A DNA stretch of 64,000 nucleotides, taken from Clostridia bacterium (GTDB taxonomy: Bacteria > Bacillota > Clostridia > UMGS1840 > HGM11507). Within the stretch, counting starts at the first letter, position 1. Each line of letters opens with the position of its first letter. Location: contig JAZOVB010000231.1 in the NCBI GenBank assembly GCA_045658425.1, forward strand, positions 1,284-65,283, in the 5' to 3' direction. This document shows, in pieces, positions 1 to 64,000 of the stretch. The position numbers and the translations under genes are program-made. The notes beneath the pieces were generated by a model, which ran no database searches, was not told where the DNA came from, and worked only from the letters and a program-made list of their open reading frames with translations.

Positions 1-572
1 GCTGCCTTATGATAATCTGCAATACAATCCACATAAAACCATCTTGTATAAATAAGCTTCTGAGAGGGCATTATTTCATCAATTACTTCAATATTCATTG
101 TTTTCTCAAAAACAGAACCTTCTTCAATATCGCATCGTGTATTCTTCATATGCTCTAATTTAAGGGTTACAGGATAATTTCCCGCTTTTATATCTTCAGG
201 AAGATTAATTTCTACCCATAAGGAGGAGGCCCCTCCGCTTGATATAAAGATATTTTCTCTTTCGGAAAGAGGTATCAGAATATCCGGCATAAGACCCGGT
301 TCTTTTGTGATATAATCATTATCCATTCCCGCTTCCGGCTCTGTATATGGCATATCCATAACAGCATTTTCCACTAAGTACACCTTTACATAATCTTTAA
401 TTTCCGATTCAACCGAAAGCTCTGTTGACACACACATATTAATATTCAAAGCTATCTGATAAGAAAAACGTTCCCCCTTTAAAAGAGTTTTCTCCGTTAT
501 TTCGTTATAATCAAGATTACTGTCTCTTCTTACCTTTTCAAGGGATGAAATTTGTTTAACAATAACAGCCAT
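1..572 (-). CDS. DUF4091-like (glycoside-hydrolase-associated) protein, N-terminal part; gene runs off window start
   Basis: Absent from the ORF track because the frame is open to position 1. My translation from ATG 570-572 (GGAGG at 579-583) reads MAVIVKQISSLEKVRRDSNLDYNEITEKTLLKGERFSYQIAL... The ISSLEKV-type N-terminus resembles DUF4091 proteins. Family call is from memory only. Confidence 0.45.
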   Translation of the reverse strand, partial: MAVIVKQISSLEKVRRDSNLDYNEITEKTLLKGERFSYQIALNINMCVSTELSVESEIKDYVKVYLVENAVMDMPYTEPEAGMDNDYITKEPGLMPDILIPLSERENIFISSGGASSLWVEINLPEDIKAGNYPVTLKLEHMKNTRCDIEEGSVFEKTMNIEVIDEIMPSQKLIYTRWFYVDCIADYHKA

Positions 573-665
573 AAAAAACCTCCAAAATTTTACTATATAA
601 ATGATACTATTTTTAAAATAAAAAATCAATGTATAAATCAATAGCACAATTGTATAATAAAAAAA

Positions 666-698
666 GACTGTTTATAAGGTCAGACCTTATAAACAGTC
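666..698 (-). terminator. rho-independent terminator of gap
   Basis: Perfect 14-bp stem GACTGTTTATAAGG/CCTTATAAACAGTC with a 5-nt loop. The A-run at 656-665 gives a U-tract on the minus strand, 15 nt after the gap stop. Confidence 0.8.
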
Positions 699-712
699 GA
701 TTTTAAAAATTC

Positions 713-1726
713 TTAGCCTAATTCAGCAAAGTATTTGATTGTTCTAACCATCTGGCTTGTGTATGAGTTTTCGTTATCATACCAGGAAACAACCTGAACC
801 TGAGAATAACCGTTACCCATATTTGTTACCATTGTCTGAGTAGCATCAAAGATAGAACCGAATCTGCTTCCTACGATATCAGAAGAAACGATTTCGTCTT
901 CGTTATATGCGAAGGATTCGTTAGCAGCAGCCTTCATAGCAGCGTTGATACCTTCAACGGAAGCATCACCCTTAACAACTGCAACTAAGATAGTTGTAGA
1001 ACCTGTTGGTGTTGGAACTCTCTGAGCAGAACCGATAAGTTTACCGTTAAGTTCAGGAATAACAAGACCGATAGCTTTTGCAGCACCTGTAGAGTTAGGA
1101 ACAATATTAACTGCACCTGCTCTGGATCTTCTTAAGTCGCCCTTTCTCTGAGGACCGTCTAAGATCATCTGGTCGCCTGTATAAGCGTGGATTGTAGACA
1201 TGATACCGCTTTCGACTGGCATATAGTCATTTAAAGCTTTAGCCATTGGAGCTAAACAGTTTGTTGTACAAGAAGCTGCAGAAATAACCTTATCTTCTTT
1301 TGTTAACACATTGTGGTTAACATTGAATACAACTGTTGGTAAATCATTACCTGCAGGAGCGGAAATAACAACTTTCTTTGCACCTGCTGTTAAGTGAGCT
1401 GAAGCTTTTTCCTTAGAAGTATAGAAACCTGTACATTCTAATACAACATCTACATCTAATTCTCCCCAAGGAATGTTTACAGCGTCTTTTTCTGAATAAA
1501 TTTTGATGGTTTTGCCGTCAACTGTGATTGAGTCTTCACCTGCAGAAACAGTATCAGCAAGAGCGTATCTGCCCTGAGCTGAATCGTACTTTAAAAGATG
1601 AGCTAACATTTTTGGGCTGGTTAAGTCGTTAATAGCAACAACCTCATAACCTTCTGCACCAAACATCTGTCTGAAAGCAAGACGACCAATACGTCCAAAA
1701 CCGTTAATACCTACTTTAACTGCCAT
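713..1726 (-). CDS. gap: glyceraldehyde-3-phosphate dehydrogenase (type I)
   Basis: 337 aa. [18 protein letters not shown]-binding N-terminus, SCTTNCLAP active-site Cys motif, WYDNE C-terminal motif. Confidence 0.97.
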
Positions 1727-1879
1727 AGTATTATACCTCCTAAGTTTTTGTTATTAATTTAACATTATTATTTTACAATATAAAACCAAAATATGCAAGT
1801 ATTATTTACATTTTTTTCTTTTTTATTGGTTTATAACTATAAACCAAGCATCTGAACTGATAATATTTAGATATATTAA

Positions 1880-2671
1880 CTATTTTTTTATAACTTTAAG
1901 CATTTCACCGTTGTTGATAATCTGTTCGTTATACATAAATAATATATCCGCATTTCCTATATCCACATAATTCGGAATAAGCGTACTTATTACATATCTT
2001 AAATCAATAAGAGTAATTTCCGAGTATTTTTCAATTAAAAGAGGTGCAACAGTACAGCTGTAAGAATCATTAAAAATAACAAGTCGTTTTCCCTCAGGTC
2101 CGTTTGGATTTTTAATAATACTTATTGGTGAAGGTCCTGATAAGAACAAGTCGTAAGGAGAAGCTGAGATTAATTTTTCTGTATTGTAAACGGTTGTTCC
2201 CGGGTCTCCCATTATATTATTTACAGTTGCAGAATCGGTATGGGAATTTGTCAGGTAGTATATTTCCTCCCCTTTTATATCCTTAACCTTTTTGCTATGC
2301 TGTCCGATAAAGTTATCAACTTTTATCTTATTATTTTCAGTTATATCGATTTCAAAGCCGAGTTTTGAACCAAGTTCATTTACAAGAGAGGATATTTTAT
2401 CCTGCTTAAAATGAGGATCGGTAACATAATAATCGCTTAAAGACAAGGTTTTAAATAAATCGATATACTCGGCACTTTGAATTTTTGTTGACATAATTTC
2501 CAGCATTTTCCCATAATCAAAGGGGGTCTTCAAGCTATCGTTTATAAAATAGCTTTTACTTGGAATTACCGAATAGAATACTCTGTTATTCGGATAACAG
2601 GATGCAAGATATTCTATTTTTTCCGAGGCTGATTCTACGCCTGATGTGCGGATTTCCCCTATGAAATCCAT
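1880..2671 (-). CDS. DHHW-family protein (SGNH/AlgX-like fold), probably N-terminally truncated
   Basis: 263 aa with no signal peptide or TM segment. VTDPHF sits at the position of the DHHW motif, followed by NDSYS...LIDLRY. The frame upstream is open but has no start codon back to a TGA inside the preceding gene. Confidence 0.45.
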   Translation of the reverse strand: MDFIGEIRTSGVESASEKIEYLASCYPNNRVFYSVIPSKSYFINDSLKTPFDYGKMLEIMSTKIQSAEYIDLFKTLSLSDYYVTDPHFKQDKISSLVNELGSKLGFEIDITENNKIKVDNFIGQHSKKVKDIKGEEIYYLTNSHTDSATVNNIMGDPGTTVYNTEKLISASPYDLFLSGPSPISIIKNPNGPEGKRLVIFNDSYSCTVAPLLIEKYSEITLIDLRYVISTLIPNYVDIGNADILFMYNEQIINNGEMLKVIKK

Positions 2672-2715
2672 ATAATATCCGTTATGGGATATTATCCCCT
2701 GCTCATCAGGCTCTA

Positions 2716-3711
2716 TTAGTTTTTTCTTTCTACTTCAAGCTTTTCAAAGCTATCCTTAAATTCTTTCGGGGCAACCTGGTCGATTATAAGAAGAATTATA
2801 TTACCTTTATTGACAACAATTACGTCTTCTCTTTCAACGCCTACGCAAATCCATTTTCTCGGGTCTACCTTTTCTTTGATTTCGGCTTTTACCTTTTCAA
2901 CATCAGTCCCCTCTTTAACTTTAACAAGGCAAATAGAATGAGCAACGCTTCCCATCATAGGCTCACTTGCAATAGCTTCTTCAAATTCCATATTTTCAAT
3001 ACCAAGATAGTATGCACTTGTTTCCGGGGTTATTTCCATCTGCATAGTATTTGGAAGCTCTGCATTAACACCTTCATAAAGTCTGTCCATAATACCGCCA
3101 AGTGAATACGGGTCTTTTACAACATTGAAGCCATCAAGTATTTTTACACATTCGGCTCTTGTTATATTGTTTTCAGGTCTTAAGGTATTATCTTCATACC
3201 CTGAAACACATTTTGCTTCAACAAGTGCGGAAACAAATTCCTTTGCATAATCAGCAATATCAGCAAAATCCTTAAAACCCTTAATAGCATCTTCGCTTTC
3301 CGAGGAATAGTAGAAAGCTCTTCCTGCCATTGTCATAACATCCTGCCTTGTAATAAGGCTCTGCGGATTGAAGTTATCAGAAGGTGCTGCTATCTGAAGA
3401 GCAAGAAGCTTTCTTACAGGCTCATAAAACCAGTCAGTTTCCTTAACATCAGTAAAAGGAAATTCAGGATACTCTGCAATATTAATGTCAATAACAGATG
3501 AAAGAACAGTTGCAAATTCTGCTCTTGTCATATTATTATCAGGCTTAAAGCTTCCATCCTCATAGCCTTTTATTTTTCCTGCTTCCATCCATTTCAAGAT
3601 AATGTCCTTCGCCCAATGAGAGTCAACATCCTTTGCGGCAGATACGCTTAATCCCGCAAAAATTGTTAAAACCATAGAAATAGCTAAAATTAATGATAGT
3701 ATTTTTTTCAT
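2716..3711 (-). CDS. secreted SLH-domain protein with DUF4358-like C-terminus
   Basis: Signal peptide MKKILSLILAISMVLTIFAGLSVSA. Repeated SLH text (GYEDGSFKPDNNMTRAEFATVL; GYEDNTLRPENNITRAECVKIL). C-terminal MMGSVAHSICLVKVKEG...VDPRKWICV is DUF4358-like. Confidence 0.7.
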   Translation of the reverse strand: MKKILSLILAISMVLTIFAGLSVSAAKDVDSHWAKDIILKWMEAGKIKGYEDGSFKPDNNMTRAEFATVLSSVIDINIAEYPEFPFTDVKETDWFYEPVRKLLALQIAAPSDNFNPQSLITRQDVMTMAGRAFYYSSESEDAIKGFKDFADIADYAKEFVSALVEAKCVSGYEDNTLRPENNITRAECVKILDGFNVVKDPYSLGGIMDRLYEGVNAELPNTMQMEITPETSAYYLGIENMEFEEAIASEPMMGSVAHSICLVKVKEGTDVEKVKAEIKEKVDPRKWICVGVEREDVIVVNKGNIILLIIDQVAPKEFKDSFEKLEVERKN

Positions 3712-3797
3712 AGTTTTTTCTCCTTTTTAAAAATTTCAATTTATTAGACAATCATTTTCAAAAAAAGTTCCCGATTAAAAGCTTCTTTTTTAAAAAA

Positions 3798-3820
3798 GCA
3801 CAAGGGAAATTCTCTTGTGC
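3798..3820 (-). terminator. terminator of guaB
   Basis: GCACAAGGG/CTCTTGTGC stem (8/9) 10 nt after the guaB stop. The A-run at 3792-3797 gives a U-tract on the minus strand. Confidence 0.6.
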
Positions 3821-3829
3821 TTTTTGTAA

Positions 3830-5308
<1,479 letters not shown>

Positions 5309-5399
5309 TTACTTTTTATTAGTATAATAAAAAAGATAAAATTAGTCAAGAGGATTGATTATTTTTTACATTTAAGTTATAATAATTTCGGTGATTTAA

Positions 5400-6365
5400 A
5401 TGAAATTTGTTAATTTTGACATAGAAAACAAGGTGTTTTTAGCCCCAATGGCAGGAATTACCGATTTAGCTTTCCGTACTGTCTGCCGTGATTACGGGGC
5501 TTCTTTGTGCTACTCGGAAATGATAAGTGCCAAAGGACTTTATTTCAAGGATAAGAAAACAAAAGATTTACTTCTTACAAACTCTTATGACTCTCCCCTG
5601 ATTGTGCAGATTTTCGGAAATGATCCTCATATTATATCCGAAGGAGTTAAGATAGTTGCAGATATGGGATTTAAAATGATTGATATCAACAGCGGTTGCC
5701 CTGCACCAAAAATCGTAAACAACAATGAAGGCTCGGCTTTAATGAAAAATCCTACTCTTTTAGGTAAAATAACAGAAGCGGCGGTTAAGGCAACCCATCT
5801 TCCAGTTTCGGTTAAAATAAGGTCAGGCTTTACAGCCAACAGCATAAACGCAGTTGAATGTGCAAAAATTATTGAAAATTCAGGGGCAAGTGCCATTACG
5901 GTTCATGGAAAAACAAGAGAACAGTTTTATTCGGGGGATGCCGATTACGAAATTATAAAAGCAGTTAAAGAAATGGTTAAAATCCCCGTTATTGCAAACG
6001 GTGAAATTCACAATCCCGAAGATTGCGACAAGGTATTAAAAGCAACAGGCTGTGATTTTGCTATGGTGGGAAGATCGGCACTTGGCAATCCTTTTATTTT
6101 TGAACAGATGAAAGACTATTTTACTAAAGGAACATATAAGGAAAATTACAGTGTTGAAGAAAGACTTAATACACTTTTAAAACAGGCAGCTCTTACAACC
6201 GAATATAAAGGTGAATATCGGGCAGTGTTAGAAGCAAGAAAGCATATTGCCTGGTATTTAAAGGGAATTAAAAATTCAAAAAACTACCGAATGAGAGCAA
6301 ACACGGTGGGAAGCATGGAAGAAATAAAGAATTTATGTGATGAAATAAACAATGAATGCAAATAA
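5400..6365 (+). CDS. dusB: tRNA-dihydrouridine synthase
   Basis: 321 aa. LAPMAGITDLAFR, INSGCPAPKI (catalytic Cys), VHGKTREQFYSG. Confidence 0.9.
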   Translation: MKFVNFDIENKVFLAPMAGITDLAFRTVCRDYGASLCYSEMISAKGLYFKDKKTKDLLLTNSYDSPLIVQIFGNDPHIISEGVKIVADMGFKMIDINSGCPAPKIVNNNEGSALMKNPTLLGKITEAAVKATHLPVSVKIRSGFTANSINAVECAKIIENSGASAITVHGKTREQFYSGDADYEIIKAVKEMVKIPVIANGEIHNPEDCDKVLKATGCDFAMVGRSALGNPFIFEQMKDYFTKGTYKENYSVEERLNTLLKQAALTTEYKGEYRAVLEARKHIAWYLKGIKNSKNYRMRANTVGSMEEIKNLCDEINNECK

Positions 6366-6385
6366 TAAAAGCTATATATTAAAAA

Positions 6386-6410
6386 ACCTGAAGCTTATAC
6401 AGTTTCAGGT
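6386..6410. terminator. bidirectional terminator between dusB and the ECF S-component gene
   Basis: ACCTGAA...TTCAGGT stem flanked by an A-run (6381-6386) and a T-run (6410-6415), between convergent genes. Confidence 0.7.
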
Positions 6411-6419
6411 TTTTTAACA

Positions 6420-6917
6420 TTAAAACATCTTTGTTTTTTCAAAAATCTTCACAAGTATTAAACCTATAATAAGACCCGCTATTCCCTGAACTGCATTTAC
6501 CGGAATATTTACAACTGATGGTGCAAATCCATACATAAATCCCTCAAATATAAAATATCCCAATATCATTTCAACCTCTGCTAAAATTCCGCCGATAACT
6601 CTTGATGGTGTATTTCCAAGCTTATTGCTCATTACTTTAAAACTCAAATGTGCAATGACTGCCATAACGCCTTTAATCACAAGGGTTACGGGAGCATATA
6701 CAACATATCCTGAGAGTACATCAGCAATAGCAGAACCTATACCTGCAGCCACAAATCCATACGCAGGTGATAAAAGCCACCCCGAAAGCAGTACTACACA
6801 GTCGCCAAGATTTAAATATCCTTTTAACGGGGATGGGACTTTAATAATCATTGTGGCTACACAGCATAGGGCTGCAAACATCGATGCAAGAATTATTTTT
6901 TGAGTTTTAGTTTTCAT
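6420..6917 (-). CDS. ECF-transporter substrate-specific (S) component
   Basis: 165 aa, about 5-6 hydrophobic helices. ASMFAALCCVATMI..LNLGDCVVLLSG is typical of small vitamin-type ECF S components. Substrate not assignable from sequence. Confidence 0.7.
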   Translation of the reverse strand: MKTKTQKIILASMFAALCCVATMIIKVPSPLKGYLNLGDCVVLLSGWLLSPAYGFVAAGIGSAIADVLSGYVVYAPVTLVIKGVMAVIAHLSFKVMSNKLGNTPSRVIGGILAEVEMILGYFIFEGFMYGFAPSVVNIPVNAVQGIAGLIIGLILVKIFEKTKMF

Positions 6918-7009
6918 TTTAAATATCCCCTTTACATTTCATTACGCTTATTATATAATAAATCTGAATATATAACAACTACCAGTTAAGGAGAATTTAA
7001 TATAACCAG

Positions 7010-8095
7010 ATGAAATACTCAATCGATAGAAAATCCTCTAAAAAAGCTTACATACAGCTTTATGAACAGCTAAGAAATGACATTGTAAATTCAATATATA
7101 AATATGGTGATAAGCTCCCATCAAAGCGGATTCTTGCCGAAGAAGCTCTGACGAGTGTCATCACTGTCGAACACACATACGCCATACTGTGTGACGAGGG
7201 TTATATAGAGACAAAGGAAAGAAGCGGATATTTTGTCATATACCGAAAAAATGATTTTGTACCCGTTACAGAATATGAAATTTTGCACAATCCCGATAAT
7301 CAACACTATCATGCAAACGACTTTCCTTTTTCAGTACTTGCAAAAACAATGCGTAATGTAATTTCAAAATGTGGTGAAAATATTCTTATAAAATCACCCA
7401 ATGCAGGCTGTACTGAATTGAGAAAAGCAATTTCAGATTACCTTGCAAGAGCCAAAGGAATCAATGTTTCTTATAATCAGATAGTAATCGGTTCAGGGGC
7501 AGAATATTTATACGGACTTATCGTACAATTTCTTGGACAGGACAAGATATATGCGCTTGAAAATCCGTCATACGAAAAGATTCACTCTGTTTACAGGGCA
7601 AACGGAGCCCAATGTGATTTACTGAAATTAGGTAAGGACGGAATTCTTACATCACAGCTTGTAAAAACTAAAGCATCCATTCTACACATAACACCATTCA
7701 GAAGTTTTCCAAGTGGCATAACCGCAAGTGCTTCAAAGCGAAATGAGTATATTAAATGGGCAAAAGAACGAAATGCCGTAATCATTGAGGACGATTTCAA
7801 TTCCGAATTTACTGTATCCACAAAAAATGAGGATACGGTATTTTCACTTGAACCAACACGAAGTGTAATATATGTAAACACTTTCACAAAAACAATTGCT
7901 CCATCAATGAGAATCGGATATATGGTTTTACCCCAAGAACTTGTAAACCCCTTTTTTGATAAAATGGGATTCTACTCCTGTACGGTTCCTGTATTTGAGC
8001 AGTATGTTCTTGCGGAATTTATTTCAAACGGTGACTTCGAAAGACATATAAACCGAACAAGAAGAAAACTTCGCCAGATGCTGAAAAACAAGTAA
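7010..8095 (+). CDS. MocR/PdxR-type regulator (GntR winged helix fused to fold-type-I aminotransferase-like domain)
   Basis: N-terminal GntR HTH (LPSKRILAEEALTSVITVEHTY). C-terminal aminotransferase-like text with FTKTIAPSMRIGY (PLP-lysine motif position). 361 aa is short for the family. Confidence 0.75.
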   Translation: MKYSIDRKSSKKAYIQLYEQLRNDIVNSIYKYGDKLPSKRILAEEALTSVITVEHTYAILCDEGYIETKERSGYFVIYRKNDFVPVTEYEILHNPDNQHYHANDFPFSVLAKTMRNVISKCGENILIKSPNAGCTELRKAISDYLARAKGINVSYNQIVIGSGAEYLYGLIVQFLGQDKIYALENPSYEKIHSVYRANGAQCDLLKLGKDGILTSQLVKTKASILHITPFRSFPSGITASASKRNEYIKWAKERNAVIIEDDFNSEFTVSTKNEDTVFSLEPTRSVIYVNTFTKTIAPSMRIGYMVLPQELVNPFFDKMGFYSCTVPVFEQYVLAEFISNGDFERHINRTRRKLRQMLKNK

Positions 8096-8123
8096 AGGAA
8101 CATTAAAAACTCCACACAACTTT

Positions 8124-8149
8124 AAAAGGGACTGTAGACAGTCCCTTTT
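8124..8149. terminator. bidirectional terminator (regulator gene / ancestral guaA end)
   Basis: AAAAGGGACTG-TAGA-CAGTCCCTTTT, an 11-bp perfect stem whose A/T runs work for both strands. Confidence 0.8.
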
Positions 8150-8162
8150 AAAGTTATAAATA

Positions 8163-8230
8163 TTATTCTCACTCGGTGCGTTATAACGTGATTTACGTTG
8201 TTTCACCTGATTTTAAGCCGATTTTTTCGC
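8163..8230 (-). pseudogene. relic A of a guaA 3' end (..TE*E-stop; TGG mutated to TGA)
   Basis: Minus strand reads ACC GAG TGA GAA TAA (stop at 8163-8165), one mismatch from the CGAGTGGGAATAA 13-mer at 15994 and 46842. About 70 nt upstream resembles relic B. The terminator lies 14 nt downstream. Confidence 0.5.
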
Positions 8231-8355
8231 TTTCTCCACTTAAAATCTTTCAATTATTTGGTCTTAATTGTTATCTGTTATCATTTTGTTATCATCTATA
8301 TGTTAACATAATATTTGTGGTTTTGCAAGAGTTTAGGAAAGAAAATCCATCTTAC

Positions 8356-9006
8356 TTATCGTTTTAAATATTCCTTATTCACGGCTGCATTTAACACTTG
8401 AACTGAAAACATATCAATGAGCGTAAAAATCTTATCATGTATCTCATTATACCTCTTTTCATCTAAATCAATCGAGGCTAATTTTTCGCCATGAGCTATC
8501 TTATTTCGCATATTTAGCAAAACAGTATCTATAAGTTGAAAATTAGTTTCATACTTATCTGTTTCCAATCCGATTACACTCATAATTTCAACAAAAACTT
8601 CCGAATTCAAATTGCTATTTGTCTTTATAATGCCTGAATATGGGATTTGTGATTTAGAACTATATAAATCAAATATCTCTCCAACGATTTTTGTATGCAA
8701 AATTGATTTTTTAGTTTCGGAAAATAATTTTGTTTTTTCACTAACAGAAAGAGCTAAAAAACTAAATTTCAAATCACCGTATGGTAATTTTAAACTTGAA
8801 ACATACATTAAGTAAAATTCAGCAATATTTTTTATTGCACCTTCCCAGTGAGCGTATAGCAATGTAACCCCCGAACGCAAAGCTGTATCTTTTGCAAAAT
8901 TCCTGGCGCTTTGGATATTTGCCTTTACAGCTGACAATTCGCGCTTTCGCCAACCCATTTCCGCATCAATAGCATCTTGCAAATCATTTATAGTCCTAAT
9001 TTTCAT
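8356..9006 (-). CDS. HEPN-domain protein (MAE_28990/MAE_18760-like predicted nuclease)
   Basis: 216 aa, all-alpha character. Rx4H motif RNKIAH is encoded at 8491-8508. The N-terminal DLQDAIDAEMGWRKRELS text matches this HEPN family as I remember it. The start overlaps the DUF262 stop by 4 nt. Confidence 0.7.
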   Translation of the reverse strand: MKIRTINDLQDAIDAEMGWRKRELSAVKANIQSARNFAKDTALRSGVTLLYAHWEGAIKNIAEFYLMYVSSLKLPYGDLKFSFLALSVSEKTKLFSETKKSILHTKIVGEIFDLYSSKSQIPYSGIIKTNSNLNSEVFVEIMSVIGLETDKYETNFQLIDTVLLNMRNKIAHGEKLASIDLDEKRYNEIHDKIFTLIDMFSVQVLNAAVNKEYLKR

Positions 9007-10106
9007 ACACTGAAATATTCAGCGCCAAACAATGATAAATCTTTATATCTCGGTATAGATCTTACTCCTGGAGTTGTGTTCCTTGTATATACTGCCTCCT
9101 GATATAAATTTCTTATTTTGTCTGTAATCACTTCGTTTCGTTTATCACTCTTTAGTATTTCATTAATATTTACATAAACACCATAAGCAATAGTTTGAAA
9201 TGCTGCAGCCAATACCGGTCCGATATGTTTTTCTCCATTATACTTTTTAAAAGCATCTTCACCTAAAATGCCGTATAACAAATCAAATGTAGCTTTAAAT
9301 CTACTTTCTATTTCATCATAATTCAAATCAAATTCACATAATTTAATTGTTTCTTTGTCCAGTAGTTCTGCAAAATCATTATAAATTCCAATATTATTCC
9401 AATTTATCTTTTCCGCAACAAGCAAACGTATTAACAGTTCCATTCGATATTGTTCGTCTGTTCTTCTGTCAGTTATTGGTAAACAATCTCTAAATGATTG
9501 ATGTCGATCTAATGTGGCAACAAAATCATACAACCTTTTATTAGTCATAATCATCAAGCAATTTCTTACTTCTTGATCACTCAATAACGATCCACCAGTG
9601 TTCAATCTTTGAAACAATTCATATTTTGTATTTGGATCACTTTCTTTCTTCATTATAACAACATCTATTCTAGAACGTTTAAAAAACAACTGCTGTTCTT
9701 TTGTAAAGGATAATTCTGGAACTTTTTCATTATTCCACTGTACACCTGCAAAGGAAGGTAAATAATCTGTTTTTTGCAACGTTAATGGCTCCAACAACTT
9801 ATCATTTTCATCCTTAAAAATACCAACAAATTGAAAAATTGTAGATAGGCGCTGCACACCATCAATAATGTCCCATACCCCATCTTCGTTTTGGCTAACA
9901 AAAATTGATGGTATAGGTATATTGAGCATAATAGATTCTATTAATTTTGTTTTCTGATATTCACTCCATCTAAAGACTCTTTGAAATTCCGGATGTATAT
10001 CCATTTCACCGTCTTTGTATAAATTAATCAATTCCCCAATAGACATTTGATACGAATCTCTAAATATTTTACTTGTTCTTTCCTGAATTTCAGTTTGTAA
10101 AGACAT
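9003..10106 (-). CDS. DUF262 (ParB/Srx-like) domain protein without a DUF1524 nuclease half
   Basis: 367 aa. IHPEFQRVFRWSEYQKTKLIESIMLNIPIPSIFV and IIDGVQRLSTI (DGxQR) are DUF262 hallmarks. No H-N-H/His-Me text in the C-terminal half. RBS AAGGAGG upstream. Confidence 0.8.
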   Translation of the reverse strand: MSLQTEIQERTSKIFRDSYQMSIGELINLYKDGEMDIHPEFQRVFRWSEYQKTKLIESIMLNIPIPSIFVSQNEDGVWDIIDGVQRLSTIFQFVGIFKDENDKLLEPLTLQKTDYLPSFAGVQWNNEKVPELSFTKEQQLFFKRSRIDVVIMKKESDPNTKYELFQRLNTGGSLLSDQEVRNCLMIMTNKRLYDFVATLDRHQSFRDCLPITDRRTDEQYRMELLIRLLVAEKINWNNIGIYNDFAELLDKETIKLCEFDLNYDEIESRFKATFDLLYGILGEDAFKKYNGEKHIGPVLAAAFQTIAYGVYVNINEILKSDKRNEVITDKIRNLYQEAVYTRNTTPGVRSIPRYKDLSLFGAEYFSV

Positions 10107-10118
10107 TTGAATTCCTCC

Positions 10119-11744
10119 TTAACCTCTTCCTAATCGCCGTTTTTGCAACTTTTTCCATATTTGTCTGCACTGTGTACACATTTTTTCGTCAATACCTAGA
10201 ATTTCTTGTAAAACCTCTTTATCAACTATATCTAAAGCAGTTTCTATATCAAGATTATTACGAACAATGTTATCAACACGCGAAAGCAATTCGGATTTTT
10301 TACCAGTATTAATCCCTTCTATTTTAGGAAGCATAATATTTCCCATTTCTCCAGGGAGTATTTCCAGCACGCCGCCCCCATAGCTTCTTCCGCAGATTTC
10401 GGTAAATGCAAAAGATATACTATTGTAATATGACAACAAAACATTATCAGGATCGACACCATCCACAAATTTCATTCGATGCATAGTGTCTGTAGAAACG
10501 GCATCGCAATCATTCAATACAAATTTCGGGTATAAATTACTTCTTCTTAAAAAGAATGCATCCGGAACCCATACAGAAGGTACAATGTACCATCTATCTC
10601 TAATAGAACACTTATATCCTGTATTTTCGCCATTGGCTTCGCCATATTTTATATATTCTATATGCATTTCATCATATTGCTCAATAGGAATATCAGGGAA
10701 AGCCAATAACATAGCTTTTCTTTCATCCGAGATATTTGTATTCCAATCTTCATCAGTAAAATATATTCCACGAGCATGTGAACTACGTCCGATTAATGGA
10801 AGCACAACGCTATCTAGGTTGTATTTATCTACAGTTTCTTTATTTACCGAGAAATAGTCATTATTGCCAGTTGTTATACCCACGTTAATCAAACCATAAT
10901 CAGAAAATTTACAAAAACGAATATCATTTCTAATATCATTTATAAGACTTGATTCTTCTGTTGTTATAAAATACTTTGTCCATTTTTCTGTTGTATGCTG
11001 AAGTTTTTGGTATCCATTTGAATTCAAATCAAGCAAATCAAATCCATTCAAATCTTCCATTTCTATAATACGAATTCCTTTTTCTTCGCCACCTTTTTCA
11101 CCAACAAATACTAATACTTCCTGTTCTATTTCATCAAATACCAACTTTTCAAAGGTAATCAAAGTCATCCGTTGCAAATGATCAGCTAAATATTTTCTTA
11201 AATCTTCTGCATATGCAACTTGTAAAATTTCAGCCGGAATAACAAATGCAATCTTACCATTTTCAGATAACATTTGAACAGATGCTACCAAGAAACCAAC
11301 CCATGCATTTATCAGTTTGTTAGACTTCATACCGTTATCAGTTAATATTTTAGATTGAATTTCTCTTTGGGCTTCTGTTAAGTACTGATAACGGATATAC
11401 GGTGGATTTCCAATAATTAAATCATACTTGATATTATCAGCAGTTCTTTTATAAAATTCGAAAAAATCCTCATTATAGACATTAACATTTTTCTGGTTTT
11501 TAAAGTTAAAATTAACCTTTTGAGCTTCTTCTTTTTCGATTTCTATAGCTGTAATTTCTTGATTATTTGAAATTATGTTTTGCTGATAAAGAGCTTCGAT
11601 AAATACACCATCACCACAACTTGGCTCTAATATAGTATTTATTTTTTCAGACACAAAAAGCTTAACCATTGCATTAGCTAACTTCAATGGCGTATAGTAA
11701 GCTCCTCTTAATTTTTGTTCTGAACTGTTCTCTTTAAGCTTCAT
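10119..11744 (-). CDS. stand-alone N6-adenine DNA methyltransferase (gamma class, Eco57I-M/TaqI-like)
   Basis: 541 aa. AYYTP, motif I EPSCGDGVF, motif IV GNPPYIRYQ, long C-terminal target-recognition region. Confidence 0.85.
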   Translation of the reverse strand: MKLKENSSEQKLRGAYYTPLKLANAMVKLFVSEKINTILEPSCGDGVFIEALYQQNIISNNQEITAIEIEKEEAQKVNFNFKNQKNVNVYNEDFFEFYKRTADNIKYDLIIGNPPYIRYQYLTEAQREIQSKILTDNGMKSNKLINAWVGFLVASVQMLSENGKIAFVIPAEILQVAYAEDLRKYLADHLQRMTLITFEKLVFDEIEQEVLVFVGEKGGEEKGIRIIEMEDLNGFDLLDLNSNGYQKLQHTTEKWTKYFITTEESSLINDIRNDIRFCKFSDYGLINVGITTGNNDYFSVNKETVDKYNLDSVVLPLIGRSSHARGIYFTDEDWNTNISDERKAMLLAFPDIPIEQYDEMHIEYIKYGEANGENTGYKCSIRDRWYIVPSVWVPDAFFLRRSNLYPKFVLNDCDAVSTDTMHRMKFVDGVDPDNVLLSYYNSISFAFTEICGRSYGGGVLEILPGEMGNIMLPKIEGINTGKKSELLSRVDNIVRNNLDIETALDIVDKEVLQEILGIDEKMCTQCRQIWKKLQKRRLGRG

Positions 11745-11756
11745 AATTTACCTCTT

Positions 11757-12914
11757 TCAAAACTGTTGTTTGTAAACTTTTGAAATTAGTTCTTCAATTT
11801 CACAAATCAGATTATCTTTTCTACTTGTCAAAACATTTATGCTATGTCTATCATGAACCTCGCTCAATTGACTATTGATTGCATATACTTCTCGGGTATT
11901 CTCAACAACCTTATTATATAGTATTAGTTGAGCTTCGTCCTCAAAATTTATTTCTATGAATGGCAACTTTGAAAGTACAAACGTACCTCTTGATATAAAT
12001 CCATTTTCAAAGTTACTTCCCATTGTTTCTAATATTTTCTCTGTGTACGGATTTGACATCCACGCCTGAATATATTCAATTGCATACGGGCTTTCTTCTT
12101 TCTTAGAAATCGCGCAATATCCGGCTGTACCGCCAGAGGCAATAAGCATATCTTTGTCATCAAAAGCATACATAGCCTCTCGACTTAATATGCCAACAAT
12201 CAATTTAGGAGTGTTTATAAATGCTGTTAACGCTTGTGTTCTGCCATATTGATACCATGTTTCTGCCGTGGCATTTGGCACATCTCTAACTCCCTTAACA
12301 TCTACACTCTTAGGCACTAATCTTTCGTAATTATCATTTAGATATTCATAAGTTCCTGCATAATCACGCTGCATTACATCTTTAGAAATAAGCTTCCCAT
12401 CGACACCGTACGGAAAAATAATATGTTTATCTGTTTCAAGTATACTATAGGAATTCAATCCTTTTTCTATTCTTTTTGTAGGCTTGAAATATGGTTTTAA
12501 AATAGCTTTTTCTATTTTATACTCTTTATCATTTCTATAGATCATATAACAACTTTCATCTTCACCAATTATTTCATCAGAAGAAAACCAATATATAGGT
12601 TTTGGTCTTTCTGCACTGGTTTGTATTCCGTTAAATATTTCAACATGATTAGTTATTGAAACACCAATTTCTCCAATGTTGTGCAACGAAGACAAAAACT
12701 CTTCATCGGTAGTCAACACCCAAGGTTCAGACGTTATATAATCAGAATTGTATTCCAACTGCCCAACATAACTTTCGGTTAATAATTCTGCTATTTGATT
12801 AACTCTTGTATATTTAAAACTCTCATTATTATTTTTTCTCAACAAAACAATAGAACTATAAATTGTCTTATCTTCAAACAACTGAGCATCGGCAAAATCA
12901 TCCAATTGAACCAT
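11757..12914 (-). CDS. C-terminal (target-recognition) part of the type IIG restriction-modification enzyme, separated by a frameshift
   Basis: 385-aa ORF. Its frame is open upstream of Met1 and there encodes TKEGGYICYIIPNKFFKIKAGKELRKLISTSNL, the conserved methyltransferase segment missing from the upstream ORF. Confidence 0.7.
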   Translation of the reverse strand: MVQLDDFADAQLFEDKTIYSSIVLLRKNNNESFKYTRVNQIAELLTESYVGQLEYNSDYITSEPWVLTTDEEFLSSLHNIGEIGVSITNHVEIFNGIQTSAERPKPIYWFSSDEIIGEDESCYMIYRNDKEYKIEKAILKPYFKPTKRIEKGLNSYSILETDKHIIFPYGVDGKLISKDVMQRDYAGTYEYLNDNYERLVPKSVDVKGVRDVPNATAETWYQYGRTQALTAFINTPKLIVGILSREAMYAFDDKDMLIASGGTAGYCAISKKEESPYAIEYIQAWMSNPYTEKILETMGSNFENGFISRGTFVLSKLPFIEINFEDEAQLILYNKVVENTREVYAINSQLSEVHDRHSINVLTSRKDNLICEIEELISKVYKQQF

Positions 12915-12931
12915 TAAATTGCTAGTAGATA

Positions 12932-14737
12932 TTAATTTTCGTAATTCCTTTCCAGCCTTAATCTTAAAGAATTTATTTGGAATAATATAACAAATATATC
13001 CACCTTCCTTAGTTTTTGAATCGCACGTTCAAGAAAAATGAAATACTTATCAAACTGCATGTATGATGTGCGATATTTAGTTTTATAAGCATCCATTTCT
13101 ACCTTAGGTAACAAATCATGCATTCCTTCGGTATTTACATAAGGTGGATTTCCTATTACAGCATCAAAGATTAAATCGTTCCAATCAAATGGTACAAGTT
13201 TTAGCAACTCATCTATAGTCACTGTCATATCACGTATATCATCATTGCTTACCAATGAATTACCATGTAAAATATTGTTTTCAAGTGCTGGCAAAATGGG
13301 ATTTGTATCAACAACTGACGGAGTCGATTCATCGTCTATCAGTTTAATCAGCAAAGAAAACTTTGAAACTTCCACAGCATGAATATCTATGTCAATACCA
13401 TATATACATGAACATAACAATTCTTTTTTCTCCGTAAAAGGAAGCTTATATCTCCCATTCCCAACTTCGATAAGATGACTTATATCATTACTTATATACC
13501 ACTCTACACAATAAGCCTGTAAATAATCAAATACTTCTTCCAAAAAAACACCTGACCCGCAAGCTATGTCTGCAATTTTTAACGCCTTTATTTCATCGGG
13601 CGTTTTACCTGTACAAAGAGAAGCTAAGGTGGATTTTACAATATATTTAACTATTTCTACCGGAGTAGTTACAACTGATCTATTAACGCATTCATTTTTC
13701 TTGGTTAAAATGACTTGTTCATCGTTAATTTGCAACTGTTCAGTCAAAAACATTTCATATATTTTTCCCAGCATATTAGGTTCAAGTATATTGAATAGAT
13801 AAGGGCTATTGGGGTAATATAACCCTTTTATAATATTTGAAATAACCTCGTTGTCTAAATCGAAGATTATTGACTCACCTGAAAACATTCCAGAATTATA
13901 CTTTCTATCCGCCTCGCGAATAAGTTCTTCTAATTTATTTTTTAACTCGTCTTCATCAATAATCGTTTCGCTTAATTTATGATAAACAGGTAAATTTCTA
14001 TCCTCACATATTCTTAAAAACACTATTTGATTTATAAATGCTTGAACTACATCATTTAATACATCAAGAGAGTGGTATTTTTCATCACTATGATACAGTA
14101 CGTTACTTAAAGCTATTCTCCACTCGTTTATTTGTATTAAAAACCTTTTATCAACAGGCATTCTTTGTGCAACATCTGCCATAAATACATTGTCAAAATA
14201 TGCATCAAAATCACCTGAATATACAACATCTCTTGATATGAGGGAATTTATCTCTTCAATCTTGTTAACATATTCTGAATAATGATAAATTCTATATCTT
14301 GCAACAGCAACATCGTCTTCTTCCTTTGGAATATACGTTGTGTCGTATATTACCAAATATTCAAAATTTGTAAGTATCGCTATCTTGTGACCAGCATTCC
14401 AACCGTATCTTCTTGTTTGCAATGCCGGTTCAGTAATTCTAGATATATCTACAGCAGGTTTCTTTGCTTCTACAAATAACTTAGGAACTCCACACAAAGT
14501 TAATGAATAATCTGGTCTGTCTGTTTCGTTAGTATAATTTTCAGCTATTACTTCTCTATACTGTGGAGCTAATCCCCTTGTGTTTTCTACATCCCATCCA
14601 AGAACACGCAATAATGGATCTATGTATTCAATTCTACACGAATGTTCGTTATAAGCTAAAGCAGGATTTTTATATGATGCTACGTTTGTTTCAAATTGAT
14701 TAACTAAACGTTCCAATTCTCTGATATTAATCGGCAT
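12932..14737 (-). CDS. N-terminal part of the type IIG (Eco57I-like) enzyme: PD-(D/E)xK nuclease plus N6-adenine methyltransferase motifs I and IV
   Basis: DRPDYSL...FVEAKKP nuclease motif, DIACGSGVFL (motif I), GNPPYVN (motif IV). The last ~24 residues (RKVDIFVILFQINSLRLRLERNYEN) are out-of-frame text. Start chosen at ATG 14735-14737 (MPINIRE) with GGAGGAAC upstream; the track ORF extends to 14785. Confidence 0.75.
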   Translation of the reverse strand: MPINIRELERLVNQFETNVASYKNPALAYNEHSCRIEYIDPLLRVLGWDVENTRGLAPQYREVIAENYTNETDRPDYSLTLCGVPKLFVEAKKPAVDISRITEPALQTRRYGWNAGHKIAILTNFEYLVIYDTTYIPKEEDDVAVARYRIYHYSEYVNKIEEINSLISRDVVYSGDFDAYFDNVFMADVAQRMPVDKRFLIQINEWRIALSNVLYHSDEKYHSLDVLNDVVQAFINQIVFLRICEDRNLPVYHKLSETIIDEDELKNKLEELIREADRKYNSGMFSGESIIFDLDNEVISNIIKGLYYPNSPYLFNILEPNMLGKIYEMFLTEQLQINDEQVILTKKNECVNRSVVTTPVEIVKYIVKSTLASLCTGKTPDEIKALKIADIACGSGVFLEEVFDYLQAYCVEWYISNDISHLIEVGNGRYKLPFTEKKELLCSCIYGIDIDIHAVEVSKFSLLIKLIDDESTPSVVDTNPILPALENNILHGNSLVSNDDIRDMTVTIDELLKLVPFDWNDLIFDAVIGNPPYVNTEGMHDLLPKVEMDAYKTKYRTSYMQFDKYFIFLERAIQKLRKVDIFVILFQINSLRLRLERNYEN

Positions 14738-14750
14738 AGCGTTCCTCCAA

Positions 14751-14924
14751 TTAAGTATTTTTTGTTCTATTAAGATACTTATCAATATCTTCTTTCTGAA
14801 TCCTCCATGAATTACCGACTTTGGATGCTATAAGTTCCTTTTTAGATATCAAACGTCTTACTGTTTTATCGCAAACTTTTAAATAATCAGCTGCTTGTGA
14901 TATAGTCAAAATACTATCAGACAT
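14751..14924 (-). CDS. small excisionase-family (MerR-like) HTH DNA-binding protein
   Basis: 57 aa, below the track cutoff. My translation is MSDSILTISQAADYLKVCDKTVRRLISKKELIASKVGNSWRIQKEDIDKYLNRTKNT. RBS AGGAGG lies upstream and it is the first gene of the R-M operon. Confidence 0.65.
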   Translation of the reverse strand: MSDSILTISQAADYLKVCDKTVRRLISKKELIASKVGNSWRIQKEDIDKYLNRTKNT

Positions 14925-15043
14925 AGTTGCATACCTCCTAATTCATTACTTTATATTATAACAAAAAAAGCATGGTAAGTCAAGGACTTTTATGGAATAT
15001 CTTGGACAATTTTGGACTTTGATTGATGCAATTCTGTTTGTTT

Positions 15044-15634
15044 TCATATAAGCACTTCTATATATCTTCTAACCTTTTCTTCAACTCGTGCTAACTTAGA
15101 AAATTCCATAAGCTGATTCAAGTTTTTATCTTTATATCTTGCATATCTTTTATACGCATCTGTAACGATTTGAATGTCCATACAATATCGTTCTTGCAAT
15201 ATATCACACAGAGTATGCTCTATACAATACACATTAACCCTATTTCCAAACGGAGTTTTAACAGAAATAATACCATTTTCATATAGTTCTTTCTTTACTC
15301 TATGAGTGACAACTTCACTTTTAACAGATGAAGTATTATACGAAGCAGGAAATGTCATATCATACCTGCTTGGTGTTCTATTTGAAAAGCCCAAAAGATA
15401 TAATGCTGTACCATTAGAAAAAACACCTTTCTTAAATCTGTTTTGCAAATTAAAAAGCTCATCATCCAGTCTCTCCGGTAATATATAGACACCTCTTGTT
15501 GAGCGTTCCAACATTCCCTTTTCTATCATTACTCGTAAGTAGCCTTTATGTATATTTAATCTATTTAATTCTTCTGTGGTAACAACACCATTATTCAAAT
15601 GAGCAATATCCATAATTTTATCTATATTTGACAT
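15044..15634 (-). CDS. AbiEi-family antitoxin/transcriptional regulator (type IV TA), no cognate AbiEii gene present
   Basis: 196 aa. N-terminal winged-helix text GVVTTEELNRLNIHKGYLRVMIEKGMLERSTRGVY is typical of the AbiEi N-domain. RBS GGAGG upstream. Confidence 0.7.
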   Translation of the reverse strand: MSNIDKIMDIAHLNNGVVTTEELNRLNIHKGYLRVMIEKGMLERSTRGVYILPERLDDELFNLQNRFKKGVFSNGTALYLLGFSNRTPSRYDMTFPASYNTSSVKSEVVTHRVKKELYENGIISVKTPFGNRVNVYCIEHTLCDILQERYCMDIQIVTDAYKRYARYKDKNLNQLMEFSKLARVEEKVRRYIEVLI

Positions 15635-15645
15635 ACTACCTCCTA

Positions 15646-15715
15646 GACAAACATGACTTTTATGCCTATTATTTTATATTAAATAGGCGTAAAAGTCAAC
15701 AACAATATGTTTGTC
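15646..15715. promoter_or_regulatory. inverted repeat in the AbiEi promoter region (candidate operator)
   Basis: TGACTTTTATGCCTATT (15654-15670) and AATAGGCGTAAAAGTCA (15682-15698) match 16/17 with an 11-nt spacer. The outer GACAAAC/GTTTGTC arms extend it. Starts 12 nt upstream of the AbiEi start codon. Confidence 0.5.
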
Positions 15716-15761
15716 CAGCTGATTTAGGATATATTTAGTCGACAAGTCGACTTTTTCTGTC

Positions 15762-15930
15762 CTAAGCTTTACTATCTAACAATAATTTTCTTGCAATTAT
15801 AAACAAACTATTATCCACCGCTGGAATATCTCTTGACAAAGGATCTTTCATATACTCGACATCGGGGTTGAAATCAGGCTTTACAGATTGATAAATTTTA
15901 TTTCGTGCATTAAATTCTGCTTCTGTGTAA
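15762..15930 (-). pseudogene. 3' fragment of an ICE conjugation-module gene (paralog of 46421..46679)
   Basis: Reads ..EAEFNARNKIYQSVKPDFNPDVEYMKDPLSRDIPAVDNSLFIIARKLLLDSKA*. About 80% nucleotide match to 46448-46610. No start codon or 5' part. Confidence 0.6.
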
Positions 15931-15948
15931 ATTCCTAAAAAATAAAAC

Positions 15949-15976
15949 CGACCTAAAATCTGATGATTTCAGGTCG
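15949..15976 (-). terminator. terminator following guaA-end relic B
   Basis: CGACCTAAAATC/GATTTCAGGTCG stem (11/12) with a 4-nt loop and a minus-strand U-tract (A-rich 15937-15947). Lies 18 nt after the relic stop. Confidence 0.6.
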
Positions 15977-15993
15977 ATTAAAGTCATATAAAA

Positions 15994-16095
15994 TTATTCC
16001 CACTCGACTTCCGCTTTTTTAATCACCGTGATTTTCGTTGCTTTTTCGTGATTTTATTATCCACATTTTGCATTTTTCATCGTGGTGATTTTATT
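15994..16095 (-). pseudogene. relic B of a guaA 3' end (..VEWE-stop) with upstream CGTGATTTT direct repeats
   Basis: Minus strand reads GTC GAG TGG GAA TAA (stop at 15994-15996); only ~19 codons are open. CGTGATTTT occurs at 16027 and 16047 and CGTGGTGATTTT at 16081. Confidence 0.5.
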
Positions 16096-16131
16096 TCCGA
16101 AAGTTTTTGTACTCAAAATGTACTCATAAAA

Positions 16132-17904
16132 TTATTCTTTTCTCCAACGTTTAATAACTTCCTCAAATGCAACATTAATCCAATCTTTATTCCATTCGTC
16201 ATATACATTGACATTACTAGAACTTGGCATAGGATTTGGCATACTCATTTTGACAATAGCAGGAAGTGGAACTGCATCTCCGACCACCAAGCATTCACCT
16301 GCTGCCAAAGTAGGAAGAGTATCAACTAACGAAGCATTATTGTCAGGTAGCAAATTCTTAATACAATTTTGATCGTTTACGTTTGTTAATTTAAGAACAA
16401 TAAAGTTGTTACATTGCGAGAATATCGTTTCTGACACTTCAGATGGTCTTTGGCTAACAACCATTAGATTCAAGCCGTACTTTCTACCTTCTTTAGCTAT
16501 TCGTTCAATGGAATGTTTAGATGCATTGTATTCTGCTCCACCGTTCTTAGGTATATAGTTATGAGCTTCTTCACAAACAAGCATAAACGGAATATCATTA
16601 ACCAACCCTGAGGTATGACGAAGTTTTGAATAGTGAAAAGCAAAATCAAAAATAACTCTTGAGAGCAAACTAATCACAATACTAAGTACCTCAAAAGGAA
16701 TGGCGCTCAAATCAATAATAGTAACATTACTTTTATCTATGTAACCCAAGAATTGCTGAAGAATAACATCAAAATCTTCTGTTTTAAATGATTCGCCATT
16801 TTCTTTTTTAGGTGCTGTTATAAATTTGAGTCTTTTATCGGACAATTTGGTTTCTAATCGGGTTACAAATCTCTCAAATTCTCCGTTGTAAGGTCCATTT
16901 GAGGCTTTAGAATCTTTAGATTGACTAGCCGCTGCAAACAATACTTCCTCATTTAAGTAAACATTATCAGCATCATTTATAATCGTTCCATCACTGCGTT
17001 TAGGAAGATGAGGCAATGTTTCATTTTTGTTAATAATTTCACTGTTTTTATTTTTGATATATCTGTAAACTTCCCATATGTCGAAATACACCGGAGTATC
17101 ATAATTGATATGCTCCATAGTAGGATTATGTTTTTCTTTGCTAAGAATTACAGCCTTTTTGAATTGTGATATTTGATTATGCGAATTCATTTCGTTGCTC
17201 TCAATAAACAGAGCCTCTAACTCCTGAGAATTCATAAGCCAGTACGGCAAACAAAGCTTTTCAACATCAAGACAATTTAAACTAAAATTCTCTTCTTCTG
17301 CAAGTTTAAAAGCTGACTGATATTCAGAGTGAATGTCAAAAATTATAACATGGGAGTTTTTTAGTGAATGTGCGTTTTCGTTGTGACCATTGCTAATTTT
17401 CATTATATTCTGCAAAAGTCTAGCAACGGCGCATGACTTACCTGAACCTGTAGATCCTACAACAGCTATATGCTTTCCAAAGAACTTATTTCCATCCACA
17501 AAATAATTTACTGCATCGTTATTAGAAAGATTTCCTATCTGAAATGAGAAATTATCGTTACTGCTAAAAATGGCATTGATAACTTCATCATCCGGCAAAT
17601 ATGCAGGCTCTGTTGGAGAAGGTAGATTTACACCACCTTGCCTAAAAGAAATACCATCTTCTATCTCCGAATAGCACCCTATAGGAGAACAAGAAACCGT
17701 ATAATTAATTGTATCTGCATCTTTAGACTGAACGGCACAAACATTTTGAATTGAAGCCAGTATGTACATATCGTTGCCATCTTCTATAGCTAAATATTTT
17801 GAAACTTTAATTTTTGATTTATTCTGATCAAACACCTCAATACTATTGAGCAAAACTTGTATCGTACCCGGTGTGCTATTTATAACTTTTCCAATTTCAA
17901 TCAT
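16132..17904 (-). CDS. herA: HerA-like (DUF87, FtsK/HerA superfamily) ATPase of a DUF4297-HerA defence pair
   Basis: 590 aa. Walker A VVGSTGSGKSC, Walker B FMLVCEEAHNYIP, N-terminal HAS-barrel-like region. The start lies 3 nt after the upstream stop, with GGAGGTG as RBS. Confidence 0.85.
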   Translation of the reverse strand: MIEIGKVINSTPGTIQVLLNSIEVFDQNKSKIKVSKYLAIEDGNDMYILASIQNVCAVQSKDADTINYTVSCSPIGCYSEIEDGISFRQGGVNLPSPTEPAYLPDDEVINAIFSSNDNFSFQIGNLSNNDAVNYFVDGNKFFGKHIAVVGSTGSGKSCAVARLLQNIMKISNGHNENAHSLKNSHVIIFDIHSEYQSAFKLAEEENFSLNCLDVEKLCLPYWLMNSQELEALFIESNEMNSHNQISQFKKAVILSKEKHNPTMEHINYDTPVYFDIWEVYRYIKNKNSEIINKNETLPHLPKRSDGTIINDADNVYLNEEVLFAAASQSKDSKASNGPYNGEFERFVTRLETKLSDKRLKFITAPKKENGESFKTEDFDVILQQFLGYIDKSNVTIIDLSAIPFEVLSIVISLLSRVIFDFAFHYSKLRHTSGLVNDIPFMLVCEEAHNYIPKNGGAEYNASKHSIERIAKEGRKYGLNLMVVSQRPSEVSETIFSQCNNFIVLKLTNVNDQNCIKNLLPDNNASLVDTLPTLAAGECLVVGDAVPLPAIVKMSMPNPMPSSSNVNVYDEWNKDWINVAFEEVIKRWRKE

Positions 17905-17907
17905 TAA

Positions 17908-19197
17908 TTATGACACCTCCAAATTTCTTTCTAAATTAACCAAATATCTTAATGTGTTCAATTCTTCAATTTCGATTTGTTCTGTATAGTAATTAGAACT
18001 ACTTAAATCAATTGCTATATCTCCGATAATGAACAGCTGATTAACATTGCAAGATTCAAGAATCTCAGTTGTGATATTTTCCAAAGGTGCTATTTTACAA
18101 ACAAATTCTGAAGAGCAGTCTGTGTTGTTTATAAAACTATCCGGCATAAATACACTTCCAACCATACCGCTATTTACTGCTTTTTGATATTTATGTAGTC
18201 CCAATATCACTTTTTGAATTATATCTGAGCCATTTTCAAAAATAAACAACGGAGGTCTTTGCAAAGTTTTCTTTTTATAATACTTTGCAATGTACTCTTG
18301 AATAAACGGGATTATTTGTTCTTCATAGGCTGTATGAAAGTGTTCTGAAAATACAAACGCCCTAATTGCTGTATTTAATGAAAACTGACTAGCTAAATGT
18401 TGTTTTTTTGCTTGCAAAACTTTCTTTTTGTCCACAGCAGCCAACATCCATTTTGTTATTAAAACAGATTCTTTGGATTTTAATTCATCAATAAATGTTT
18501 GTTTTTCAACCATTCGGTCTTTGGCATCTTTTTTAGCGGAAATATTAGCAACCATAGAGAATGCATTAGGATAGTATAATTCTTCTGCAGTCTTTCTATC
18601 GGTTTGCTCGCATAATTTTTGAACGACCTTTTCTTTCAGTTCTTCAAAATCTTCCGCCGGCTCATATGTAAAACATTCCCAAAATTTACTCCAATCGACA
18701 CAAAGGTTTAAAACAGAATTGTTCAAGCTATAATAATTTAATAATTTATCTTTATCTGCTTTACTTTTCTTGGGTTTATTTGCAAGAGCTAGTATTGTTG
18801 TGTCTGGAATTGTATAAATTCTATGAAAATATGAAAGCTGCAATTCTTTACTTGTTGTAGTTGAAATATGTTTTTCAAAAGCAGATGTATCAAATTCTTC
18901 AATATTTTCACTATAATGTGCATATAAAATATAATGTGTACTTCTACCTAATGCAACACACTCATTATAATGACATACCATTTCTAAAATAGGAGCTGCC
19001 ACACTAGACATTGTAAACTTGGAATCGTCATGATACTTACATTGAATGGTAGCTGTTGAATTTGGTAATTGTATATCAATATCTTCGATAACTCCCTCAA
19101 GCGTCACTGTTGCTTCATCGTCTGAATTTAGAATTTCAAGGATTGACTTGTTGAATTGATACAAATAACCTTTTATAGTGCTATTTGCTTGTCTCAT
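17908..19197 (-). CDS. DUF4297 (Cap4-like PD-(D/E)xK nuclease) domain protein, partner of HerA
   Basis: 429 aa. N-terminal KGYLYQF...LEGVIEDIDIQ...IQCKYH matches the GYxYQ / ExD / QxK signature of DUF4297 nucleases. Confidence 0.8.
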   Translation of the reverse strand: MRQANSTIKGYLYQFNKSILEILNSDDEATVTLEGVIEDIDIQLPNSTATIQCKYHDDSKFTMSSVAAPILEMVCHYNECVALGRSTHYILYAHYSENIEEFDTSAFEKHISTTTSKELQLSYFHRIYTIPDTTILALANKPKKSKADKDKLLNYYSLNNSVLNLCVDWSKFWECFTYEPAEDFEELKEKVVQKLCEQTDRKTAEELYYPNAFSMVANISAKKDAKDRMVEKQTFIDELKSKESVLITKWMLAAVDKKKVLQAKKQHLASQFSLNTAIRAFVFSEHFHTAYEEQIIPFIQEYIAKYYKKKTLQRPPLFIFENGSDIIQKVILGLHKYQKAVNSGMVGSVFMPDSFINNTDCSSEFVCKIAPLENITTEILESCNVNQLFIIGDIAIDLSSSNYYTEQIEIEELNTLRYLVNLERNLEVS

Positions 19198-19281
19198 ATT
19201 CTCACCACCTTTTGTATTACAACATATTTTAATAATATTTCTCTCTCATTATTTAACACAATACTAGTTTTTTATCAGCGG

Positions 19282-20052
19282 TCAACCAATTAGTAATTTT
19301 GTATTATAATCTGTTACAAATAGCACACACGTACATAATACATATATGAATCCTGCGTTACTTAGAGATACTTTGTTTTGTTCCTTCAGTGTGGCAATGT
19401 AGTCAATTTGCTTCGCAAAGTCAATCAACGCAGTATTATCCAAATCATACTTGTTATTTAGAATATATGACATTTTCTTTAAATTGTGAATCATAACTTC
19501 CTGTAATAATGTTCTATCATATTTTCTGTAGTCATGAAACTTTGTTTCTGCACCAACAGTTTCTTTATAGTGCTCAATATCAATAACATTACATATTCTA
19601 TCTCTGTAAGAATCGTCCGGCAATGGTTTTTCATTCAAATGTCGATATGATTCTATCATAGGATAATTTATATATAACTGTCCGTTTTCTACTGAATCAT
19701 TAAAAAACATACTCATATTTTCTAATGTGTCAGCATTAAATCTTGGATCTTGTCTTTCATAATCAAACACTAAAAATATGTCTGTTATTTTTTTGCCTTT
19801 TATTTCGGGAAATTTTGCTTCTAAAAAACCTCTAAATTCTATATCATCATACTCATACCAATTTTGTCCAAACTCATTTGTTAAATCATCATTTAATACC
19901 CATAGATTTGTATTATACACCAAAACATTTTCAGGTGACAGCTTTATTTCAGGAAAACACTTAATAATTTGCCCGAATAAATTAACCTCGTCATCTGCGC
20001 CCTCAACAACTAGAAGAATATTTCGACTTTCATTATACATCGAATTCACCAT
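19282..20052 (-). CDS. TOPRIM-like protein of the RloB / DUF4435 / DUF4276 class (AbiLii- or AriB-like)
   Basis: 256 aa. ILLVVEGADDEVNLF (E-G acidic motif), LVFDYERQD, INYPMIESY (resembles the SNPCFE motif of RloB). Overlaps the ATPase gene; alternative start ATG at 20040 (MYNES) with GGTGA upstream. Confidence 0.6.
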   Translation of the reverse strand: MVNSMYNESRNILLVVEGADDEVNLFGQIIKCFPEIKLSPENVLVYNTNLWVLNDDLTNEFGQNWYEYDDIEFRGFLEAKFPEIKGKKITDIFLVFDYERQDPRFNADTLENMSMFFNDSVENGQLYINYPMIESYRHLNEKPLPDDSYRDRICNVIDIEHYKETVGAETKFHDYRKYDRTLLQEVMIHNLKKMSYILNNKYDLDNTALIDFAKQIDYIATLKEQNKVSLSNAGFIYVLCTCVLFVTDYNTKLLIG

Positions 20053-21163
20053 TCTTATATAATTTCTCCAAATTATGCCCTTGTCTTAATTCTCTGCTTG
20101 TTGCTTCGCAGATAGGTGTCAAGTTGCCGTTACTTAATATCATAAAGCAATCCGGGCGCATAATTGAATTGCTTAATAAATTAGTATTATGAGAAGTTAA
20201 AATAACTTGACAATCAAATTCTTCTTCAAGCAATCGCACAATTTTTTCTGACAACTCAAAATGATAATATGCATCATATTCATCCATAAATACAAAAGAC
20301 GGTTTATTTCGATTTAAATATTGTAAATAAAATCTTGTTAAAGCTAAGGTTCCACTTGACATATTACTAGAGAACAACAATGGTTTCTTGTGGTCAAAGT
20401 ATAGTTCTTTGTTTCCCTCCGGTTGTTCTTTCATAACTAATTTACACTTAACGCCGCAATCGTTCAAAAACTTTTCAAAATTATCCAAATCTTCTTGTTC
20501 TTCAAAGTATTCCTCAAAATTAAAACGAATACGCATATTTGCATTTGCTGAGGTTGTAAATTTCATATTTTTTATAAATTGGGATAATTTATATATAACC
20601 GAAGTGTCTTTTTGAACAGTATTGTAAATGATATATCTGAGAGCTGTGGGATTTGTGGATTCTTTATCATCGTTAACACTAGCATCAAAGAATTCATCCC
20701 AATTCAATTCGTTTGCATTAATTTCATTCACATTTGAGAAGTCTTTTGTTCCATCATCTAGATTATAGCAGAATATCGTTTGATTATTTATGGTTAATTT
20801 TTCAAAAACGGTATCAAAAATGTCCCTTTTTTTATATTCGTAATCCAGCACATCGCTTCCAAATTGGAACGAATAGAAAAATTCTATTAATTCGTCATCA
20901 GCAGCATCGGCATTTTTATACATTCTTTGGTCATTTCGATAATAAAACGGATTTCTCGTAACCTGAATATCATAAACAATATCATATAATGCAGAACCCA
21001 AGTTGCTTTTTCCTTCTGCATTTTTTCCATAGATAATCATTTTGCTAATCAAATCAGAATTAACGCAATATTCGTTATATTTGTAGTCATGAACATTAGT
21101 AAAATCAATACTAATAGTGTCTCTAAAATTCTTATAATTTTTCACTTGAAACTTTCTAATCAT
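20033..21163 (-). CDS. ABC/SMC-like AAA_21-type ATPase (AbiLi- or AriA-like)
   Basis: Walker A YGKNAEGKSN, SSGT signature-like text, Walker B FVFMDEYDAY, H-loop ILTSHN. Start chosen at ATG 21163 (MIRKFQVKNYKNF) with GGAGGGA 5 nt upstream; the track ORF extends to 21184. Confidence 0.8.
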   Translation of the reverse strand: MIRKFQVKNYKNFRDTISIDFTNVHDYKYNEYCVNSDLISKMIIYGKNAEGKSNLGSALYDIVYDIQVTRNPFYYRNDQRMYKNADAADDELIEFFYSFQFGSDVLDYEYKKRDIFDTVFEKLTINNQTIFCYNLDDGTKDFSNVNEINANELNWDEFFDASVNDDKESTNPTALRYIIYNTVQKDTSVIYKLSQFIKNMKFTTSANANMRIRFNFEEYFEEQEDLDNFEKFLNDCGVKCKLVMKEQPEGNKELYFDHKKPLLFSSNMSSGTLALTRFYLQYLNRNKPSFVFMDEYDAYYHFELSEKIVRLLEEEFDCQVILTSHNTNLLSNSIMRPDCFMILSNGNLTPICEATSRELRQGHNLEKLYKNGEFDV

Positions 21164-21224
21164 AACTATCCCTCCAATAATCAATATATGATCGCATTCT
21201 TATTATACCACATGGTATCAAAAA

Positions 21225-21267
21225 AATCAATAGTATGCCGTAAAAAAATTACGGCATACTATTGATT
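21225..21267. terminator. strong bidirectional hairpin separating ICE debris from the defence genes
   Basis: Perfect 19-bp stem AATCAATAGTATGCCGTAA / TTACGGCATACTATTGATT with an A5 loop, flanked by A- and T-runs. Confidence 0.7.
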
Positions 21268-21344
21268 TTACTTATTGACTAAAAATTCCACTTGTCAAAG
21301 TGCTGAAAATGAGCGAAAATCTCATATACAATAGCCTTTATTTC

Positions 21345-21518
21345 TTATCCGATTTTACAACCCTTTGAAACAAGGTCTGTTACAGTTTTAATGCCTATAT
21401 CTCTGTTTTCAAAAAAGATTTCTTTTCCATTTGGATTTTCTTTAATTGAAATTACTTTCTCGCTTTCATCAATCCATACAGACCAAGCCGATTTAAGATT
21501 TGCTGTATTTTCATTCAT
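21345..21518 (-). CDS. hypothetical 57-aa protein overlapping the stop of the YD-repeat/M23 ORF
   Basis: My translation: MNENTANLKSAWSVWIDESEKVISIKENPNGKEIFFENRDIGIKTVTDLVSKGCKIG. The ATG overlaps the upstream TAA (TAATG). No family recognised. Confidence 0.3.
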   Translation of the reverse strand: MNENTANLKSAWSVWIDESEKVISIKENPNGKEIFFENRDIGIKTVTDLVSKGCKIG

Positions 21519-22306
21519 TATCCAACAAGCTCAGGGTTGAAGTATTCTCCGTTTATAAGTACCTCAAAATGCAGATGTGCTCCTGTTGAGGTTCCTGTTT
21601 TACCAACTTTGCCGATATTTTGACCTCTTACAACTTCATCGCCTTTTGCTACAAGCAATTCTTGCGTAAGTCCGGCATATACGGTTTGAATATTATCTCT
21701 TTCAATTATGATGAAATATCCTCTTTCAGCGTTTCCGTATTCATCAGTTTCAGTTACGACATTACCCATAAAGTCGTATGAGATTTGACGTGTTTCCGTC
21801 CAGCCTTCATTATTTGCTCTTGCTGATTTTACGGAAGTAATATTTCCTGCGTAATCGGATGTATATGTTTCGTAATCACTTCCAACTTCGGTTTTGATTT
21901 TATTGCCATAGTTGTCGTAGTAAATACTTGTAACCACTGACGGATTATTTTCACCACCAACCACAGTTACGGTTTCCTTGCGATAATCGGCTGTAACATC
22001 ATAGGAATATGTTTCTTTATACACAAGTGTTCCAGAGTTGTCATAAACCTCTTTTGTAAGTGGTCTTTGGAGAGTATCGTAGGTGTACTGTATTTTATTA
22101 TATTCTTTCTGGTATCCATCCGAATTATAATCGTCGGTATAAATAATTCCGGTTTCAACATTACCAAAAGAATCATAGTACAAATAATTATGGTCTAACG
22201 CCAAAGTTCTGTAACGTATATTTTTAATTTCCCTTTCAGCAGTATAGTAGGTTCTTATATTTTTACCCAATTCATCTGACTTGTGTGATGCCTGCGACAG
22301 TATCAT
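21518..22306 (-). pseudogene. chimeric remnant: YD/RHS-repeat segment fused to the C-terminal half of an M23 (LytM) peptidase domain
   Basis: YD-type repeats (YYDSFGN, YTYDTLQRP, YDNSGTL, YYDNYGNK, YDFMGNV, DEYGN), then GYFIIIERDNIQTVYAGL...GKTGTSTGAHLHFEV. No SD sequence before the first Met and no signal peptide. Confidence 0.5.
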
Positions 22307-22330
22307 TAAAAATTGTTTATGTTTTATTTT

Positions 22331-22963
22331 TTATTTTTTATGTAAGCACTCCATAGCTTGTTCGGAGATTTGCTTCATTCCTAACTCAGTAGGATGACCA
22401 TTTTCCTTGTCTATTTCTTTAAGACATAAATATTTAATTTCATTTTTTTCACAAGCTTCTACGAAACCTTTAGTGATTTCTTGTTTTAAATCAGTATTTA
22501 TGATAACAATTACATCTTCAACAACTTCTTTTGCTCTGTTGATTAGGTAGCAAAATGCAGGCAACACACACTTTAAATTATCATCAGTCCAATCAGAATA
22601 CTTAAGATTTCCAACAGGAGCATCTATCCAAGAATCATTTGTTCCTCCGAATATAAACATCGTGTTGATTTTATTTTCGGTAAAAACTTTTTCGGCTATA
22701 TATTTATCAATTCTGCTAACAAACGATGATTCAACATCATACGTTTCTCTTACTGTATTGCAAATAGTTGAACCCGAAAAACTATCGTTAAGTATTATAT
22801 TGAGGTTGTTTTCATTTGCCAATATTTTCCACCATGTTTTCTCTACGCCCTTAACAATTGGTTTTTCTTTTCTTTCATCGCTATAATAAAAGCGATACCC
22901 TGCTGGAATATATCCCTCATAAGTTGAATAACTGTCACCCATTATAAATATATTATTTTTCAT
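22331..22963 (-). CDS. SGNH/GDSL-type hydrolase
   Basis: 210 aa. N-terminal IFIMGDSYS (GDS block I), GGTNDS block III, C-terminal GHP. GGAGGTAT RBS. Confidence 0.7.
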   Translation of the reverse strand: MKNNIFIMGDSYSTYEGYIPAGYRFYYSDERKEKPIVKGVEKTWWKILANENNLNIILNDSFSGSTICNTVRETYDVESSFVSRIDKYIAEKVFTENKINTMFIFGGTNDSWIDAPVGNLKYSDWTDDNLKCVLPAFCYLINRAKEVVEDVIVIINTDLKQEITKGFVEACEKNEIKYLCLKEIDKENGHPTELGMKQISEQAMECLHKK

Positions 22964-23070
22964 TTTTTTATACCTCCATTATATTTAACCTACCCGACAT
23001 AGTAGCACACAACACTCCACATGTTTCATTTATGTAATTTGAGCCATAAGTATATGATTTATCGCTTTCA

Positions 23071-23484
23071 TCAGGATTTGTAACATCTAAGTTTGCCTAC
23101 AAGAGAGCAGGCTTTCTTTACAACGTTTTTCCTTTCTGCAGATAAACTGTCGGAAAGGTTATCAATAACATCTTGAGCAGTTGTATTAGAAATTGCAAGG
23201 CTCTGTGTAGTTCCTATAAAACCATCAGCATTTTCAAGCAAAGTTTCAAGATCTTCTTTTTGTTTTCGTGTAAAGCCATATTCTGAAATCATTTCATCTT
23301 TCGCCTTTGCATTAATTGTAATATATAAAATGATTTCATTTGTTCCTCCGTTTGTTACAGTTTCAGTTCGTTTTGTAATTGTATGCATATCCCAAAACAC
23401 ATCTTTGAGCTTTTGTTTTTTAGCATCATCAATAACTACAACATCCTGAACTGTTTCATCATTTACTCTTGCAAAGATGGACAA
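23071..23484 (-). pseudogene. 5' fragment of an ICE NlpC/P60 (Tn916 Orf14-like) gene, paralog of 45694..46404
   Basis: KDVFWDMHTITKRTETVT...CSLVGKL aligns with the 45.7-kb copy at roughly 80% aa identity. Homology stops at about 23088, before the catalytic domain. The apparent start MSIFA lies inside the GH20 terminator hairpin. Confidence 0.6.
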
Positions 23485-23499
23485 AAAGTGTCCATCTTT
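23473..23499 (-). terminator. hairpin directly after the GH20-like gene stop
   Basis: AAAGATGGACA/TGTCCATCTTT, a perfect 11-bp stem 4 nt after the stop. The U-tract is weak on the minus strand. Confidence 0.45.
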
Positions 23500-23503
23500 T
23501 TAA

Positions 23504-25342
23504 TTAAAATTCGTATGTATTCGTTGCTATTTTAGGATATTTGGTAAACGGACTGAATGTATACGGAAGTATTTCCTCTTCAAGTTCTTCTATTATACTG
23601 ATTTCTCCGTTTAAATACCCATCAATTCGTTCAAATGCAGTCAGTGCTCTTGCCTTAAGCCCTGCATATCTTATATCTATAACTTCCCATCCAAATGGTT
23701 TATTATATAAAAACCACAGTTTTTTATGCATTTTATGGCAAGCATCTATAAACAAATACAAATCATTTTTCAGCAACGAAGCAATCTTTGAAAGTTCTTT
23801 TTTATCTTGTTTTTTATAAGCATCCCTTAATTTTTCCGCAATATAACATTTTATCTCCAAAGTTTTAAAAATGTATGCTATATATTCATAGTGAGGTTGC
23901 CATACATTTTTTGTTTTTGCATATTCGGAAAATTTTTCTGCATACTTACTATAATGCTCGCTCATTGGTTGTTCTTTTAAATACAAATCCGCCTTTCCAA
24001 GCAAAATATCTTGATAAAACAAAGTTTTACCGTGAAATCTTTCCATAAAGGTTTTATTTTCAATTCCTTTATCAAAAATATTCTGATATGCACTCATATT
24101 TTCAAACATTTCCGGACTTGTCCCTGTTATACACTCAAATCTTTCACGATATTTTTTTTCATTACCGTAAGCATATTCCGCTGCATAACAAAGAGTGAGC
24201 AAACTGTAAAAATGATTACATTCATTGCCATTATCTCCCCACACAGTTATAATAGTTTCATCTATATTATGTTTACTGCATGCCTTTAGTGCCAACTCCG
24301 TACATTCGAGTGCATAGTTTGTTTCGGGAAGATGCCCCGACCATGTCCATGCACCCCCGAAAAATATTACCTCTCTTTTTAGTTTCTTATGCTTTTTCAG
24401 CATATAATCATCGCAACCATATTCTTCGCCGTAATGCCAGTATATAAGAGTGACGTTTTTGGGAATTTTTGATATAGTATCGTCTGTTATTTCAGAGTCT
24501 TTATCATAATAATATCCTTTCTGTGAAGACATATTAAAAAACATATCACTGTAAATCATAGCTTGAACATCAAGTTTATCGGTGATTTCAAAAACTTTAT
24601 TAAGATGCTTTAAATAAATTTCCCTGGAATTTTTATACCCGTTTTTCTTAAGATAATTTCCAAGACCTAAAGTATGAGTTTCATCCATGCCAAGTACTAT
24701 TTTATTTGTTCTGAACGGTTCAAGAACTGATTTTATCATACTTTCAATAAATAAGTAGGTTTTTTCTTCTCCTACCATTAATTCTCCATGAGTATCTTTA
24801 ACATCAAAAGACTCTTCATGTTGTAAATACTGATAATGGTGCCCCAAAGCCTGAATACTTGGTATTACTTCAATACCATAATTAAACCCGTAATTATCAA
24901 TTTCTTTAAGTTCTTCTTTTGTATATCTTCCCCTTAGATATCCGAAATATTTTCTTTCAGGAACTTCAAACATATCCTCCATATATAAATAAAGTTTATT
25001 CATTCCCATTTTTGCCATATAATCCATATATTCTTTAAGTGAACTGACAGTAAGTGCAGCATTTCTTGATAAATCAAGTTGTACTCCTGCATTTTTTATT
25101 TTTGACGGTTCCGATATATTAAGTTTATTCCGAGCATCTTTAATTAAACTTAAAGCCCTGAAAAAGTATACTTTTTTTTGGTATATAATTTTGTATATCC
25201 CGTCTTTATATTTTATTTCATTGCTTTCTCCGCGTTCTGCAGTAATATTGATATCCTCCAAAATAAAACTTTCTTTGATATACTCTTTTAATTGATTTAT
25301 ACCATCTTTTAATTCTTCAGGCAGAAATTTAAAGTTTATCAT
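23504..25342 (-). CDS. GH20-like beta-N-acetylhexosaminidase-family protein (cytoplasmic)
   Basis: 612 aa with no signal peptide. LDLSRNA...MGMNKLYLYMEDMF...IEVIPSIQALGH...VLGMDETH follows the GH20 TIM-barrel pattern (D-E catalytic pair position). Confidence 0.55.
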   Translation of the reverse strand: MINFKFLPEELKDGINQLKEYIKESFILEDINITAERGESNEIKYKDGIYKIIYQKKVYFFRALSLIKDARNKLNISEPSKIKNAGVQLDLSRNAALTVSSLKEYMDYMAKMGMNKLYLYMEDMFEVPERKYFGYLRGRYTKEELKEIDNYGFNYGIEVIPSIQALGHHYQYLQHEESFDVKDTHGELMVGEEKTYLFIESMIKSVLEPFRTNKIVLGMDETHTLGLGNYLKKNGYKNSREIYLKHLNKVFEITDKLDVQAMIYSDMFFNMSSQKGYYYDKDSEITDDTISKIPKNVTLIYWHYGEEYGCDDYMLKKHKKLKREVIFFGGAWTWSGHLPETNYALECTELALKACSKHNIDETIITVWGDNGNECNHFYSLLTLCYAAEYAYGNEKKYRERFECITGTSPEMFENMSAYQNIFDKGIENKTFMERFHGKTLFYQDILLGKADLYLKEQPMSEHYSKYAEKFSEYAKTKNVWQPHYEYIAYIFKTLEIKCYIAEKLRDAYKKQDKKELSKIASLLKNDLYLFIDACHKMHKKLWFLYNKPFGWEVIDIRYAGLKARALTAFERIDGYLNGEISIIEELEEEILPYTFSPFTKYPKIATNTYEF

Positions 25343-25521
25343 TTTTATTTGTCCTTTCGTTTATGAATAGAGATTATAAGATGTTATTGCATTTTCATAT
25401 TCGAACCCCGGTGACTTTTCCTGCCAGTCCGACAATGAAGAAATTTTATAATTATTTAATATGCATTTCTCTTCAATAATCGGTTTATTATATTCTTTCA
25501 TATTTTTATTCCTCCCTTTTG

Positions 25522-28500
25522 CTACTCAAAAACAAGTAAGCTGTTTTTGGAATACTCTGTTATTTCTTCTCCCTCTGATGTTCGATATATTGCATAATTT
25601 CTTACATAATAAGAAGATTTTTCTTTTCTTTCATCAATTAATTCAATTCCGAAATATGTTACTCCTGAAATATTTTTATTAACCCCCTCATATTTCCTTA
25701 CTGTTTTCCCATCAACATCGGAAATCTCGGGGTATTCTTTTTTTTCAGAATATAAGGTTCCGCTTTCAATAAGTTCTGTTTCAGGACTATTTGAAGCAAT
25801 TCCATAAATTATTACAGAATTCTTGTCTTCATCAACTGAATAAAAATCCAAAAGACATACAGTAAAATCTATTTCCAAATTATCCGTAAGCAGTGTATCA
25901 GAAGGATTTGAATTTTCTCCCGACTTATATATTCCTACCATATTCATATAATCTTTATAAGAAATATTAACATCCATAACATTGGCACAATCAGTCAGTG
26001 CCACATAAAGTTTGTTATTTATTTTAACAGGAGGGTATTTTGTATAATGAGATTTATAGTTTTCATATTTCGAGTATCTTTCCACAATATAATCGCCCTC
26101 GTTAAACACAATATATCTGTCTTTATTGATTAATTTTTCACCATTATCAAGAACTTGATGTTCATAACCAAAATAATCAGCTATTTCCTCTAAAGAAATA
26201 TACGCAGTATTATATCTGTACTCTGTGTTGATATTCTCAAAGTGGTTTTCATTAAACACATAAATATTTCTCCCCTGCTTTGCTTTGGAATTTGAGTATA
26301 TACTTAAATCTTTTTTATAAATTCCATCACCAAGATATTTAAGAGTATATTCTCCGCAAGGTGCCACAAAGGATAAAACTCCGCCTTCGGAAGTAACATT
26401 GGCTGTAAATTCAGTATTATCCGAGTAAATTTCCCATTTTCCCGCTTTGAGATTATCAATCTTATAAATAAGCGGAAACTCTGTTTCATTTGCCGATATT
26501 TTAATTTCATTTTCTGTACGTTCATCTGATAAGGAAATATATGAAACTCTGTCTTTAATCTGAACGCCGACATAATCATCCGCTTCAAGCATCTGAATTG
26601 ACAAAGGCTCAATATCATCTTTATCTTCGCTTACCCAAAGTACATTTAAAAAATACTCCGTTTCTTCTTCTTTAGATTTATAAGAAATCTCTGTCCTGTA
26701 ATCCCCTGTTTCCATATCGCGTACGGTCGGTGAATAATTAGTACCTTCTACCATCCATTCTTCACCTTCTCCGCCTACAATATCTATTTGCAGGTTATCT
26801 TTTTCGGGTAATAAAACAGTATTTATAAGACGTCCTGAATACCCGTTTTCACTGTTTTTTATGGTAATAGTATTTTCATCTACACCAGGCTCAAAAACAG
26901 AATGTAATAACCATTTTTTTTCATAATTCACCTGAGTTTCATCTGATACAATCTTATCAAAAACAATAAGCGCACCGGGATATACATCATCAAAGAAATT
27001 TTCAAACATAAAAGTCCTTGTGTACTTTTCAGCTTTACCGTTATATGCCTTTGTCAAATCTCCTTTTAAATATGTATAAGACGGAGAATGTAAATCTTCC
27101 CCATAATCATACCCTAAAACTTCTCCGTATTCAGTTGCCCATCCCTTAATATCCTCAAAAGTATTAGTATTATTTATATATGTAGGAGGCTGCTGCCCAC
27201 CTGCAACAGGATATGCCTCTCCGTAAAAAGAAGTTTCTTCAGGGTTAATTATAAGAAGAGAATTGTGTGCAATAGTTTGCTTGTTATATCCATAATCATG
27301 CGGGGTTCCAAAATAATCATAATATCCGCTGTCGATAGCCAAAGGTCCTTTGTAATATATTTCAAATTCTCCCGAATCAAGATGCCCGTGTCCTTTAAAA
27401 AATCTTTCCGGAGTTTTCATTGAAACCATAAGTACATCTGAATCTTTGCCTTCTTCCCAGCCTGTTCTTGCAGTCATAACACCCGAATGATAACCGTACC
27501 ATCTGGAAAGAGGTAACTCTGAAATTGACTTTAGTCCGATTTTTGGATTATCAAGAATAAGAAAATGTACTCTGCTTACCTGATAATTATTCGGTCCTAT
27601 GCTTTCTGAAAGTTTTTTTCCTGATGCACGGTAAAATTCCTGTCTGTAATACGGGTCGTTATACAAATTACCCGCAAGAAAACTTACAGGACCTATACCA
27701 TAGTAGGAGTCTATCCCGATATTATCATCACCATCACTTGTAAAACTTCCGTCCGGTCTTCTGCTGTATATAAAGTGATATACTATTTCCCTTTGATTTG
27801 AAGATAAATATTCTCCGCAATCAATTGTATTTAATATCCACTTAAGATATAACTCGTATGTGTGTCTTTCGCTTCCGTATTTTTCTCCCTGATTATGAAA
27901 TGAACTTTCATAAAAGTAATTAAGGGTAGGTATAAATTCATTAAAAATTCTATCAGAAATAAAATCATAATATTCAGGATATTCGTCAGCAACGGCTATG
28001 GAAAATGAAAAAAGATCTTTCATAAGCTGAGCTTCCATACTATGCCCTGAAATATATGCTTTTTCCGCTGCGGGAGGCCATCCTATTTCCATATTCCCTG
28101 CATGTTTAACACAAAGTGTTACTATCGTTTCTTTCTGGTCTTCAGTCAGTTTATCATAACACCAGTCATATACTTCCGCTGCAGTAAAAATCATTTGCCC
28201 TATATCTCTTGTTACGGTTACATCATCCTTGTTTGATATTTCAACCGGTTCAAAAGTACTAAGATAATTTATAATTCCATTAACAGATTTTGTTGCATAA
28301 TTTTCATCTTCATATAAAAGATAAAAAAATGCATTGGCCTCTATGTACTGCAGATAATCTCTGTTACGATTGGTTGATGCTTCCTCACCTAAAGGAGATA
28401 ACATACAATCGTATTCATTGTTTGCAGATTCTAAAACTGTATTATATACTGACAGATGCTCTTTACAATTAAGATTTTCTTTTATCGTTGCTATATCTTT

Positions 28501-28662
28501 ATTTCTTACAAGCAATCTCGGGTGTTCGTTCGGCAACTCAGGTGCTTTCAGTGTACCTGAAAGCATATCTTCCGCATTAATATTATATGAATCACACAAT
28601 CCTGTAACTGTCAATAAAGAAAGAATCAAGATTGCTATTATAAAAAATTTTATATATTTCAT
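25522..28662 (-). CDS. secreted heparinase II/III-like polysaccharide lyase family protein with a C-terminal copper-amine-oxidase-N-like domain
   Basis: 1046 aa with a signal peptide. HGHLDSGEFEIYYKGPLAIDSGYYDYFGTPHDYGYNKQTIAHNSLLI is heparinase II/III-like text. Paralog of 34481..38044. Confidence 0.7.
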   Translation of the reverse strand: MKYIKFFIIAILILSLLTVTGLCDSYNINAEDMLSGTLKAPELPNEHPRLLVRNKDIATIKENLNCKEHLSVYNTVLESANNEYDCMLSPLGEEASTNRNRDYLQYIEANAFFYLLYEDENYATKSVNGIINYLSTFEPVEISNKDDVTVTRDIGQMIFTAAEVYDWCYDKLTEDQKETIVTLCVKHAGNMEIGWPPAAEKAYISGHSMEAQLMKDLFSFSIAVADEYPEYYDFISDRIFNEFIPTLNYFYESSFHNQGEKYGSERHTYELYLKWILNTIDCGEYLSSNQREIVYHFIYSRRPDGSFTSDGDDNIGIDSYYGIGPVSFLAGNLYNDPYYRQEFYRASGKKLSESIGPNNYQVSRVHFLILDNPKIGLKSISELPLSRWYGYHSGVMTARTGWEEGKDSDVLMVSMKTPERFFKGHGHLDSGEFEIYYKGPLAIDSGYYDYFGTPHDYGYNKQTIAHNSLLIINPEETSFYGEAYPVAGGQQPPTYINNTNTFEDIKGWATEYGEVLGYDYGEDLHSPSYTYLKGDLTKAYNGKAEKYTRTFMFENFFDDVYPGALIVFDKIVSDETQVNYEKKWLLHSVFEPGVDENTITIKNSENGYSGRLINTVLLPEKDNLQIDIVGGEGEEWMVEGTNYSPTVRDMETGDYRTEISYKSKEEETEYFLNVLWVSEDKDDIEPLSIQMLEADDYVGVQIKDRVSYISLSDERTENEIKISANETEFPLIYKIDNLKAGKWEIYSDNTEFTANVTSEGGVLSFVAPCGEYTLKYLGDGIYKKDLSIYSNSKAKQGRNIYVFNENHFENINTEYRYNTAYISLEEIADYFGYEHQVLDNGEKLINKDRYIVFNEGDYIVERYSKYENYKSHYTKYPPVKINNKLYVALTDCANVMDVNISYKDYMNMVGIYKSGENSNPSDTLLTDNLEIDFTVCLLDFYSVDEDKNSVIIYGIASNSPETELIESGTLYSEKKEYPEISDVDGKTVRKYEGVNKNISGVTYFGIELIDERKEKSSYYVRNYAIYRTSEGEEITEYSKNSLLVFE

Positions 28663-28678
28663 TTTTCACCTCTAAAAA

Positions 28679-28703
28679 AGAGAAACGCGAATTGCGTTTC
28701 TCT
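28679..28703 (-). terminator. terminator whose U-tract runs into the RBS of the downstream lyase gene
   Basis: AGAGAAACGC/GCGTTTCTCT, a perfect 10-bp stem with a 5-nt loop. The minus-strand TTTTTT is followed directly by AGAGGTGAAAAATG, the lyase RBS and start. Confidence 0.7.
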
Positions 28704-28709
28704 TGTCTG

Positions 28710-28856
28710 TTATGAACCCAATACATAAGTGCTTATTCCTGCATCTTTATAAAGCTCCCCATCTGCAGAGTTCAGCCATTCATCAAGCCCCGCTGCAATA
28801 ACCTCTTTAGAATATACACATAAGGTTTCCAGTTCCGGTTTTGTATATTTTCTCAT
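28710..28856 (-). CDS. hypothetical 48-aa peptide
   Basis: Below the track cutoff. My translation is MRKYTKPELETLCVYSKEVIAAGLDEWLNSADGELYKDAGISTYVLGS. GGAGGAAT RBS 4 nt upstream and the terminator 7 nt downstream. Confidence 0.4.
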   Translation of the reverse strand: MRKYTKPELETLCVYSKEVIAAGLDEWLNSADGELYKDAGISTYVLGS

Positions 28857-28868
28857 TGCCATTCCTCC

Positions 28869-30071
28869 TTACTCAACAGGTTCAAAATATGTAACATCAA
28901 TTGTGAATGAAGAGTTAGAGGATGCATCCAGTCCTGCATGTACTGCTACATATTCACCCTTAGTATCTTCACTATAAGAAATTCTAACAGTCAGGTTAAA
29001 ATCATCTTTTCCAGTAAATTCAGAAGCATTTAAAATAACATCTGCATATTTATCAAAAGTGTTAACTCTCTGTTGATTCTGGCCTGCAAATGGACTTAAA
29101 TCAAAATATTTAATATCAATACTTCCGATATTTGCACCTTTTTCAAAAAATCCTTTATATGAATTTGATGTTGTCCAATTATAAACGCATTTGAATATAT
29201 CCAATTTAGCAGTTACATCTTCACGTATTGTATGTCGAGCATATAAATTGAGTTTAACATCGGTGCTGACAAATTTTTCAGGAAGTTTGGAAGTATCCAT
29301 CATAATATTTAGTTCTGATGTAGAACCACCGTAAAAATCATTCATTGTTTTAAAAGTTTTAATGTCTTTTGCCTCCATAGATGTATCAACAGTATAACTG
29401 TATGCAGAATTTGTTTTTACAGTATTTTTACTAATAGATAATGTTGCCTGTTTTAACTCAACAAGGGTAACAGTATAAGTTTTAGTTTCTGCACCATTTT
29501 CTACAAGAACAGTTAAAATATTATCCTCTACTGATTTCGTTACTGAGGCATTTTCATCAACAGGAGTTACACTTACTGAATCTTCTGAAAGTGTAATGTT
29601 GTTTTCCGCATTATAAAGGTAATATTCAGTTGTTTCGCTGTTAAATTCAGGATAAACTGTTCCTATTTCCGATGAAATTGTGCCTAAAGAAGCATCGGAT
29701 TTAACTGACATTTCAGTTTCGTTAACAGAAATCACATCCGCTTCTTCTCTTCCCTTAGCATTCACTGCATAAGGCGTAACATCATAAATTCCGCCAAACA
29801 GATTATTGCGGTCAGCAAGTCCGATTATAAACTTATTACCGTAATTTTTTGATTGGGTATATTGTTCCGGCTCAAGTTTATAATCCTTACCATCTACAGA
29901 CAATCCGACTTCGGTATCTCCCTCGTCAAAAGTACCTGCAAAATATACCCATTCTTCTCCGTTTTCGTCTGTCGCTTTAAACCAATAGTTAATTGTAACA
30001 GCTGCAAACGATGTGATTGCTATTGACATTGTAAGAACAACTGCAATCACAAGACATAATAATTTTTTCAT
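28869..30071 (-). CDS. secreted protein with a cadherin-like beta-sandwich domain
   Basis: 400 aa with a signal peptide. SDASLGTISSEIGTVYPEFNSETTEYYL is typical of the cadherin-like beta-sandwich domain found in clostridial surface proteins. Confidence 0.55.
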   Translation of the reverse strand: MKKLLCLVIAVVLTMSIAITSFAAVTINYWFKATDENGEEWVYFAGTFDEGDTEVGLSVDGKDYKLEPEQYTQSKNYGNKFIIGLADRNNLFGGIYDVTPYAVNAKGREEADVISVNETEMSVKSDASLGTISSEIGTVYPEFNSETTEYYLYNAENNITLSEDSVSVTPVDENASVTKSVEDNILTVLVENGAETKTYTVTLVELKQATLSISKNTVKTNSAYSYTVDTSMEAKDIKTFKTMNDFYGGSTSELNIMMDTSKLPEKFVSTDVKLNLYARHTIREDVTAKLDIFKCVYNWTTSNSYKGFFEKGANIGSIDIKYFDLSPFAGQNQQRVNTFDKYADVILNASEFTGKDDFNLTVRISYSEDTKGEYVAVHAGLDASSNSSFTIDVTYFEPVE

Positions 30072-30094
30072 TATTATCTCATCCTTTCTTTTTT

Positions 30095-32692
30095 TTATTT
30101 TTTTATTATAACCATATTGGTCATAGTTCTTGATATAACCTGTGCAATAATAATATCTTCAACTTCAATATCGCTTACATCAGCTGTGGAAACCCGATAT
30201 GAATTTCCGACTTTTTCAACTTTTGCATATTTATATGAACCGCTTGTCAGATACTTCTGATCAGCAACACCATCAGAAGATAAAGTAATAAATTTATCTG
30301 TTACAGAGGAAACTTCTCTTACAAAAATACGGTCTGCTGCACCGAAGGACTCGGAATTATCCGTTGCAGTAAATATCCCTGATTTATAATAAACAGAAAA
30401 GTTTTTAAGAAGTCCTGATACATTAACTGTATAAGTTATTACATCTCCTGCCTGAAGTTGAGATGGAGTATATGCAACATCATTGTATGTATATGTTACA
30501 TTGTCAAGTTCATCATAATCTACATAAGATTCGTTTCCTGATTGAACAAATCGAATTCTTTTAAGGTTTTCTCCGTTATCTGAAATAACCTCGGTTACCT
30601 TTGTTACTACACAAAGAGCAGTCTTGGCAGGTACTGTACCGCCTGTTCCTGACATACCCTTTACAATGACAGCCTCTGCTTCCTCTCCATCAGGATTGCT
30701 TACATAGCCTGACACTGTATATTCGTCCAAACTTATAAAATCATCTGTATTCAATATTCCAAACTGTCTTTCGTCTGCTGTTAAAGGATTGTCAGGAATT
30801 GCAAAAATCGGTGCTCCCGCTGCAATATACATATCATAATTAAAGCATCCGTAATTTGATATGAAAGTTCTTTCTTTCAACGTCCATTTTTCCTCAATGG
30901 TTTTAACATCGGAAGATGTTCCCTCAACCGCAATAGATATTACAGTATCATCATTAACAGTTATATATGTCATTTTTTCCAACTTATATGTTTGTGACAA
31001 TGTATCAAGAGTACCTATAAGTTTTAATAAATCTTCTTCGCCGGAATATTCTCTTCTTGTACCGTTTACCTTCAATTTGTCAGAAAATTTAAAACTTTTC
31101 ATTTCACCTGAAGAAGTATAAAACTTACCGTATATTACATCTTCGTTTTCAACTGTTCTTGTTACGGTATTTATAAGATATGCGTATTCACCGTCTGAGA
31201 TTTTCTGATGTTCTGCAAAAGCTATTTTACCCATATAATCAAGATATAACGTGACATTGTCACCGGGACGGAACTTTGCAATATAAGAAGTCTCACAAAG
31301 GGAATTATATTCGTATTCTGTACCTGAAATAATTATCTTGTTTTCGGAATAATCTGCTTGTTCTATCCAGCCATTTACAGTCTTTGCTGTTACAAAAAGA
31401 CTTGTTATATTATCAGATTTCATTTCGGTTACAACAGAATTTTCTCTTATCTGAGAAAAAGAAATTTCCTTATCATTGTCACAATCATAAATCGACACTT
31501 TCATATCACGGCTGTCTGCAATAATTTTCTTGGTATAATCATTCTTATCAGTCAATATATAGTCATCTTCTGAAACATTTCCTACTCTGATATTTTTTGT
31601 AACACTGTCTATATGCACAATATCATATTCAGAATTATTTGCCGTTGATATAAGTGTGAACTCACCGTAAATAACACTATCGAAAATACCTTCAAAATAT
31701 TTTTTTGTTTCTCCGTTTACAATATAAGAAGCATGTTTTGAAACATATATTGATTTAATGTTATCGTTTTCATCATAGTAAGATAAATTATTATTTGTAA
31801 AAGAAATATATTTTTCAGTTCTTACAGAAACCGTTTTATTATCGGTTTCTTTTATATATATAATATAATTTTTATTGACTTCTTTATCCAGTCTGTATAT
31901 ATATCTTACATTTTTACCTACTATATCCGGTATAGACTGAGTGTCAATATAATAATTAACATAATCTATTATAATCTGATTTTCACTCGCAAGTGACGAA
32001 TTCTTAATTGCTGAAAATTCATCAGCTACTGCAAGTCCTTCTTCTCTTTTTAAGTTGAAATATTTCATCATAACAGTTGTTCCGTCAGATGAATAAATAT
32101 TATTTTCCCCAGAAATACCGACAATGTCTCTTACTTCAACATCTAGTAAATTATCAATAATTTTTGCAACAACATCCCTCGTTGCATAATTTGCCATTGA
32201 AATCGAAATTCCTTTTAAAATACCGAGTTGATTTGCTGCTAACAAATAACCAGTCGGATAACCTCCGCCTGCATCTGCAAGATATTTATATCCCGAAAGT
32301 TTAACAGCTACCGCAAAAACTTCTCCTATTGTGATTCTTTCATCCGGCTTAAAGATATTGTTCTCATATCCGGTCATATATCCCATCTGAGCTACTGAAT
32401 TTATTGAATTATAATTCGGATGTTCTTTAGGCACATCCATAAAGTACCCTTTTTCTGCAGGTTGTGAAGGATCAAGAATTCTCATTATAATCTCAGAGAA
32501 TTCACCTCTTGTTACTTCTTTTTCAGGATTAAAGGTTATTTCATCATCATAACCTTCCATTATTCCGAGTAAATCCATAATTTCTATGGATTCAGGGAAG
32601 GAACATTCTTCTATATCTTCATAGAAGAATGCATAAGCTGTATTAAGAGGAATAATACATAATATAAGAAATAAACATAAAATTTTTTTCAT
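30095..32692 (-). CDS. large surface protein with N-terminal SLH domains
   Basis: Signal peptide MKKILCLFLILCIIPLNTAYA, then SLH text (GYDDEITFNPEKEVTRGEFSEII; GYENNIFKPDERITIGEVFAVAV). Start chosen at 32692 (GGAGGGG RBS); the track ORF extends to 32719. Confidence 0.7.
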   Translation of the reverse strand: MKKILCLFLILCIIPLNTAYAFFYEDIEECSFPESIEIMDLLGIMEGYDDEITFNPEKEVTRGEFSEIIMRILDPSQPAEKGYFMDVPKEHPNYNSINSVAQMGYMTGYENNIFKPDERITIGEVFAVAVKLSGYKYLADAGGGYPTGYLLAANQLGILKGISISMANYATRDVVAKIIDNLLDVEVRDIVGISGENNIYSSDGTTVMMKYFNLKREEGLAVADEFSAIKNSSLASENQIIIDYVNYYIDTQSIPDIVGKNVRYIYRLDKEVNKNYIIYIKETDNKTVSVRTEKYISFTNNNLSYYDENDNIKSIYVSKHASYIVNGETKKYFEGIFDSVIYGEFTLISTANNSEYDIVHIDSVTKNIRVGNVSEDDYILTDKNDYTKKIIADSRDMKVSIYDCDNDKEISFSQIRENSVVTEMKSDNITSLFVTAKTVNGWIEQADYSENKIIISGTEYEYNSLCETSYIAKFRPGDNVTLYLDYMGKIAFAEHQKISDGEYAYLINTVTRTVENEDVIYGKFYTSSGEMKSFKFSDKLKVNGTRREYSGEEDLLKLIGTLDTLSQTYKLEKMTYITVNDDTVISIAVEGTSSDVKTIEEKWTLKERTFISNYGCFNYDMYIAAGAPIFAIPDNPLTADERQFGILNTDDFISLDEYTVSGYVSNPDGEEAEAVIVKGMSGTGGTVPAKTALCVVTKVTEVISDNGENLKRIRFVQSGNESYVDYDELDNVTYTYNDVAYTPSQLQAGDVITYTVNVSGLLKNFSVYYKSGIFTATDNSESFGAADRIFVREVSSVTDKFITLSSDGVADQKYLTSGSYKYAKVEKVGNSYRVSTADVSDIEVEDIIIAQVISRTMTNMVIIKK

Positions 32693-32693
32693 A

Positions 32694-34469
32694 CTATTTC
32701 CCCTCCTTAACAGCATCAAGCATTCTTTGTATTATAACCGCCGCTTCCGCTCTTGTGGCATTGTTTTGGGGACGGAAAGTCCTGTCTTCGTAGCCTGAAA
32801 TAACGTTAAGTTCGGAAAGATAAAGAACACTGTTTTTAGCATAGTCAGAAACTAAGTCATAATCTTCAAATATATTTTTTACACTTGAAACACCAAAAAG
32901 TTGACCTGTATGTAACATAGCACGGTATACAACCGCTGAAATTTCCTGTCTTGTAATTGAATCTGAAGGAGCAAAAGTCCTTTCGCTTTTTCCGGAAATA
33001 ATTCCATTGCTATATAAAGAGGCAATATATTTATATCCCCAGTAATCTTTATTTACATCATCAAAATCACAATCTGAATTTTCATTTGTAAAGTTTAAGG
33101 ATTCGCTGAGCATTTTTATAAATTCAGCACGTGTTATATTATCTTCAGGACAAAATAATCCAGTTTGTTTTCCAGATACAATTCCTTTGTCTGCTAAATT
33201 ATTTACAGCTTCTTCCGCCCATTTAACACTTTCCAAATCAGAAAAATTTACAGTAACTGTTTCAATTGGTTCAGGGATGACATCATCTGCATCTTTTGGA
33301 ACAGAAACTGTGTTCGATGCTCCCGTGGATATTCCTCCTCCACCACCTCCGGAACTGCCTTTTGATGGAACTCCGGGGATAATTAAAGGCGGAACAATAA
33401 TATTACTATTGTTTACGGCATAATTCAAAACACTCTTGAAAGACTCTAAAGAGTTCACAGTTCCATTTTCCACCTGACTCATAATATAACTTAAAACTCC
33501 GTTATAAATATAAGTATTAGAAGACAAATTATTAAGTTTTGATATATCCTGCGGACTGTTTATCAATCCCTCATAGTCTGTCATAAAATCAGGAAGACTG
33601 TCAAAATGCGACAGTTTGCTCAGAGAATTAATAAACAAACTTTCTTCAAAAGCCGATAATACATCAGATAAAGAATTTACATTTTTTATCCCTGATAAAA
33701 CTGTTTCTTTTGCCGAAATTGTCAAAGAATCATAATTTGCATAATAGTTACTTGAAGAAAGATTAAGTATATCCTGATAACGTAATGCAATTTCTGATTT
33801 TATTTTACCTGATGCAGAAGAACCGATTCCCAATACTGCGGTTTCTTCTTTAAACAAATCAATGAATTTTTTTACTGAAGACTCGGTTAATTTTGAAAGC
33901 ACATTTGATGAAATCAAATTCTGAGTTTCTTCGGGAAGTTTTGCATAAATTTCCGTTTCCGAATTTATACCATAATCTTTACCGTTTAATAATTTTGAAG
34001 AAAGCTCCTCAGGTTCGTTTATTTCTTTGTTATATACACTATTTACAAGTCCCTTGATGTTTTTTACATCAGATATATAAATTGTGTCTTCTATAACAAT
34101 ATCCTCTGCACCATACACCATTATCCTTATTGTATAATTTCCCTCAGTTTCTTCTTTAGATACATTGAATGTAAAGGAATACGAGCCATCTGAATTTATA
34201 AAGCCCTGATGTATAACGGCAAATTTTTCCTTTATGCTAAGATTGGAATTTATATCAACATCCGGTCTTAATAAACTTAAAGTAATTCTTTTATTGGCAT
34301 ATTTTGAATCCGAAGTTCCTGTAACGGTAACTTCGCTATAAATATCACTTTCGCTTTCAACTGTTCTCGATTCGGAATTTATAGTGAAATTTTCTGTATT
34401 TACTGCAAATGATGGAAAAGAGAGAGTCATTGCAAGAGTTAATATACTGATAATAAAAATTTTTTTCAT
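32694..34469 (-). CDS. surface protein with a poly-Gly linker and three C-terminal SLH domains
   Basis: 591 aa with a signal peptide. SSGGGGGGIS linker, then SGKQTGLFCPEDNITRAEFIKML, SGKSERTFAPSDSITRQEISAVV, GYEDRTFRPQNNATRAEAAVII. Confidence 0.75.
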   Translation of the reverse strand: MKKIFIISILTLAMTLSFPSFAVNTENFTINSESRTVESESDIYSEVTVTGTSDSKYANKRITLSLLRPDVDINSNLSIKEKFAVIHQGFINSDGSYSFTFNVSKEETEGNYTIRIMVYGAEDIVIEDTIYISDVKNIKGLVNSVYNKEINEPEELSSKLLNGKDYGINSETEIYAKLPEETQNLISSNVLSKLTESSVKKFIDLFKEETAVLGIGSSASGKIKSEIALRYQDILNLSSSNYYANYDSLTISAKETVLSGIKNVNSLSDVLSAFEESLFINSLSKLSHFDSLPDFMTDYEGLINSPQDISKLNNLSSNTYIYNGVLSYIMSQVENGTVNSLESFKSVLNYAVNNSNIIVPPLIIPGVPSKGSSGGGGGGISTGASNTVSVPKDADDVIPEPIETVTVNFSDLESVKWAEEAVNNLADKGIVSGKQTGLFCPEDNITRAEFIKMLSESLNFTNENSDCDFDDVNKDYWGYKYIASLYSNGIISGKSERTFAPSDSITRQEISAVVYRAMLHTGQLFGVSSVKNIFEDYDLVSDYAKNSVLYLSELNVISGYEDRTFRPQNNATRAEAAVIIQRMLDAVKEGK

Positions 34470-34480
34470 TTTCTCCCTCC

Positions 34481-37400
34481 TTATTTAATAAATCTTATTT
34501 CGTAAATGTTGTTCCACGCATTTTTACTATTACCATTAAGTACAATTTTCACATATTTTGCTTTAACAGGAGCAAAATCGGTACTATCAAAATCCGCTGT
34601 GAGACCGCTTGACGAACCACTGAATATACTTGTATAGTTCTCTCCGTTTTGAGATGTTAAAACATCATAATACGCCTGTCTTGTATCCCCTTGTGCCCAT
34701 TTAATCTGAACATCTTTAAGCACTTCTTCATTTTCAAATACAAAATAAATTTCTTTTCCTTCTCCTTCAACAGTAAATGCTGAACTGACATTTAAATCAA
34801 ATATATTTTCAAGTCCTGAAAAATTAGAATATGCCATATTAAGTTTAATAATAGTCGTATCAGATGGTATATTCATATCCTTTGCATATACAAAAGCTTG
34901 TGCATCTACATTTATTAAAGATGCAAACGGAGTATATTTATATTCAAAATTAAAAACAGAAGCTAACTTGTCGGCATTTACGTAAAAGCCGTTGTCGGTT
35001 TTTAGTAGTCCGTCATTTGTATTTAAAATATATTCTTTACCGACATAATTAATCTTTACTTCGTTGTCACTTAAAATTTCAAATGTTCCATTACATAGTT
35101 CTACATAATTATCAATAGGAAAATAAACTATTCCTTCTATATCTATCGGAGGTGTTTTTAAATCATAAAGAATATTATTATATTTAAGTTTTATATAATT
35201 TTCTTTATCTTCTCCGTACCAATCAAAACCTACCCATTTTTTCTTTTCTGTTTTATTGGAATAATATTTTAGAGTATATTCTCCGTAACCTCCGTTAAAG
35301 GTAAGAGTACCTCCCTTTTCAGATACGATTGCCTTTGTTATTTCCCTGCCGTCCTTCAATACGGACCAGGTGCCCGCTTTAAGTCCGTCAACCATATATG
35401 TTTTTTCATTATATTCTGATTTATCCGAACTTATGGTGACATTCTTAGAAGTTCTCGTCTCGTTTTTGCTAAGATATACAACTCTGTCCTTTATTTCTAC
35501 TCCATAATATTTTTCAGTTTCATACAGTTTGCTCTTAAGAGGCTCAATATCCTCTGATGCATCAGAAACCTGAAGAACATTTATAAAATAATCTGTTTTT
35601 TGTTTCGTTTTCGGTGAAATTTCAAGTCTCCAGTTTCCGTAATCATAAAGATGGTCTACTGATGAAGTCTTATTTACACCGCTTACAAAGAACTCTTTAC
35701 CCGGTCCGCCTATTTTTTCAATTTCAGGATTTTTTGGAAGAAGAGTTTCGTTAATAAGTCTTCCTGAATTACCTGAGTCGGTTCTTACCGCAGTCTGAAT
35801 GTTGCCGTTAATCTCAGGTTCGTTCGATGTGTGAAGAAGCCATATTTTTTCAAATTCTTCTCCCGCGGTTACCTTATCAAACACTATTAGTGCTCCCGGA
35901 ATATCTTCATCAAAAAGATTAAGAAAAGCAAATGCTCTTGTAAACTTTTCGCAGTCGCCGGCGTATGCATTTGTTAAGTCACCTTTTGAATATGTATAGT
36001 GAGGTGCTATACTGTCACCCCCATAATCATATCCAAGGTGAGTACCTATTCTGGTTTTTTCTTTCATATCGTTAAGAGTTCTTATTGTTTCGGAAAGTAC
36101 GTTATTCGACTGACCGCCGTGCAAAAGATGATCGCCCTTATAATAAACCCTTTCTTTATCAGGATTATATATAAGCATTGAATTGTGAGCTATTGTCTGT
36201 TTATAATAGCCGTAATCGTGTTCGCTTCCAAAGGTTACATATCTCCCTGAATCCAGCGCAAGCATCCCTTTATAATAAATCTGAAAACTTCCTGCATCAT
36301 AATGCTCGTGAGATTTATAAAAATTCTGCGGCAATTTCATAAAAACAAGCATATCAGGAGATGTAAGCCCGTCATTCCAACCTGTTCTTGCTACGGTTAT
36401 TCCCTGATTTACTCCCATAAACGCTGATAAAGGAAATCCTTTTGTAGATTTAGCTTTAACGGAAGGGTCTTCAAAAATAAGCTGATGAACAGGAGTAGCT
36501 ACATTAACATCCCAGCCCGAATTTCTTCCGTCTGTAAGATTACGGTAATATTCCTCTTTTAAGTATGGATTTTTATAGTAATTTGCGGCAAGGTATGTAG
36601 CGGATTTAAAGATTGTATTAAATCCGTTATATAAAGGTGTATCATCACCGTTTTTAAAATACCCTCCGCTTGGAAGACGATGATATATCATTCCGATAAA
36701 TTTATTCTGAAATTCCTCACTTACAAGATTCGGTGCACCCATTTTATCTAAAAGCAAGGGCATAAAAAATTCATACAGGCTTCTTGAACCTCCGTAATAA
36801 CTTCCTGTCGGATCACTTAAACTGTCTTTATATATATAATTTTTTGTAGGAACGAATTCATTTAATATTCTTCCTCCGACAATATTATATAAATCCGGAT
36901 ACTCGTCATATATTGCAATAGCAAATGCAAGCTGGAATTTCATAAAATCCGATTCGCTTGAATGTCCTATATTATATGCAAGTTCTGCCATTTTCGGAGG
37001 ATATCCGAATTCGCTTGCTTGAGTCAAAACAAGTCCTTTTTCCAGTATTTCTTTTTTCTCTTCGTCACTTAACAATGGATAACACCAGTCATAAACCTCT
37101 GCAGAAACAAGTACAACAAGTCCGCCTTGTCTTGATATATTCATAAGACTGCTTCCGCTCATATCAAGAGTACGATAGTATGCTATCATACCGTCAACAG
37201 CCTTTCTGCCTGCAATTTCATCCCCGTTTACAAGATACAAAAGAGCATTAGACTCAATGTAACTTAAAGGAGTTACTGAATAGTTTGAAGCCCCCCCCTC
37301 TTTAAGTTCAGGAAGAATGCATATAGATGGCTCAAGTTCTGATGCACTTAGAACTCTTTCGTAAGCATTTTTTGTTTCAATGCAAGAAAAGTTTTGTTTT

Positions 37401-38044
37401 ATTTTCGGAATATCTTCTTTATTTACAAGCACTCTTGGATGCTCTTTTTTAGGAACAAAAGACGGAAGCGGAATATTGGCATATAATTCTTCGCCATTGT
37501 TATAATCTTTCGGAGTATATAAATCTCCTTTTGGAACTACTCCCATACCAACAGGAGCATAACCTATAGCATTTGTTATTATTACCTTATCTATCACAAC
37601 GCCTGCTTTTCTATAATGAATTTTAAATGTATTAAGCCCTTCTTCTATCTTGTAGTTTGCTCTTAACCAGACATATTCTTTGCCTTCGGTAACATTATAT
37701 GTATATCCGCTGTTATTCATAGCAAGAAAGAATGACTGGTCACTCTCTTTAGCTGTACGGGCTCTTAAATAAACAGTATAAGTACCGCTTTGGGTTGCAT
37801 CAAATGTATATGAAACCGGCACATCCAAAAGATCGGCAGGAGGTGTGTTTGTGTTTCCGATTGTTGCTATTATCGCCTTGCCTCCTGATGCATTTTCGTC
37901 ATCTATTATGTCAAAACCGCTTAGTATTTTTACCTCATCGCTTTCCAATTCAAACATAAAGAAATTTGTTTTATGCTCCGCGAAAGCAACTACAGATATA
38001 TTAAATAACAATATCATTGCTAATATAAAACTTATCTTCTTCAT
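34481..38044 (-). CDS. giant secreted heparinase II/III-like protein with an N-terminal CBM-like and a C-terminal F5/8 type C (discoidin) domain
   Basis: 1187 aa. SHEHYDAGSFQIYYKGMLALDSGRYVTFGSEHDYGYYKQTIAHNSMLIY parallels the 25.5-kb paralog. The C-terminal KAKYVKIVLNGNSKNAWNNIYEIRFIK is discoidin-like. Confidence 0.7.
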   Translation of the reverse strand: MKKISFILAMILLFNISVVAFAEHKTNFFMFELESDEVKILSGFDIIDDENASGGKAIIATIGNTNTPPADLLDVPVSYTFDATQSGTYTVYLRARTAKESDQSFFLAMNNSGYTYNVTEGKEYVWLRANYKIEEGLNTFKIHYRKAGVVIDKVIITNAIGYAPVGMGVVPKGDLYTPKDYNNGEELYANIPLPSFVPKKEHPRVLVNKEDIPKIKQNFSCIETKNAYERVLSASELEPSICILPELKEGGASNYSVTPLSYIESNALLYLVNGDEIAGRKAVDGMIAYYRTLDMSGSSLMNISRQGGLVVLVSAEVYDWCYPLLSDEEKKEILEKGLVLTQASEFGYPPKMAELAYNIGHSSESDFMKFQLAFAIAIYDEYPDLYNIVGGRILNEFVPTKNYIYKDSLSDPTGSYYGGSRSLYEFFMPLLLDKMGAPNLVSEEFQNKFIGMIYHRLPSGGYFKNGDDTPLYNGFNTIFKSATYLAANYYKNPYLKEEYYRNLTDGRNSGWDVNVATPVHQLIFEDPSVKAKSTKGFPLSAFMGVNQGITVARTGWNDGLTSPDMLVFMKLPQNFYKSHEHYDAGSFQIYYKGMLALDSGRYVTFGSEHDYGYYKQTIAHNSMLIYNPDKERVYYKGDHLLHGGQSNNVLSETIRTLNDMKEKTRIGTHLGYDYGGDSIAPHYTYSKGDLTNAYAGDCEKFTRAFAFLNLFDEDIPGALIVFDKVTAGEEFEKIWLLHTSNEPEINGNIQTAVRTDSGNSGRLINETLLPKNPEIEKIGGPGKEFFVSGVNKTSSVDHLYDYGNWRLEISPKTKQKTDYFINVLQVSDASEDIEPLKSKLYETEKYYGVEIKDRVVYLSKNETRTSKNVTISSDKSEYNEKTYMVDGLKAGTWSVLKDGREITKAIVSEKGGTLTFNGGYGEYTLKYYSNKTEKKKWVGFDWYGEDKENYIKLKYNNILYDLKTPPIDIEGIVYFPIDNYVELCNGTFEILSDNEVKINYVGKEYILNTNDGLLKTDNGFYVNADKLASVFNFEYKYTPFASLINVDAQAFVYAKDMNIPSDTTIIKLNMAYSNFSGLENIFDLNVSSAFTVEGEGKEIYFVFENEEVLKDVQIKWAQGDTRQAYYDVLTSQNGENYTSIFSGSSSGLTADFDSTDFAPVKAKYVKIVLNGNSKNAWNNIYEIRFIK

Positions 38045-38056
38045 TTTTTCTCCTTT

Positions 38057-39253
38057 TTAATTCTCAGCCGTAACAAATTCTATGTACGGAAGTTTGTCCG
38101 GATCGGTAATCTGAATCTGAACATAAGGTTTTGAAGTGATATATTCATATACAAGATTTATATTTAATACTTCCTTATTTTTTATCCAGTTTAAATCTAA
38201 TGGTAATTCATATTTTCTAAACACTTTATCTGCAGGTACAACTACATCTTCAGTACTGATTTTAGCAGTAGTATCAACATCAGGGCCTTTTTGCCCTTCA
38301 TTTTCATACCAATCGGATGCTGCCTCAAATGCTCTTATTGTAACTGCATCGGCTGTATTGTTTGCATGAGCATAAAATACAAGTTTTGCACTTTCTAACG
38401 GAAATTCCAAAGGAATTTTTGGTATATCAAAGGAAAAAAAGCTATTTCTCGACGAACCGGAATAAAGTTCACCTGTACTTCTTATTGTAATATTTGAAGA
38501 AAAAGGACCTCCATATAAACCTTTTATAGTCCACGATGTGGATAACCAATTCTTTTCCCCTAAACGCGATGTAAGTTGATTTTCAATTTCCGTAATCACA
38601 TTAATTCCGAATTTCTTTTCTGTTCCAGAATGAGAATAACTTTTTATCTCAAAATTACCAAAATAACCTGACAAAGGAGGAATGGTAATATTTGTTCCCA
38701 AATCCTTGGCACTTGCTTGAATTTTATCCGGTAGAATATCTTTTCCCAAAATCAAATTCAAATCAAAATCAGTGTTGTCATCATCGGGATAAATCGTATT
38801 ATTCCCTACCGTCACTGTGTGCAAAGAAGCATCTTCATTCCCAAAATACGCAGGAGAAGTCAATGGTTCCATTTTTATTAAATCCTTAAAAACAAAGAAG
38901 GCTATTTCTATTCCCGAAACATCATCAGGACAAGTGTATGAAATGCTTTGTTCTTCACTCTCGATATTCGCTTCCGCTTTAAGGGGCAGACTTATTACAT
39001 CTTCCAACAGGTAATTATTATATACAACAAGCGCTGCAAAAAATTCAAATTCTCCCTCAAGCGACTCAGCACCTTTATATTTAAATGTTGCTTTAATAGT
39101 TTCTTCGGGGGTTAAGGTGTTTGCCTTATTTCCTTCCGAATCAACATATTCAAATTCAGTAATTATTATCCTTTCCTCTTCTGCAAAAGCAGACACATTA
39201 AACAATGAAAGTATAATAATAACCATAAACATCATATTTATTATTCTTTTCAT
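38057..39253 (-). CDS. secreted hypothetical protein (possible carbohydrate-binding accessory protein)
   Basis: 398 aa with a signal peptide. The C-terminal AKLVFYAHANNTADAVTIRAFEAASDWYE loosely resembles the C-terminus of 28869..30071. No confident family. Confidence 0.4.
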   Translation of the reverse strand: MKRIINMMFMVIIILSLFNVSAFAEEERIIITEFEYVDSEGNKANTLTPEETIKATFKYKGAESLEGEFEFFAALVVYNNYLLEDVISLPLKAEANIESEEQSISYTCPDDVSGIEIAFFVFKDLIKMEPLTSPAYFGNEDASLHTVTVGNNTIYPDDDNTDFDLNLILGKDILPDKIQASAKDLGTNITIPPLSGYFGNFEIKSYSHSGTEKKFGINVITEIENQLTSRLGEKNWLSTSWTIKGLYGGPFSSNITIRSTGELYSGSSRNSFFSFDIPKIPLEFPLESAKLVFYAHANNTADAVTIRAFEAASDWYENEGQKGPDVDTTAKISTEDVVVPADKVFRKYELPLDLNWIKNKEVLNINLVYEYITSKPYVQIQITDPDKLPYIEFVTAEN

Positions 39254-39275
39254 TTTTATCCTCCTTACAAACTTT

Positions 39276-40097
39276 TTATTTTAAACTCGATTTATATTCT
39301 CTCGGTGTACAATTTATTATTTTTTTAAAATTTTCATTAAAAGAACGTATAGATTCAAATCCGGTATAAAGTGCTATCTCACTCATACTGTAATCCGTTG
39401 TCTGCAAAAATTCACAGGCTTTGGAAATTCGTATATTATTAACATACTTTTTAAATGTTGTTCCCGTAAACTCTCCAAATAATTTCGAAACATATTTTGG
39501 TGTATAATTAACAACTTTTGATATACTTTCTAAATTCAATAATTCATCATAATTTTCATCAATATATTTAAGTAAAATCTGAAATTTGGCAAACATAACA
39601 GTTCTTGAAAGTTCTTTTGCTTTATTATCCTTATAATAAGAAAGCAGTATTGACCACAATTTTATCATTTCGCTTTGAACAACGATTCCCGAATATTCAT
39701 TTTTTTCTTCAGTCCACTTTGCCATACTGTCAAAAATTAAATTCAGCTCATCGTATATACTATTTTCAATTAAAGATTGTTTTGTTATATGCGCTTTTAC
39801 ATGTTCGCTGTTTGTAAAAAATTTACTTAAAACACTTGCTCCGACTATAACCACATCAACATATCCTTCTTCTTGCGGAATCAAAGAGTGTGTCGAACCG
39901 CTGTCGAAGACCAAGATATCTCCTGTCTTTGCTGTAAACTCCATATTATTGTACCAAACTTTATATGTCCCCTTTATAATATGGAAAATCTCCAATCCCC
40001 GTTGCCAGTGCAATGGTGACATATAGTCCGTTTTATGGACAATACGTACAAAACTATATTCGCTCTTACTGTTTTCTGCTATAACTTTCATTTTCAT
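39276..40097 (-). CDS. AraC-family transcriptional regulator (cupin sensor + HTH)
   Basis: The C-terminal YTPKYVSKLFGEFTGTTFKKYVNNIRISKACEFLQTTDYSMSEIALYTGFESIRSFNENFKK is a classic AraC dual HTH. Start at 40097 or 40091 after GGGAGG; the track ORF extends to 40139. Confidence 0.85.
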   Translation of the reverse strand: MKMKVIAENSKSEYSFVRIVHKTDYMSPLHWQRGLEIFHIIKGTYKVWYNNMEFTAKTGDILVFDSGSTHSLIPQEEGYVDVVIVGASVLSKFFTNSEHVKAHITKQSLIENSIYDELNLIFDSMAKWTEEKNEYSGIVVQSEMIKLWSILLSYYKDNKAKELSRTVMFAKFQILLKYIDENYDELLNLESISKVVNYTPKYVSKLFGEFTGTTFKKYVNNIRISKACEFLQTTDYSMSEIALYTGFESIRSFNENFKKIINCTPREYKSSLK

Positions 40098-40323
40098 ATA
40101 CCTCCCAAAAAAGATATATTTATTGTACCACATTGTCACAAACTAAACCCTGTTTAGGCGAATTTAATTTTTTATTTCAACTATAGTATATCAAAAAAAC
40201 AATTTTAAATAAAGCGAAAAAGCCCTTTAAAATAGCGAAATTTCCCAATAGATATTTTTTTAATTGATTTTTCAAAAAAAACAAGTAAAATGGAGTTATA
40301 AAATTAACAGGAGGAATTACAAA

Positions 40324-41880
40324 ATGAAAAAATTTATTTCACTTTTTTTAACAATTGTTATACTCGCAAGTATAACAGGCTGCCGCAACAGCGGAGAAAT
40401 TCATTCTAACGGAGAAAGAGATTTCGAAATCGGAGATACAGGCGGTCTTAAAGTCCCATTCGGAAAGGGAGAAGAGATAGAGGTTATGTGTACAGATGAG
40501 GGCGGAATAGAAAATACATATATTTTCGATAAACTCAGCCAGGTTCTCGGTGTTAATATAAAACCTATTTTTATTCCAAAATCATCATATAATGAAAAAG
40601 TATCAGCAATTTTTGCAAGCGCTTCTTTGCCTGATATTTTAAGTTGTGAAAATCTTGTTAAAACCAACGACTATGCAATGCAAGGTGCTTTCGAACCAAT
40701 TACGCCTTATATGAAAGATTTACCTAACATATCAAGGTATTTTGGTGAAAACGGTAAATACAGCTGGGTTACTAAAAGTTATGCTGCCCCTGACGGAGAA
40801 TTATATGTGCTCCCTGAAGTAGACTCAAACAGGCTTGTTAATCACGGTATGCTTTACAGGAAAGATATCTTTGATAAACACGGCATAGAAATGTGGAACA
40901 GTCCCGAAACATTTTATCAGGCATTAAAAAAACTAAAAGAAATATATCCGGACAGTTATCCACTCACTTCCAAAACAGGTGCTCAAATTCTTAAAAACTA
41001 CGGAGTTGCCTGGGGCGGTCTTAATATATTTAATGTTTATTACGACGAAGATTCTTCTTTATGGAAATACTCTGATACAGACCCTAAAACCAAATCTATG
41101 TTAGATTATTTTCATAAACTTTTTAAAGAAGGACTTCTTGACCCTGAATTCTTAACCAATACTCAACCTGCATGGACAAATAAGATGACAACAGGAAAGT
41201 CTTTTGTCACATACGATTGGATAGGAAGACTTGATATGTTTACAACACAAAGCGTAATCCCGGGATATGATTTAAGATATGCTAATCCTGTCGGTCCATC
41301 TCAAACACTTATTACCTTAGAACAGGTAAACAAAAATGGGCTTAGTGTTGCTAAGGGTAAAAATTCTCTTCTGGCTATGAAAGTTATTGATTTTTGGTAT
41401 TCACAGGCAGGTGCAGAACTTATGACTTTAGGAGTAAGAGGTGAAACATTTGATATAGATGAAAACGGGAATGTAATTTATATGGATGAAGAACTAAGAA
41501 ATAAAGAAAAAATAGAAATTTCTGATTTAACCTCTAAATATTGTATGTGGGTTGCAGGTTCCTACAGAGTAACAGACAAACGTTCCTGCTATTATCAATA
41601 TACAGAAAGAGAAAAAGAAGCTCAGGATTGGGTTGAAAAATGTAAAGGTTTAGAACCTTCTGACCCTGTTGTTCTGTTTTCAAAAAATGATGATGTTTCA
41701 AAATCTGCCGATTTAATTACAGGTCTTTCCAAAAAATTTGAAGAAGTAATGTTTAAATATATAATAGGTCAGGAAACAGGAGAGACAGCATGGGAAAAAT
41801 GGCTGAATGAAGCAGAAAAACTTGGCGAAAAAGAATTGTGCGAACTGTATAACAACCGTCATAAAGAGTTAGGCTTATAA
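40324..41880 (+). CDS. extracellular solute-binding lipoprotein (ABC sugar-uptake family 1), no adjacent permease genes
   Basis: Lipobox LASITGC after MKKFISLFLTIVI. AGGAGG lies 9 nt upstream of ATG 40324. Large (~518 aa) LplA-type SBP text. Confidence 0.75.
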   Translation: MKKFISLFLTIVILASITGCRNSGEIHSNGERDFEIGDTGGLKVPFGKGEEIEVMCTDEGGIENTYIFDKLSQVLGVNIKPIFIPKSSYNEKVSAIFASASLPDILSCENLVKTNDYAMQGAFEPITPYMKDLPNISRYFGENGKYSWVTKSYAAPDGELYVLPEVDSNRLVNHGMLYRKDIFDKHGIEMWNSPETFYQALKKLKEIYPDSYPLTSKTGAQILKNYGVAWGGLNIFNVYYDEDSSLWKYSDTDPKTKSMLDYFHKLFKEGLLDPEFLTNTQPAWTNKMTTGKSFVTYDWIGRLDMFTTQSVIPGYDLRYANPVGPSQTLITLEQVNKNGLSVAKGKNSLLAMKVIDFWYSQAGAELMTLGVRGETFDIDENGNVIYMDEELRNKEKIEISDLTSKYCMWVAGSYRVTDKRSCYYQYTEREKEAQDWVEKCKGLEPSDPVVLFSKNDDVSKSADLITGLSKKFEEVMFKYIIGQETGETAWEKWLNEAEKLGEKELCELYNNRHKELGL

Positions 41881-41898
41881 TTTCAGGGGTGAAAAAGT

Positions 41899-42780
41899 AT
41901 GAATTTTTATGCAAATTTACATTTTCATTCAGCTTTTTCTGACGGCGTCTATTCACCCGAAGAAATTGTTGATATAGCAAAAAAAGAGGGATATAAAGCA
42001 CTTGCTCTTTCCGACCACGATACAATACAAGGATTTACAAGATTTAAAACCGCTTGTCAAAAAAATAATATTGAATATATAGCAGCCGTTGAATTTTCTG
42101 TAATTGACCCAAAAGAATACCATATAGTTGCATTTGATTTCGATATGGATTATATGCCAATGAAAAAATATCTGGAAGAAATGTCATATAAAGCAACTCT
42201 CAACACAAAGAGTTGCTTTGATGAAGCAGTTGAAAATGGGGAAATTACAGGTATAACATGGCAAGAAATATTAGATTACAATAAAGATTTAACATACATT
42301 TGTAATAATCATGTCTATAATGCCATTATAGACAAAGGTCTGGGAAAAAAAGAAGATTACATTGATTGGTTTAATAAAAATTTTCTTCATCAAAGAAGCA
42401 AATACCCGACAAATATAAATTTTTTGTCACTGGATAGTTTAATTAATCTGATTAAGAATGCAGGTGGTATTCCTGTAATTGCTCATCCGCACAATCAACT
42501 TGATGAGATAGATTATTTAATAAAGTGTGGTATACAGGGTATGGAAGTATGGCATCCAATTCTTACAGATGAAGAAAAACAAAAAGCATATCAGATTGCT
42601 ATCAAAAAAAATCTTTACATATCGGGTGGTAGTGACCATCACGGATTATGTGGCGGACTTTACTCCTCCTGCCCGAAGGATATGCCAATTACTGAGTATT
42701 CATACTATATCGAACCATTAAGTGTAGGAACAACAGAAATGCATTTTAAAGAAATTAAAGAAAGAAAATTATATAGGTAA
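41899..42780 (+). CDS. PHP-domain metal-dependent phosphoesterase
   Basis: ANLHFHSAFSDG...ALSDHD...AHP...GGSDHHG histidine clusters typical of the PHP family. Confidence 0.75.
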   Translation: MNFYANLHFHSAFSDGVYSPEEIVDIAKKEGYKALALSDHDTIQGFTRFKTACQKNNIEYIAAVEFSVIDPKEYHIVAFDFDMDYMPMKKYLEEMSYKATLNTKSCFDEAVENGEITGITWQEILDYNKDLTYICNNHVYNAIIDKGLGKKEDYIDWFNKNFLHQRSKYPTNINFLSLDSLINLIKNAGGIPVIAHPHNQLDEIDYLIKCGIQGMEVWHPILTDEEKQKAYQIAIKKNLYISGGSDHHGLCGGLYSSCPKDMPITEYSYYIEPLSVGTTEMHFKEIKERKLYR

Positions 42781-42800
42781 TTTATTTATTAAATACCAAA

Positions 42801-42830
42801 AGACGGAGTTTTCAAACTGCAACTCCGTCT
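42801..42830 (+). terminator. terminator of the SBP-PHP unit
   Basis: AGACGGAGTT/AACTCCGTCT, a perfect 10-bp stem followed by TTTG. Confidence 0.75.
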
Positions 42831-42903
42831 TTTGTCGTTTGTATAAGAACCTCACGAAAATCTGAAAGCCAAAGGCTTTAGATTTTCGGAGAACCTTGTT
42901 GTG

Positions 42904-43839
42904 TTAATTCACAATAACGGAAAAAATTAACGGAATAGTTATACAGGAGAGTAAGTGGGAAATTACCGTCATACCTGCCGCAATCGATGTGTCCTTACCA
43001 AGTGCACTTGGTATAACAATGGTATTGAGACCAAGAGGCATTGCAAGTGAGCAAAGTGCACAAATATAGGTTGTTTCAGAAATTTTCAAAAAAAGTGACG
43101 CCACTATGAAAAGGACGGGTATAATAATAAGTCTTATAATAGAAACAATATAAATTCTTACATTTATGAAAGTCTTTTTTAAGGATATTGATGATACAAC
43201 AATTCCAGTTAGAATCATGGCAATCGGCGACATACAATCACCCGATACATTTATCAAAGACATAATCCACTTGGGAAGCTGAATATTCAACAGACCAATT
43301 ATAATACCTATCAACATCGCTATAAACATAGGATTAACAAAAGATTTCAGAGATTCTTTAAAAGTTTGTTTTTTTTCTGTATCAAAAATAAGAAGTCTTG
43401 GTACTCCCCAAAGATATATCAATATCCACAACGGCAATGTGAAAATCAGATATTCGAAAAAAACATCCGGAAACAGGCCGCTTACCACCGCATTGCCCAT
43501 AAATCCAAAATTTGAAAATGACAATCCATATGTGTAAATTTTCTGAATATACTTATCTTTTGTAATTAGTTTAGAGATCAAAATTGCAAAAGGGATTGCG
43601 ATACACGCTATTATAAAACTTACAAACAATAATTTCCATGATTCGCTAATTCTCTCTATGGTAAAGTTTTCAATAAATGTTCCCATAACCAGCGCAGGTA
43701 TAAAAATTGTGTTTTCCAGCTTTGATAAAACCATAGATGAATTTTCAGGTAATATTTTAAGTTTTACAAGTATATATCCTATAACTATAAATCCAAAAAG
43801 GAAAGCGATCTGATTTAATGTAGTTGAAAAAATACTCAT
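42904..43839 (-). CDS. AEC (auxin efflux carrier) family transporter
   Basis: 311 aa, about 10 TM segments, typical AEC-family length and text. The start overlaps the upstream stop (ATGA). Confidence 0.7.
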   Translation of the reverse strand: MSIFSTTLNQIAFLFGFIVIGYILVKLKILPENSSMVLSKLENTIFIPALVMGTFIENFTIERISESWKLLFVSFIIACIAIPFAILISKLITKDKYIQKIYTYGLSFSNFGFMGNAVVSGLFPDVFFEYLIFTLPLWILIYLWGVPRLLIFDTEKKQTFKESLKSFVNPMFIAMLIGIIIGLLNIQLPKWIMSLINVSGDCMSPIAMILTGIVVSSISLKKTFINVRIYIVSIIRLIIIPVLFIVASLFLKISETTYICALCSLAMPLGLNTIVIPSALGKDTSIAAGMTVISHLLSCITIPLIFSVIVN

Positions 43840-44624
43840 ACGTTTTCATCTCTTATAAGAGATTTTCCCTCCCATTCTTTTGCCGGAGCAATCTCTATAA
43901 TGTCGACTATTGTCGGTGCTATGTCAAGAATACTTACTCCGCTAAATTCTCTGCCAGGTACAAATTGCGGTCCATAAAAAAACATTGGTATCGTCATATC
44001 CTCATCCATGTCGGTTCCATGTGCTCTATCATGTCCACCGTGGTCAGCTGTTACAATTACAGTATATTCTCCGTTTGTTTCTTGAATAACTCTTTGAACA
44101 TTACTGATTGCACGATTAATATAATCAAGGTAGACATCACTCATCCATCCGTTGTCATGTCCGCCTTTTTCATCTGTTTCAACCATATAAAGAAAAACAA
44201 AATCAGGTTTAGCAATCTTAATGTAACTAAGTGCTTTTTCAGTTAACATTGCATCAGTGTGTTCAAACGAATATGCATTTGTATACCCAGATTCTTTAAG
44301 AGAACCCGGTCTAGATACATCGCGAAGTGGTTCCCAGCCATAATACATAGCAGATACCTTATCTGCATTTTTTAACTGTTCAAACAAACCGTTAATTGGT
44401 CGCACCTGTGGCATATATATATTAGTAGTTGTCCCATGTCTTTCCGGCGGAACACTATGAAACATTGACATATGGCAAGGAAGCGTAACGGACGGAAATA
44501 CTGTTCTTGCATCAAAAGTATAAGATGCTATTTTCTTTAATTCATCAACATAAGGATTCTTGCATTTTATAAGTCCATCGGGGCGCATACCATCAATTGA
44601 AATTAAGATAACCTTTTTATTCAT
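43836..44624 (-). CDS. alkaline-phosphatase-superfamily protein (nucleotide pyrophosphatase/phosphodiesterase-like)
   Basis: VILISIDGMRPDGL N-terminal metal and nucleophile region; later TADHGGHD...HGT. Confidence 0.65.
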   Translation of the reverse strand: MNKKVILISIDGMRPDGLIKCKNPYVDELKKIASYTFDARTVFPSVTLPCHMSMFHSVPPERHGTTTNIYMPQVRPINGLFEQLKNADKVSAMYYGWEPLRDVSRPGSLKESGYTNAYSFEHTDAMLTEKALSYIKIAKPDFVFLYMVETDEKGGHDNGWMSDVYLDYINRAISNVQRVIQETNGEYTVIVTADHGGHDRAHGTDMDEDMTIPMFFYGPQFVPGREFSGVSILDIAPTIVDIIEIAPAKEWEGKSLIRDENV

Positions 44625-44647
44625 TTAATTATACCTCTTTTCTTATT

Positions 44648-45487
44648 TTAATATCTTATGCCATCAAGGGCAGCATTTCTTAAAGAAATATGTTTTGAGT
44701 AATCTTCATAATTCATAGACGCTATTGTCAACATGAGCGCATCAATTACACACATATGTGCTATACGGGCTGATACAGCTTCAACAGGATAATTTTTTTC
44801 ATCAGCATACACCGAAATAGAATAATCACTCTCTGTATATAAAAGACTTTTCGTAAAGCTGGTTAATGCTATTGTTGTCGCGCCAGCTTGCCTTGCAGCA
44901 CGCATTACATCAACAACTATTTTTGTTCTTCCGCTGTGCGAAATTCCAAATGCAACATCGCCTCTTTTCATATTATTTGCCATAACATTCATCTGTAAAA
45001 TGTCCGTGTAAGCATATGCCTGAACATCAAGTTGAGAAAACCTATAAGCTGAATCAATTGCAACTACAGAAGATGTCCCCACACCAAATATAAAAATACG
45101 CTGTGCTGATGCCAGTTTTTTGGATATTTCATCTATTTTAGAAAAATCAATCATTTGGCAGGTACTTTTAAGCGTATTTATACCAGAGTTGAAAACCTTA
45201 TTAAATATCAATTTTGGATTATCTTCTTTATCAAATGGAATGTTATTCTCATTGTAGCCTTCCTTACCAACTGCAGCAGCCAAAGAAATCTTCAATTTTG
45301 GAAAACCTTCCACACCAATAGATTTACACAATCGATTAACTGCTGACGGAACTGTTTCACAAGCACTTGCAAGGTCTTTTGCTGTCATATTAATAATCTT
45401 TTCCGGAAATTCTAAAATATATGATGCAATCTTTTGTTCTGTTGCTGTAAGGTTTTTAAATACATTATGAATTTTTGCAATTACCAT
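44648..45487 (-). CDS. MurR/RpiR-family regulator (HTH_6 + SIS domain)
   Basis: 279 aa. N-terminal HTH (NMTAKDLASACETVPSAVNRLCKSIG) and a SIS domain (IFIFGVGTSSVVA...GISHSGRT). Confidence 0.85.
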   Translation of the reverse strand: MVIAKIHNVFKNLTATEQKIASYILEFPEKIINMTAKDLASACETVPSAVNRLCKSIGVEGFPKLKISLAAAVGKEGYNENNIPFDKEDNPKLIFNKVFNSGINTLKSTCQMIDFSKIDEISKKLASAQRIFIFGVGTSSVVAIDSAYRFSQLDVQAYAYTDILQMNVMANNMKRGDVAFGISHSGRTKIVVDVMRAARQAGATTIALTSFTKSLLYTESDYSISVYADEKNYPVEAVSARIAHMCVIDALMLTIASMNYEDYSKHISLRNAALDGIRY

Positions 45488-45651
45488 ATAACCCCTCTCA
45501 ATCTTAGAAATTTTTTTCTATTATTTTTTATTAATTAGAATTATTTTCTATTATATCGTATCCCTTCTTTTTTGTCAAGATAAAATTATAACCACAACAT
45601 CTATTTATCAACATTTTGTTTACTCAGTCAACAATTTATTTACATAAAAAA

Positions 45652-45691
45652 AAGTGGGAAGCAAACCTTTATAAAAAGGTGCTTCCCACTT
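45652..45691. terminator. hairpin after the NlpC/P60 gene
   Basis: AAGTGGGAAGCA/TGCTTCCCACTT 12-bp stem plus inner ACCTTT/AAAGGT pairs, flanked by A- and T-runs. Confidence 0.7.
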
Positions 45692-45693
45692 TT

Positions 45694-46404
45694 TTAATAA
45701 CAGTTTGGTCTTACCGCAAAACCAAAACCACCCGTTGTGATTACCACATTATTTGCTCCTGATGAACAATGAATAACAAGTATGTTTCCGCTACTATCTC
45801 TGCCACTAATAATGCCGATATGTGATTTATCATCATATACCGCTAAATCTCCCGGTTGTGCAGAACTCCACGAAATGCGAGTTCCTTTTGAAGCCTGAGT
45901 GCTTGCACCATGACCGATTGCGGATTCTGAAAAACCTGCGTTATGAAATGCCCAGGTTACAAAACCTGAGCAATCAAGTCCAAAAGGTCGCATACATCCG
46001 GTAGAACGACTACCTTCAGAAGTAACAAGTTTCATCTTGCCCCATTCAGAATCCCAACCTATCGCAGAAGATTTTCCGCCCCAAAAGTATGTAAGTTTAC
46101 CTACAAGAGAGCAGGATTTCTTTACAACATTTTTTCTTTCTGCATATAAGCTATCAGGAAGGTTATCAATAACATCTTGAGCTGTTGCATCAGAGATCGC
46201 AAGACTTTGAGTAGTTCCTATAAACCCGTCTGCATTTTCAAGCAGAGTTTCAAGAGCTTCTTTTTGTTTTCGTGTAAAGCCATATTGTGAAACCATTTGG
46301 TCTTTCGTTTTTGCGGTAATTGTGATATACAAAACAATTTCGCTTGTTTCTCCGCTTGTCACAGTTTCAGTTCTTTTTGTAATTGTATGCATATCCCAAA
46401 ACAC
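45694..46404 (-). CDS. NlpC/P60 (C40) cell-wall hydrolase of ICE type (Tn916 Orf14-like), 5'-truncated
   Basis: Catalytic GLDCSGFVTWAF and downstream SHIGII/VIHCSS. Homology with the 23-kb paralog starts abruptly at DVFWDMH (46404). The only available start is a GTG with no N-terminal or signal region. Confidence 0.65.
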   Translation of the reverse strand: MFWDMHTITKRTETVTSGETSEIVLYITITAKTKDQMVSQYGFTRKQKEALETLLENADGFIGTTQSLAISDATAQDVIDNLPDSLYAERKNVVKKSCSLVGKLTYFWGGKSSAIGWDSEWGKMKLVTSEGSRSTGCMRPFGLDCSGFVTWAFHNAGFSESAIGHGASTQASKGTRISWSSAQPGDLAVYDDKSHIGIISGRDSSGNILVIHCSSGANNVVITTGGFGFAVRPNCY

Positions 46405-46420
46405 ATCTTTCTGTAATTCT

Positions 46421-46679
46421 TCATAATCCTAATATCAATCTTCTTGCAATTATGAATAAGCTATTATCCACCGATGGAATATCTCTTGAAAGAGGATCTT
46501 TCATATATTCAACATCGGGATTAAAGTTAGGATTTACAGATTGATAAATCATATTTCGTGCATTGAACTCGGCTTCAGCATAAGTGATTTTGCCGGATTT
46601 ATAATCTTCAATTACAGGAGCAATAATTGTTCTGCCTTTTTCAATATTACTTGCATAAAAATCAGAATATCAGAACATC
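46421..46679 (-). pseudogene. 3' fragment of an ICE conjugation-module gene (longer copy of 15762..15930)
   Basis: The frame is open only from a TGA at 46680-46682. Reads YSDFYASNIEKGRTIIAPVIEDYKSGKITYAEAEFNARNMIYQSVNPNFNPDVEYMKDPLSRDIPSVDNSLFIIARRLILGL*. No start codon. Confidence 0.6.
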
Positions 46680-46697
46680 TCCTGATATTACAAAAAG

Positions 46698-46729
46698 AGA
46701 GCTAACTGACATCTAAATCAGTTAGCTCT
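46698..46729. terminator. hairpin downstream of guaA-end relic C
   Basis: AGAGCTAACTGA/TCAGTTAGCTCT, a perfect 12-bp stem with an 8-nt loop and A/T runs on both sides. Confidence 0.65.
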
Positions 46730-46841
46730 TAATTTTTAATATTTAATATTTAATGTTGCCAAATTGTTGCCATTTTTATTTCAAAATGCCCGAAAGTGGC
46801 GTGGTTATGCGGTGTTCGCTCCGCGATTCGTTATTCCCACT

Positions 46842-46877
46842 CGCGGTATTATGTAGGTTTGAAAACTGCGTAATATA
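46842..46877 (-). pseudogene. relic C of a guaA 3' end (..YREWE-stop)
   Basis: Minus strand reads CGC GAG TGG GAA TAA (stop at 46842-46844); the 13-mer is identical to relic B. Upstream it reads FKPT*YREWE, against PKPIGTIEWE in the real gene. Confidence 0.45.
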
Positions 46878-46904
46878 GCGGTTTGTGGGCTTTTTAACCC
46901 GAAA

Positions 46905-46928
46905 TGTAGTCAAATTTGTGGTCAAAAA
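46905..46928 (+). repeat. attL core (direct repeat)
   Basis: TGTAGTCAAATTTGTGGTCAAAAA matches 57047-57070 at 23/24. The flanking sequences are unrelated. Confidence 0.7.
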
Positions 46929-47233
46929 TTATATTGAACATTATAACACATTATAAAAAGATATGCAAGCATAATTTATTATGTTTGTATATCTCAAATA
47001 TAGGCGGGTTTACTCACCCCAAAGTGCGAAGCACTATTTTTTTAGTATGGCGGGGTTTACCTCGTCTGCTGAAAAAATCTCTCCTTGCTCGCACTCTATA
47101 CAAAACTCACTTGTTAGGTTGCCCCTTGAAAGAGTTAAGGGGAAACCTTATCACACTAAAATATATTACACTACCTTTTATTTGGAAGGGGTTTTGATAC
47201 CATACATCTATACTACATTACATAAAATAAAAA

Positions 47234-47397
47234 TACACTCTGCACACTCTATAAAATACTGTATTTATGCAGAGAAAAATTTACATAAAATTTATCATGT
47301 AGAAAGGGCGGGGTCACGGGTGTAGTGAAACATCAGCCGTGACCCCGCCCTTTCTATAAACTGCATTATACAGTAGTTTTAAAGGACGCAGAGTGTA
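47234..47397. other. 164-nt nested inverted repeat with a perfect 19-bp GC-rich core hairpin (candidate oriT, ncRNA or protein-binding site)
   Basis: Core AGAAAGGGCGGGGTCACGG (47301-47319) / CCGTGACCCCGCCCTTTCT (47337-47355) with a 17-nt loop. Outer arms TACACTCTGC (47234-47243) / GCAGAGTGTA (47388-47397), plus ACTGTAT..ATGCAG pairs. No U-tract on either strand. Confidence 0.5.
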
Positions 47398-47494
47398 ACA
47401 ATATTATTTTTATATATTCTTTTTAAATTAGAACACCTATGTTACATGCAACCAGTACAACCTTTATGCTATTTTTGTTTCTACTTTCCTGATT

Positions 47495-49114
47495 TTATTT
47501 TGTATATAAGCAAACTGTATTAGAATAATTATTCCAATCGACCACTATATCAAATGCTTCTGATATTGCTCTAACTGGAACAAGAGTTCTGCCACCAATT
47601 ATTTGTGGTGTAACATCTAATTCGACTTGTTTTTCATTTATAGTCATTATTTTATTGTTTATTTGCATTTTAATTGTTGTATTATCTTTGTTCGCAACAA
47701 TACTTTGGTCTGCTTCATTCCATACTACTGTTGCCCCAATTTCCTCAAAGATTTTTCTTAAAGGAACCATCGTTCTACCATTTATAATTGTCGGGCTTTG
47801 GTCAAATGTCAAATACTTGGTATTTAACTTAACTTTTACGCCACCTAAATCATTAAGTACAAACAAACTTAATGGCGAAGTGCTATTGACAAAAACTCCA
47901 TCTAACACCCCAGTCGTATAATACATTGCCGAAGTAATAGCATTAAAATTCTCGTCGAGTATTTGCATGCCTTTTGCAAGACCACAATAAAGATATTTCC
48001 CGCCTTGCACAGTTTTTATCTGTCCATTATATACTTTTTTTGTTAAAACATTCATTGTATAATAATTATATTTGCTATCTCTTAGACAAATATATTTTCC
48101 GTTATCCAATAACATATCAGTATAAAGCATACCTGTTGTGATGTATTCAAGTGGTAAAATGAACTCACCTTCCTTGTCGACAACACCAATTTTTTTATTA
48201 ACTCCTACGACAAACACATCACCATTTAATGTCGGGTAAATCTCGTCCCATTTCCCAAAATCTACAACTATATTTCCATTAAAATCATATACTGCACTTG
48301 TTCCTTTATCTTTTTTGAAAGTAATGTATTTATCGAAAATTTGATAGTTTATTCTGTTTTCTGTTCGATAGATTTCTTTTCCGTTCATATTATATACAAT
48401 AAAATCACCAAAATTAGTAGATAATACTATAAAATTATTGTCTATATAAACATCTCTTTCATCCCAAGTGGAACTTTCAACATTAAATTTCAAATTGCCA
48501 TCTATATCAAAAACTTTCAATCGATTTGTATCGTTTTCAGACACAATTTTGCCAATCACTTTATCGTTAGCGAAGTGTACTGCCCCATTTTCACTACCTA
48601 TTTTTTTTGAAATATCCTGACCTTTAAAGTTGTATACACTATTGTTTGAGCCTGTAAAGAATGAATAATAGCCATCAGTTATTGCCAACAACTCTTCGTT
48701 AACTATATTTTCATATTTGTTATTTACTATATAAGCTCTTGTGCCATAAGAGTTATGATGAAATACACCAAAGTTGCCTTTCTTTACATACTCTGCTGTT
48801 GTATCCCAATGCTTATATACTTTTTCATTTTTATGATTTATAAAATACAATTCATTATCAACAGTTGTAACAAGACACAATCCGTCATTGAATTGTTTTA
48901 CGCTTTTATATTCGCATGGAATAACGATATTCCCATATACATCTATAAAACCACATCTATTATAGGTAGTATCTACAACAGAATACATTCCTTCTGCACA
49001 TCTAAAAACATTAAGTTCCAAAGTGCTGTTCTGCACAGAATGAAATTCATCACTTGCAAAAACATTTCCGCATAAAATCATACAAACAATTAAAAAACTT
49101 ATAATTCTTTTCAT
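47495..49114 (-). CDS. secreted WG-repeat protein with a C-terminal copper-amine-oxidase-N-like (stalk) domain
   Basis: 539 aa with a signal peptide. Repeated hydrophobic-G-(F/V)ID..G motifs (CGFIDVYGNIVIP, IGVVDKEGEFILP). The C-terminal INGRTMVPLRKIFEEIGATVVWN...IGGRTLVPVRAISEAFD is stalk-like. Confidence 0.6.
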   Translation of the reverse strand: MKRIISFLIVCMILCGNVFASDEFHSVQNSTLELNVFRCAEGMYSVVDTTYNRCGFIDVYGNIVIPCEYKSVKQFNDGLCLVTTVDNELYFINHKNEKVYKHWDTTAEYVKKGNFGVFHHNSYGTRAYIVNNKYENIVNEELLAITDGYYSFFTGSNNSVYNFKGQDISKKIGSENGAVHFANDKVIGKIVSENDTNRLKVFDIDGNLKFNVESSTWDERDVYIDNNFIVLSTNFGDFIVYNMNGKEIYRTENRINYQIFDKYITFKKDKGTSAVYDFNGNIVVDFGKWDEIYPTLNGDVFVVGVNKKIGVVDKEGEFILPLEYITTGMLYTDMLLDNGKYICLRDSKYNYYTMNVLTKKVYNGQIKTVQGGKYLYCGLAKGMQILDENFNAITSAMYYTTGVLDGVFVNSTSPLSLFVLNDLGGVKVKLNTKYLTFDQSPTIINGRTMVPLRKIFEEIGATVVWNEADQSIVANKDNTTIKMQINNKIMTINEKQVELDVTPQIIGGRTLVPVRAISEAFDIVVDWNNYSNTVCLYTK

Positions 49115-49206
49115 TTAAAAATCTCCTTACATTTTTAATATGTTTTATACACACTTTTTCACGAAAAAACACTTATACTCCTTTCAATTTCCCATAAATT
49201 AAAAAA

Positions 49207-49233
49207 GGTGTGCAACTACCGAAGCTGCACACC
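49207..49233 (-). terminator. terminator between the Rep-like and WG-repeat genes
   Basis: GGTGTGCA/TGCACACC stem. The A6 run at 49201-49206 gives a minus-strand U-tract. Confidence 0.55.
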
Positions 49234-49495
49234 GAAAAATGCAAACTCCGATTTGTTGTCACACAAAATTAAAAATAGGGCGAAATATACTTATTTACAT
49301 ACCGCTACTTGTGAAATTTGCATTTTTGCCAATTCAATATGTAACGATATGCAAATAAAAGGGTATAATACCCCCTTAACAAAAAAACAAGTAATTTCGC
49401 TATTTGATTTTTAATTTCATGTGACATATAGTATTATACCACCAAATGCGGAGAAATACAATATAAAATATAATTTTCGCAAATTACCGAACGAA

Positions 49496-50263
49496 TTAAA
49501 CTGTTATTCGTTTGTCAAGATATTCAATAAGCATTTTTTTAAAATACTTTATCGGGTCGGCATTTTCGCTTTTTTCCTTAAATTCTGTATATTTATCAAA
49601 CAAGGCTATCAACTTCTTAGCCGTCAAGTATTTCAGTTTGTATTTATGCGGAGAATCAAACACACTTATTATTCCCGCACGCATAAATAACAAACGCAGA
49701 TATGCGGGCTGTGATAATATTTCTATATACTCGTCTGTCAAATTAATTTCAAGCCTTTTAAATACTCGCTGTAATTCTTCTTGTTCTTCCATTCCAAAAT
49801 CTATGCTTGAAATATAATCTTTCAGTCCTTGTATTTTATTATTATATATTTTATTATTTGTGTTAAAATTTTTGTCCTCTTGTGGTGCAGATTTTTTATT
49901 ACTTGTTGTTAAAAAATTTAACTGCTGTAAATTCTGCGGGTTTTGTCTCGCTTTTTCTAATTTGTCGAATAATTTTGAAATACTTTCAAAATTGATTTTA
50001 AAATGTCTTTTGGCGGGTATTCCCTTTGATACAACATATAAAACATTAAGCTCTGCAAGTGTATTTATTGCCTTTCTTTGTTCGTGTCCTGACAGACAAG
50101 TTTCATTTTCTAAATGCTCAACAGTAGAGTAAAAGTAGCCGTCCTCTGTCAATGTTCCTTTATCTTTATAATAATTATATTCACTTATTAACTGCATAAG
50201 CAAGACGGTTGCATTTATGCCGTATTGCTTTTGCAAGTGGTTTGTTAATATGCCAATACCCAC
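49496..50263 (-). CDS. replication-initiator/replisome-organizer-like winged-helix protein (RepA_N-like); the 5' end is possibly frameshifted (true start may be 50302)
   Basis: GINATVLLMQLISEYNYYKDKGTLTEDGYFYSTVEHLENETCLSGHEQRKAINTL resembles Firmicute RepA_N/DnaD-like initiators. The track start is a GTG. A 41-aa ORF from ATG 50302 with a GGGGGAAT RBS encodes the expected N-terminus in another frame. Confidence 0.55.
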   Translation of the reverse strand: MGIGILTNHLQKQYGINATVLLMQLISEYNYYKDKGTLTEDGYFYSTVEHLENETCLSGHEQRKAINTLAELNVLYVVSKGIPAKRHFKINFESISKLFDKLEKARQNPQNLQQLNFLTTSNKKSAPQEDKNFNTNNKIYNNKIQGLKDYISSIDFGMEEQEELQRVFKRLEINLTDEYIEILSQPAYLRLLFMRAGIISVFDSPHKYKLKYLTAKKLIALFDKYTEFKEKSENADPIKYFKKMLIEYLDKRITV

Positions 50264-50527
50264 CCTGTGATAATGTGTATGTTAAAATATTTTCACAACT
50301 CATTTTTATTCCCCCTTAAAAACTCAACGCCTTAAAATGCGTTTTAACAGCTTTTCTAAAACTTTTAATATAAAATTATACCTCGCATATAAAAAGGCAA
50401 TAATATGCCTTTTTGTGCCTTTAAAATGCACAGTATTTTTCGTGTGAATTATATAATAAAATATTAAATAATACAACAATTTAGTAAAAAGTTTTGAAAA
50501 GTTGTTCTAACTGCTAACAAAAAAATT

Positions 50528-50560
50528 ATAGCAGTAGGTCTCATTTATGCCTACTGCTAT
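50528..50560 (-). terminator. terminator of the J-domain gene
   Basis: ATAGCAGTAGG/CCTACTGCTAT, a perfect 11-bp stem 7 nt after the stop. The A-run at 50519-50525 gives the U-tract. Confidence 0.75.
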
Positions 50561-50566
50561 TTTGAT

Positions 50567-51082
50567 TTATGCGGTTTTATTTTCTAGTTTGTCTGTACCT
50601 TTGCTGTATGCTTTACCGCTTGTACCATACATTTCACGAATTTCGTCAAACTCATAATTTTTACGGCTTTTACATCTGTAATTTTCAGGTTTTAGAAACC
50701 ACGCTGTTTTTTTACTGTGCCATTGAAATTTTAATTCTTTCAACTTATCTTTGTACGCTTTGGTGTTTCCTGTTACCCACACGAAACAACCGATAATTTC
50801 GATTTCTATATCGTCCATTTTCATTAACTCATTTATTAAGTCTTTGAATTGGTCGGATGTTTCTGTTGATGTCTGTTTCGCCGTATAAGTTTCACCATCT
50901 TTCGTTTGATGTATGTCTTTGAGAAATTTAAACAGCTTGTCATATTCATTGTTGACAGCTTTCATTTTCTCGGCATCACCGCCTTTGTCGGGGTGGTGCA
51001 TAAATACCAACTTTCTATATTGCTTTTTTAACTCTTCTAGCGTTTTTGGTGTTGGTGTAAAATAATTTAAAACTTCTCTCAT
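50567..51082 (-). CDS. J-domain protein (DnaJ-like co-chaperone domain only) carried by the mobile element
   Basis: 171 aa. LKKQYRKLVFMHHPDKGGDAEKMKAVNNEYDKLF carries the HPD tripeptide. The C-terminal half has no Zn-finger or CTD of true DnaJ. Confidence 0.8.
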   Translation of the reverse strand: MREVLNYFTPTPKTLEELKKQYRKLVFMHHPDKGGDAEKMKAVNNEYDKLFKFLKDIHQTKDGETYTAKQTSTETSDQFKDLINELMKMDDIEIEIIGCFVWVTGNTKAYKDKLKELKFQWHSKKTAWFLKPENYRCKSRKNYEFDEIREMYGTSGKAYSKGTDKLENKTA

Positions 51083-51092
51083 TTCAATTCCT

Positions 51093-51288
51093 CCTATACT
51101 TTGAATTTTTAAATATTAAGTTGTCAATGTTCGTAGCAATATAAAAACACGATCAAAAAAGACAAGTCAACAGAAACATGGAATAACGAAGCAAAGCGAG
51201 TATATGCCGTGAAAGTCTGTTTACTTGGCTTTTTGCCGTGTTATCTTGCAAGCAGAACATGACACAATAGTTAAAAATTGAGTATAGG
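51093..51288. other. ~200-nt imperfect hairpin covering the whole leader of the J-domain gene; its base abuts the SD
   Basis: Paired segments include CCTATACT (51093-51100)/AGTATAGG (51281-51288), AATTTTTAA/TTAAAAATT, TTGTCAATGTTC/GAACATGACACAA, AACACG/CGTGTT, CAAAAA/TTTTTG, CAAGT/ACTTG and AACAGA/TCTGTT. The SD GGAGG is the complement of 51090-51094. Confidence 0.6.
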
Positions 51289-51324
51289 AAATTATGATAA
51301 GTTTTGTTTTTATACAAACAAAAA

Positions 51325-51347
51325 CAGGCGTATAAATTAAACGCCTG
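51325..51347 (-). terminator. terminator of the M48 protease gene
   Basis: CAGGCGT/ACGCCTG stem 18 nt after the stop, followed on the minus strand by TTTTTGTTTG. Confidence 0.6.
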
Positions 51348-51364
51348 CTTTCGATAGTTTATAT

Positions 51365-52270
51365 TTATGCCCTACACATATTTTCAAGAGCTTCTATTCT
51401 AAAAGCTGTTTTCGGGTGTGATGATTGCAATTTTTCAAGCAAATTTCTCTTGTCTGATATTTCCATATCATAAAATTTATACAAGGCTGACAATAAGGCT
51501 TCGCCGTACCCTAATTCAAAAGCTACTTTGTCTGCTCTGTATTCTTCTTTACGACTTGTAGAAGATACTATAATTGTTAGAAACATCATTGCATATTTTA
51601 ACCCAATACTTAAAATGTTTTTCAAAAAGCCTATAAGACTTCCAAAGAAAGAGTTATCGCCTAGCATAATTTGTAACATCTGCAACACCTTTACAAAAAT
51701 CATTACACCCCCAAAGTACACATTAGAGGCTAGCGATACAAAAACTGACACCTGCCCGTCTCCGTTTATAATATGACCGATTTCGTGAGATATAACAGCC
51801 TCTATTTCTTCGTCATTCATTGTTTCCATTAGTCCACGAGTAACTGCTATTGTATGTCTGCCAATGGCAAAAGCATTTACATTTACGCTGTCTACAATAT
51901 ATAATTTTAATTCATAATCTATCATTTTGCTATATGCTGTGCCACGCTCTTTTACACTTTCAAATATATTTAAAAGCCTTTCTTTTTCCGTATCTGTCGC
52001 AATATGTCTCACATCATATATCGCCCTCAAAATATACTCGGGCAAATTTGTCAAACAAAGTATTATAAGCAATATGTAAATCATAGCCAAAGTTATATTT
52101 ACACTTATAGGTAATTGAATATTAAACCAAAACAAAAAATAACTTGCTATTAGTAACAATAGTAACCGAGGTCTAACGGCAAAAATTGTAAATGGGTTTG
52201 GCTCAGGTTTACCTCTGTGCTCTTCTGGAATAAGTAAAACTTTTTCTAAATTTTGTATAATTTTTGACAT
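51365..52270 (-). CDS. M48-family (HtpX-like) membrane zinc metalloprotease
   Basis: 301 aa. HEIGHIINGD (HExxH), N-terminal and central TM segments, C-terminal EYRADK. Confidence 0.8.
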   Translation of the reverse strand: MSKIIQNLEKVLLIPEEHRGKPEPNPFTIFAVRPRLLLLLIASYFLFWFNIQLPISVNITLAMIYILLIILCLTNLPEYILRAIYDVRHIATDTEKERLLNIFESVKERGTAYSKMIDYELKLYIVDSVNVNAFAIGRHTIAVTRGLMETMNDEEIEAVISHEIGHIINGDGQVSVFVSLASNVYFGGVMIFVKVLQMLQIMLGDNSFFGSLIGFLKNILSIGLKYAMMFLTIIVSSTSRKEEYRADKVAFELGYGEALLSALYKFYDMEISDKRNLLEKLQSSHPKTAFRIEALENMCRA

Positions 52271-52285
52271 AATATAAATTCTCCC

Positions 52286-53530
52286 TTAAAATGGTTTTAT
52301 AACTTTTATTTTTTCACATCTCCCGTCATCCCTTGACAGAAAAACGCCCTCGCCTTTTTTAAACGATTTGATTTCGTCAGGGTGTACAATAAATTCTCGT
52401 ACTCGTTTTGCTGTCCCCATACCTGTTTCTTCTCTTTGATTTAACTGATATGTTAACTGCATCTTTTCATGTGTTCCCAAGGTTTTCGACCATTCCTCAG
52501 CACTCCTAAAACTGTTTTGCCTCATAATGACATAATTGTTGCAATTTTCTATAATCTGATGTTTAAACGCTTCACCTACTGCTGATTCAAGGTCCGCAAG
52601 ACTTTGCGTTGCACATACACAAGTAACACCTGCACTTCTGCTCTTGTTGATTAAGTCAATAAGCACAGAAGAAGCATATACATTTATTTCGTCAAAGACA
52701 AAGAAACTACGATGGTTGCTGTTGAATAATTGGCTCACAGCTTTTTTGCTGTCTATCAAAATTAAACGCCCCAAAGCCTGTGATGTTTCAGGGTAGATTA
52801 GTGGGTTTAAAATAAAAAGTATTACCGCACCAGTTTTCAACGCTGAATATATATCTATTCCATTTTCGTCAAAGATTTCTCCCATCTCACTTTCTGCAAT
52901 TGTTGCAAATCGTGCTGAAGCCTGTTCTGTTATTTTTCCACTTGCTTTTATTAAATGTAAATTTTCAATATGATTTTCTTTTGTTATCAAACTATTTTTT
53001 TGTAAAACGGCTGATAAACTTTCAAAATTATCTGCTGACATATTTTGAATTATTGATTTGAAAGACAACGGAATTTCTGCAATATTCATTAGCTTTACAA
53101 CTCGCTGTATGTATCTTTCTGTATTGGTTTTATAATGTGGTTCGCTCCATTCCGTCATGTTTATCAACATATCTTTTGCAACGGTTTCTGTTGCATTTTT
53201 AAGTGGGTTATACTTTGCAGATTTTGTAGGCTCGTTCATATTGATTACATAAAGCGGTCTGTTATGCCTTTCACAAAATGCCTTTGTGATTTCATACATA
53301 GAACCTTGTCCTGTATCTCCTTTTTCGTCAACTAACAACAATCCTATACCTTTTTCGATGCTGTGCAAAATAAAATTTGATAATAATACAGTTTTACCCG
53401 CTCCCGTTGTACCTGATACAAAAATGTGTTTTGCGTTATCAGGACAATATATAGCCTTTTTTAATCTTGTATAACCAATTAAAGTTGAATTTTCTTTATT
53501 AACAGGACTACTCATATAATCTACCCCCAT
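52286..53530 (-). CDS. TraG/TraD/VirD4-like coupling-protein ATPase domain (soluble part)
   Basis: 414 aa. Walker A VSGTTGAGKTV, Walker B FFVFDEINVYA, CATQSLADL. No TM segments of its own. Confidence 0.65.
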   Translation of the reverse strand: MGVDYMSSPVNKENSTLIGYTRLKKAIYCPDNAKHIFVSGTTGAGKTVLLSNFILHSIEKGIGLLLVDEKGDTGQGSMYEITKAFCERHNRPLYVINMNEPTKSAKYNPLKNATETVAKDMLINMTEWSEPHYKTNTERYIQRVVKLMNIAEIPLSFKSIIQNMSADNFESLSAVLQKNSLITKENHIENLHLIKASGKITEQASARFATIAESEMGEIFDENGIDIYSALKTGAVILFILNPLIYPETSQALGRLILIDSKKAVSQLFNSNHRSFFVFDEINVYASSVLIDLINKSRSAGVTCVCATQSLADLESAVGEAFKHQIIENCNNYVIMRQNSFRSAEEWSKTLGTHEKMQLTYQLNQREETGMGTAKRVREFIVHPDEIKSFKKGEGVFLSRDDGRCEKIKVIKPF

Positions 53531-53948
53531 TTGCTGTAAATTTCCGCTCTAATGACATAATTCCCGCTTGTTCTTTTTTGCGGTTGTACCTCATACGCTT
53601 TACTGTGTATGAGGCAACTGCAAAAGATACCGCCGTTAATATAAACCAGCTTGTCAAACTATATTGACTATAAACCGATATATTAAAATTATGGTTTAAA
53701 AGCCCTTTGACAAGAGCAACGGCAACTTGTGTTGTTTCTTCTAAAAACACCCCCATTTTAGTACATAATATTACAAACAACACAACACAAGGAAACAACA
53801 CAAAGTTTTCTTTTCTGTCTGTTCTCAACATCAAAAAAACAAACAAAATATTAAATGGTAATATCGGTAAACATATCAATATTGCAAGTGCCGATATTAT
53901 CACATCAAAAACAGTAATCTGCTTTTGTTCTTTAAACTCTTCTGACAT
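53508..53948 (-). CDS. small integral membrane protein (possible membrane anchor of the coupling ATPase)
   Basis: 146 aa with 3-4 hydrophobic helices. Its 3' end overlaps the ATPase gene start by 23 nt. Confidence 0.5.
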   Translation of the reverse strand: MSEEFKEQKQITVFDVIISALAILICLPILPFNILFVFLMLRTDRKENFVLFPCVVLFVILCTKMGVFLEETTQVAVALVKGLLNHNFNISVYSQYSLTSWFILTAVSFAVASYTVKRMRYNRKKEQAGIMSLERKFTANGGRLYE

Positions 53949-54558
53949 ATTCCATCACCTTTTCTAACGGCGTTATTTTTACGCCATATTTTTCACCTAT
54001 AACTTTTACATTATCAACAACCTTTTGTCTGTCGCTTGGAATAAACCAAAGCTGAAAATCAAAAATTTTGTAATTATTCTTTATATTCTTTTCAAGAGTT
54101 ATTGGCTTTTTTGCTGACAACTCAATTTCTACGCAATAGATTTTATAGTCTTTTGTATATTCAAAGTCGGGAAAGTGTTTAGGATTACCAAACCCCGCTT
54201 TATGTTTCATTTCTCGTTCAGTTGTAATGCTTGATTTTTCTACACCCTCATTATTTATCAAATATATAGCGGTATCAATTACAGCTATATCATGCGTTAT
54301 CTGTTCTATTCTTACATTCGGGGTGTAATATTCCAAGTCAAGCAATCTTTCTGCTCTTTTTGTAACAAAATAAAGTCTTGGAACGCCATACAAAAAATGC
54401 TTTCTTTCTATATAGCCTGCTTCTATCAGCTTTTTTAATCTCCTATCACATGCACGCTGACCGCTAAAACCACATAAGACTTTTATTTGTCTTGAAAGTA
54501 AAAAACGCCATTTTTGAATTTCTTTAATAATAGCTATATCTCTTTCCATTAAAACCAT
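53932..54558 (-). CDS. replication-relaxation (Replic_Relax) family protein
   Basis: 208 aa. RDIAIIKEIQKWRFLLSRQIKVLCGFSGQRACDRRLKKLIEAGYIER is the winged-helix N-terminus typical of the family. Confidence 0.65.
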   Translation of the reverse strand: MVLMERDIAIIKEIQKWRFLLSRQIKVLCGFSGQRACDRRLKKLIEAGYIERKHFLYGVPRLYFVTKRAERLLDLEYYTPNVRIEQITHDIAVIDTAIYLINNEGVEKSSITTEREMKHKAGFGNPKHFPDFEYTKDYKIYCVEIELSAKKPITLEKNIKNNYKIFDFQLWFIPSDRQKVVDNVKVIGEKYGVKITPLEKVMEYVRRV

Positions 54559-54571
54559 ATAAAACCACCTT

Positions 54572-54745
54572 TCAAATTTCGCTTTCGTTTAAATATTCGA
54601 TAAATTTTTCATAATTTATCAAATATTTCGCCCCTGCTTTACGATAGACAATTTTGTCTTGTAAACACAATTGCCTTATGTAATGCACGGCTAAACCTGT
54701 CCGTTTTGCTGTTTCTTTAATTGTCAACATCGTTGGTACTGTCAT
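54572..54745 (-). CDS. excisionase-family HTH protein (Xis-like)
   Basis: 57 aa, below the track cutoff. My translation is MTVPTMLTIKETAKRTGLAVHYIRQLCLQDKIVYRKAGAKYLINYEKFIEYLNESEI. GGGAGGGG RBS upstream. Confidence 0.6.
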   Translation of the reverse strand: MTVPTMLTIKETAKRTGLAVHYIRQLCLQDKIVYRKAGAKYLINYEKFIEYLNESEI

Positions 54746-54795
54746 AACATTTCCCCTCCCTTCATAATTTCAACAAGCCACCAAGTAAATTATTG

Positions 54796-54824
54796 TTGAC
54801 TTGTTTTCGTTTTTAGTATATAAT
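54796..54824 (+). promoter_or_regulatory. sigma-A-type promoter for the XRE/integrase unit, with a flanking 9-bp inverted repeat
   Basis: TTGACT (54796-54801), 17-nt spacer, TATAAT (54819-54824). GTTGACTTG overlaps the -35 and its complement CAAGTCAAC lies at about 54842-54850. Confidence 0.55.
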
Positions 54825-54913
54825 AATTATAGACATAATTCAAGTCAACTAAAATATTTATAAATCACCAAAAGATATTAATAGTAAATTATAATTAACG
54901 AAAGGAATTGAAA

Positions 54914-55573
54914 ATGGATACCAAACTCACAGCAAAACGGCTTAAAAAACTAAGAAAAGAAGCAGGGTATTCTCACGAACGCTTAGCTGCAACTCTAATA
55001 GAAAAATATAACATAAAGATTACGCCCGCATCATTAAAAAAATATGAAATTTCAGAACAACCACATAGCAATTATGGTGCTGTAAAAGGTATGCGTATTG
55101 AGTATCTATATATGTTTGCCGATTTTTACAATGTATCAAGTGACTATATTTTAGGTTTTACAAATTCTACAAATAGAAATATAACAGCAAAACACATTAC
55201 AGATAAAACAGGCCTTTCAAGTAAAGCAGTTGAAAATTTAGAAATGCTATATAAAACAGAAGTTGGGTGCATACCGCCTTATTTAGTTATTGACTATATG
55301 CTATCAAATCAAGAGTTTATAGAAAACTACCCCAATACAATAATTAGCTATTATCTTGCTAAAAAAATGAGTGATAAAAAATTTAACACTTCAACACCTG
55401 AATATTATAATACCCAATGGAACATTGAAAGCATAGAATTCAAAAAATATTTATCAATACAACGAATGGAACGCTTAATTGATAACTTTTATAATAATTA
55501 TGTTAATTATGATATTGAAGAGGAACTATCGTTATTGAGAAAGGATGAAGAAGATGGCAATGAAAATGAATAG
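54914..55573 (+). CDS. XRE-family HTH regulator (element repressor-like)
   Basis: LTAKRLKKLRKEAGYSHERLAATL plus the following helix. ATG 54914 follows AAAGGA; the track starts at TTG 54908. Confidence 0.7.
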   Translation: MDTKLTAKRLKKLRKEAGYSHERLAATLIEKYNIKITPASLKKYEISEQPHSNYGAVKGMRIEYLYMFADFYNVSSDYILGFTNSTNRNITAKHITDKTGLSSKAVENLEMLYKTEVGCIPPYLVIDYMLSNQEFIENYPNTIISYYLAKKMSDKKFNTSTPEYYNTQWNIESIEFKKYLSIQRMERLIDNFYNNYVNYDIEEELSLLRKDEEDGNENE

Positions 55574-57005
55574 CGGTTTGCCGTCAGGCGTTTCTGCTGT
55601 AAAAGACCGCCCCGGTCTTTATCGTATCAGATGTGCAGTACACGGCAAAAATTACAGCGAATATTACAGAACAGAAGAAATAAGCAAAAAGAAACTGCAA
55701 AGTGAACTGCAAAAGGTTGTTGACTCATTCAAGGAACGAATTGAGTGTGGAATGCTTAAAAATAATGACATAAGCGAAAAAAGTACATTTGAGCAAGCTG
55801 TTGAATGGTTTGTTAATATGCGAAAACTCAACATTCGGGAAAGCACACAACTAACCGACAAATTTATTTTTGAGCATTATCTTATCCCCCGCATTGGCAA
55901 GTATAAACTTAAAGAAATAACCTCGCCTATGGTTACAAAGCTATTAGCAGAGCTGTTGGAAAAAGGCGGTGGCGGGCGGGCTACATATAATGCAAAACCC
56001 GAATTTATAGAATTAATGCACGAAAGAAAACCCAAAAGAACTGACGGCGGTTTTAATCTTGTTGCTCGGGAAATAGGTATAAATGAAGATACTACATTTA
56101 TAAGAGTAAGAAAAGGCGGGAACTGTAACGAAGATGTTGCAAAAAGAGTTGCTAAATATTACGGCGTATCACTTGGCACAGCCTTTGACAAAAAAGAAGA
56201 TATAAAACCGTTGTCGGCTTCTTATGTTTCAAAAATCACTTACACGCTGTCAGCCCTTTTCACAGCTTGCGTTAAAAATGGCGTTTTACTTACTAACCCT
56301 GTTGCCAATGCGACAAAACCCCGCATTGGCGAAATGGATATACCCCCATATCTTGATAATACAACTATACCAATATTCTTAAATGCACTAAATGAAATCA
56401 ATATTGATAATTCAATATGCGTTTCACTGATACTGATGTTAATGCTTGGTTTGAGAAGCGGGGAAGCTCGGGCGTTGCGTTGGGTAGATGTTGACTTTAA
56501 TTCAAATGTTGTCAGCATTGAAAAGAATGTAGGCGATACATTCAACGGGTTAGCCTTAACCGATTTGAAAACAAAAAGGTCAAGGCGTAAATTACCACTT
56601 TCGCCGTTACTAAAAGATATATTATTAAACCATAAAAATATATTAGATAAAAAAGCCGACCAACATGGAAAAACTTGGAACAAAAACGGTGTCATATGTC
56701 CTAACGCAATGGGCGGGCTAATGGAAAAGGCTGTGCCGAATAAGGCGATAAAAAAGATATTGAACAAAAATAAAGAATTACCCCAAGGGCTTCATGCTCA
56801 TTCTTTACGGCATAGTTTTGTATCTTTGCTAATTTCAAACGGTCTTGATGTTGTAAATGTTGCCTCACTTGCGGGTGATACAATAGAAATTATAAGCAAA
56901 CATTATGCCCATAGTTTTGCAGAGCGTAGAGCCGCCGCAATGAATATTGTCGGCGACTCGTTCGCACAACTTAATAACAGCAACAATTATTTAAAAATTT
57001 CATAA
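55545..57005 (+). CDS. int: tyrosine site-specific integrase with an ~80-aa insertion in the core-binding region
   Basis: 486 aa. LRSGEARALRW (Arg I), HSLRHSF (H-x-x-R), ISKHYAH (catalytic Tyr). N-terminal arm-binding-like GLYRIRCAVHGKNYSEYY. Confidence 0.9.
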   Translation: MKKMAMKMNSGLPSGVSAVKDRPGLYRIRCAVHGKNYSEYYRTEEISKKKLQSELQKVVDSFKERIECGMLKNNDISEKSTFEQAVEWFVNMRKLNIRESTQLTDKFIFEHYLIPRIGKYKLKEITSPMVTKLLAELLEKGGGGRATYNAKPEFIELMHERKPKRTDGGFNLVAREIGINEDTTFIRVRKGGNCNEDVAKRVAKYYGVSLGTAFDKKEDIKPLSASYVSKITYTLSALFTACVKNGVLLTNPVANATKPRIGEMDIPPYLDNTTIPIFLNALNEINIDNSICVSLILMLMLGLRSGEARALRWVDVDFNSNVVSIEKNVGDTFNGLALTDLKTKRSRRKLPLSPLLKDILLNHKNILDKKADQHGKTWNKNGVICPNAMGGLMEKAVPNKAIKKILNKNKELPQGLHAHSLRHSFVSLLISNGLDVVNVASLAGDTIEIISKHYAHSFAERRAAAMNIVGDSFAQLNNSNNYLKIS

Positions 57006-57012
57006 AAGTATA

Positions 57013-57043
57013 AAACGCCTTTGTCCCAAAATGACAAGGCGTT
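57013..57043 (+). terminator. integrase terminator running into attR
   Basis: AACGCCTTTGTC/GACAAGGCGTT stem followed by a T-run (57042-57047) that abuts the repeat. Confidence 0.7.
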
Positions 57044-57046
57044 TTT

Positions 57047-57070
57047 TGTAGTCAATTTTGTGGTCAAAAA
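57047..57070 (+). repeat. attR core (direct repeat)
   Basis: TGTAGTCAATTTTGTGGTCAAAAA. An inverted partial copy GACCACAA lies 29 nt to the right. Confidence 0.7.
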
Positions 57071-57128
57071 GTTGTAAAAAGTAGCTAAAATTTAGACCAC
57101 AACGCAAAAAGTTACAAAAAGCAAAAAC

Positions 57129-57161
57129 GCCGTAAAGCCTTATTTTGCAAGGGTTTACGGC
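57129..57161 (-). terminator. terminator of guaA
   Basis: GCCGTAAA/TTTACGGC stem with extra partial pairs. The minus strand continues GTTTTTGC. Lies 30 nt after the guaA stop. Confidence 0.65.
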
Positions 57162-57191
57162 ATTTTATTAAAATTTACAAAACCTCAAATT

Positions 57192-58172
57192 CTACTCCCA
57201 CTCAATAGTTCCGATTGGCTTAGGTGTAAGGTCTAAGCATACACGATTGATACCGTCAACCTCTTTGGTTATACGGTCAGTTATCTTATGAAGTACTGCA
57301 TAAGGGATTTCCTCAATAGTTGCACTCATAGCGTCTTTAGTATTGACTGCACGAATTATTGCGGGCCAACCTTCATATCTTTTATCGTCTTTTACTCCTA
57401 CTGATTTAAAGTCGGGAACAGCAATGAAATACTGCCATACTTTTTTGGAAAGACCGCAGATTTCAAATTCTTCTCTTAAGATTGCGTCGGCTTCTCTTAG
57501 AGCATGTAATCTGTCACGGGTAATTGCGCCAAGACAACGAACACCAAGTCCGGGTCCCGGGAACGGCTGACGGTCTACCATTTCATCAGGAAGACCTAAT
57601 GCTCTACCCACTTCTCTTACTTCGTCTTTATATAGAAGTTTAACCGGTTCTACAAGTTCAAGCTCCATTTCTTCCGGTAAGCCACCAACATTATGATGAG
57701 CCTTTACTCCGTCACTTTCCAATATATCGGGATAGATTGTACCCTGAGCAAGGAATTTAACATCTGTTAATTTTTTAGCCTCTTCGTTAAATACTTCGAT
57801 AAATTCTGCACCTATAATTTTTCTTTTTGTTTCAGGTTCAGCAACGTCCTTTAATTTATCTAAAAATCTGTCAGTTGCATCAATATATATAAGATTTGCA
57901 TCAAGGCCTTTTTCAAAAACCTCAATAACCTGCTCACTCTCGCCCTTTCTCATAAGCCCATGATTAACATGAACACAAACAAGCTGTTTGCCGATTGCTT
58001 TAATTAAAAGTGCTGCAACAACGGAGGAATCAACACCGCCTGATAAAGCAAGTAATACTTTTTTATCTCCTACCTGCTTCCTTACAAGTTCAACTTGTTC
58101 TTCAATAAATGCATTTGCCAATTCTTTAGTTGTGATACGTTCCATTGTATCCGGTCTTTTGTTTGAATCCAT
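57192..58172 (-). CDS. guaA: GMP synthase, ATP-pyrophosphatase + dimerisation domains only (no glutamine amidotransferase domain)
   Basis: 326 aa. LALSGGVDSSV P-loop, FPGPGLGVR, ends GTIEWE. Own RBS GGAGGAAT. Only 96 nt of non-coding DNA separates it from cysK upstream. Confidence 0.9.
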   Translation of the reverse strand: MDSNKRPDTMERITTKELANAFIEEQVELVRKQVGDKKVLLALSGGVDSSVVAALLIKAIGKQLVCVHVNHGLMRKGESEQVIEVFEKGLDANLIYIDATDRFLDKLKDVAEPETKRKIIGAEFIEVFNEEAKKLTDVKFLAQGTIYPDILESDGVKAHHNVGGLPEEMELELVEPVKLLYKDEVREVGRALGLPDEMVDRQPFPGPGLGVRCLGAITRDRLHALREADAILREEFEICGLSKKVWQYFIAVPDFKSVGVKDDKRYEGWPAIIRAVNTKDAMSATIEEIPYAVLHKITDRITKEVDGINRVCLDLTPKPIGTIEWE

Positions 58173-58268
58173 AATATTCCTCCTAAGTATACTGAATTTT
58201 ATTGTATTTTATCATATTGTTCTTTAATTTTCAACCATTTATATATTACATAAGATATTTAAACTGTT

Positions 58269-59198
58269 TTAATCATCAAACAAAGGTGTGGAAAAATATC
58301 TTTCGGCAGTATCGGGTAAAACTGTTACAACGGTTTTTCCCTTGCCAAGCTTTTTAGCAAGTTTTATTGCCGCAGCAACATTGGTTCCGCTGGATATTCC
58401 ACACATAATACCTTCTTTTTTCGCAAGGTCTTTTGCTGTATTTATAGCTTCGTCATCTTTGACAATACAAATATCATCATAAATATTCTGATTTAAAATT
58501 TCGGGGATGATGCCGTCACCTATTCCCATCTGGATATGAGTTCCGATTGAACCACCCGACAAAATTGCCGCATCTTCGGGTTCAACCGCCCATATAGTCA
58601 TATCAGGATTATATTTCTTCAGAGTTTCACCAATACCTGTAATAGTTCCGCCTGTACCTATTCCCGAACAAAAGCCATGAATTGGCTTATTAACCTGATT
58701 TATTATTTCCATACCTGTCTGTTCCCTCTGAATATCGGGATTGGCAGGATTTTCAAACTGTTGAGGTACGAAAACATTGGGATTTTCAGTCTTCATTTTA
58801 AGAGCCAGATTAAGACATTCTTCAATACAAAGTCCGATATTCCCTGCATCGTGAACAAGGATAACCTCTGCACCGTAGTGTTTAACGAGCTTTCTTCTTT
58901 CTTCTGATACGGAGTCGGGCATAATTATAATTGTTTTGTAGCCTCTTACCGCACCTACCAAAGCAAGTCCTATTCCCTGATTTCCGCTGGTAGGCTCAAC
59001 TATAATGGAATTCTCATTAAGAATTCCCTGTTCCTCAGCTTTTTTTATCATATTATAGGCAGTTCTTGTTTTTATAGAGCCGCCCACATTAAGTCCCTCA
59101 AACTTTACAAGGATTTCGGCACAGTCCGAATCAACCATATTGGAAAGTCTTATAATCGGGGTATTACCTAAGGCATCTAATATATTATTGCAAATCAT
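58269..59198 (-). CDS. cysK: cysteine synthase A (O-acetylserine sulfhydrylase)
   Basis: 309 aa. NVGGSIKTR (PLP lysine), TSGNQGIGLA, GIGTGGTITG, SSGTNVAAA. Confidence 0.92.
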   Translation of the reverse strand: MICNNILDALGNTPIIRLSNMVDSDCAEILVKFEGLNVGGSIKTRTAYNMIKKAEEQGILNENSIIVEPTSGNQGIGLALVGAVRGYKTIIIMPDSVSEERRKLVKHYGAEVILVHDAGNIGLCIEECLNLALKMKTENPNVFVPQQFENPANPDIQREQTGMEIINQVNKPIHGFCSGIGTGGTITGIGETLKKYNPDMTIWAVEPEDAAILSGGSIGTHIQMGIGDGIIPEILNQNIYDDICIVKDDEAINTAKDLAKKEGIMCGISSGTNVAAAIKLAKKLGKGKTVVTVLPDTAERYFSTPLFDD

Positions 59199-59258
59199 TA
59201 TATTTTTTACCTTTCATTTTTTACTCCGATACATTATATGTATCATTCTTTAAGAATT

Positions 59259-59798
59259 TTACTTACTTTTTTTATACACTACCGAATATTCTTGTATGTA
59301 CTTTAAAAATGCAAGTGCCGAAACAACGACAAAGCTTAAGCAAAGCAGATGTTCAAGCAAAGGATTTATCGAAGGGAAAACCAAAATCACAAGAAACACC
59401 GTAAAACAGATTACACTTGCAAGTTTCCCGTAGAAATTTGCCTGAACGACAATATTATCTTTCTTAAAAAGTTTGGTAGCACCAAGCACCATCAATAGCT
59501 CTTTAAGCACAAGAAAAGCAGGAACCCAGATTAAAGTCGGCTGAACAGTTGCCGTACACACGGCAACCGTTATTTGCATCAGCTTATCCGCCAGTGGATC
59601 CATAAGCTTTCCGAAATTACTTATAACATTAAGCTTTCTTGCTAAAAAGCCATCCAACACATCACTTATTCCCGACAGTATAAAAGTTACAACACAATAA
59701 AGGCTTTTATTTTCAACATCCGATACAAATAAGAATATGAAAACAAAAACCAAAAGCAATCTGAATAATGTGATGCAATTCGGAATGTTTTTTTTCAT
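59259..59798 (-). CDS. pgsA: CDP-alcohol phosphatidyltransferase (PgsA-like)
   Basis: 179 aa. DVLDGFLARKLNVISNFGKLMDPLADK fits the D-x2-DG-x2-AR-x8-G-x3-D-x3-D motif. Multiple TM helices. Confidence 0.8.
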   Translation of the reverse strand: MKKNIPNCITLFRLLLVFVFIFLFVSDVENKSLYCVVTFILSGISDVLDGFLARKLNVISNFGKLMDPLADKLMQITVAVCTATVQPTLIWVPAFLVLKELLMVLGATKLFKKDNIVVQANFYGKLASVICFTVFLVILVFPSINPLLEHLLCLSFVVVSALAFLKYIQEYSVVYKKSK

Positions 59799-59813
59799 AA
59801 TAAACTGCTCCGT

Positions 59814-60776
59814 TTAGTATGTTATATCTTCAAATACACTGTATAGATTTTCGTCTATGCTCTTTTTCATATTAAGGGCTTCTGAAATATCATAGTTCAC
59901 AATTTTATTATCTTTCATTGCAACTACACGATTACTCTGACCTTTAATCAATAGTTCTACCGCTTCAACACCCATACGGCTGGCTGTTACACGGTCGGTT
60001 ACAGTCGGAGAACCACCTCTTTGAAGGTGTCCCAATATTGCAACTCTTGTTTCTATATCGGTTAAAGCTTCTATCTGAACTGCAATTTTTTCCGAATTAC
60101 CGATACCCTCTGCAACGATAACCACAAAATGAGATTTACCTTTTTTCAGGGATTCGTTTATACAATCTACTATATCTTCCTTAACATCAAAGCTTTTTTC
60201 GGGAACAAGAACAGCTTCCGCACCGTTCGCAACAGCTAAAGTAAGTGCAATATGGCCTGCATGACGTCCCATTACCTCAACAACACTGCAACGGTGGTGG
60301 GATGAGCAGGTATCCTTTAATTTATCTATACATTCACAAGCTGTATTAAGAGCTGTATCAAAACCGATAGTATAGTCAGTACAAGCAATATCATTATCAA
60401 TTGTGCAAGGAACGCCGATAGTAGGAACTCCTGCTTCGCAAAGAGTGCTTGCGCCTCTGAACGAACCGTCACCGCCTAGTACAACAACACCTTCAATACC
60501 GTTAGCCTTAATATTTTCGACAGCCTTCTGAAGTCCCGCATCGGTCATAAATTCCTTACTTCTTGCGGTTTTTAAAATTGTACCGCCCTTATTAAGACAT
60601 TCGGAAACCGAACGGTAATTCATTTTAAACATTGTATTTTTTATAAGACCTTTATATCCGTCATATATCCCCATAACTTCAATCCCGTTATGAAGCGCTG
60701 TACGAACAACCGCACGGATTGCGGCGTTCATTCCCGGAGCATCGCCCCCACTTGTTAAAACTGCAATTTTTTTCAT
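59814..60776 (-). CDS. pfkA: ATP-dependent 6-phosphofructokinase
   Basis: 320 aa. VLTSGGDAPGMNAAIR, GGDGSFRGA, PCTIDNDI, MGRHAGHIAL, LGHLQRGG. Confidence 0.95.
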   Translation of the reverse strand: MKKIAVLTSGGDAPGMNAAIRAVVRTALHNGIEVMGIYDGYKGLIKNTMFKMNYRSVSECLNKGGTILKTARSKEFMTDAGLQKAVENIKANGIEGVVVLGGDGSFRGASTLCEAGVPTIGVPCTIDNDIACTDYTIGFDTALNTACECIDKLKDTCSSHHRCSVVEVMGRHAGHIALTLAVANGAEAVLVPEKSFDVKEDIVDCINESLKKGKSHFVVIVAEGIGNSEKIAVQIEALTDIETRVAILGHLQRGGSPTVTDRVTASRMGVEAVELLIKGQSNRVVAMKDNKIVNYDISEALNMKKSIDENLYSVFEDITY

Positions 60777-60914
60777 AATAATTCTTCCTTTCAGTAAGCG
60801 TTCAGCCTATTTTTTTGCCACTGATTTTTTAATAATCCCCAATTCCAGATAACAGTATAATAATATTTTGATTAAAAATCAATATTTTATTATAATTTTA
60901 ATATATTTTTAACA

Positions 60915-61640
60915 TTACTCTTCCCAGTTATGATAAATATTCTGAACATCATCATTATCTTCAAGATGCTCAATTAACTTTTCCATCATAAGAATATCCT
61001 TTTCATCTGTTAAAGAAACATAAGTCTGAGGAACCAAGGTTACCTCTGCCTTTAAGAACTCAAAGCCTTTTTTTTCAAGTTCATCGCGAACAGTTGAAAA
61101 ATCATCCGGATCGGTAAGCATTTCGTAAATTTCATCTTCTTCGTTAAAGTCTGCCGCACCTGCTTCCATTGCCGCATCCATTAATTCATCCTCAGATACC
61201 GAGTCGCTCTTTTCAACTATAAGCACACCGTATTTATCAAACATAAAGGATACACAGCCGTTAGTTCCTAAGTTTCCGCCGAATTTATCAAAATAATGTC
61301 TTACATCTGCAGCGGTACGGTTTCTGTTATCAGTAAGAGCTTCAACTATTACCGCAACACCTCTTGGGCCGTAGCCTTCGTATATGATATCTTCATAATT
61401 ATCATTTTCCTGGCTTCCTGCCGCTTTTTCTATACATCTTTTAACATTATCGTTAGGCATATTGTTTGCTCTTGCCTTTGCTATTACATCCTTCAATTTA
61501 CCGTTTGTTGACGGGTCAGGTCCCCCTGCCTTAACAGCAACCGCTATTTCTCTTCCAAGCTTAGTATAAATTTTAGCCTTCTGGGCATCAGATTTTTCTT
61601 TTTTGTGTTTAATATTATTCCATTTTGAATGTCCTGACAT
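60915..61640 (-). CDS. YebC/PmpR-family DNA-binding transcriptional regulator
   Basis: 241 aa. MSGHSKWNNIKHKK N-terminus and YEGYGPRGVAVIVEALTDNRNRT. Confidence 0.92.
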   Translation of the reverse strand: MSGHSKWNNIKHKKEKSDAQKAKIYTKLGREIAVAVKAGGPDPSTNGKLKDVIAKARANNMPNDNVKRCIEKAAGSQENDNYEDIIYEGYGPRGVAVIVEALTDNRNRTAADVRHYFDKFGGNLGTNGCVSFMFDKYGVLIVEKSDSVSEDELMDAAMEAGAADFNEEDEIYEMLTDPDDFSTVRDELEKKGFEFLKAEVTLVPQTYVSLTDEKDILMMEKLIEHLEDNDDVQNIYHNWEE

Positions 61641-61736
61641 AATAATCCTCCGTAAAATTTATTTCATTCTTCTTATTTTAACATAGGTTACAATAATTTT
61701 TCAAGTTTTTTATTAAAATTTATGATTTTTTATAAA

Positions 61737-61765
61737 TTGACATTTAGAAAATAAAGTGTTATTAT
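61737..61765 (+). promoter_or_regulatory. sigma-A-type promoter upstream of asd
   Basis: TTGACA (61737-61742), 17-nt spacer, TATTAT (61760-61765), about 38 nt before the asd start. Confidence 0.5.
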
Positions 61766-61802
61766 ATAGAATGATAGCATATTGTATAATGGAGGAATTA
61801 AC

Positions 61803-62882
61803 ATGAAAACTTTTAATGTAGGTATTGTCGGAGCAACCGGAATGGTTGGGCAAAGATTTATTACACTCCTTGAAAACCATCCCTGGTTTAAACTCAAGGT
61901 ACTTGCCGCTTCTTCCCGTTCAGCAGGAAAAACTTATGAGGAAGCAGTTGGAAGCCGTTGGGTTATGAAAACTCCGATTCCCGAAGATATAAAAAAACTC
62001 GTTGTACTTGACGCAACAGAGGATATTGAAAAAATTGCTTCTCAGGTTGACTTTGTATTCTGCGCTGTTGATATGAAGAAGGATGAAATAAAGGCACTTG
62101 AAGAAAAGTATGCAAAGGCTGAATGTCCTGTTATTTCCAACAATTCGGCACACAGACATACTCCCGATGTTCCTATGATTGTTCCTGAAATCAATGCAGA
62201 CCACGCTGAAATTATTCATGCACAAAGAAAAAGACTTGGAACAAAAAGAGGTTTTATTGCAGTTAAGTCAAATTGCTCCCTACAGAGCTATGTTCCTGCA
62301 CTTCACCCTCTTATGAAGTTTGGTATTAAAAATGTTCTTGCTTGTACATATCAGGCTATTTCCGGTGCAGGTAAAACCTTTGAAACCTGGCCTGAAATGG
62401 TTGACAATGTAATCCCATACATTGGCGGTGAAGAGGAAAAGAGCGAAATCGAACCGCTTAAAATCTGGGGTAAAATCGAAGGAGACAAAATTGTTGATGC
62501 TGTTAGCCCTGCGATTACAACACAGTGTATAAGAGTACCTGTAAGTGATGGTCATCTTGCTGCAGTATTTGTATCTTTTGAAAACAAGCCTTCAATTGAA
62601 GAAATTAAAGAAATATGGAAAAATTATAAGGGCACAGCTCAGGAATTAGAACTTCCCTTAGCACCTAAAAACTTCCTTAACTATTTCGAAGAGGACAACA
62701 GACCACAGACCAAGCTTGAAAGAAACTTAGAGGGCGGTATGGCTGTTTCCATCGGTAGATTAAGAGAAGATTCACAGTACGATTACAAGTTCGTATGTAT
62801 CTCTCACAACACACTAAGAGGTGCCGCAGGCGGTGCCGTTCTTATGGCAGAGCTTTTAGCAAAGCTTGGGTATATGGACTAA
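61803..62882 (+). CDS. asd: aspartate-semialdehyde dehydrogenase
   Basis: VGIVGATGMVGQR, SNCS (active-site Cys region), ISHNTLRGAAG. ATG 61803 follows GGAGGAAT; the track ORF starts at 61782. Confidence 0.92.
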   Translation: MKTFNVGIVGATGMVGQRFITLLENHPWFKLKVLAASSRSAGKTYEEAVGSRWVMKTPIPEDIKKLVVLDATEDIEKIASQVDFVFCAVDMKKDEIKALEEKYAKAECPVISNNSAHRHTPDVPMIVPEINADHAEIIHAQRKRLGTKRGFIAVKSNCSLQSYVPALHPLMKFGIKNVLACTYQAISGAGKTFETWPEMVDNVIPYIGGEEEKSEIEPLKIWGKIEGDKIVDAVSPAITTQCIRVPVSDGHLAAVFVSFENKPSIEEIKEIWKNYKGTAQELELPLAPKNFLNYFEEDNRPQTKLERNLEGGMAVSIGRLREDSQYDYKFVCISHNTLRGAAGGAVLMAELLAKLGYMD

Positions 62883-62912
62883 TCTAAGCACTCTATAACA
62901 GGGGGTATTATT

Positions 62913-63803
62913 ATGAAGAAAACTGTATTTACAGGTTCAGGTGTTGCTATTATCACACCTTTTAACGAAAATGGAATTGACTTTGAAAGTTTCGGTAAAT
63001 TAATTGATTTTCATCTTGAAAACAGTACCGATGCAATCATAGTATGCGGTACCACAGGCGAAGCGGCTACTATGCCCGACAAGGAGCATTTATCCGCAAT
63101 TGAATATACCGTAAAGCGTGTTAACGGAAAAATCCCCGTTATCGCAGGAACAGGAAGTAACGATACTGTCCATGGTATCAAATTAAGTGTTGAAGCGGAA
63201 AAGCTTGGCGCTGATGCTTTACTTGTTGTTACACCTTATTACAACAAGACTAATAAACAGGGTCTTATAAATCATTTCAAGGCCATTGCCGGTGCAGTAA
63301 ATATTCCTATTATACTGTATAATGTTCCTTCCCGTACCGGAATGAACATTGCTCTTGATGTTTTAGAAGAACTTCAGAATATTGACAATATTGTAGGTAT
63401 CAAGGAAGCAAGTGGAAATATGTCTTATCTTATGGAACTTGCTGCAAAATACGGCGACAGATTTGATATTTACTCAGGTAATGACGATATTATTGTTCCG
63501 GTTATGTCTGCAGGAGGAAAGGGTGTTATTTCCGTTCTTGCAAATGTACTTCCTAAGGAAACTCACGATATTTGTCAGCTTTATCTTGACGGCAAATGCG
63601 AAGAAAGTATGAGACTTCAGTTTAAATATCTTGATTTAATCAATTCGCTTTTCTGCGAGGTAAATCCTATTCCTGTTAAGACTGCAATCAACTTAATGGG
63701 TATGAACGGTGGTATTTTAAGAATGCCTCTTTATGAAATGGCTCCTGCAAACAAGGAAAGACTTATAAAGGATTTAAAAGCTGCCGGTGTTAAATTAGTA
63801 TAA
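62913..63803 (+). CDS. dapA: 4-hydroxy-tetrahydrodipicolinate synthase
   Basis: 296 aa. GVAIITPF, GTTGEA, YNVPSRTG, IVGIKEASG (Schiff-base lysine). Confidence 0.95.
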   Translation: MKKTVFTGSGVAIITPFNENGIDFESFGKLIDFHLENSTDAIIVCGTTGEAATMPDKEHLSAIEYTVKRVNGKIPVIAGTGSNDTVHGIKLSVEAEKLGADALLVVTPYYNKTNKQGLINHFKAIAGAVNIPIILYNVPSRTGMNIALDVLEELQNIDNIVGIKEASGNMSYLMELAAKYGDRFDIYSGNDDIIVPVMSAGGKGVISVLANVLPKETHDICQLYLDGKCEESMRLQFKYLDLINSLFCEVNPIPVKTAINLMGMNGGILRMPLYEMAPANKERLIKDLKAAGVKLV

Positions 63804-63817
63804 AGGATTGATTACTT

Positions 63818-64000
63818 ATGATAAATATAATGTTAAGCGGATGTAACGGAAAAATGGGGCAAGTTATAAGCAGTCTGGTTGAAGCTGATGAGAGTTCAAC
63901 CATTGTTTGCGGTATAGATATTAACACTGATACTCCCTTTGGATATCCTGTTTTTTCCACCCCCTTTGATTTCAAAGGAAATGCCGATGTTATAATTGAT
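63818..64000 (+). CDS. dapB: 4-hydroxy-tetrahydrodipicolinate reductase, N-terminal part (runs off window)
   Basis: My translation from ATG 63818: MINIMLSGCNGKMGQVISSLVEADESSTIVCGIDINT... The GxxGxMG NAD(P)-binding start and the position after dapA fit dapB. Confidence 0.75.
   Translation, partial: MINIMLSGCNGKMGQVISSLVEADESSTIVCGIDINTDTPFGYPVFSTPFDFKGNADVIID

Follow-up and report, generated by a model that had tools for sequence, protein, structure and literature searches.

A probable accretion array of mobile elements, with a chromosomal-type segment inside it, at the guaA 3' end of an uncultured ruminant-gut Oscillospiraceae bacterium

The 49 kb that separate a MocR-type regulator gene from guaA in an uncultured Oscillospiraceae/Acutalibacteraceae bacterium of the ruminant gut are very probably an accretion array built up at the attachment site in the guaA 3' end, a middle segment of chromosomal DNA included. 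The window analysed here, meaning the whole stretch of 64,000 nucleotides, comes from a metagenome-assembled contig. We observed directly the layout of the array, its direct repeats, sequence homology with guaA junctions of other genomes, and an empty site in a relative. Gene calls on both sides of the array agree with the housekeeping flanks of the original prediction (gap, IMPDH, dusB, ECF-S and the MocR-type gene on the left; cysK, pgsA-like, pfkA, yebC, asd and dapA on the right). GC content separates the blocks weakly, at 0.30-0.34 inside the array against 0.35-0.39 at the flanks.

The array is anchored by the target gene, its attachment (att) core, three extra core copies termed relics A, B and C, and the hairpins beside them:

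57192..58172, minus strand: guaA (GMP synthase), the target gene (Pfam PF00958 and PF02540)
57192..57203, minus strand: att core at the guaA end, GAGTGGGAGTAG, read as attL of element E3
57126..57164, minus strand: hairpin apparently supplied by E3, now terminating guaA (z -2.7)
46831..46842, minus strand: relic C, core GAGTGGGAATAA, read as attR of E3 and an earlier guaA end
46698..46729, minus strand: terminator hairpin 3' of relic C (z -6.1)
15994..16005, minus strand: relic B, core GAGTGGGAATAA
15946..15979, minus strand: terminator hairpin 3' of relic B (z -3.2)
8163..8174, minus strand: relic A, core GAGTGAGAATAA (TGG to TGA), read as the oldest displaced guaA end
8116..8157, no strand: hairpin separating the MocR stop from relic A, taken to be the original bidirectional terminator (z -6.7)
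7010..8095, plus strand: MocR-type regulator gene, original convergent neighbour of guaA

Translation confirmed that guaA (57192..58172, minus strand) ends in GTIEWE-stop. Its product is the 326-aa ATP-pyrophosphatase/GMP_synt_C form, and comparison with 80 relatives (82-90% amino acid identity, all lengths equal) indicates that this synthetase-only form is normal for the clade. The 12-nt core consists of the last three guaA codons plus the stop. GAGTGGGAATAA is the consensus guaA 3' end in this Oscillospiraceae clade, and the 13-mer CGAGTGGGAATAA is the commonest guaA end among 80 related species (26 of the 80 exact). The core at 57192..57203 departs from the clade consensus ATAA in its final 4 nt; the guaA DNA end reads TGAGTGGGAGTAG and has only GAGTGGGA.TA. 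in common with the relics. All three extra copies lie on the guaA strand and all are intergenic. The exact 13-mer described at 15994-16006 was recovered there, while the one placed at 46842-46854 proved to be 11 nt off and belongs at 46831-46843; the one-change copy (TGG to TGA) at 8163-8175 on the minus strand was found as described. A stem-loop had been claimed 3' of guaA and of each relic, and a stable hairpin is indeed present at four of four sites (folding z -2.7 to -6.7). The similarity of about 70 nt claimed upstream of relics A and B shrank to about 30 nt, with an alignment score of 33 against 18.9 +/- 2.9 that was reached by one of 300 shuffles. The reading of the relics as displaced guaA ends or att cores is supported, since the 13-mer is the commonest guaA end of the clade and the same 12-mer flanks the inserts of relatives.

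Those inserts, 0.8-10 kb long, were seen in ten relatives (L001, L008, L011, L035, L037, L038, L054, L061, L176 and L183), L038 being a tandem array in its own right, and in 10 related loci a second core lies 0.7-9.8 kb downstream of guaA. Tandem arm repeats stand at a fixed 55-60 nt after the stop in 25 of 73 loci, and a tyrosine recombinase is found within 8 kb of guaA in 16 of 48. About a third of the clade's species carry an element at the guaA site, with many arm-repeat and integrase types; in E3 and in the relatives' elements a single arm word is used, the same at both ends.

An empty site had been predicted to place the MocR-type gene convergent with guaA within about 100 bp, and L083 has exactly this arrangement, with MocR 47 nt from the guaA end. 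The order in L083 is MocR, hairpin and then ..GAACAATTGAATGGGAATAA on the opposite strand, a layout matched by the 8116..8157 hairpin. L083 is the sole relative with an unoccupied site (79% nucleotide identity), and its contig stops 20 nt into guaA. The other MocR relatives L081, L082 and L084 have different neighbours, and most MocR relatives adjoin tRNAs and a cysK-like gene, or another convergent gene. Among the relatives searched, none is a conspecific genome whose site is empty or partly filled. A GTDB scan with GuaA returned other species only, at no more than 90% amino acid identity and with downstream synteny not conserved. Exact-match searches with the GuaA, MocR, CysK and integrase proteins of the window gave no hits. 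The P0245 GuaA matches (98% amino acid identity) were considered as conspecific and rejected, their DNA identity being just 86-87%. Separately, P0241 proved to be a divergent guaA with an internal duplication.

The element nearest guaA, E3 (46.84-57.19 kb), is an intact 10.3-kb element, and its genes predict a mobilizable type:

57048..57067, minus strand: arm-type repeat of E3 on the attL side, TTGACCACAAAATTGACTAC (present twice in the window, 0.02 copies expected)
55545..57005, plus strand: tyrosine integrase of 486 aa, convergent with guaA (PF00589 and PF14659)
54908..55573, plus strand: 221-aa protein, possible regulator or excision factor (weak RstR-like HTH, E 3.5e-4, below the curated cut-off)
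53932..54558, minus strand: Replic_Relax-like protein, matched by PF13814 at E 2.3e-4 (below the curated cut-off); a candidate for a relaxase or a replication protein
52286..53530, minus strand: type IV coupling protein, TraG/TraD/VirD4-like (PF10412, PF12696 and PF02534; NCBIfam TraD, CD1115-family)
47495..52270, minus strand: cargo, namely an M48 peptidase, a DnaJ-domain protein, an unknown protein and a WG-repeat/Cu_amine_oxidN1 wall protein
47300..47356, no strand: oriT candidate, a GC-rich hairpin with a 23-bp stem (z -9.4)
46906..46925, minus strand: arm-type repeat of E3 on the attR side, TTGACCACAAATTTGACTAC

Both ends of E3 carry the matching 20-nt arm repeats, and its attP junction is predicted as ..ATAATACCGC-GAGTGGGA.TA.-AATTTGAGG... 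E3 was not seen as a circle or in excised form. The integrase obtained only generic Xer-like matches in NCBIfam, shares just 25-29% identity with the other guaA-site integrases compared, and had no close relative in plasmids, phages or viral contigs. With regard to an integrative and mobilizable element (IME), the integrase and coupling protein are clear and the relaxase match falls below the curated cut-off; VirB4 and other type IV secretion genes are absent from all E3 ORFs by Pfam and NCBIfam. The oriT candidate sits in the 650-nt non-coding distal end of E3 and matched no Rfam family.

Beyond E3, the window holds older remnants with other arm-repeat words:

46698..46772, minus strand: attL remnant of a second, GGCAAC-type element, with arms TGGCAACAATTTGGCAAC (46755-46772) and the terminator 46698-46729
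46421..46665, minus strand: D2, C-terminal fragment of a 226-aa ORF of guaA-site elements
16132..22963, minus strand: integrase-less block with a GDSL lipase, an M23 peptidase, the candidate defence pair PDC-M12 A/B and a DUF4297-HerA defence system
16109..16126, minus strand: attR-type arm repeats TGAGTACATTTTGAGTAC of a third element type (same word in attL of L002 and L187)
16027-16054, minus strand: AAATCACG repeats, after the TGAGTACATTTTGAGTAC arms
15762..15930, minus strand: D2', a shorter piece of the 226-aa ORF of D2
8356..15634, minus strand: E1 remnant (CIME-like) with defence-type genes
8270..8296, minus strand: attR-type arm repeats GATGATAACAAAATGATAACAGATAAC of a fourth element type (same word in attL of L006, L007, L015 and L035)

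The GGCAAC arms lie 55-60 nt past the stop, the placing common to the 25 of 73 relatives. The DNA after relic C has homologues immediately past the guaA stop in more than 10 other genomes; these include L086, L001, L018, L032, L039, L059, L063, L065, L070 and L074. The 226-aa ORF of D2 is full-length inside the L015 element, and fragments of it directly follow guaA in L033, L185 and L177-181. D2 was also considered as an RNA feature and ruled out: Rfam and tRNA scans at the relics and at D2 gave no match, and D2 is a protein-coding fragment. The E1 remnant encodes an orphan AbiEi, a type II methylase, an NsnA-like DUF262 protein and a HEPN protein, together with a type IIG restriction-modification gene split into two ORFs. 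The 8.2-16.0 kb block keeps cores A and B, lies farthest from guaA and has no integrase or relaxase among its ORFs, as a CIME or decayed element does; the lack of integrases in the older blocks is consistent with decay. As anticipated, gene content places the intact element nearest guaA and the decayed ones distally. The split type IIG gene, the orphan AbiEi and the mutated core A are all distal, a gradient in line with the rule, published for such arrays, that decay is most advanced in the elements remotest from the target gene (PMC7563491). Four distinct arm-repeat types in the window require at least four elements, so the three insertions originally proposed are too few.

The centre of the array is of another kind:

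45694..46404, minus strand: NlpC/P60 (CHAP) wall hydrolase gene, N-terminally truncated, holding repeat D1 (46089-46388)
23473..45617, minus strand: 22.1-kb chromosomal-type segment with a carbohydrate-utilisation locus, recognised by identity to relatives' contigs
23071..23484, minus strand: second NlpC/P60-type fragment, without the catalytic domain, holding repeat D1' (23085-23384)

The segment carries RpiR, phosphodiesterase, Mem_trans, PHP, SBP, AraC, CBM and GH20 genes as well as two heparinase II/III-like genes and two SLH proteins. Positions 41600-45617 share 99.4% nucleotide identity with L166-L175, and positions 23473-30568 share 94-95% with L161/L166; the housekeeping flanks of the window reach 83-93% identity to relatives, against 94-99.4% for the segment. 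Its homologues sit between galK and PP-loop ATPase-rplM-rpsI in the relatives' contigs, and homology to these contigs breaks sharply at 45617 and at 23473. By sequence identity, the segment appears to be a copy of a chromosomal region and not element DNA. Two earlier claims fail here: 16.0-46.8 kb is not a single insertion, since 22 kb of it (23473-45617) is DNA found from galK to rplM-rpsI in relatives, and the relics do not enclose accessory genes alone, as RpiR..PHP and GH20 are core-chromosome genes in relatives. D1 and D1' are direct repeats of about 320 nt that are 86% identical, and because the two NlpC/P60 fragments bracket the segment, it looks captured or translocated. A conjugative element may have captured it and brought it from a related lineage, for example through a single crossover of a circular intermediate. 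We tentatively propose that such an element picked up 22 kb of core chromosome in a related lineage of gut Oscillospiraceae and carried it across a species boundary into the guaA island seen here, with a duplicated NlpC/P60 fragment remaining on each side. The stretch would begin at the RpiR promoter, end at the GH20 terminator and comprise a heparinase-II/III, GH20 and SLH glycan-utilisation locus; if true, this is ICE-mediated movement of a glycan locus between Firmicutes species, caught in the act.

The sequence of insertions and the place of the crossover, as given next, are inferred. Tyrosine-integrase elements would recombine within the 12-bp core GAGTGGGAATAA, each arrival bringing a new EWE-stop together with a terminator and arm-type repeats of its own, and the previous guaA end would be pushed out to the far junction at each insertion. 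A GATAAC-arm element probably came first, its remnant being 8.2-16.0 kb with the integrase half deleted. At least two more may have followed, of which one would survive solely as a GAGTAC-arm attR at 16.1 kb and the other solely as a GGCAAC-arm attL at 46.7 kb; the core that lay between the two has presumably been lost. The last would be the intact E3 (46.84-57.19 kb), the likely source of the present ..GAGTAG guaA end.

Several other explanations were weighed against this history. One could take the relics for coincidental matches, or for copies of a dispersed repeat that has nothing to do with guaA, given their length of only 12-13 nt and the absence of GuaA-coding similarity beyond it. This view is refuted: CGAGTGGGAATAA has 3 matches in the window, all on the minus strand, against 0.05 expected by chance, its sequence is that of the consensus guaA end, inserts at guaA in many relatives are bounded by these direct repeats, and every relic shows attL or attR arm geometry. 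We regard its probability as negligible. Exactly three insertions, with 16.0-46.8 kb as one guaA-targeting ICE and the polysaccharide locus as ordinary cargo, would account for a block bounded by cores B and C that holds ICE-type gene fragments (NlpC/P60 and M23). This is improbable, as the ends of the block differ in arm type (GGCAAC attL against GAGTAC attR), its 22-kb core lies among housekeeping genes (galK ... rplM-rpsI) in two lineages with 88.5% identity to each other, and the NlpC/P60 gene is present in two differently truncated copies.

The remaining alternatives accept the array and differ on how the middle segment came to lie in it. An assembly chimera is suggested by the metagenome-assembled source and by strikingly discordant identities, 99.4% for the middle and 83-93% for the flanks; it is nevertheless very improbable, because both junctions are in unique sequence, the ICE fragments of the window share no stretch with the galK or PP-loop contexts by which an assembler could have been misled, and two independent false joins would be required. 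The segment might instead have moved within one genome, through recombination between ICE copies at two loci and re-insertion of the circle at the guaA island with no interspecies transfer, and the D1/D1' direct repeats bracket it as a Campbell-type insertion would leave them. We consider this unlikely, although it deserves more weight than a chimera: the 99.4% match is to contigs from samples whose best GuaA is only 94% identical in protein and 83% in DNA. That disparity suggests a foreign source, indirectly, since the locus is a recombination mosaic across lineages. Capture from a related lineage is the reading we prefer for the segment, and tentatively so.

The guaA gene is listed as a target of both ICEs and IMEs (PMC4701971, PMC7563491), and Tn5801, Tn6647 and the composite Tn6648 occupy it in Staphylococcus and Enterococcus (PMC4844618; bioRxiv 10.64898/2026.03.26.714560). 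The 11-bp direct repeat GAGTGGGAATA of Tn5801/Tn6647 is identical to the core in the window, a tyrosine integrase beside guaA is shared with all three, and tandem composites are known among them. As at other guaA 3'-end elements, core repeats stand at the boundaries, E3 encodes a tyrosine integrase and an unoccupied site exists (L083). Unlike Tn5801, E3 is a 10-kb mobilizable-type element in an uncultured ruminant-gut Oscillospiraceae host. Pfam and NCBIfam searches of the E3 ORFs found no Tn916-type conjugation module (VirB4/Orf16, MobT Orf20, FtsK-like Orf21, Orf13-15), the transfer matches being the coupling protein and the weak Replic_Relax, with only NlpC/P60 fragments elsewhere; no ORF of 8-57 kb has a tet(M) domain. 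The suggested Tn5801-type identity is therefore not supported: only the target core is common, there being no Tn916-like module, no tet(M) and no close relative of the integrase in the plasmids and phages searched. E3 may also be compared with Firmicutes IMEs that have their own coupling protein: it has an integrase, a VirD4/TraD-like protein and a putative non-canonical relaxase (below threshold). GIflu-1 of Vibrio fluvialis, a genomic island adjoining guaA with attL and attR GAGTGGGAATAAT (PMC13418153), differs in its proteobacterial host and in being a single element and a resistance island.

A further parallel is with streptococci, where ICEs, IMEs and CIMEs form accretion arrays at housekeeping-gene 3' ends (fda, tRNA-Lys, rpsI, rpmG and guaA) in which decayed integrase-less elements retain their att sites and the most decayed lie farthest from the target (PMC7563491). 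Like those arrays, the window has tandem elements with att direct repeats between them; unlike them, it has lost at least one internal core and embeds a 22-kb core-chromosome piece between element fragments. Our results extend the guaA 3'-end hotspot, with the Tn5801 core, to uncultured ruminant-gut Oscillospiraceae and offer a clear worked example of how arrays become fixed as islands carrying defence and metabolic genes. The segment embedded in this one hints that arrays may also fix foreign core-genome DNA, including a polysaccharide-utilisation locus. Current understanding is not overturned by this array, which is a well-known kind of hotspot at the guaA end; the unusual part is the 22 kb of chromosomal DNA embedded in it.

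The guaA gene (57192..58172, minus strand) had been read as terminating in GTIEWE-stop, and its translation bears this out; at the DNA level the gene ends in ATTGAGTGGGAGTAG. The copies of the 13-mer CGAGTGGGAATAA are also present on the minus strand. Exact copies lie at 15994-16006 (relic B) and 46831-46843 (relic C, 11 nt away from the originally proposed 46842-46854), and a copy with a single change, TGG to TGA, lies at 8163-8175 (relic A). Three copies were thus observed against 0.05 expected from shuffles. Because the guaA DNA terminates in ATTGAGTGGGAGTAG, the gene and the relics have only GAGTGGGA.TA. in common. The similarity upstream of relics A and B, thought to cover about 70 nt, spans 30 nt, with a score reached by 1 of 300 shuffles. 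Genes found on both sides of the block agree with the housekeeping flanks described for it, and each of the four sites is followed by a stable hairpin, as had been claimed.

Hairpins following the guaA end and the three relics, in the guaA (minus-strand) direction
8116-8157, after relic A, z-score -6.7
15946-15979, after relic B, z-score -3.2
46698-46729, after relic C, z-score -6.1
57126-57164, after the guaA end, z-score -2.7

When species-representative genomes were scanned with GuaA, 80 Oscillospiraceae/Acutalibacteraceae MAGs matched at 82-90% amino acid identity, most of them from ruminant guts. Their guaA genes end in ATCGAGTGGGAATAA in 26/80 and in ATTGAGTGGGAATAA in 20/80, and the 13-mer is therefore the commonest guaA end of the clade. 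In ten related loci (L001, L008, L011, L035, L037, L038, L054, L061, L176 and L183) a second GAGTGGGAATAA occurs 0.7-9.8 kb downstream of guaA, and these guaA-adjacent stretches are inserts flanked by direct repeats of 12 bp. One of these loci, L038, is a tandem array too, since the junction of another element follows its second core. Junctions on the guaA side run in the order core, terminator and two tandem 7-9-nt arm repeats, which start 55-60 nt past the guaA stop in 25 of 73 loci (4 in shuffles); the arm word recurs at far-side junctions, where it precedes the second core by about 100-130 nt. A tyrosine recombinase lies within 8 kb of guaA in 16 of the 48 loci with enough sequence. Less than 2.5 kb follows guaA in 32 of the 80 loci, and in several the contig stops just past the gene; such early ends fit assembly breaks at a region that varies or is repeated. 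The window and the 80 related species all encode a 326-aa synthetase-only GuaA that lacks the glutamine amidotransferase domain. The usual 510-aa form occurs in more distant relatives (L086), and the same att core serves both. The 1514-nt locus L191 holds a divergent guaA with an internally duplicated PP-loop region (about 100 aa) and, at the contig end, a second, convergent ..TIEWE-stop end.

The element nearest guaA (E3, 46.84-57.19 kb) is intact. It encodes a tyrosine integrase of 486 aa, whose gene is convergent with guaA, an HTH-like protein, a VirD4/TraD-like coupling protein, a weak match to Replic_Relax, and a cargo of M48 peptidase, DnaJ-domain protein and wall protein. The 20-nt arm TTGACCACAAAWTTGACTAC is found at both ends (57048-57067 and 46906-46925; 0.02 expected). 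Since VirB4 and other type IV secretion genes are absent among its genes, E3 looks like an IME. The present guaA end, ..GGGAGTAG, differs from the ..GGGAATAA kept in relic C, which suggests that E3 supplied the last bases of guaA by strand exchange inside GAGTGGGA. A GC-rich hairpin (47300-47356; 23-bp stem, DNA fold z -9.4) in the 650 non-coding nucleotides at the distal end of E3 matches no Rfam family and could be the oriT of the element.

Remains of older elements were recognized at the relics. Past relic C come TGGCAACAATTTGGCAAC (46755-46772) and then the terminator at 46698-46729. This flank is 79-83% identical to the DNA directly past the guaA stop in L086, L018, L039, L059, L063, L065 and L074, and also matches L001, L032 and L070. 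It is the junction on the guaA side of a second element, of GGCAAC type, which E3 displaced and which has lost its integrase. Next past the flank is D2 (46421-46665), which preserves the C-terminal part of a 226-aa ORF. The ORF is full-length in the L015 element (order xre, xis, int, relaxase, ORF, AbiEi/AbiEii), where it occupies 17125-17805, and its protein looks secreted. Truncated copies occur just past guaA in L033, L177-181 and L185, the last being the closest flank relative (93% nucleotide identity). Relic B is preceded by the arm word TGAGTACATTTTGAGTAC (16109-16126), which L002 and L187 carry at their junctions on the guaA side, and followed by its terminator, a shorter fragment D2' (15762-15930) and AbiEi. 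Ahead of relic A lies the arm word GATGATAACAAAATGATAACAGATAAC (8270-8296), as in the elements of L006, L007, L015 and L035. Four arm types are present; at least four elements are therefore needed in place of the three insertions originally proposed.

The original prediction also placed the MocR gene (7010..8095, plus strand) convergent with guaA at an empty site. A MocR scan of metagenomes found relatives of up to 88% amino acid identity, most with downstream neighbours that differ from those of the window. The arrangement was seen in one relative only, L083 (86% amino acid, 79% nucleotide identity), in which a hairpin comes after the MocR stop and precedes opposite-strand ..GAACAATTGAATGGGAATAA, reading GTIEWE-stop. 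The MocR stop and this guaA end are 47 nt apart; the contig finishes there, with only 20 nt of guaA in it. The L083 arrangement supports relic A and its hairpin being the original guaA end and a bidirectional terminator.

The 16.0-46.8 kb block does not hold up as one insertion. Its two ends are unlike, so it is composite with an internal core lost, and two-thirds of it corresponds to chromosomal DNA that lies between galK and rplM-rpsI in relatives. Homologues of its GH20 and RpiR were traced to contigs L161 and L166-L175. L166-L168 have the order EPSP synthase, rubrerythrin, galK / RpiR, phosphodiesterase, Mem_trans, PHP, GH20 / PP-loop ATPase, rplM, rpsI; the galK / RpiR side is also seen in L169-L175 and the GH20 / PP-loop-rplM side in L161. 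As the latter junction is common to L161 and L166, which are just 88.5% identical, this context is old. The window is 99.4% identical to these contigs over 41600-45617 and 94-95% over 23473-30568, and homology breaks off sharply at 45617 and 23473. The dapA-asd-yebC-pfkA-pgsA-cysK-guaA flank keeps its synteny in the closest contigs found, at 83% (L177-183), 86% (L184) and 93% (L185) DNA identity. The 22-kb segment is therefore far nearer to another population (94-99.4%) than the flanks of the window are (83-93%). In the JGI samples with the 99.4% RpiR contigs, the best GuaA reaches at most 94% amino acid identity to that of the window.

With a MAG contig of 77,447 nt as the source, this pattern might reflect a chimeric assembly; however, both junctions lie in unique sequence and the two contexts have no common stretch, which makes a chimera unlikely. 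Capture of chromosomal DNA, the reading we prefer for two-thirds of the block, may have left its trace in the bracketing repeats. Direct D1 copies, 86% identical and derived from the N-terminal part of an NlpC/P60-type gene, lie at 46089-46388 and 23085-23384. The right gene copy keeps the catalytic domain and is truncated at its 5' end, and the left keeps extra upstream codons and lacks the catalytic domain. A circular intermediate inserted by a single crossover would leave such bracketing.

The segment locus is a recombination mosaic (78-100% identity per 500 nt). Its 16-kb heparinase/SLH/CBM/AraC/SBP core (25616-41599) is cleanly missing from some near-identical contigs (L166-L168), with an 8-nt junction overlap, and present in L161 and L171, a presence/absence polymorphism of a glycan locus. 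Precisely at the left breakpoint of the 22-kb segment, the GH20 terminator hairpin (23473-23502) has its loop in the opposite orientation to that in L161 and L166. The phosphodiesterase gene beside RpiR is frameshifted (84 + 192 aa) in L166 (8506-9296), L167 and L171 and intact (262 aa) in the window.

The blocks at 8.2-16.0 and 16.1-21.2 kb lack integrases. The former carries NsnA-like DUF262 and HEPN proteins, a type II methylase, an orphan AbiEi and a split type IIG enzyme, and the latter a DUF4297-HerA system and the candidate pair PDC-M12 A/B. The type IIG gene (11757-14785) is probably a pseudogene; its two ORFs match positions 9-590 and 623-995 of one 1011-position PADLOC profile.

Comparative evidence from related loci thus upholds the core idea of serial insertion at the guaA 3' end. 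Integration at guaA, accretion, distal decay and defence cargo are established biology, and the captured chromosomal segment is the sole feature meriting further attention. In streptococci, guaA is among the ICE/IME targets (PMC4701971, PMC7563491), and their accretion arrays follow the rule seen here, with the most decayed element farthest from the target (PMC7563491): the intact element adjoins guaA and the most decayed, with a mutated core, lies farthest off. The att of the Vibrio island GIflu-1 is GAGTGGGAATAAT (PMC13418153), and Tn5801-like islands have 11-bp direct repeats (PMC4844618). The proposed Tn5801-type identity is not sustained: the target core alone is common to Tn5801 and the elements of the window.

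Follow-up and report, generated by a model that had tools for sequence, protein, structure and literature searches.

A DUF262-HEPN gene pair at the end of a clostridial restriction-modification operon: a predicted two-gene anti-phage module of PD-T4-2-like architecture

The last two genes of a minus-strand restriction-modification (R-M) operon in a clostridial genome probably make up a self-contained anti-phage module of two genes, of the DUF262-HEPN kind, which includes PD-T4-2 and the class that pairs an MAE_28990 HEPN protein with a ParB-like protein. The operon was analysed in a 64,000-nt stretch of contig JAZOVB010000231.1 (Clostridia bacterium, assembly GCA_045658425.1), referred to here as the window. 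The first gene of the pair (9003..10106, minus strand) encodes a predicted DUF262 sensor of 367 aa, called from its open reading frame and a match to Pfam PF03235. The second (8356..9006, minus strand), called in the same way, encodes a 216-aa HEPN protein of the RiboL-PSP/MAE_28990 type, a predicted RNase and the putative effector. The architecture is already known, having been described computationally in 2013 and found to block phage T4 in Escherichia coli in 2022. An earlier note on this DNA had reported two overlapping reading frames that met at an ATGA junction and carried the motifs FQRVFRW, DGVQR and RNKIAH; frames and junction were present as described, and the motifs were located at residues 41-47, 82-86 and 167-172 of their respective proteins. 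The assignment of the products to the DUF262 and MAE_28990-like HEPN families in that note was borne out by profile-HMM searches, in which PF03235, PF18735 and PF18737 were matched.

The match of the 367-aa protein to PF03235 (GmrSD_N/DUF262; 3.6e-27, 96.2 bits, cut-off 33.2) covered residues 23-184 only. Its layout was that of a DUF262/ParB-like NTPase domain (approximately residues 20-185) followed by a helical ParBDB-like C-terminal domain (approximately residues 177-364), the latter common to Menshen NsnA and PD-T4-2A. Two motifs of the DUF262 family were found in the N-terminal domain: motif I, FQRVFRW (QRxxxW; 9966..9986, minus strand), and motif II, DGVQR (DGxQR; 9849..9863, minus strand), the second of which corresponds to the predicted nucleotide-binding centre (PMC12065111). 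Residues Q42, R43 and W47 of the first motif and D82, G83, Q85 and R86 of the second were invariant in 70/70 homologues, as were F165 and N169 of an FxxxN motif. When the DUF262 protein was compared with known structures using Foldseek, the best matches were pNOB8 ParB-N (probability 1.00) and BrxU (7p9k, probability 0.97).

The DUF262 protein was without a DUF1524 or other nuclease domain. Beyond residue 184 no Pfam or NCBIfam family was matched, DUF1524 included; residues 177-364 were all-helical, and no histidine in the C-terminal half was conserved at 90% or more in the homologue alignment. The Foldseek matches were confined to ParB-fold proteins and BrxU, with no nuclease fold among them. 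These results upheld the earlier claim that the DUF1524/His-Me half is missing.

Near full-length matches were obtained for the 216-aa protein to both PF18735 (RiboL-PSP-HEPN; 1.7e-34, 119.8 bits, cut-off 28.4) and PF18737 (MAE_28990-like HEPN; 2.1e-31, 110.2 bits, cut-off 26.8), and homologues carry the NCBI name 'MAE_28990/MAE_18760 family HEPN-like nuclease'. The Rx4H motif, RNKIAH (8491..8508, minus strand), comprises the predicted catalytic residues R167 and H172, which were invariant in 70/70 cross-phylum homologues and in a further alignment. An all-helical structure had been proposed for this protein and was recovered in the AF2 model (mean pLDDT 93.2). A Foldseek search of the PDB with this confident model gave no match at E <= 0.001, only chance matches to helical bundles, and the PDB gave nothing when searched by sequence or by profile with either the HEPN or the DUF262 protein. 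The empty result means that there is no close solved structure; it is not a sign against HEPN identity. The HEPN family comprised 2252 representatives at 50% identity. The best 150 of these were stand-alone proteins of approximately 210-270 aa, barring a few short fragments, and no DUF262-HEPN fusion was found among them, the longest being no more than 272 aa.

The two genes overlap at an ATGA sequence (9003..9006, minus strand), in which the DUF262 stop codon TGA (9005..9003) shares two bases with the HEPN start codon ATG (9006..9004). The sequence AAGGAGG lies ahead of the DUF262 ATG, and no Shine-Dalgarno sequence was present upstream of the HEPN ATG. The same -4 overlap was found at the DUF262/HEPN junction of 41 of 79 related loci, most of the others having gaps of 0-16 nt. 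As judged from the sequence of the junction, the DUF262 and HEPN genes are translationally coupled, in agreement with the earlier proposal.

The pair occupies the last two positions of an operon with the order HTH, type IIG enzyme, M.Eco57I-like methylase, DUF262 and HEPN, the gaps between genes being 12-13 nt. The first cistron (14751..14924, minus strand) encodes a small DNA-binding protein of the HTH_17/excisionase type (Pfam PF12728, 3.5e-17), and a 61-aa HTH_17 gene holds the first-cistron position in orthologous cassettes. The fourth gene from the end of the operon (11757..14785, minus strand) encodes a type IIG R-M enzyme but is frameshifted, so that positions 9-590 and 623-995 (of 1011) of the PADLOC REase_MTase_IIG model fell on separate reading frames (12932..14785 and 11757..12914). 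The split was attributable to a 1-nt deletion at approximately 13007-13016, as located by the frame switch in a tblastn search with an intact 998-aa orthologue as the query; in the DNA alignment a single-base gap lay next to a run of five A residues. Orthologues of the enzyme are intact at 998 aa. The neighbouring gene (10119..11744, minus strand) encodes an intact M.Eco57I-like N6-adenine DNA methyltransferase of 541 aa (Pfam PF22837, PF07669 and PF02384; 610 bits against PADLOC MTase_II). A putative promoter, TTGACT-17-TATAAT with a TG extension (14955..14983, minus strand), was the best match of the region (11/12, by consensus match only) and is situated just upstream of the HTH gene. On the 3' side of the HEPN gene there is an intrinsic-terminator-like hairpin with a 20-bp stem and a T run (8115..8158, minus strand). 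The order and spacing of the operon were as the earlier note had given them; the frameshift, which leaves the type IIG gene as two reading frames, had been missed. The same note had placed the operon in an island with three other defence modules. The island was partly confirmed: a DUF4297-HerA module (16132..19197), a candidate pair of PDC-M12/AbiL-like genes (19282..21184) and an AbiEi gene (15044..15634) without AbiEii were found next to the operon.

To follow the pair through other genomes, 80 HEPN loci were compared from Bacillota, Cyanobacteria, Proteobacteria, Acidobacteria, Actinobacteria, Chloroflexi, CPR and one archaeon. A DUF262 orthologue, intact or decayed, was located immediately upstream and on the same strand in 78 of the 80, with E-values of 1e-68 to 1e-192 for the full-length copies, and pairwise identities among the DUF262 proteins were correlated with those among the HEPN proteins (r = 0.89). 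Outside the Clostridia no third conserved partner was found, 181 of 195 neighbour clusters being singletons, and in more than 50 loci from other phyla the pair was present with neither a conserved methylase nor another neighbour that recurred. Methylase genes beside the pair were found in the clostridial clade and in two further loci, L022 and L080. Since the R-M genes go with the pair in Clostridia only, the pair appears to be an autonomous module; conservation independent of the R-M genes had been put forward in the earlier note as a check.

The clostridial operon invites a different explanation, namely that all five genes form one integrated R-M system in which the DUF262 protein would read the m6A mark of the adjacent methylase or the type IIG enzyme, and the HEPN protein would fire if that mark were missing or altered. 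The five-gene order is conserved in approximately 20 clostridial species-level genomes and many metagenome contigs, the five genes are bracketed by one promoter-like site and one terminator-like hairpin, and an association with methylase genes was noted by Anantharaman et al. (PMC3710099). We nevertheless consider this explanation rather unlikely. It is opposed by the loci of other phyla that have no conserved methylase, and by the finding that in L022 and L024 the pair is preceded by a BsuBI/PstI system, an R-M type unrelated to the Eco57I-like type IIG genes found elsewhere. In the window itself the type IIG gene is frameshifted and the pair is intact, and PD-T4-2 needs only its two genes to function in E. 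coli K-12 (PMC9519451). A two-layer version for the Clostridia is improbable to the same degree; in it the DUF262 protein would read the modification state that the methylase of the cassette imposes, or detect phage DNA that evades this enzyme, and would then turn on the RNA-cutting HEPN protein as a fail-safe. If the integrated reading were true, R-M would be directly coupled in function to abortive infection.

A second alternative is that the pair is a toxin-antitoxin or addiction module, with the HEPN protein as a constitutive RNase toxin and the DUF262 protein as its antitoxin, which would stabilise the R-M cassette or the island and would not sense phage. Many two-gene HEPN modules, such as HEPN-MNT, are systems of this type; one was proposed for an MAE_18760 HEPN protein with a ParA-like ATPase by Anantharaman et al. 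(PMC3710099), and the tight translational coupling, with the putative antitoxin gene first, would suit such a role. In three loci, however, the HEPN gene was full-length and retained its motif while the DUF262 gene was broken: 18 codons remained in L018, the N-terminal 233 residues were missing in L019, and L035 carried a frameshift. An intact HEPN gene beside a lost or broken DUF262 gene argues that the HEPN protein is probably not a constitutive toxin, although the numbers are small, errors of metagenome assembly are possible and the HEPN genes may be silent at these loci. Loss of the DUF262 gene with retention of the HEPN gene agrees with the DUF262 protein being an activator or sensor. Furthermore, the NTPase motifs of the DUF262 protein are invariant across phyla and would not be needed by an antitoxin that simply binds its toxin, and PD-T4-2 acts as a phage-defence system (PMC9519451). 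A toxin-antitoxin function for the pair was for these reasons judged unlikely.

The closest validated system is PD-T4-2 from E. coli ECOR65, which is listed as 'DUF262, HEPN' by Vassallo et al. 2022 (PMC9519451). In that study HHpred identified PF03235 in protein A and PF18735/PF18737 in protein B; protection against T4 was observed for the cloned system as well as in the native strain, and its deletion from native ECOR65 resulted in sensitivity to T4 (PMC9519451). The H127A substitution in PD-T4-2B was one of four domain mutants reported to be without protection (PMC9519451), and H127 is the equivalent of the Rx4H histidine, H172, in the HEPN protein examined here. In contrast to the earlier note, which knew of no experimentally described system with a DUF262-HEPN architecture, PD-T4-2 had been validated against T4 in 2022.

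For a direct comparison, the authentic PD-T4-2 locus was retrieved with the lambda-red primer from the publication; scores of 538 and 213 bits confirmed it. Both systems are two-gene operons of the same order, in which a DUF262 protein that has a helical C-terminal domain but lacks DUF1524 is followed by a small stand-alone HEPN protein with PF18735 and an Rx4H motif, and both loci are situated in defence hotspots. The sensors are homologous over their full length: alignment of the DUF262 protein with authentic PD-T4-2A by hhalign gave a probability of 99.7% over 292 columns, the PADLOC PD-T4-2_A model matched the DUF262 protein at 1.6e-29 (model positions 39-337 of 363), and the NsnA model scored the two proteins almost alike (197 bits for PD-T4-2A, 201 for the protein in the window). 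Their sequence identity, however, was only 32%, and over the N-terminal domain only. The PD-T4-2 genes are separated by a 4-nt gap and not joined by an ATGA overlap, and the P4-like satellite at ssrA that carries them has no R-M genes.

The HEPN proteins of the two systems differed more. PD-T4-2B has 167 aa compared with 216 aa here, and its score against PF18735, although also above the gathering threshold, was 31.4 bits (119.8 bits for the HEPN protein in the window). BLASTP of the HEPN protein against PD-T4-2B returned nothing, the HEPN family profile had no significant match to the single PD-T4-2B sequence, and profile-profile comparison of the two gave probabilities of 1-2% (two alignments, two settings). 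In the non-significant alignments only the region around RNxxAH was aligned. The three PADLOC PD-T4-2_B models all failed to match the HEPN protein at E <= 0.1, leaving the shared Pfam family PF18735 as the sole link. The PD-T4-2B family comprised 33 clusters at 90% identity compared with 2252 representatives at 50% identity for the present family, figures that were obtained in separate searches and can be compared only roughly. The locus is related to PD-T4-2 but divergent from it, and its HEPN protein belongs to a different and much larger subfamily. A PD-T4-2 orthologue was rejected, there being no PD-T4-2B homologue downstream of the DUF262 gene; the locus is PD-T4-2-like in architecture. 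Transfer of function from PD-T4-2 by analogy is based on the shared architecture and Pfam family, not on two-part orthology. The subfamily greatly exceeds the validated PD-T4-2B family in size, spans a wider range of taxa, and could have a trigger or RNA target different from that of PD-T4-2. Since the PD-T4-2_B models of PADLOC miss this subfamily, such systems are probably under-counted in current annotation.

A computational description dates from 2013. In Table 1 of Anantharaman et al., an operon type 'MAE_28990 + ParB nuclease + DNA methylase' was catalogued (PMC3710099), with exactly the HEPN family (PF18737 and PF18735) and the operon partners found here, and the locus in the window belongs to that class, having an MAE_28990-type HEPN gene beside a ParB-like DUF262 gene with a methylase adjoining. 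The description was computational only and its mechanism went no further than 'HEPN RNase in an R-M context'. That the ParB-like DUF262 protein is itself a nuclease and targets DNA, with the HEPN protein as a non-catalytic or regulatory partner, would agree with the label 'ParB nuclease' used there (PMC3710099) and with the nuclease activity reported for some ParB/Srx-fold proteins, but is very unlikely given that characterised DUF262 enzymes cleave via DUF1524 (PMC10952713, PMC12065111), that the Rx4H motif is invariant here and that the HEPN histidine mutant of PD-T4-2 is among those reported without protection (PMC9519451).

Two further groups of systems share the DUF262 domain. The best-scoring PADLOC model for the DUF262 protein was NsnA of Menshen (9.8e-60, 200.8 bits, residues 11-340), a proposed sensor that likewise combines ParB-DUF262 with ParBDB (NsnABC; Millman et al. 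2022; Li et al. 2025, PMC12065111). In Menshen the downstream genes encode the NsnB ATPase and the NsnC inPIN-nuclease, whereas here the DUF262 gene is followed by the HEPN gene and then by the terminator-like hairpin; no PADLOC match to NsnB or NsnC was found in the operon, and membership of Menshen was rejected on this basis. In GmrSD, BrxU and SspE, the DUF262 domain is the NTPase and sensor and DUF1524 cleaves (PMC10952713, PMC12065111). These proteins resemble the one in the window in their N-terminal DUF262 NTPase domain with DGxQR and in their location beside modification-based defence, as for BrxU in BREX. They differ in that the DUF1524/His-Me domain is absent here and the predicted effector is a separate HEPN protein, the predicted target of which is RNA and not DNA; the absence of DUF1524 led to rejection of a GmrSD-type assignment.

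For the preferred reading, an autonomous DUF262-HEPN module, the following mechanism may be envisaged. The DUF262 protein would bind DNA and sense a phage-associated feature, most likely modified DNA by analogy with GmrSD, BrxU and SspE. Binding or hydrolysis of NTP would change the conformation of the DUF262 protein and so license a bound HEPN dimer to cut RNA, be it tRNA, mRNA or rRNA; RNA cutting would halt phage growth, with the infected cell probably being sacrificed. The licensing of a HEPN nuclease by a DUF262 sensor had been suggested in the earlier note and is a reasonable proposal, the same idea being present in the literature on related systems. No such mechanism has been published for PD-T4-2 in the literature searched nor, according to reviews, solved for Menshen and Dazbog. 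Strict co-inheritance and translational coupling across phyla would make the present pair a clean, compact model for the control of a HEPN protein by a ParB-like NTPase.

In Clostridia, the module has come to lie at the 3' end of R-M operons, where phages that evade restriction would be its targets; in the window the pair may still be active despite the broken type IIG restriction gene. Repeated docking of the pair behind different R-M operons in Bacillota provides a tidy example of the embedding of one defence system in another. The module is not typically phage-borne, since 2.9 million viral contigs, when scanned, yielded a single locus, L090; in this locus, too, the DUF262 gene was located upstream of the HEPN gene.

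The two genes at the tail of the minus-strand restriction-modification (R-M) operon were present exactly as the earlier note had claimed. The TGA stop of the DUF262 gene (9003..10106, minus strand; 367 aa) overlaps the ATG start of the HEPN gene (8356..9006, minus strand; 216 aa) in an ATGA that was read from the sequence at 9006..9003 (minus strand). The FQRVFRW (residues 41-47) and DGVQR (residues 82-86) motifs of the DUF262 protein and the RNKIAH motif of the HEPN protein (R167 to H172; 8508..8491, minus strand) were all found in the translations. The domain calls were also correct: in profile-HMM searches of Pfam, PF03235 (GmrSD_N/DUF262) covered residues 23-184 of the 367-aa protein (3.6e-27), and PF18735 (RiboL-PSP-HEPN, 1.7e-34) and PF18737 (MAE_28990-like HEPN, 2.1e-31) covered nearly the full length of the 216-aa protein. 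The DUF262 gene has a strong Shine-Dalgarno sequence (AAGGAGG) ahead of its start codon, whereas inspection of the sequence upstream of the HEPN start revealed none, a difference that fits translational coupling of the two genes.

The absence of a DUF1524/His-Me nuclease half from the DUF262 protein, proposed from sequence alone, was confirmed by Pfam, by structure prediction and by conservation over 70 homologues from many phyla. The C-terminal half had no Pfam match, and in the AF2 model (pLDDT 82.7) the N-terminal domain had a ParB-like alpha/beta fold and the C-terminal domain (residues 177-364) was entirely helical. Foldseek matched this model to pNOB8 ParB-N (prob 1.00), BrxU (0.97), KorB, Noc and PadC, with no His-Me or PD-(D/E)xK fold among the matches. 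Among the 70 homologues the three DUF262 motifs (Q42, R43, W47; D82, G83, Q85, R86; F165, N169) were all invariant, and E223, R227, F270, F274, L277, F286, G296, G309, G347 and R353 of the C-terminal half were conserved in at least 90%; no histidine in this half reached that level. A cryptic nuclease inside the DUF262 protein was ruled out by the helical C-terminal half, the ParB-fold matches and the lack of a conserved histidine. The PADLOC models for NsnA (200.8 bits) and PD-T4-2_A (101 bits) each matched the protein over nearly its full length, and its two-domain layout is the same as that named ParB-DUF262 plus ParBDB in Menshen NsnA by Li et al. 2025 (PMC12065111).

The claim that no system with this architecture had been described experimentally was wrong, since PD-T4-2, a DUF262 plus HEPN system that protects against T4, has been published and reviewed. 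PD-T4-2 was isolated from E. coli ECOR65 and is annotated as 'DUF262, HEPN' in Table S1 of Vassallo et al. 2022 (PMC9519451), where HHpred identified PD-T4-2A as PF03235 (99.7%) and PD-T4-2B as PF18735 RiboL-PSP (97.8%) and PF18737 MAE_28990 (96.9%). In the same study the cloned gene pair shielded E. coli K-12 from T4, ECOR65 lacking PD-T4-2 was sensitised, and PD-T4-2B H127A was among the four domain mutants in which protection was reportedly lost. In reviews, PD-T4-2 is listed with Menshen and Dazbog among the DUF262 systems that lack DUF1524 (PMC10952713, PMC12065111). The 'MAE_28990 + ParB nuclease + DNA methylase' operon class appears in Table 1 of Anantharaman et al. 2013 (PMC3710099), and the window pair belongs to this class in a straightforward way. 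The pair is thus a new member of a kind already described, with a predicted function.

Authentic PD-T4-2 DNA was retrieved with the published lambda-red primer, which matched 17 of 5426 complete E. coli genomes; the copy used for comparison (L089) was that of E. coli 2009C-3133 (NZ_CP013025.1, 3553868..3555503; PADLOC A 538 bits, B 213 bits). It occupies the variable hotspot, bounded by psu and the integrase gene, of a P4-like satellite that is integrated next to ssrA, and its genes are named 'DUF262 domain-containing protein' and 'HEPN domain-containing protein' in RefSeq. PD-T4-2A shared 32% identity with the window sensor over the N-terminal domain (BLASTP, 2e-21); the window sensor-family profile matched it with 99.7% probability over 292 columns, C-terminal domain included, and the NsnA model scored the two proteins at 197 and 201 bits, respectively. 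The HEPN proteins compared differently: BLASTP detected no similarity between the window HEPN and PD-T4-2B, the three PADLOC PD-T4-2_B models all failed to match the window protein, and the profile-profile probability was 1-2%, with the aligned stretch confined to the surroundings of RNxxAH. Both passed the PF18735 gathering score (119.8 bits for the window HEPN, 31.4 bits for PD-T4-2B). PD-T4-2B has 167 aa and follows PD-T4-2A after a 4-nt gap, compared to 216 aa and an ATGA overlap in the window. By these comparisons the pairs are of the same kind, with clearly homologous sensors and with HEPN proteins assigned to different subfamilies of one Pfam family; the window pair is classed as PD-T4-2-like and not as a PD-T4-2 orthologue.

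PD-T4-2B belongs to a small family, with 33 clusters at 90% identity. The window HEPN family comprised 545 clusters at 90% identity in a word-limited search and 2252 representatives at 50% identity (E <= 0.001) in an exhaustive profile search, although the counts of 33 and 2252 come from different searches and are roughly comparable at best. The best 150 of the 2252 representatives were stand-alone proteins of ~210-270 aa, apart from a few short fragments. What remains of value is the large size of this subfamily, the failure of at least one model set in current use for defence annotation to detect it, and the pair's use as a compact system in which to study how a ParB NTPase controls a HEPN nuclease.

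The co-conservation of the pair independently of R-M genes was upheld by a HEPN-family profile search of a species-representative genome collection. This search returned 80 loci from Bacillota, Cyanobacteria, Alpha-, Beta- and Gammaproteobacteria, Acidobacteria, Actinobacteria, Chloroflexi, Gemmatimonadota, Saccharimonadales and a Methanoregula, and in 78 the HEPN gene was directly preceded, on the same strand, by a DUF262 orthologue, whole or decayed (E 1e-68 to 1e-192 for full-length copies). The two genes overlapped by 4 nt in 41/79 loci, most of the remaining junctions measured 0-16 nt, and the DUF262 and HEPN pairwise identity matrices were correlated (r = 0.89), including among 53 non-Clostridial pairs. 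Only in the Clostridial clade (HEPN identity at least 53%) was the pair accompanied by the type IIG and methylase cassette; there the whole five-gene order was kept with the type IIG enzyme intact at 998 aa. Outside this clade 181 of 195 neighbour clusters were singletons; the largest had three members, with a representative resembling an ABC-type transporter ATPase. Because the pair is kept across phyla, the cassette is restricted to one clade and neighbours do not recur elsewhere, DUF262-HEPN is a two-gene module that is autonomous and mobile and has repeatedly attached to the 3' end of R-M operons in Bacillota. It has also docked independently after R-M genes of a second type, since the pair follows a BsuBI/PstI endonuclease in two other Bacillota loci, L022 (31..4199; here preceded by an Eco57I-type methylase) and L024 (5915..8636). 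An N6_N4 methylase adjoins the pair in a further locus, L080.

An Mrr_cat (type IV restriction-like) gene was observed just 3' of the pair in a widespread gut metagenome lineage (L001-L008, 8968..9780) and in a Methyloceanibacter genome (L059, 8741..9730). Among 2.9 million viral contigs there was a single match (L090, IMG/VR UViG_2911878434_000003, 2933..4659), with DUF262 upstream of HEPN; the module is therefore rarely phage-borne.

In GmrSD, BrxU and SspE, DUF262 acts as a sensor of modified DNA and, through its NTPase cycle, switches on the nuclease attached to it (PMC10952713, PMC12065111). By analogy, the DUF262-ParBDB protein would bind DNA, recognise a phage-associated feature and then license the HEPN protein, which would cut RNA as other defence HEPNs do; DARNA/PD-T7-3, for instance, cuts tRNA anticodon loops (bioRxiv 10.64898/2026.02.22.705581). 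The data here show which domains the two proteins contain, that catalytic-type motifs are invariant in each, that the genes are coupled and inherited together, and that the pair is independent of the R-M genes. An antitoxin role for DUF262 is disfavoured by three loci in which a full-length HEPN gene is tolerated without an intact partner: DUF262 is reduced to its last 18 codons directly after the methylase in L018 (7916..8001), is N-terminally truncated with the C-terminal third kept in L019 (7600..7995), and is frameshifted in L035 (6894..8001). Small as this sample is, it argues for DUF262 as an activator. The converse, a broken HEPN with an intact DUF262, was found in L020, L031, L033, L051 and L074.

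The proposed tight five-gene operon stood with respect to gene order and intergenic gaps (12-13 nt); a frameshift in the type IIG gene had been overlooked. All on the minus strand, a promoter-like site (TTGACT-17-TATAAT with TG, 14983..14955), the best consensus match of the region, directly precedes a 57-aa HTH_17 gene (14751..14924), which is followed by the type IIG enzyme in two ORFs (12932..14785 and 11757..12914), an M.Eco57I-like methyltransferase (10119..11744) and the pair, with a 20-bp-stem terminator (8158..8115) 3' of HEPN. The type IIG ORFs correspond to positions 9-590 and 623-995 of the 1011-position PADLOC model. With an intact 998-aa orthologue as the query, tblastn placed the frame switch at 13007-13016, and DNA alignment showed one base missing next to an A5 run; orthologues are unbroken at 998 aa in ~20 Clostridial genomes. 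Given the split ORF, the frame switch and the single missing base, the restriction component in the window is either a pseudogene or carries a sequencing error. The methylase, DUF262 and HEPN genes are intact.

The defence island spans ~8200 to ~21300. The proposal that it holds three other defence modules was partly confirmed. Besides the operon it contains DUF4297-HerA (DUF4297, 17908..19197, 429 aa, PADLOC 151 bits; HerA, 16132..17904, 590 aa, 567 bits) and a candidate PDC-M12 system of two overlapping genes (19282..21184; PADLOC A, an AbiL-like ATPase, 314 bits, B 135 bits), all on the minus strand. It also contains an AbiEi antitoxin-type gene (15044..15634, minus strand, 219 bits) that lacks an adjacent AbiEii nucleotidyltransferase gene and is followed downstream by the HTH gene that opens the R-M cassette; this AbiEi gene may be an orphan or remnant. 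To the left of the island lie an apparent PLP-dependent GntR/MocR-type regulator gene and an apparent membrane-protein gene, both judged from translations alone, and past it lie peptidase, GDSL lipase, GH20, heparinase-like and SLH-domain genes.

Follow-up and report, generated by a model that had tools for sequence, protein, structure and literature searches.

A covarying hairpin upstream of a J-domain gene as a candidate single-stranded DNA promoter in a Clostridia mobilizable element

Introduction

Why does the gene for a small J-domain protein, carried by an integrated mobile element of a Clostridia bacterium, begin at the foot of an imperfect hairpin of about 200 nt? A first-pass annotation of this DNA had considered two answers, an RNA leader that occludes the Shine-Dalgarno sequence of the gene or a promoter that forms on single-stranded DNA (ssDNA), of the kind known as Frpo from the F plasmid. 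Early expression from incoming ssDNA is an emerging way for conjugative elements to beat host defenses. So far, ssDNA promoters have been described almost only from enterobacterial plasmids; elsewhere they have been sought by BLAST, which failed in Gram-positives (PMC11541004). We analyzed a window of 64 kb around the hairpin. Our preferred reading, to which we assign a probability of roughly 70%, is that the hairpin is a cis-acting ssDNA promoter of the integrated mobilizable element and that the same RNA possibly acts as a primer.

Results

The Hairpin and Its Genetic Context

The hairpin region folded into one long interrupted stem-loop on either strand. In a DNA fold of positions 51070-51310, the mean pair probability of its 92 predicted pairs was 0.87. 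As minus-strand RNA (the mRNA sense; 51060-51330), the region reached a minimum free energy of -68 kcal/mol, compared to -44.6 +/- 4.5 kcal/mol for 200 dinucleotide shuffles (z = -5.15). The ssDNA folds yielded -41 kcal/mol for the minus strand (z = -5.84) and -46.9 kcal/mol for the plus strand (z = -7.15, the best z-score among the three), and no shuffle equaled the native fold in any of the three cases. The stem-loop that the first-pass annotation had placed at 51085-51295 thus holds up against shuffled sequence, both as RNA and as ssDNA. A repeat finder also recovered the paired blocks listed there, e.g., 51092-51100/51281-51289 (9/9) and 51156-51174/51216-51234 (89%). Its base (51093/51288) and apex (51182-51206) agree with our fold, in which 51089 pairs with 51290 and 51092-51094 with 51287-51289, and the apex lies at about 51186-51199. 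The Shine-Dalgarno sequence is at the hairpin base as described: CCTCC at 51090-51094 is the complement of GGAGG, with three of its five bases paired.

The host element (Table 1) encodes a tyrosine integrase, an HTH regulator, a Xis-like protein, a MOBC-type (Replic_Relax) relaxase and a TM protein, then a VirD4-type coupling protein and an M48 peptidase. The hairpin and the J-domain gene come next, followed by genes for a replication-initiator-O-like protein, Cu_amine_oxidN1 and NlpC/P60 proteins. PF13814 has been assigned to MOBC (PMC5357655). The coupling protein and the relaxase, both within about 11 kb, are in line with the mobilizable context that had been proposed, and the same synteny was found at four related loci (L003, L005, L139 and L141). 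Reading of the intergenic regions identified no oriT or nick site.

Direct reading makes the proposed terminator downstream of the M48 peptidase gene plausible. Its CAGGCG/CGCCTG stem (51325-51330/51342-51347) is followed by TTTTTGTTTG on the minus strand; the terminator scanner was silent on this stem, which has a loop of 11 nt. The stem sets the hairpin apart from the operon upstream. No terminator was found in the interval from hairpin to J-domain gene, and the stem and T-run that follow the stop codon of this gene would make it a single-gene unit.

Table 1. Features of the hairpin locus (positions in the 64-kb window)
Feature	Position	Strand	Basis
Integrated mobilizable host element, ~11 kb, beside guaA 3' end	45694..57005	.	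left boundary approximate
Terminator-like stem AGCAGTAGG/CCTACTGCT with T-run, just past J-domain stop	50519..50558	-	direct reading; uncalled by scanner, loop 11 nt
J-domain protein gene, 171 aa, start codon 51082-51080	50567..51082	-	Pfam DnaJ E 3.7e-6; PHROG 15863
Whole imperfect hairpin	51089..51290	+	fold; 92 predicted pairs
Hairpin 5' arm, putative template arm running on into J-domain gene	51089-51181	+	fold
Shine-Dalgarno GGAGG of J-domain gene, partly paired at hairpin base	51090..51094	-	reading and DNA fold
Sigma-70-like double-strand site TTGTCT-16-TATATT, mRNA-sense, mirror of putative hairpin promoter	51138..51165	-	promoter scan
Covariance model R1 match, apex module P1-P4	51156..51234	+	75.9 bits, E 1e-19 (own core in model)
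Conserved core CATGGAATAACGAAGCAAAGCGAGTATATGCCGTG	51177..51211	+	covariation counts
Core helix P2, including T51179:G51209 wobble	51177-81/51207-11	+	
Core helix P3 with bulged A	51183-87/51200-05	+	
Core helix P4	51191-92/51196-97	+	
CS-6-like hexamer AAGCGA, P4 region	51194..51199	+	CS-6 = TAGCGT (PMC4598088); resemblance only
RSB-like box TATGCCGTGAAAG	51203..51215	+	ssoA-origin RSB = TTATGCCGAGAAAATTT (PMC4598088)
Hairpin 3' arm, in putative non-template role	51207-51290	+	fold
-35-like TTTACT, 3' arm, 13 nt after core, where family has TTGAC(A)	51220..51225	+	
Extended -10-like TG-T-TATCTT, 3' arm, 16-nt spacer from TTTACT	51239..51247	+	
Alternative candidate promoter TTGCAA-16-TAGTTA, 3' arm, UTR ~18 nt	51246..51273	+	semi-conserved in homologues
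Terminator-like stem after M48 peptidase gene	51325..51347	-	direct reading; inverted repeat I2

A Conserved Core Folds on the Plus Strand

At the apex of the hairpin lies a structured core, about 45 nt long, whose four helices covary. We built a covariance model, R1, from 47 diverse loci, of which 46 came from a genome scan and the first row was the 79-nt core of the window itself. R1 matched the window only at the apex (51156-51234), and the score of 75.9 bits is partly a matter of construction because this core sits in the model. Across the 47 diverse copies, the share of paired cells was 75%; shuffles reached 63% and slid controls 30-41%. Covariation scored 0.36, compared to 0.15 in shuffles, none of which (0/500) did as well. 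The core helices therefore covary among homologues, a test of the hairpin that the first-pass annotation had itself suggested. Among 110 unique copies, pair 23-55 occurred as GC (69), TA (15), CG (15) and AT (5), and pair 31-46 as CG (94), AT (9) and GC (7).

The strand on which the core folds can be read from its wobble pairs. The T:G wobble of P2 (T at column 24) was present in 108/110 copies, and pair 19-61 was G:T in 13 of the 47 diverse ones. On the mRNA-sense strand both turn into A.C mismatches, and the fold of the core is thus specific to the plus strand. Outside the apex, both strands fold nearly equally well, and whole-hairpin energies are not decisive for a strand preference: among six J-domain-linked homologues the plus strand was better in five by 1-6 kcal/mol and worse in one, with three G:T pairs on each strand.

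By an exact-pattern scan, the core is present at 120 or more genome loci from Bacillota, Actinomycetota, Bacteroidota and others, and also on 19 IMG/VR contigs. No Rfam family was matched at gathering score by the whole window or by 10 related loci, and matches around the hairpin at E <= 10 were at chance level. A literature search with the core as a text string returned unrelated primers only. Neither Rfam nor the searchable literature yielded a description of such a cross-phylum family. As the core is multi-copy, crosses phyla and often lies at contig ends, we considered a group II intron or other retroelement. This was ruled out, since 10 loci gave no Intron_gpII or D1D4 match and the contexts were plasmid- or ICE-like.

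Another possibility is that an insertion sequence or a miniature inverted-repeat element left the hairpin behind, or brought it along, with no role in the host element. The core is indeed multi-copy and linked to insertion sequences in several genomes of thermophilic Bacillales. In the window, however, it is present in a single copy, with neither a transposase nor a target duplication. Furthermore, all J-domain genes of this element type carry the core (7 loci), and the position of the hairpin upstream of the gene is kept, with compensatory changes, where the J-domain proteins are 75-86% identical to that of the window. All six J-domain-linked homologues adopt the same fold, with different distal arm sequences. 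We therefore regard a functionless remnant as highly improbable.

In other lineages, too, genes start at recurrent distances from the core. The Pfam scan took in only the opposite-strand genes 5' of the core. Recurrent genes started 30-370 nt 5' of the core: ParB-like at 82-91 nt, ArdC at 125-131 nt, SSB at 141 nt and J-domain at 98 nt, besides RadC-like, SprT-like and DUF3560 genes. ParB-like, ArdC, SSB, RadC-like and SprT-like proteins, among others, are classical establishment families of leading regions. Many lineages share a fixed geometry, in which the gene begins about 75-150 nt 5' of the core. In the window, the core is on the plus strand and the J-domain gene on the minus strand, starting 74 nt 5' of the R1 match. 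In a crude count of open reading frames at 58 non-redundant cores, by contrast, orientation was not significantly biased (24 vs. 15 at 20-200 nt, equal at 20-300 nt). High-GC genomes give spurious reading frames on all strands; the evidence for orientation thus rests on the recurrent Pfam-supported genes at fixed distances.

Relatives Among ssDNA Promoters and Single-Strand Origins

R1 matched F once within the leading region (NC_002483, 53989-54080, minus strand, 52.8 bits, E 9e-13) and pESBL once over its full length (54605-54696, minus strand, 45.1 bits). Both matches are 86 nt upstream of a DNA methylase gene and on the complementary strand of the leading genes. At exactly this place a class 3 ssDNA promoter has been described, with a start mapped by 5'-RACE, zygotic induction and conservation in F (PMC12672017, Wen et al., NAR 2025). 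The same promoter, ssp3, is treated as a portable ssDNA promoter in the 2026 preprint of Fraikin et al.

The hairpin has in common with class 3/ssp3 (upstream of the M.EcoGIX methylase gene in IncI1 pESBL and in F) the apex module P1-P4, including the T:G wobble, and the location on the template strand of the adjacent gene, which starts about 75-100 nt 5' of the module. They differ in host (a mobilizable element of low-GC Bacillota here, enterobacterial conjugative plasmids for ssp3) and in the gene driven (predicted here to be that of the J-domain protein, the methylase for ssp3). P4 is a 2-bp stem with a triloop in the window, whereas F and pESBL have a 16-nt insertion, and the overall shape is one long regular 200-nt hairpin rather than the branched fold of the F region. 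In the F copy, -35 and -10 elements could not be placed by eye. Judged by sequence and predicted structure, we assign the apex to the class 3/ssp3 family of ssDNA promoters. By analogy with F and pESBL, in which the motif likewise lies on the strand that is template for the relaxase gene, the plus strand is probably the transferred one.

The Frpo-like promoter of the first-pass annotation is supported as to type, through the class 3/ssp3 apex, but not as to descent from Frpo. Searching the leading regions of F and pESBL with the hairpin by blastn gave nothing at Frpo1 or Frpo2, and R1 with filters off scored at most 8 bits there. The apex of Frpo1 and Frpo2 differs from that of the hairpin. 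The principle is the same as in the Frpo/ssi class 1 promoters of F and ColIb-P9, in which a long hairpin of the transferred strand rebuilds -35 and -10 elements for the expression of early genes and is also able to prime DNA synthesis (Couturier et al. 2023, PMC9849209; Masai and Arai 1997). Here too, as predicted from the fold, a long hairpin would rebuild a promoter that faces the downstream gene, and it would work like Frpo from outside that family.

Weaker matches were obtained on functional single-strand origins (sso) of ssoT type. These are known from the Bacillus rolling-circle plasmids pTA1060, pTA1040 and pBAA1, and we group them with sso1 of ICEBs1 (PMC4595007) among the closest known systems. 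R1 matched ssoT of pTA1060 (6345-6409, E 0.0016) and of pTA1040 (E 0.008) with 20-22 bits, in agreement with the published positions and strand. Like the hairpin, ssoT is a strand-specific ssDNA structure in mobile elements of Bacillota, and its stem-loop I shares with the hairpin the P1 stem (GAGTCAAC/GTTGACTC against AAGTCAAC/GTTTACTT) and the P3-P4 core ACCGGAnCGnAGnGAGGAT. It lacks P2 and the RSB-like GCCGnGAAAG of the hairpin core, has two further stem-loops (II and III) with no counterpart in the hairpin and, unlike the hairpin, is not positioned to transcribe a gene. The scores are weak and suggest a relationship rather than membership.

The core also resembles ssoA origins (palA; pT181, pE194, pC194 and pMV158), in which RNA polymerase recognizes the folded DNA and primes it (Kramer et al. 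1997-1999, in the summaries of PMC5703833 and PMC4598088). The RSB of ssoA is nearly identical to the box of the hairpin (TATGCCGnGAAA), with 11/13 aligned positions matching, and a CS-6-like nAGCGA in the apical region is common to both; many members of the core family have TAGCGA as the hexamer of the P4 region. The arrangement is another one, as RSB and CS-6 are about 50 nt apart in ssoA, whereas AAGCGA precedes the RSB-like box of the hairpin by 4 nt. Membership in ssoA or ssoU was rejected: only the RSB box is common, and R1 with filters off found nothing in pE194, pC194, pT181 or pUB110.

Promoter-Like Elements in the Stem

We propose that the plus strand, when it becomes single-stranded through conjugative entry or rolling-circle displacement, would fold into the 200-nt hairpin. 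Its stem would then be a rebuilt duplex promoter directly under the structured apex module, with the 3' arm as non-template strand carrying TTTACT, a 16-nt spacer and TG-n-TATCTT. TTTACT pairs with 51163-51170, the complement of which is TTGACT, and TTGAC was found at that offset after the core in 24 of 67 low-GC copies (0.23 expected). TGT-TAnnTT is kept in five of the six tabulated J-domain-linked copies, the sixth (L003) having TGT-TTTAAT. Both elements are mostly paired on the 3' arm; the hexamers are mediocre (4/6 and 4/6, plus the TG), and a second candidate pair exists. This second pair is the one that the first-pass annotation had put forward as hairpin promoter. TTGCAA (51246-51251) and TAGTTA (51268-73) are present 16 nt apart as stated but are only semi-conserved and lie further down the arm than the family-wide -35-like box; they could provide a second start.

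Host RNA polymerase would initiate in the stem, use the 5' arm as template and exit through the hairpin base into the J-domain gene. The position of the boxes suggests a transcription start opposite about 51127-51132 and a 5' UTR of about 45-50 nt with one arm only. A start inside the stem would thus give an mRNA with a short unstructured leader and a free Shine-Dalgarno sequence. The same RNA may prime synthesis of the complementary strand, an sso-type activity, and once the DNA is double-stranded the hairpin would no longer form. This proposal draws on the fold, on a core that is conserved, covarying and strand-specific, on the homology to class 3/ssp3, the weaker relation to ssoT and the gene geometry; transfer of the plus strand, the start site, promoter activity in this host and any priming role are inferred.

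The first-pass annotation had seen no convincing double-strand promoter for the J-domain gene. Our promoter scan did find one candidate, TTGTCT-16-TATATT (9/12), on the minus strand at 51165-51138. The better -35, TTGACT (51170-51165), stands 21 nt away from TATATT, as five extra bases are present in the 5' arm. Such extra bases in the template arm, with an unfavorable 21-nt spacing in the duplex and a 16-nt spacing in the hairpin, are a trait of the Frpo type. Given the duplex promoter-like site on the sense strand, the J-domain gene need not depend on the ssDNA form.

With such a site, the hairpin could primarily be an sso, at which RNA polymerase makes a short primer only, and the J-domain gene would be expressed from an ordinary duplex promoter in one arm. 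The R1 matches to ssoT of pTA1060 and pTA1040, the RSB-like and CS-6-like boxes and the duplex site itself are consistent with this, and sso elements are known from Bacillota ICEs (PMC4595007). Frpo itself serves as both promoter and primer (Masai and Arai 1997, as cited in PMC11541004), with in vivo support. However, the closest strong relatives, ssp3 of F and pESBL at 45-53 bits, are documented promoters of downstream genes, whereas ssoT reached less than half of such scores and is devoid of P2. The fixed distance of gene starts in many lineages and the terminator-free interval between hairpin and J-domain gene also argue against a primer alone. We consider a primarily sso-type role unlikely, but the two functions are compatible, and the question is one of emphasis more than a true alternative.

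The promoter reading also bears on the hairpin as an RNA leader, the first of the two answers given earlier. Transcripts started upstream, by read-through from the M48 operon or from an unseen promoter, would fold the mirror hairpin, sequester the Shine-Dalgarno sequence and start codon and so control translation of the J-domain protein. The stability of the mRNA-sense RNA fits this, as does the pairing of the Shine-Dalgarno complement at the stem base, for which five homologues have an equivalent with different sequences. Yet the conserved T:G and G:T pairs of the core would be C.A mismatches in that RNA, and the same core occurs both in ssoT, with no gene downstream that it could control, and ahead of dozens of unrelated genes from different phyla. 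The copies in F and pESBL are on the template strand, with the start mapped inside the structure, and a start within the hairpin would leave a single arm in the transcript. A terminator-like stem stands ahead of the hairpin, and no Rfam family matched, even at E <= 10. We judge control by an occluding leader to be quite improbable, although a mirror RNA hairpin could serve as a secondary safeguard, silencing transcripts that read through while the element is integrated.

Covariation and wobble pairs show that the plus strand folds, which would hold for DNA and RNA alike, and the core could thus belong to a small RNA or a cis-antisense RNA made from the plus strand. The sole promoter-like site that the scan found on this strand, 51271-51298, is located after the core, however, and neither a promoter nor a terminator for such a transcript was found. 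Moreover, Rfam gave no match, and the homologues have demonstrated functions at the DNA level (ssoT, PMC4595007; ssp3, PMC12672017). A small RNA is in our view very unlikely.

Discussion

Taken by itself, the window yields a well-supported annotation but no system of a new type: the structured core known from the validated class 3 (ssp3) promoter is also borne by a mobilizable element of Clostridia type. Beyond the window, the R1 core, which the model locates in different phyla beside genes for ArdC, SSB, ParB-like, RadC and similar proteins, offers a practical structure-aware marker. With it, the transferred strand and early-gene units could be recognized in ICEs, IMEs and plasmids, whatever their phylum. 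It also provides a concrete link between sso origins and ssDNA promoters. A more far-reaching idea, which we offer tentatively and at slightly less than even odds, is that the apex of about 45 nt, CGTGGAATAnCGnAnCnnAGnGAnnATATGCCGnGAAAG, is a single ancient DNA-structure module, kept in both sequence and fold from Enterobacteria to Bacillota, Actinomycetota and Bacteroidota. Such a module would draw the RNA polymerase of the host, or some other universal host factor, to mobile DNA in single-stranded form, uniting sso origins (RSB/CS-6, ssoT) with the class 3 ssDNA promoter. Mobilizable elements, plasmids and even insertion sequences would rely on it to express genes solely while they are single-stranded. 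If true, this would join the sso of Gram-positive rolling-circle replication and the class 3 promoters of F and IncI1 plasmids, which have hitherto been treated separately.

The J-domain co-chaperone is a new candidate early protein and suggests that incoming elements may recruit the host Hsp70 at establishment. The protein has 652 homologues. In three other contexts, J-domain homologues are preceded by different, even more stable template-strand hairpins (z -8.7, -9.6 and -11.5), one of which carries TTGACG-16-TATAAT on its 3' arm.

A long hairpin precedes the J-domain gene

The first-pass annotation had described one long interrupted hairpin ahead of the J-domain gene, and the folds bear this out, with the paired blocks where it had placed them. 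Folded as mRNA-sense RNA, 51060-51330 reaches -68 kcal/mol (200 dinucleotide shuffles, z = -5.15). As ssDNA, the mRNA-sense strand yielded z = -5.84 and the + strand -46.9 kcal/mol (z = -7.15), so that all three forms fold better than shuffled sequence. The DNA fold of 51070-51310 contains 92 pairs with a mean pair probability of 0.87, with the base pair 51089:51290 at the stem foot and the apex at about 51186-51199. The Shine-Dalgarno (SD) complement at the stem base and a terminator-like stem next to the M48 peptidase gene (direct reading, repeat search) also lie where reported.

Features of the window and of related loci
Feature	Position	Strand or arm	Remark
Tyrosine integrase	55545-57005	+	element gene
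HTH regulator			element gene
Xis-like HTH_17 protein			element gene
Replic_Relax protein (PF13814)	53932-54558	-	element gene
Small membrane protein			element gene
VirD4/TraD-type coupling protein	52286-53530	-	element gene
M48 peptidase gene	51365-52270	-	direct reading; in element, after coupling protein
Terminator-like stem	51325-51347
Hairpin	51089-51290		in element, after M48 peptidase gene
-10-like TG-T-TATCTT	51239-51247	3' arm	16 nt after TTTACT
-35-like TTTACT	51220-51225	3' arm
Conserved core	51177-51211	+	hairpin tip
Duplex TTGTCT-16-TATATT	51165-51138	mRNA-sense	sigma-70-like, 9/12
SD complement CCTCC	51090-51094
J-domain gene	50567-51082	-	direct reading; in element, after hairpin
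TAGGCA-17-TATAAT with TG	50553-50525	-	10/12; overlaps J-gene terminator-like stem
Phage replication-initiator O / DnaD-like protein, 255 aa	49496-50263	-	PHROG 9773, E 1e-14; directly downstream of J-domain gene
Cu_amine_oxidN1 wall protein			element gene
NlpC/P60 hydrolase			element gene
Other J-domain context, L138	4700-5000	-
Other J-domain context, L140	3527-3792	-
Other J-domain context, L008	5700-6000	-

The hairpin apex is conserved across phyla

A distant blastn search of the hairpin against plasmids matched the apex alone, in unannotated Parageobacillus and Alkalihalophilus plasmid DNA whose flanking arms are divergent in sequence and keep their self-complementarity. An exact-pattern scan with GGAATANCGNANCNNAGNGANNATATG on contigs from one genome per species resulted in at least 120 loci, with Bacillota, Actinomycetota, Bacteroidota and a few others among the matches listed, and IMG/VR contributed 19 more contigs with this core pattern.

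The ungapped alignment of 47 diverse core copies supports four helices, P1 to P4, of which P1 is a variable stem and P3 contains a bulged A. Paired cells amount to 75%, versus 63% in column shuffles and 30-41% with slid partners, and the covariation score is 0.36 versus 0.15 (0 of 500 shuffles as high). Among 110 unique copies, pair 23-55 is GC in 69, TA in 15, CG in 15 and AT in 5, and pair 31-46 is CG in 94, AT in 9 and GC in 7; both lie at positions free in the search pattern or outside it. Additionally, 108 of the 110 copies carry a T:G wobble in P2, and G:T occupies pair 19-61 in 13 of the 47 aligned ones. These pairs are possible on the motif strand only and become A.C mismatches on the complementary strand, here the mRNA. 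No Rfam family matched the window or 10 core loci.

The core matches a validated ssDNA promoter and, more weakly, some single-strand origins

A covariance model made from this alignment was run on reference replicons. It yielded one strong match in the 18-kb leading region of F (NC_002483 53989-54080, minus, 52.8 bits) and one on the whole of pESBL (88.5 kb; 54605-54696, minus, 45.1 bits). Each lies 86 nt upstream of a DNA methylase gene, on the complement of the leading-region genes, which is the transferred strand. According to Wen et al. (PMC12672017), the M.EcoGIX methylase gene of pESBL is preceded by a class 3 ssDNA promoter that showed zygotic induction and whose start was mapped by 5'-RACE; it has been used as a portable ssDNA promoter, "ssp3" (2026 preprint). 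The match at this published site places the window apex, as judged from model similarity, in the family of class 3/ssp3, an experimentally validated ssDNA promoter, with affinities to single-strand origins (sso). RefSeq annotates a "hypothetical protein" CDS upstream of each methylase gene (3785-4090 in the F locus L133, 9394-9705 in the pESBL locus L143). Both CDSs run over the ssp3 core on the other strand, where a non-coding ssDNA promoter may have been over-called as an ORF.

The model also matched ssoT of pTA1060 (6345-6409, E 0.0016) and pTA1040 (E 0.008), in agreement with the coordinates and strand of these functional origins, which are related to sso1 of ICEBs1 (PMC4595007). ssoT keeps P1 and P3-P4 as in the core, without P2. 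The 3' half of the core, TATGCCGnGAAA, corresponds to the RSB box of ssoA, and the core's nAGCGA resembles CS-6. No match was obtained to ssoA of pE194, pC194 and pT181, to ssoU of pUB110, or to Frpo1 and Frpo2 of F. A role as sso only, which differs from a promoter mainly in emphasis, appears rather unlikely to us.

The first-pass annotation had suggested an Frpo-like single-strand promoter. The promoter part gains from the class 3/ssp3 assignment, whereas homology to Frpo was dropped, the model leaving Frpo1 and Frpo2 unmatched and a BLAST search of F and pESBL with the hairpin finding a single 20-nt core match (E 0.046). Since BLAST sees only this stretch, BLAST-based surveys reported no Frpo-like elements in Gram-positives (PMC11541004).

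We propose, with a probability of about 70%, that the hairpin is an ssDNA promoter, and possibly a priming site too, active when the + strand is single-stranded; the J-domain protein would then be expressed early. The weakest link is the assumption that the + strand is the transferred one, made by analogy with F and pESBL, in which the motif strand is likewise the template for the relaxase gene. The annotation's other reading, an RNA leader occluding the SD, could still account for silencing of read-through transcripts in the integrated state. We consider it improbable because the wobble pairs are specific to the non-mRNA strand, the core also occurs in origins and starts are mapped in homologues. 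An antisense RNA is less probable still.

Rfam and the searchable literature yielded no description of cross-phylum conservation of the core, or of a core bridging sso origins and ssDNA promoters. A cross-phylum core linking the two is the more interesting reading and merits a systematic survey.

Candidate promoter elements lie on the 3' arm

Hairpin promoters use their 3' arm as the non-template strand; with the 5' arm as template, transcription proceeds down the stem and exits through the base. TTGAC occurs 12-15 nt downstream of the core in 24 of 67 low-GC copies (0.23 expected from shuffles), and most of the 67 have TTG at that offset. Heterogeneous -10-like hexamers follow across the core family at lineage-appropriate positions. 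In the window, TTTACT and TATCTT are for the most part base-paired to the 5' arm. The predicted start lies opposite about 51127-51132, so that the leader would be about 45-50 nt long, include one arm only and leave the SD free. The previously suggested TTGCAA/TAGTTA hexamers are present and semi-conserved in homologues, and may serve a second start; we prefer TTTACT/TATCTT as the main pair.

The 5' arm has five extra bases between TTGACT and TATATT, and therefore the cognate duplex spacing is 21 nt versus 16 nt on the non-template arm of the hairpin, which recalls the logic of Frpo. This argument is weakened by TTGTCT, another possible duplex -35 with a spacing of 16 nt, whose presence also contradicts the earlier statement that no convincing double-strand promoter could be found.

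The hairpin resides in a mobilizable element

The hairpin belongs to an integrated element, about 11 kb long and adjoining a guaA-type gene at the 3' end of that gene; metagenomic relatives repeat the gene order of the element. Replic_Relax belongs to the MOBC relaxase superfamily and is paired with VirD4-type coupling proteins in streptococcal IMEs (PMC5357655); this pair identifies the element, by gene content, as an integrative mobilizable element. Reading its intergenic regions, we found no oriT. A stretch of about 1.1 kb (46405-47494) has no ORF above 114 aa and no Rfam hit, and could contain oriT, the remains of a gene or some other non-coding element. The minus strand of the 303-nt AT-rich spacer (50264-50566) between the J-domain and replication-initiator-like genes carries a strong promoter-like site. 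A J-domain co-chaperone beside a replication initiator recalls DnaJ/DnaK-assisted replisome loading.

Across loci, recurrent genes with Pfam support lie on the strand opposite the core and start at fixed distances 5' of it: ParB-like proteins (82-91 nt, many Microbacteriaceae), ArdC (125-131 nt), SSB (141 nt), a 102-aa Bacteroidota protein (73-75 nt) and the J-domain protein (98 nt), besides RadC-like, SprT-like and DUF3560 proteins. Such genes are typical leading-region establishment and anti-defence families. One locus has a UmuDC-like operon on the other side of the core in non-transcribable orientation, as in described anti-defence islands. A naive ORF count over 58 non-redundant cores showed no significant orientation bias.

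Core copies in insertion sequences and tandem pairs

Genomes of thermophilic Bacillales (Anoxybacillus, Geobacillus, Parageobacillus, Caenibacillus, Alicyclobacillus) each hold several copies of the core, which lie inside insertion sequences or at their ends and have both flanks conserved. This points to the capture of an ssDNA-promoter/sso module by IS elements. The core lies about 27 nt past a transposase ORF in ten loci (L001, L018, L023, L028, L038, L045, L046, L063, L083, L084) and, in L016, L043 and L118, on the strand opposite an ISL3 transposase gene, 32-36 nt from the start of that gene. That the window hairpin is itself an IS remnant seems very unlikely.

Two cores are 713 nt apart in L053 (Prolixibacteraceae), and paired cores spaced 688-713 nt occur in IMG/VR contigs classed as viral (L148, L149, L150, L153, L158). 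Tandem cores at this fixed spacing of about 700 nt resemble the repeated ssDNA promoters preceding successive small genes of leading-region islands. L042 (WNZI01000040.1, labelled Vibrio cholerae), a high-GC contig with core flanks close to Arthrobacter loci and a relaxase gene of actinobacterial type, is probably a contaminant of that assembly.

J-domain genes and their hairpins

The core is present in 7 of 7 J-domain loci of this element type, and all six tabulated copies fold into a hairpin of about 200 nt reaching the SD complement, with variable distal arm sequences. J-domain homologues in three other contexts (L138, L140 and L008; plasmid-like loci with rolling-circle Rep or resolvase) are without the core, and their template-strand hairpins are even more stable (z = -8.7, -9.6 and -11.5), with TTGACG-16-TATAAT on the 3' arm in L140. 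Therefore, with or without the core, this gene family seems to sit habitually behind ssDNA-type hairpins. Those of L138, L140 and L008 are possibly another ssDNA promoter family. This class has a branched apex; TATCCGCAGATAAAA is common to L138 and L008, and the GTCAAGGGG/CCCCTTGAC stem occurs again in L138. In the window, a terminator-like stem 3' of the J-domain gene was recognized by direct reading and was uncalled by the terminator scan.
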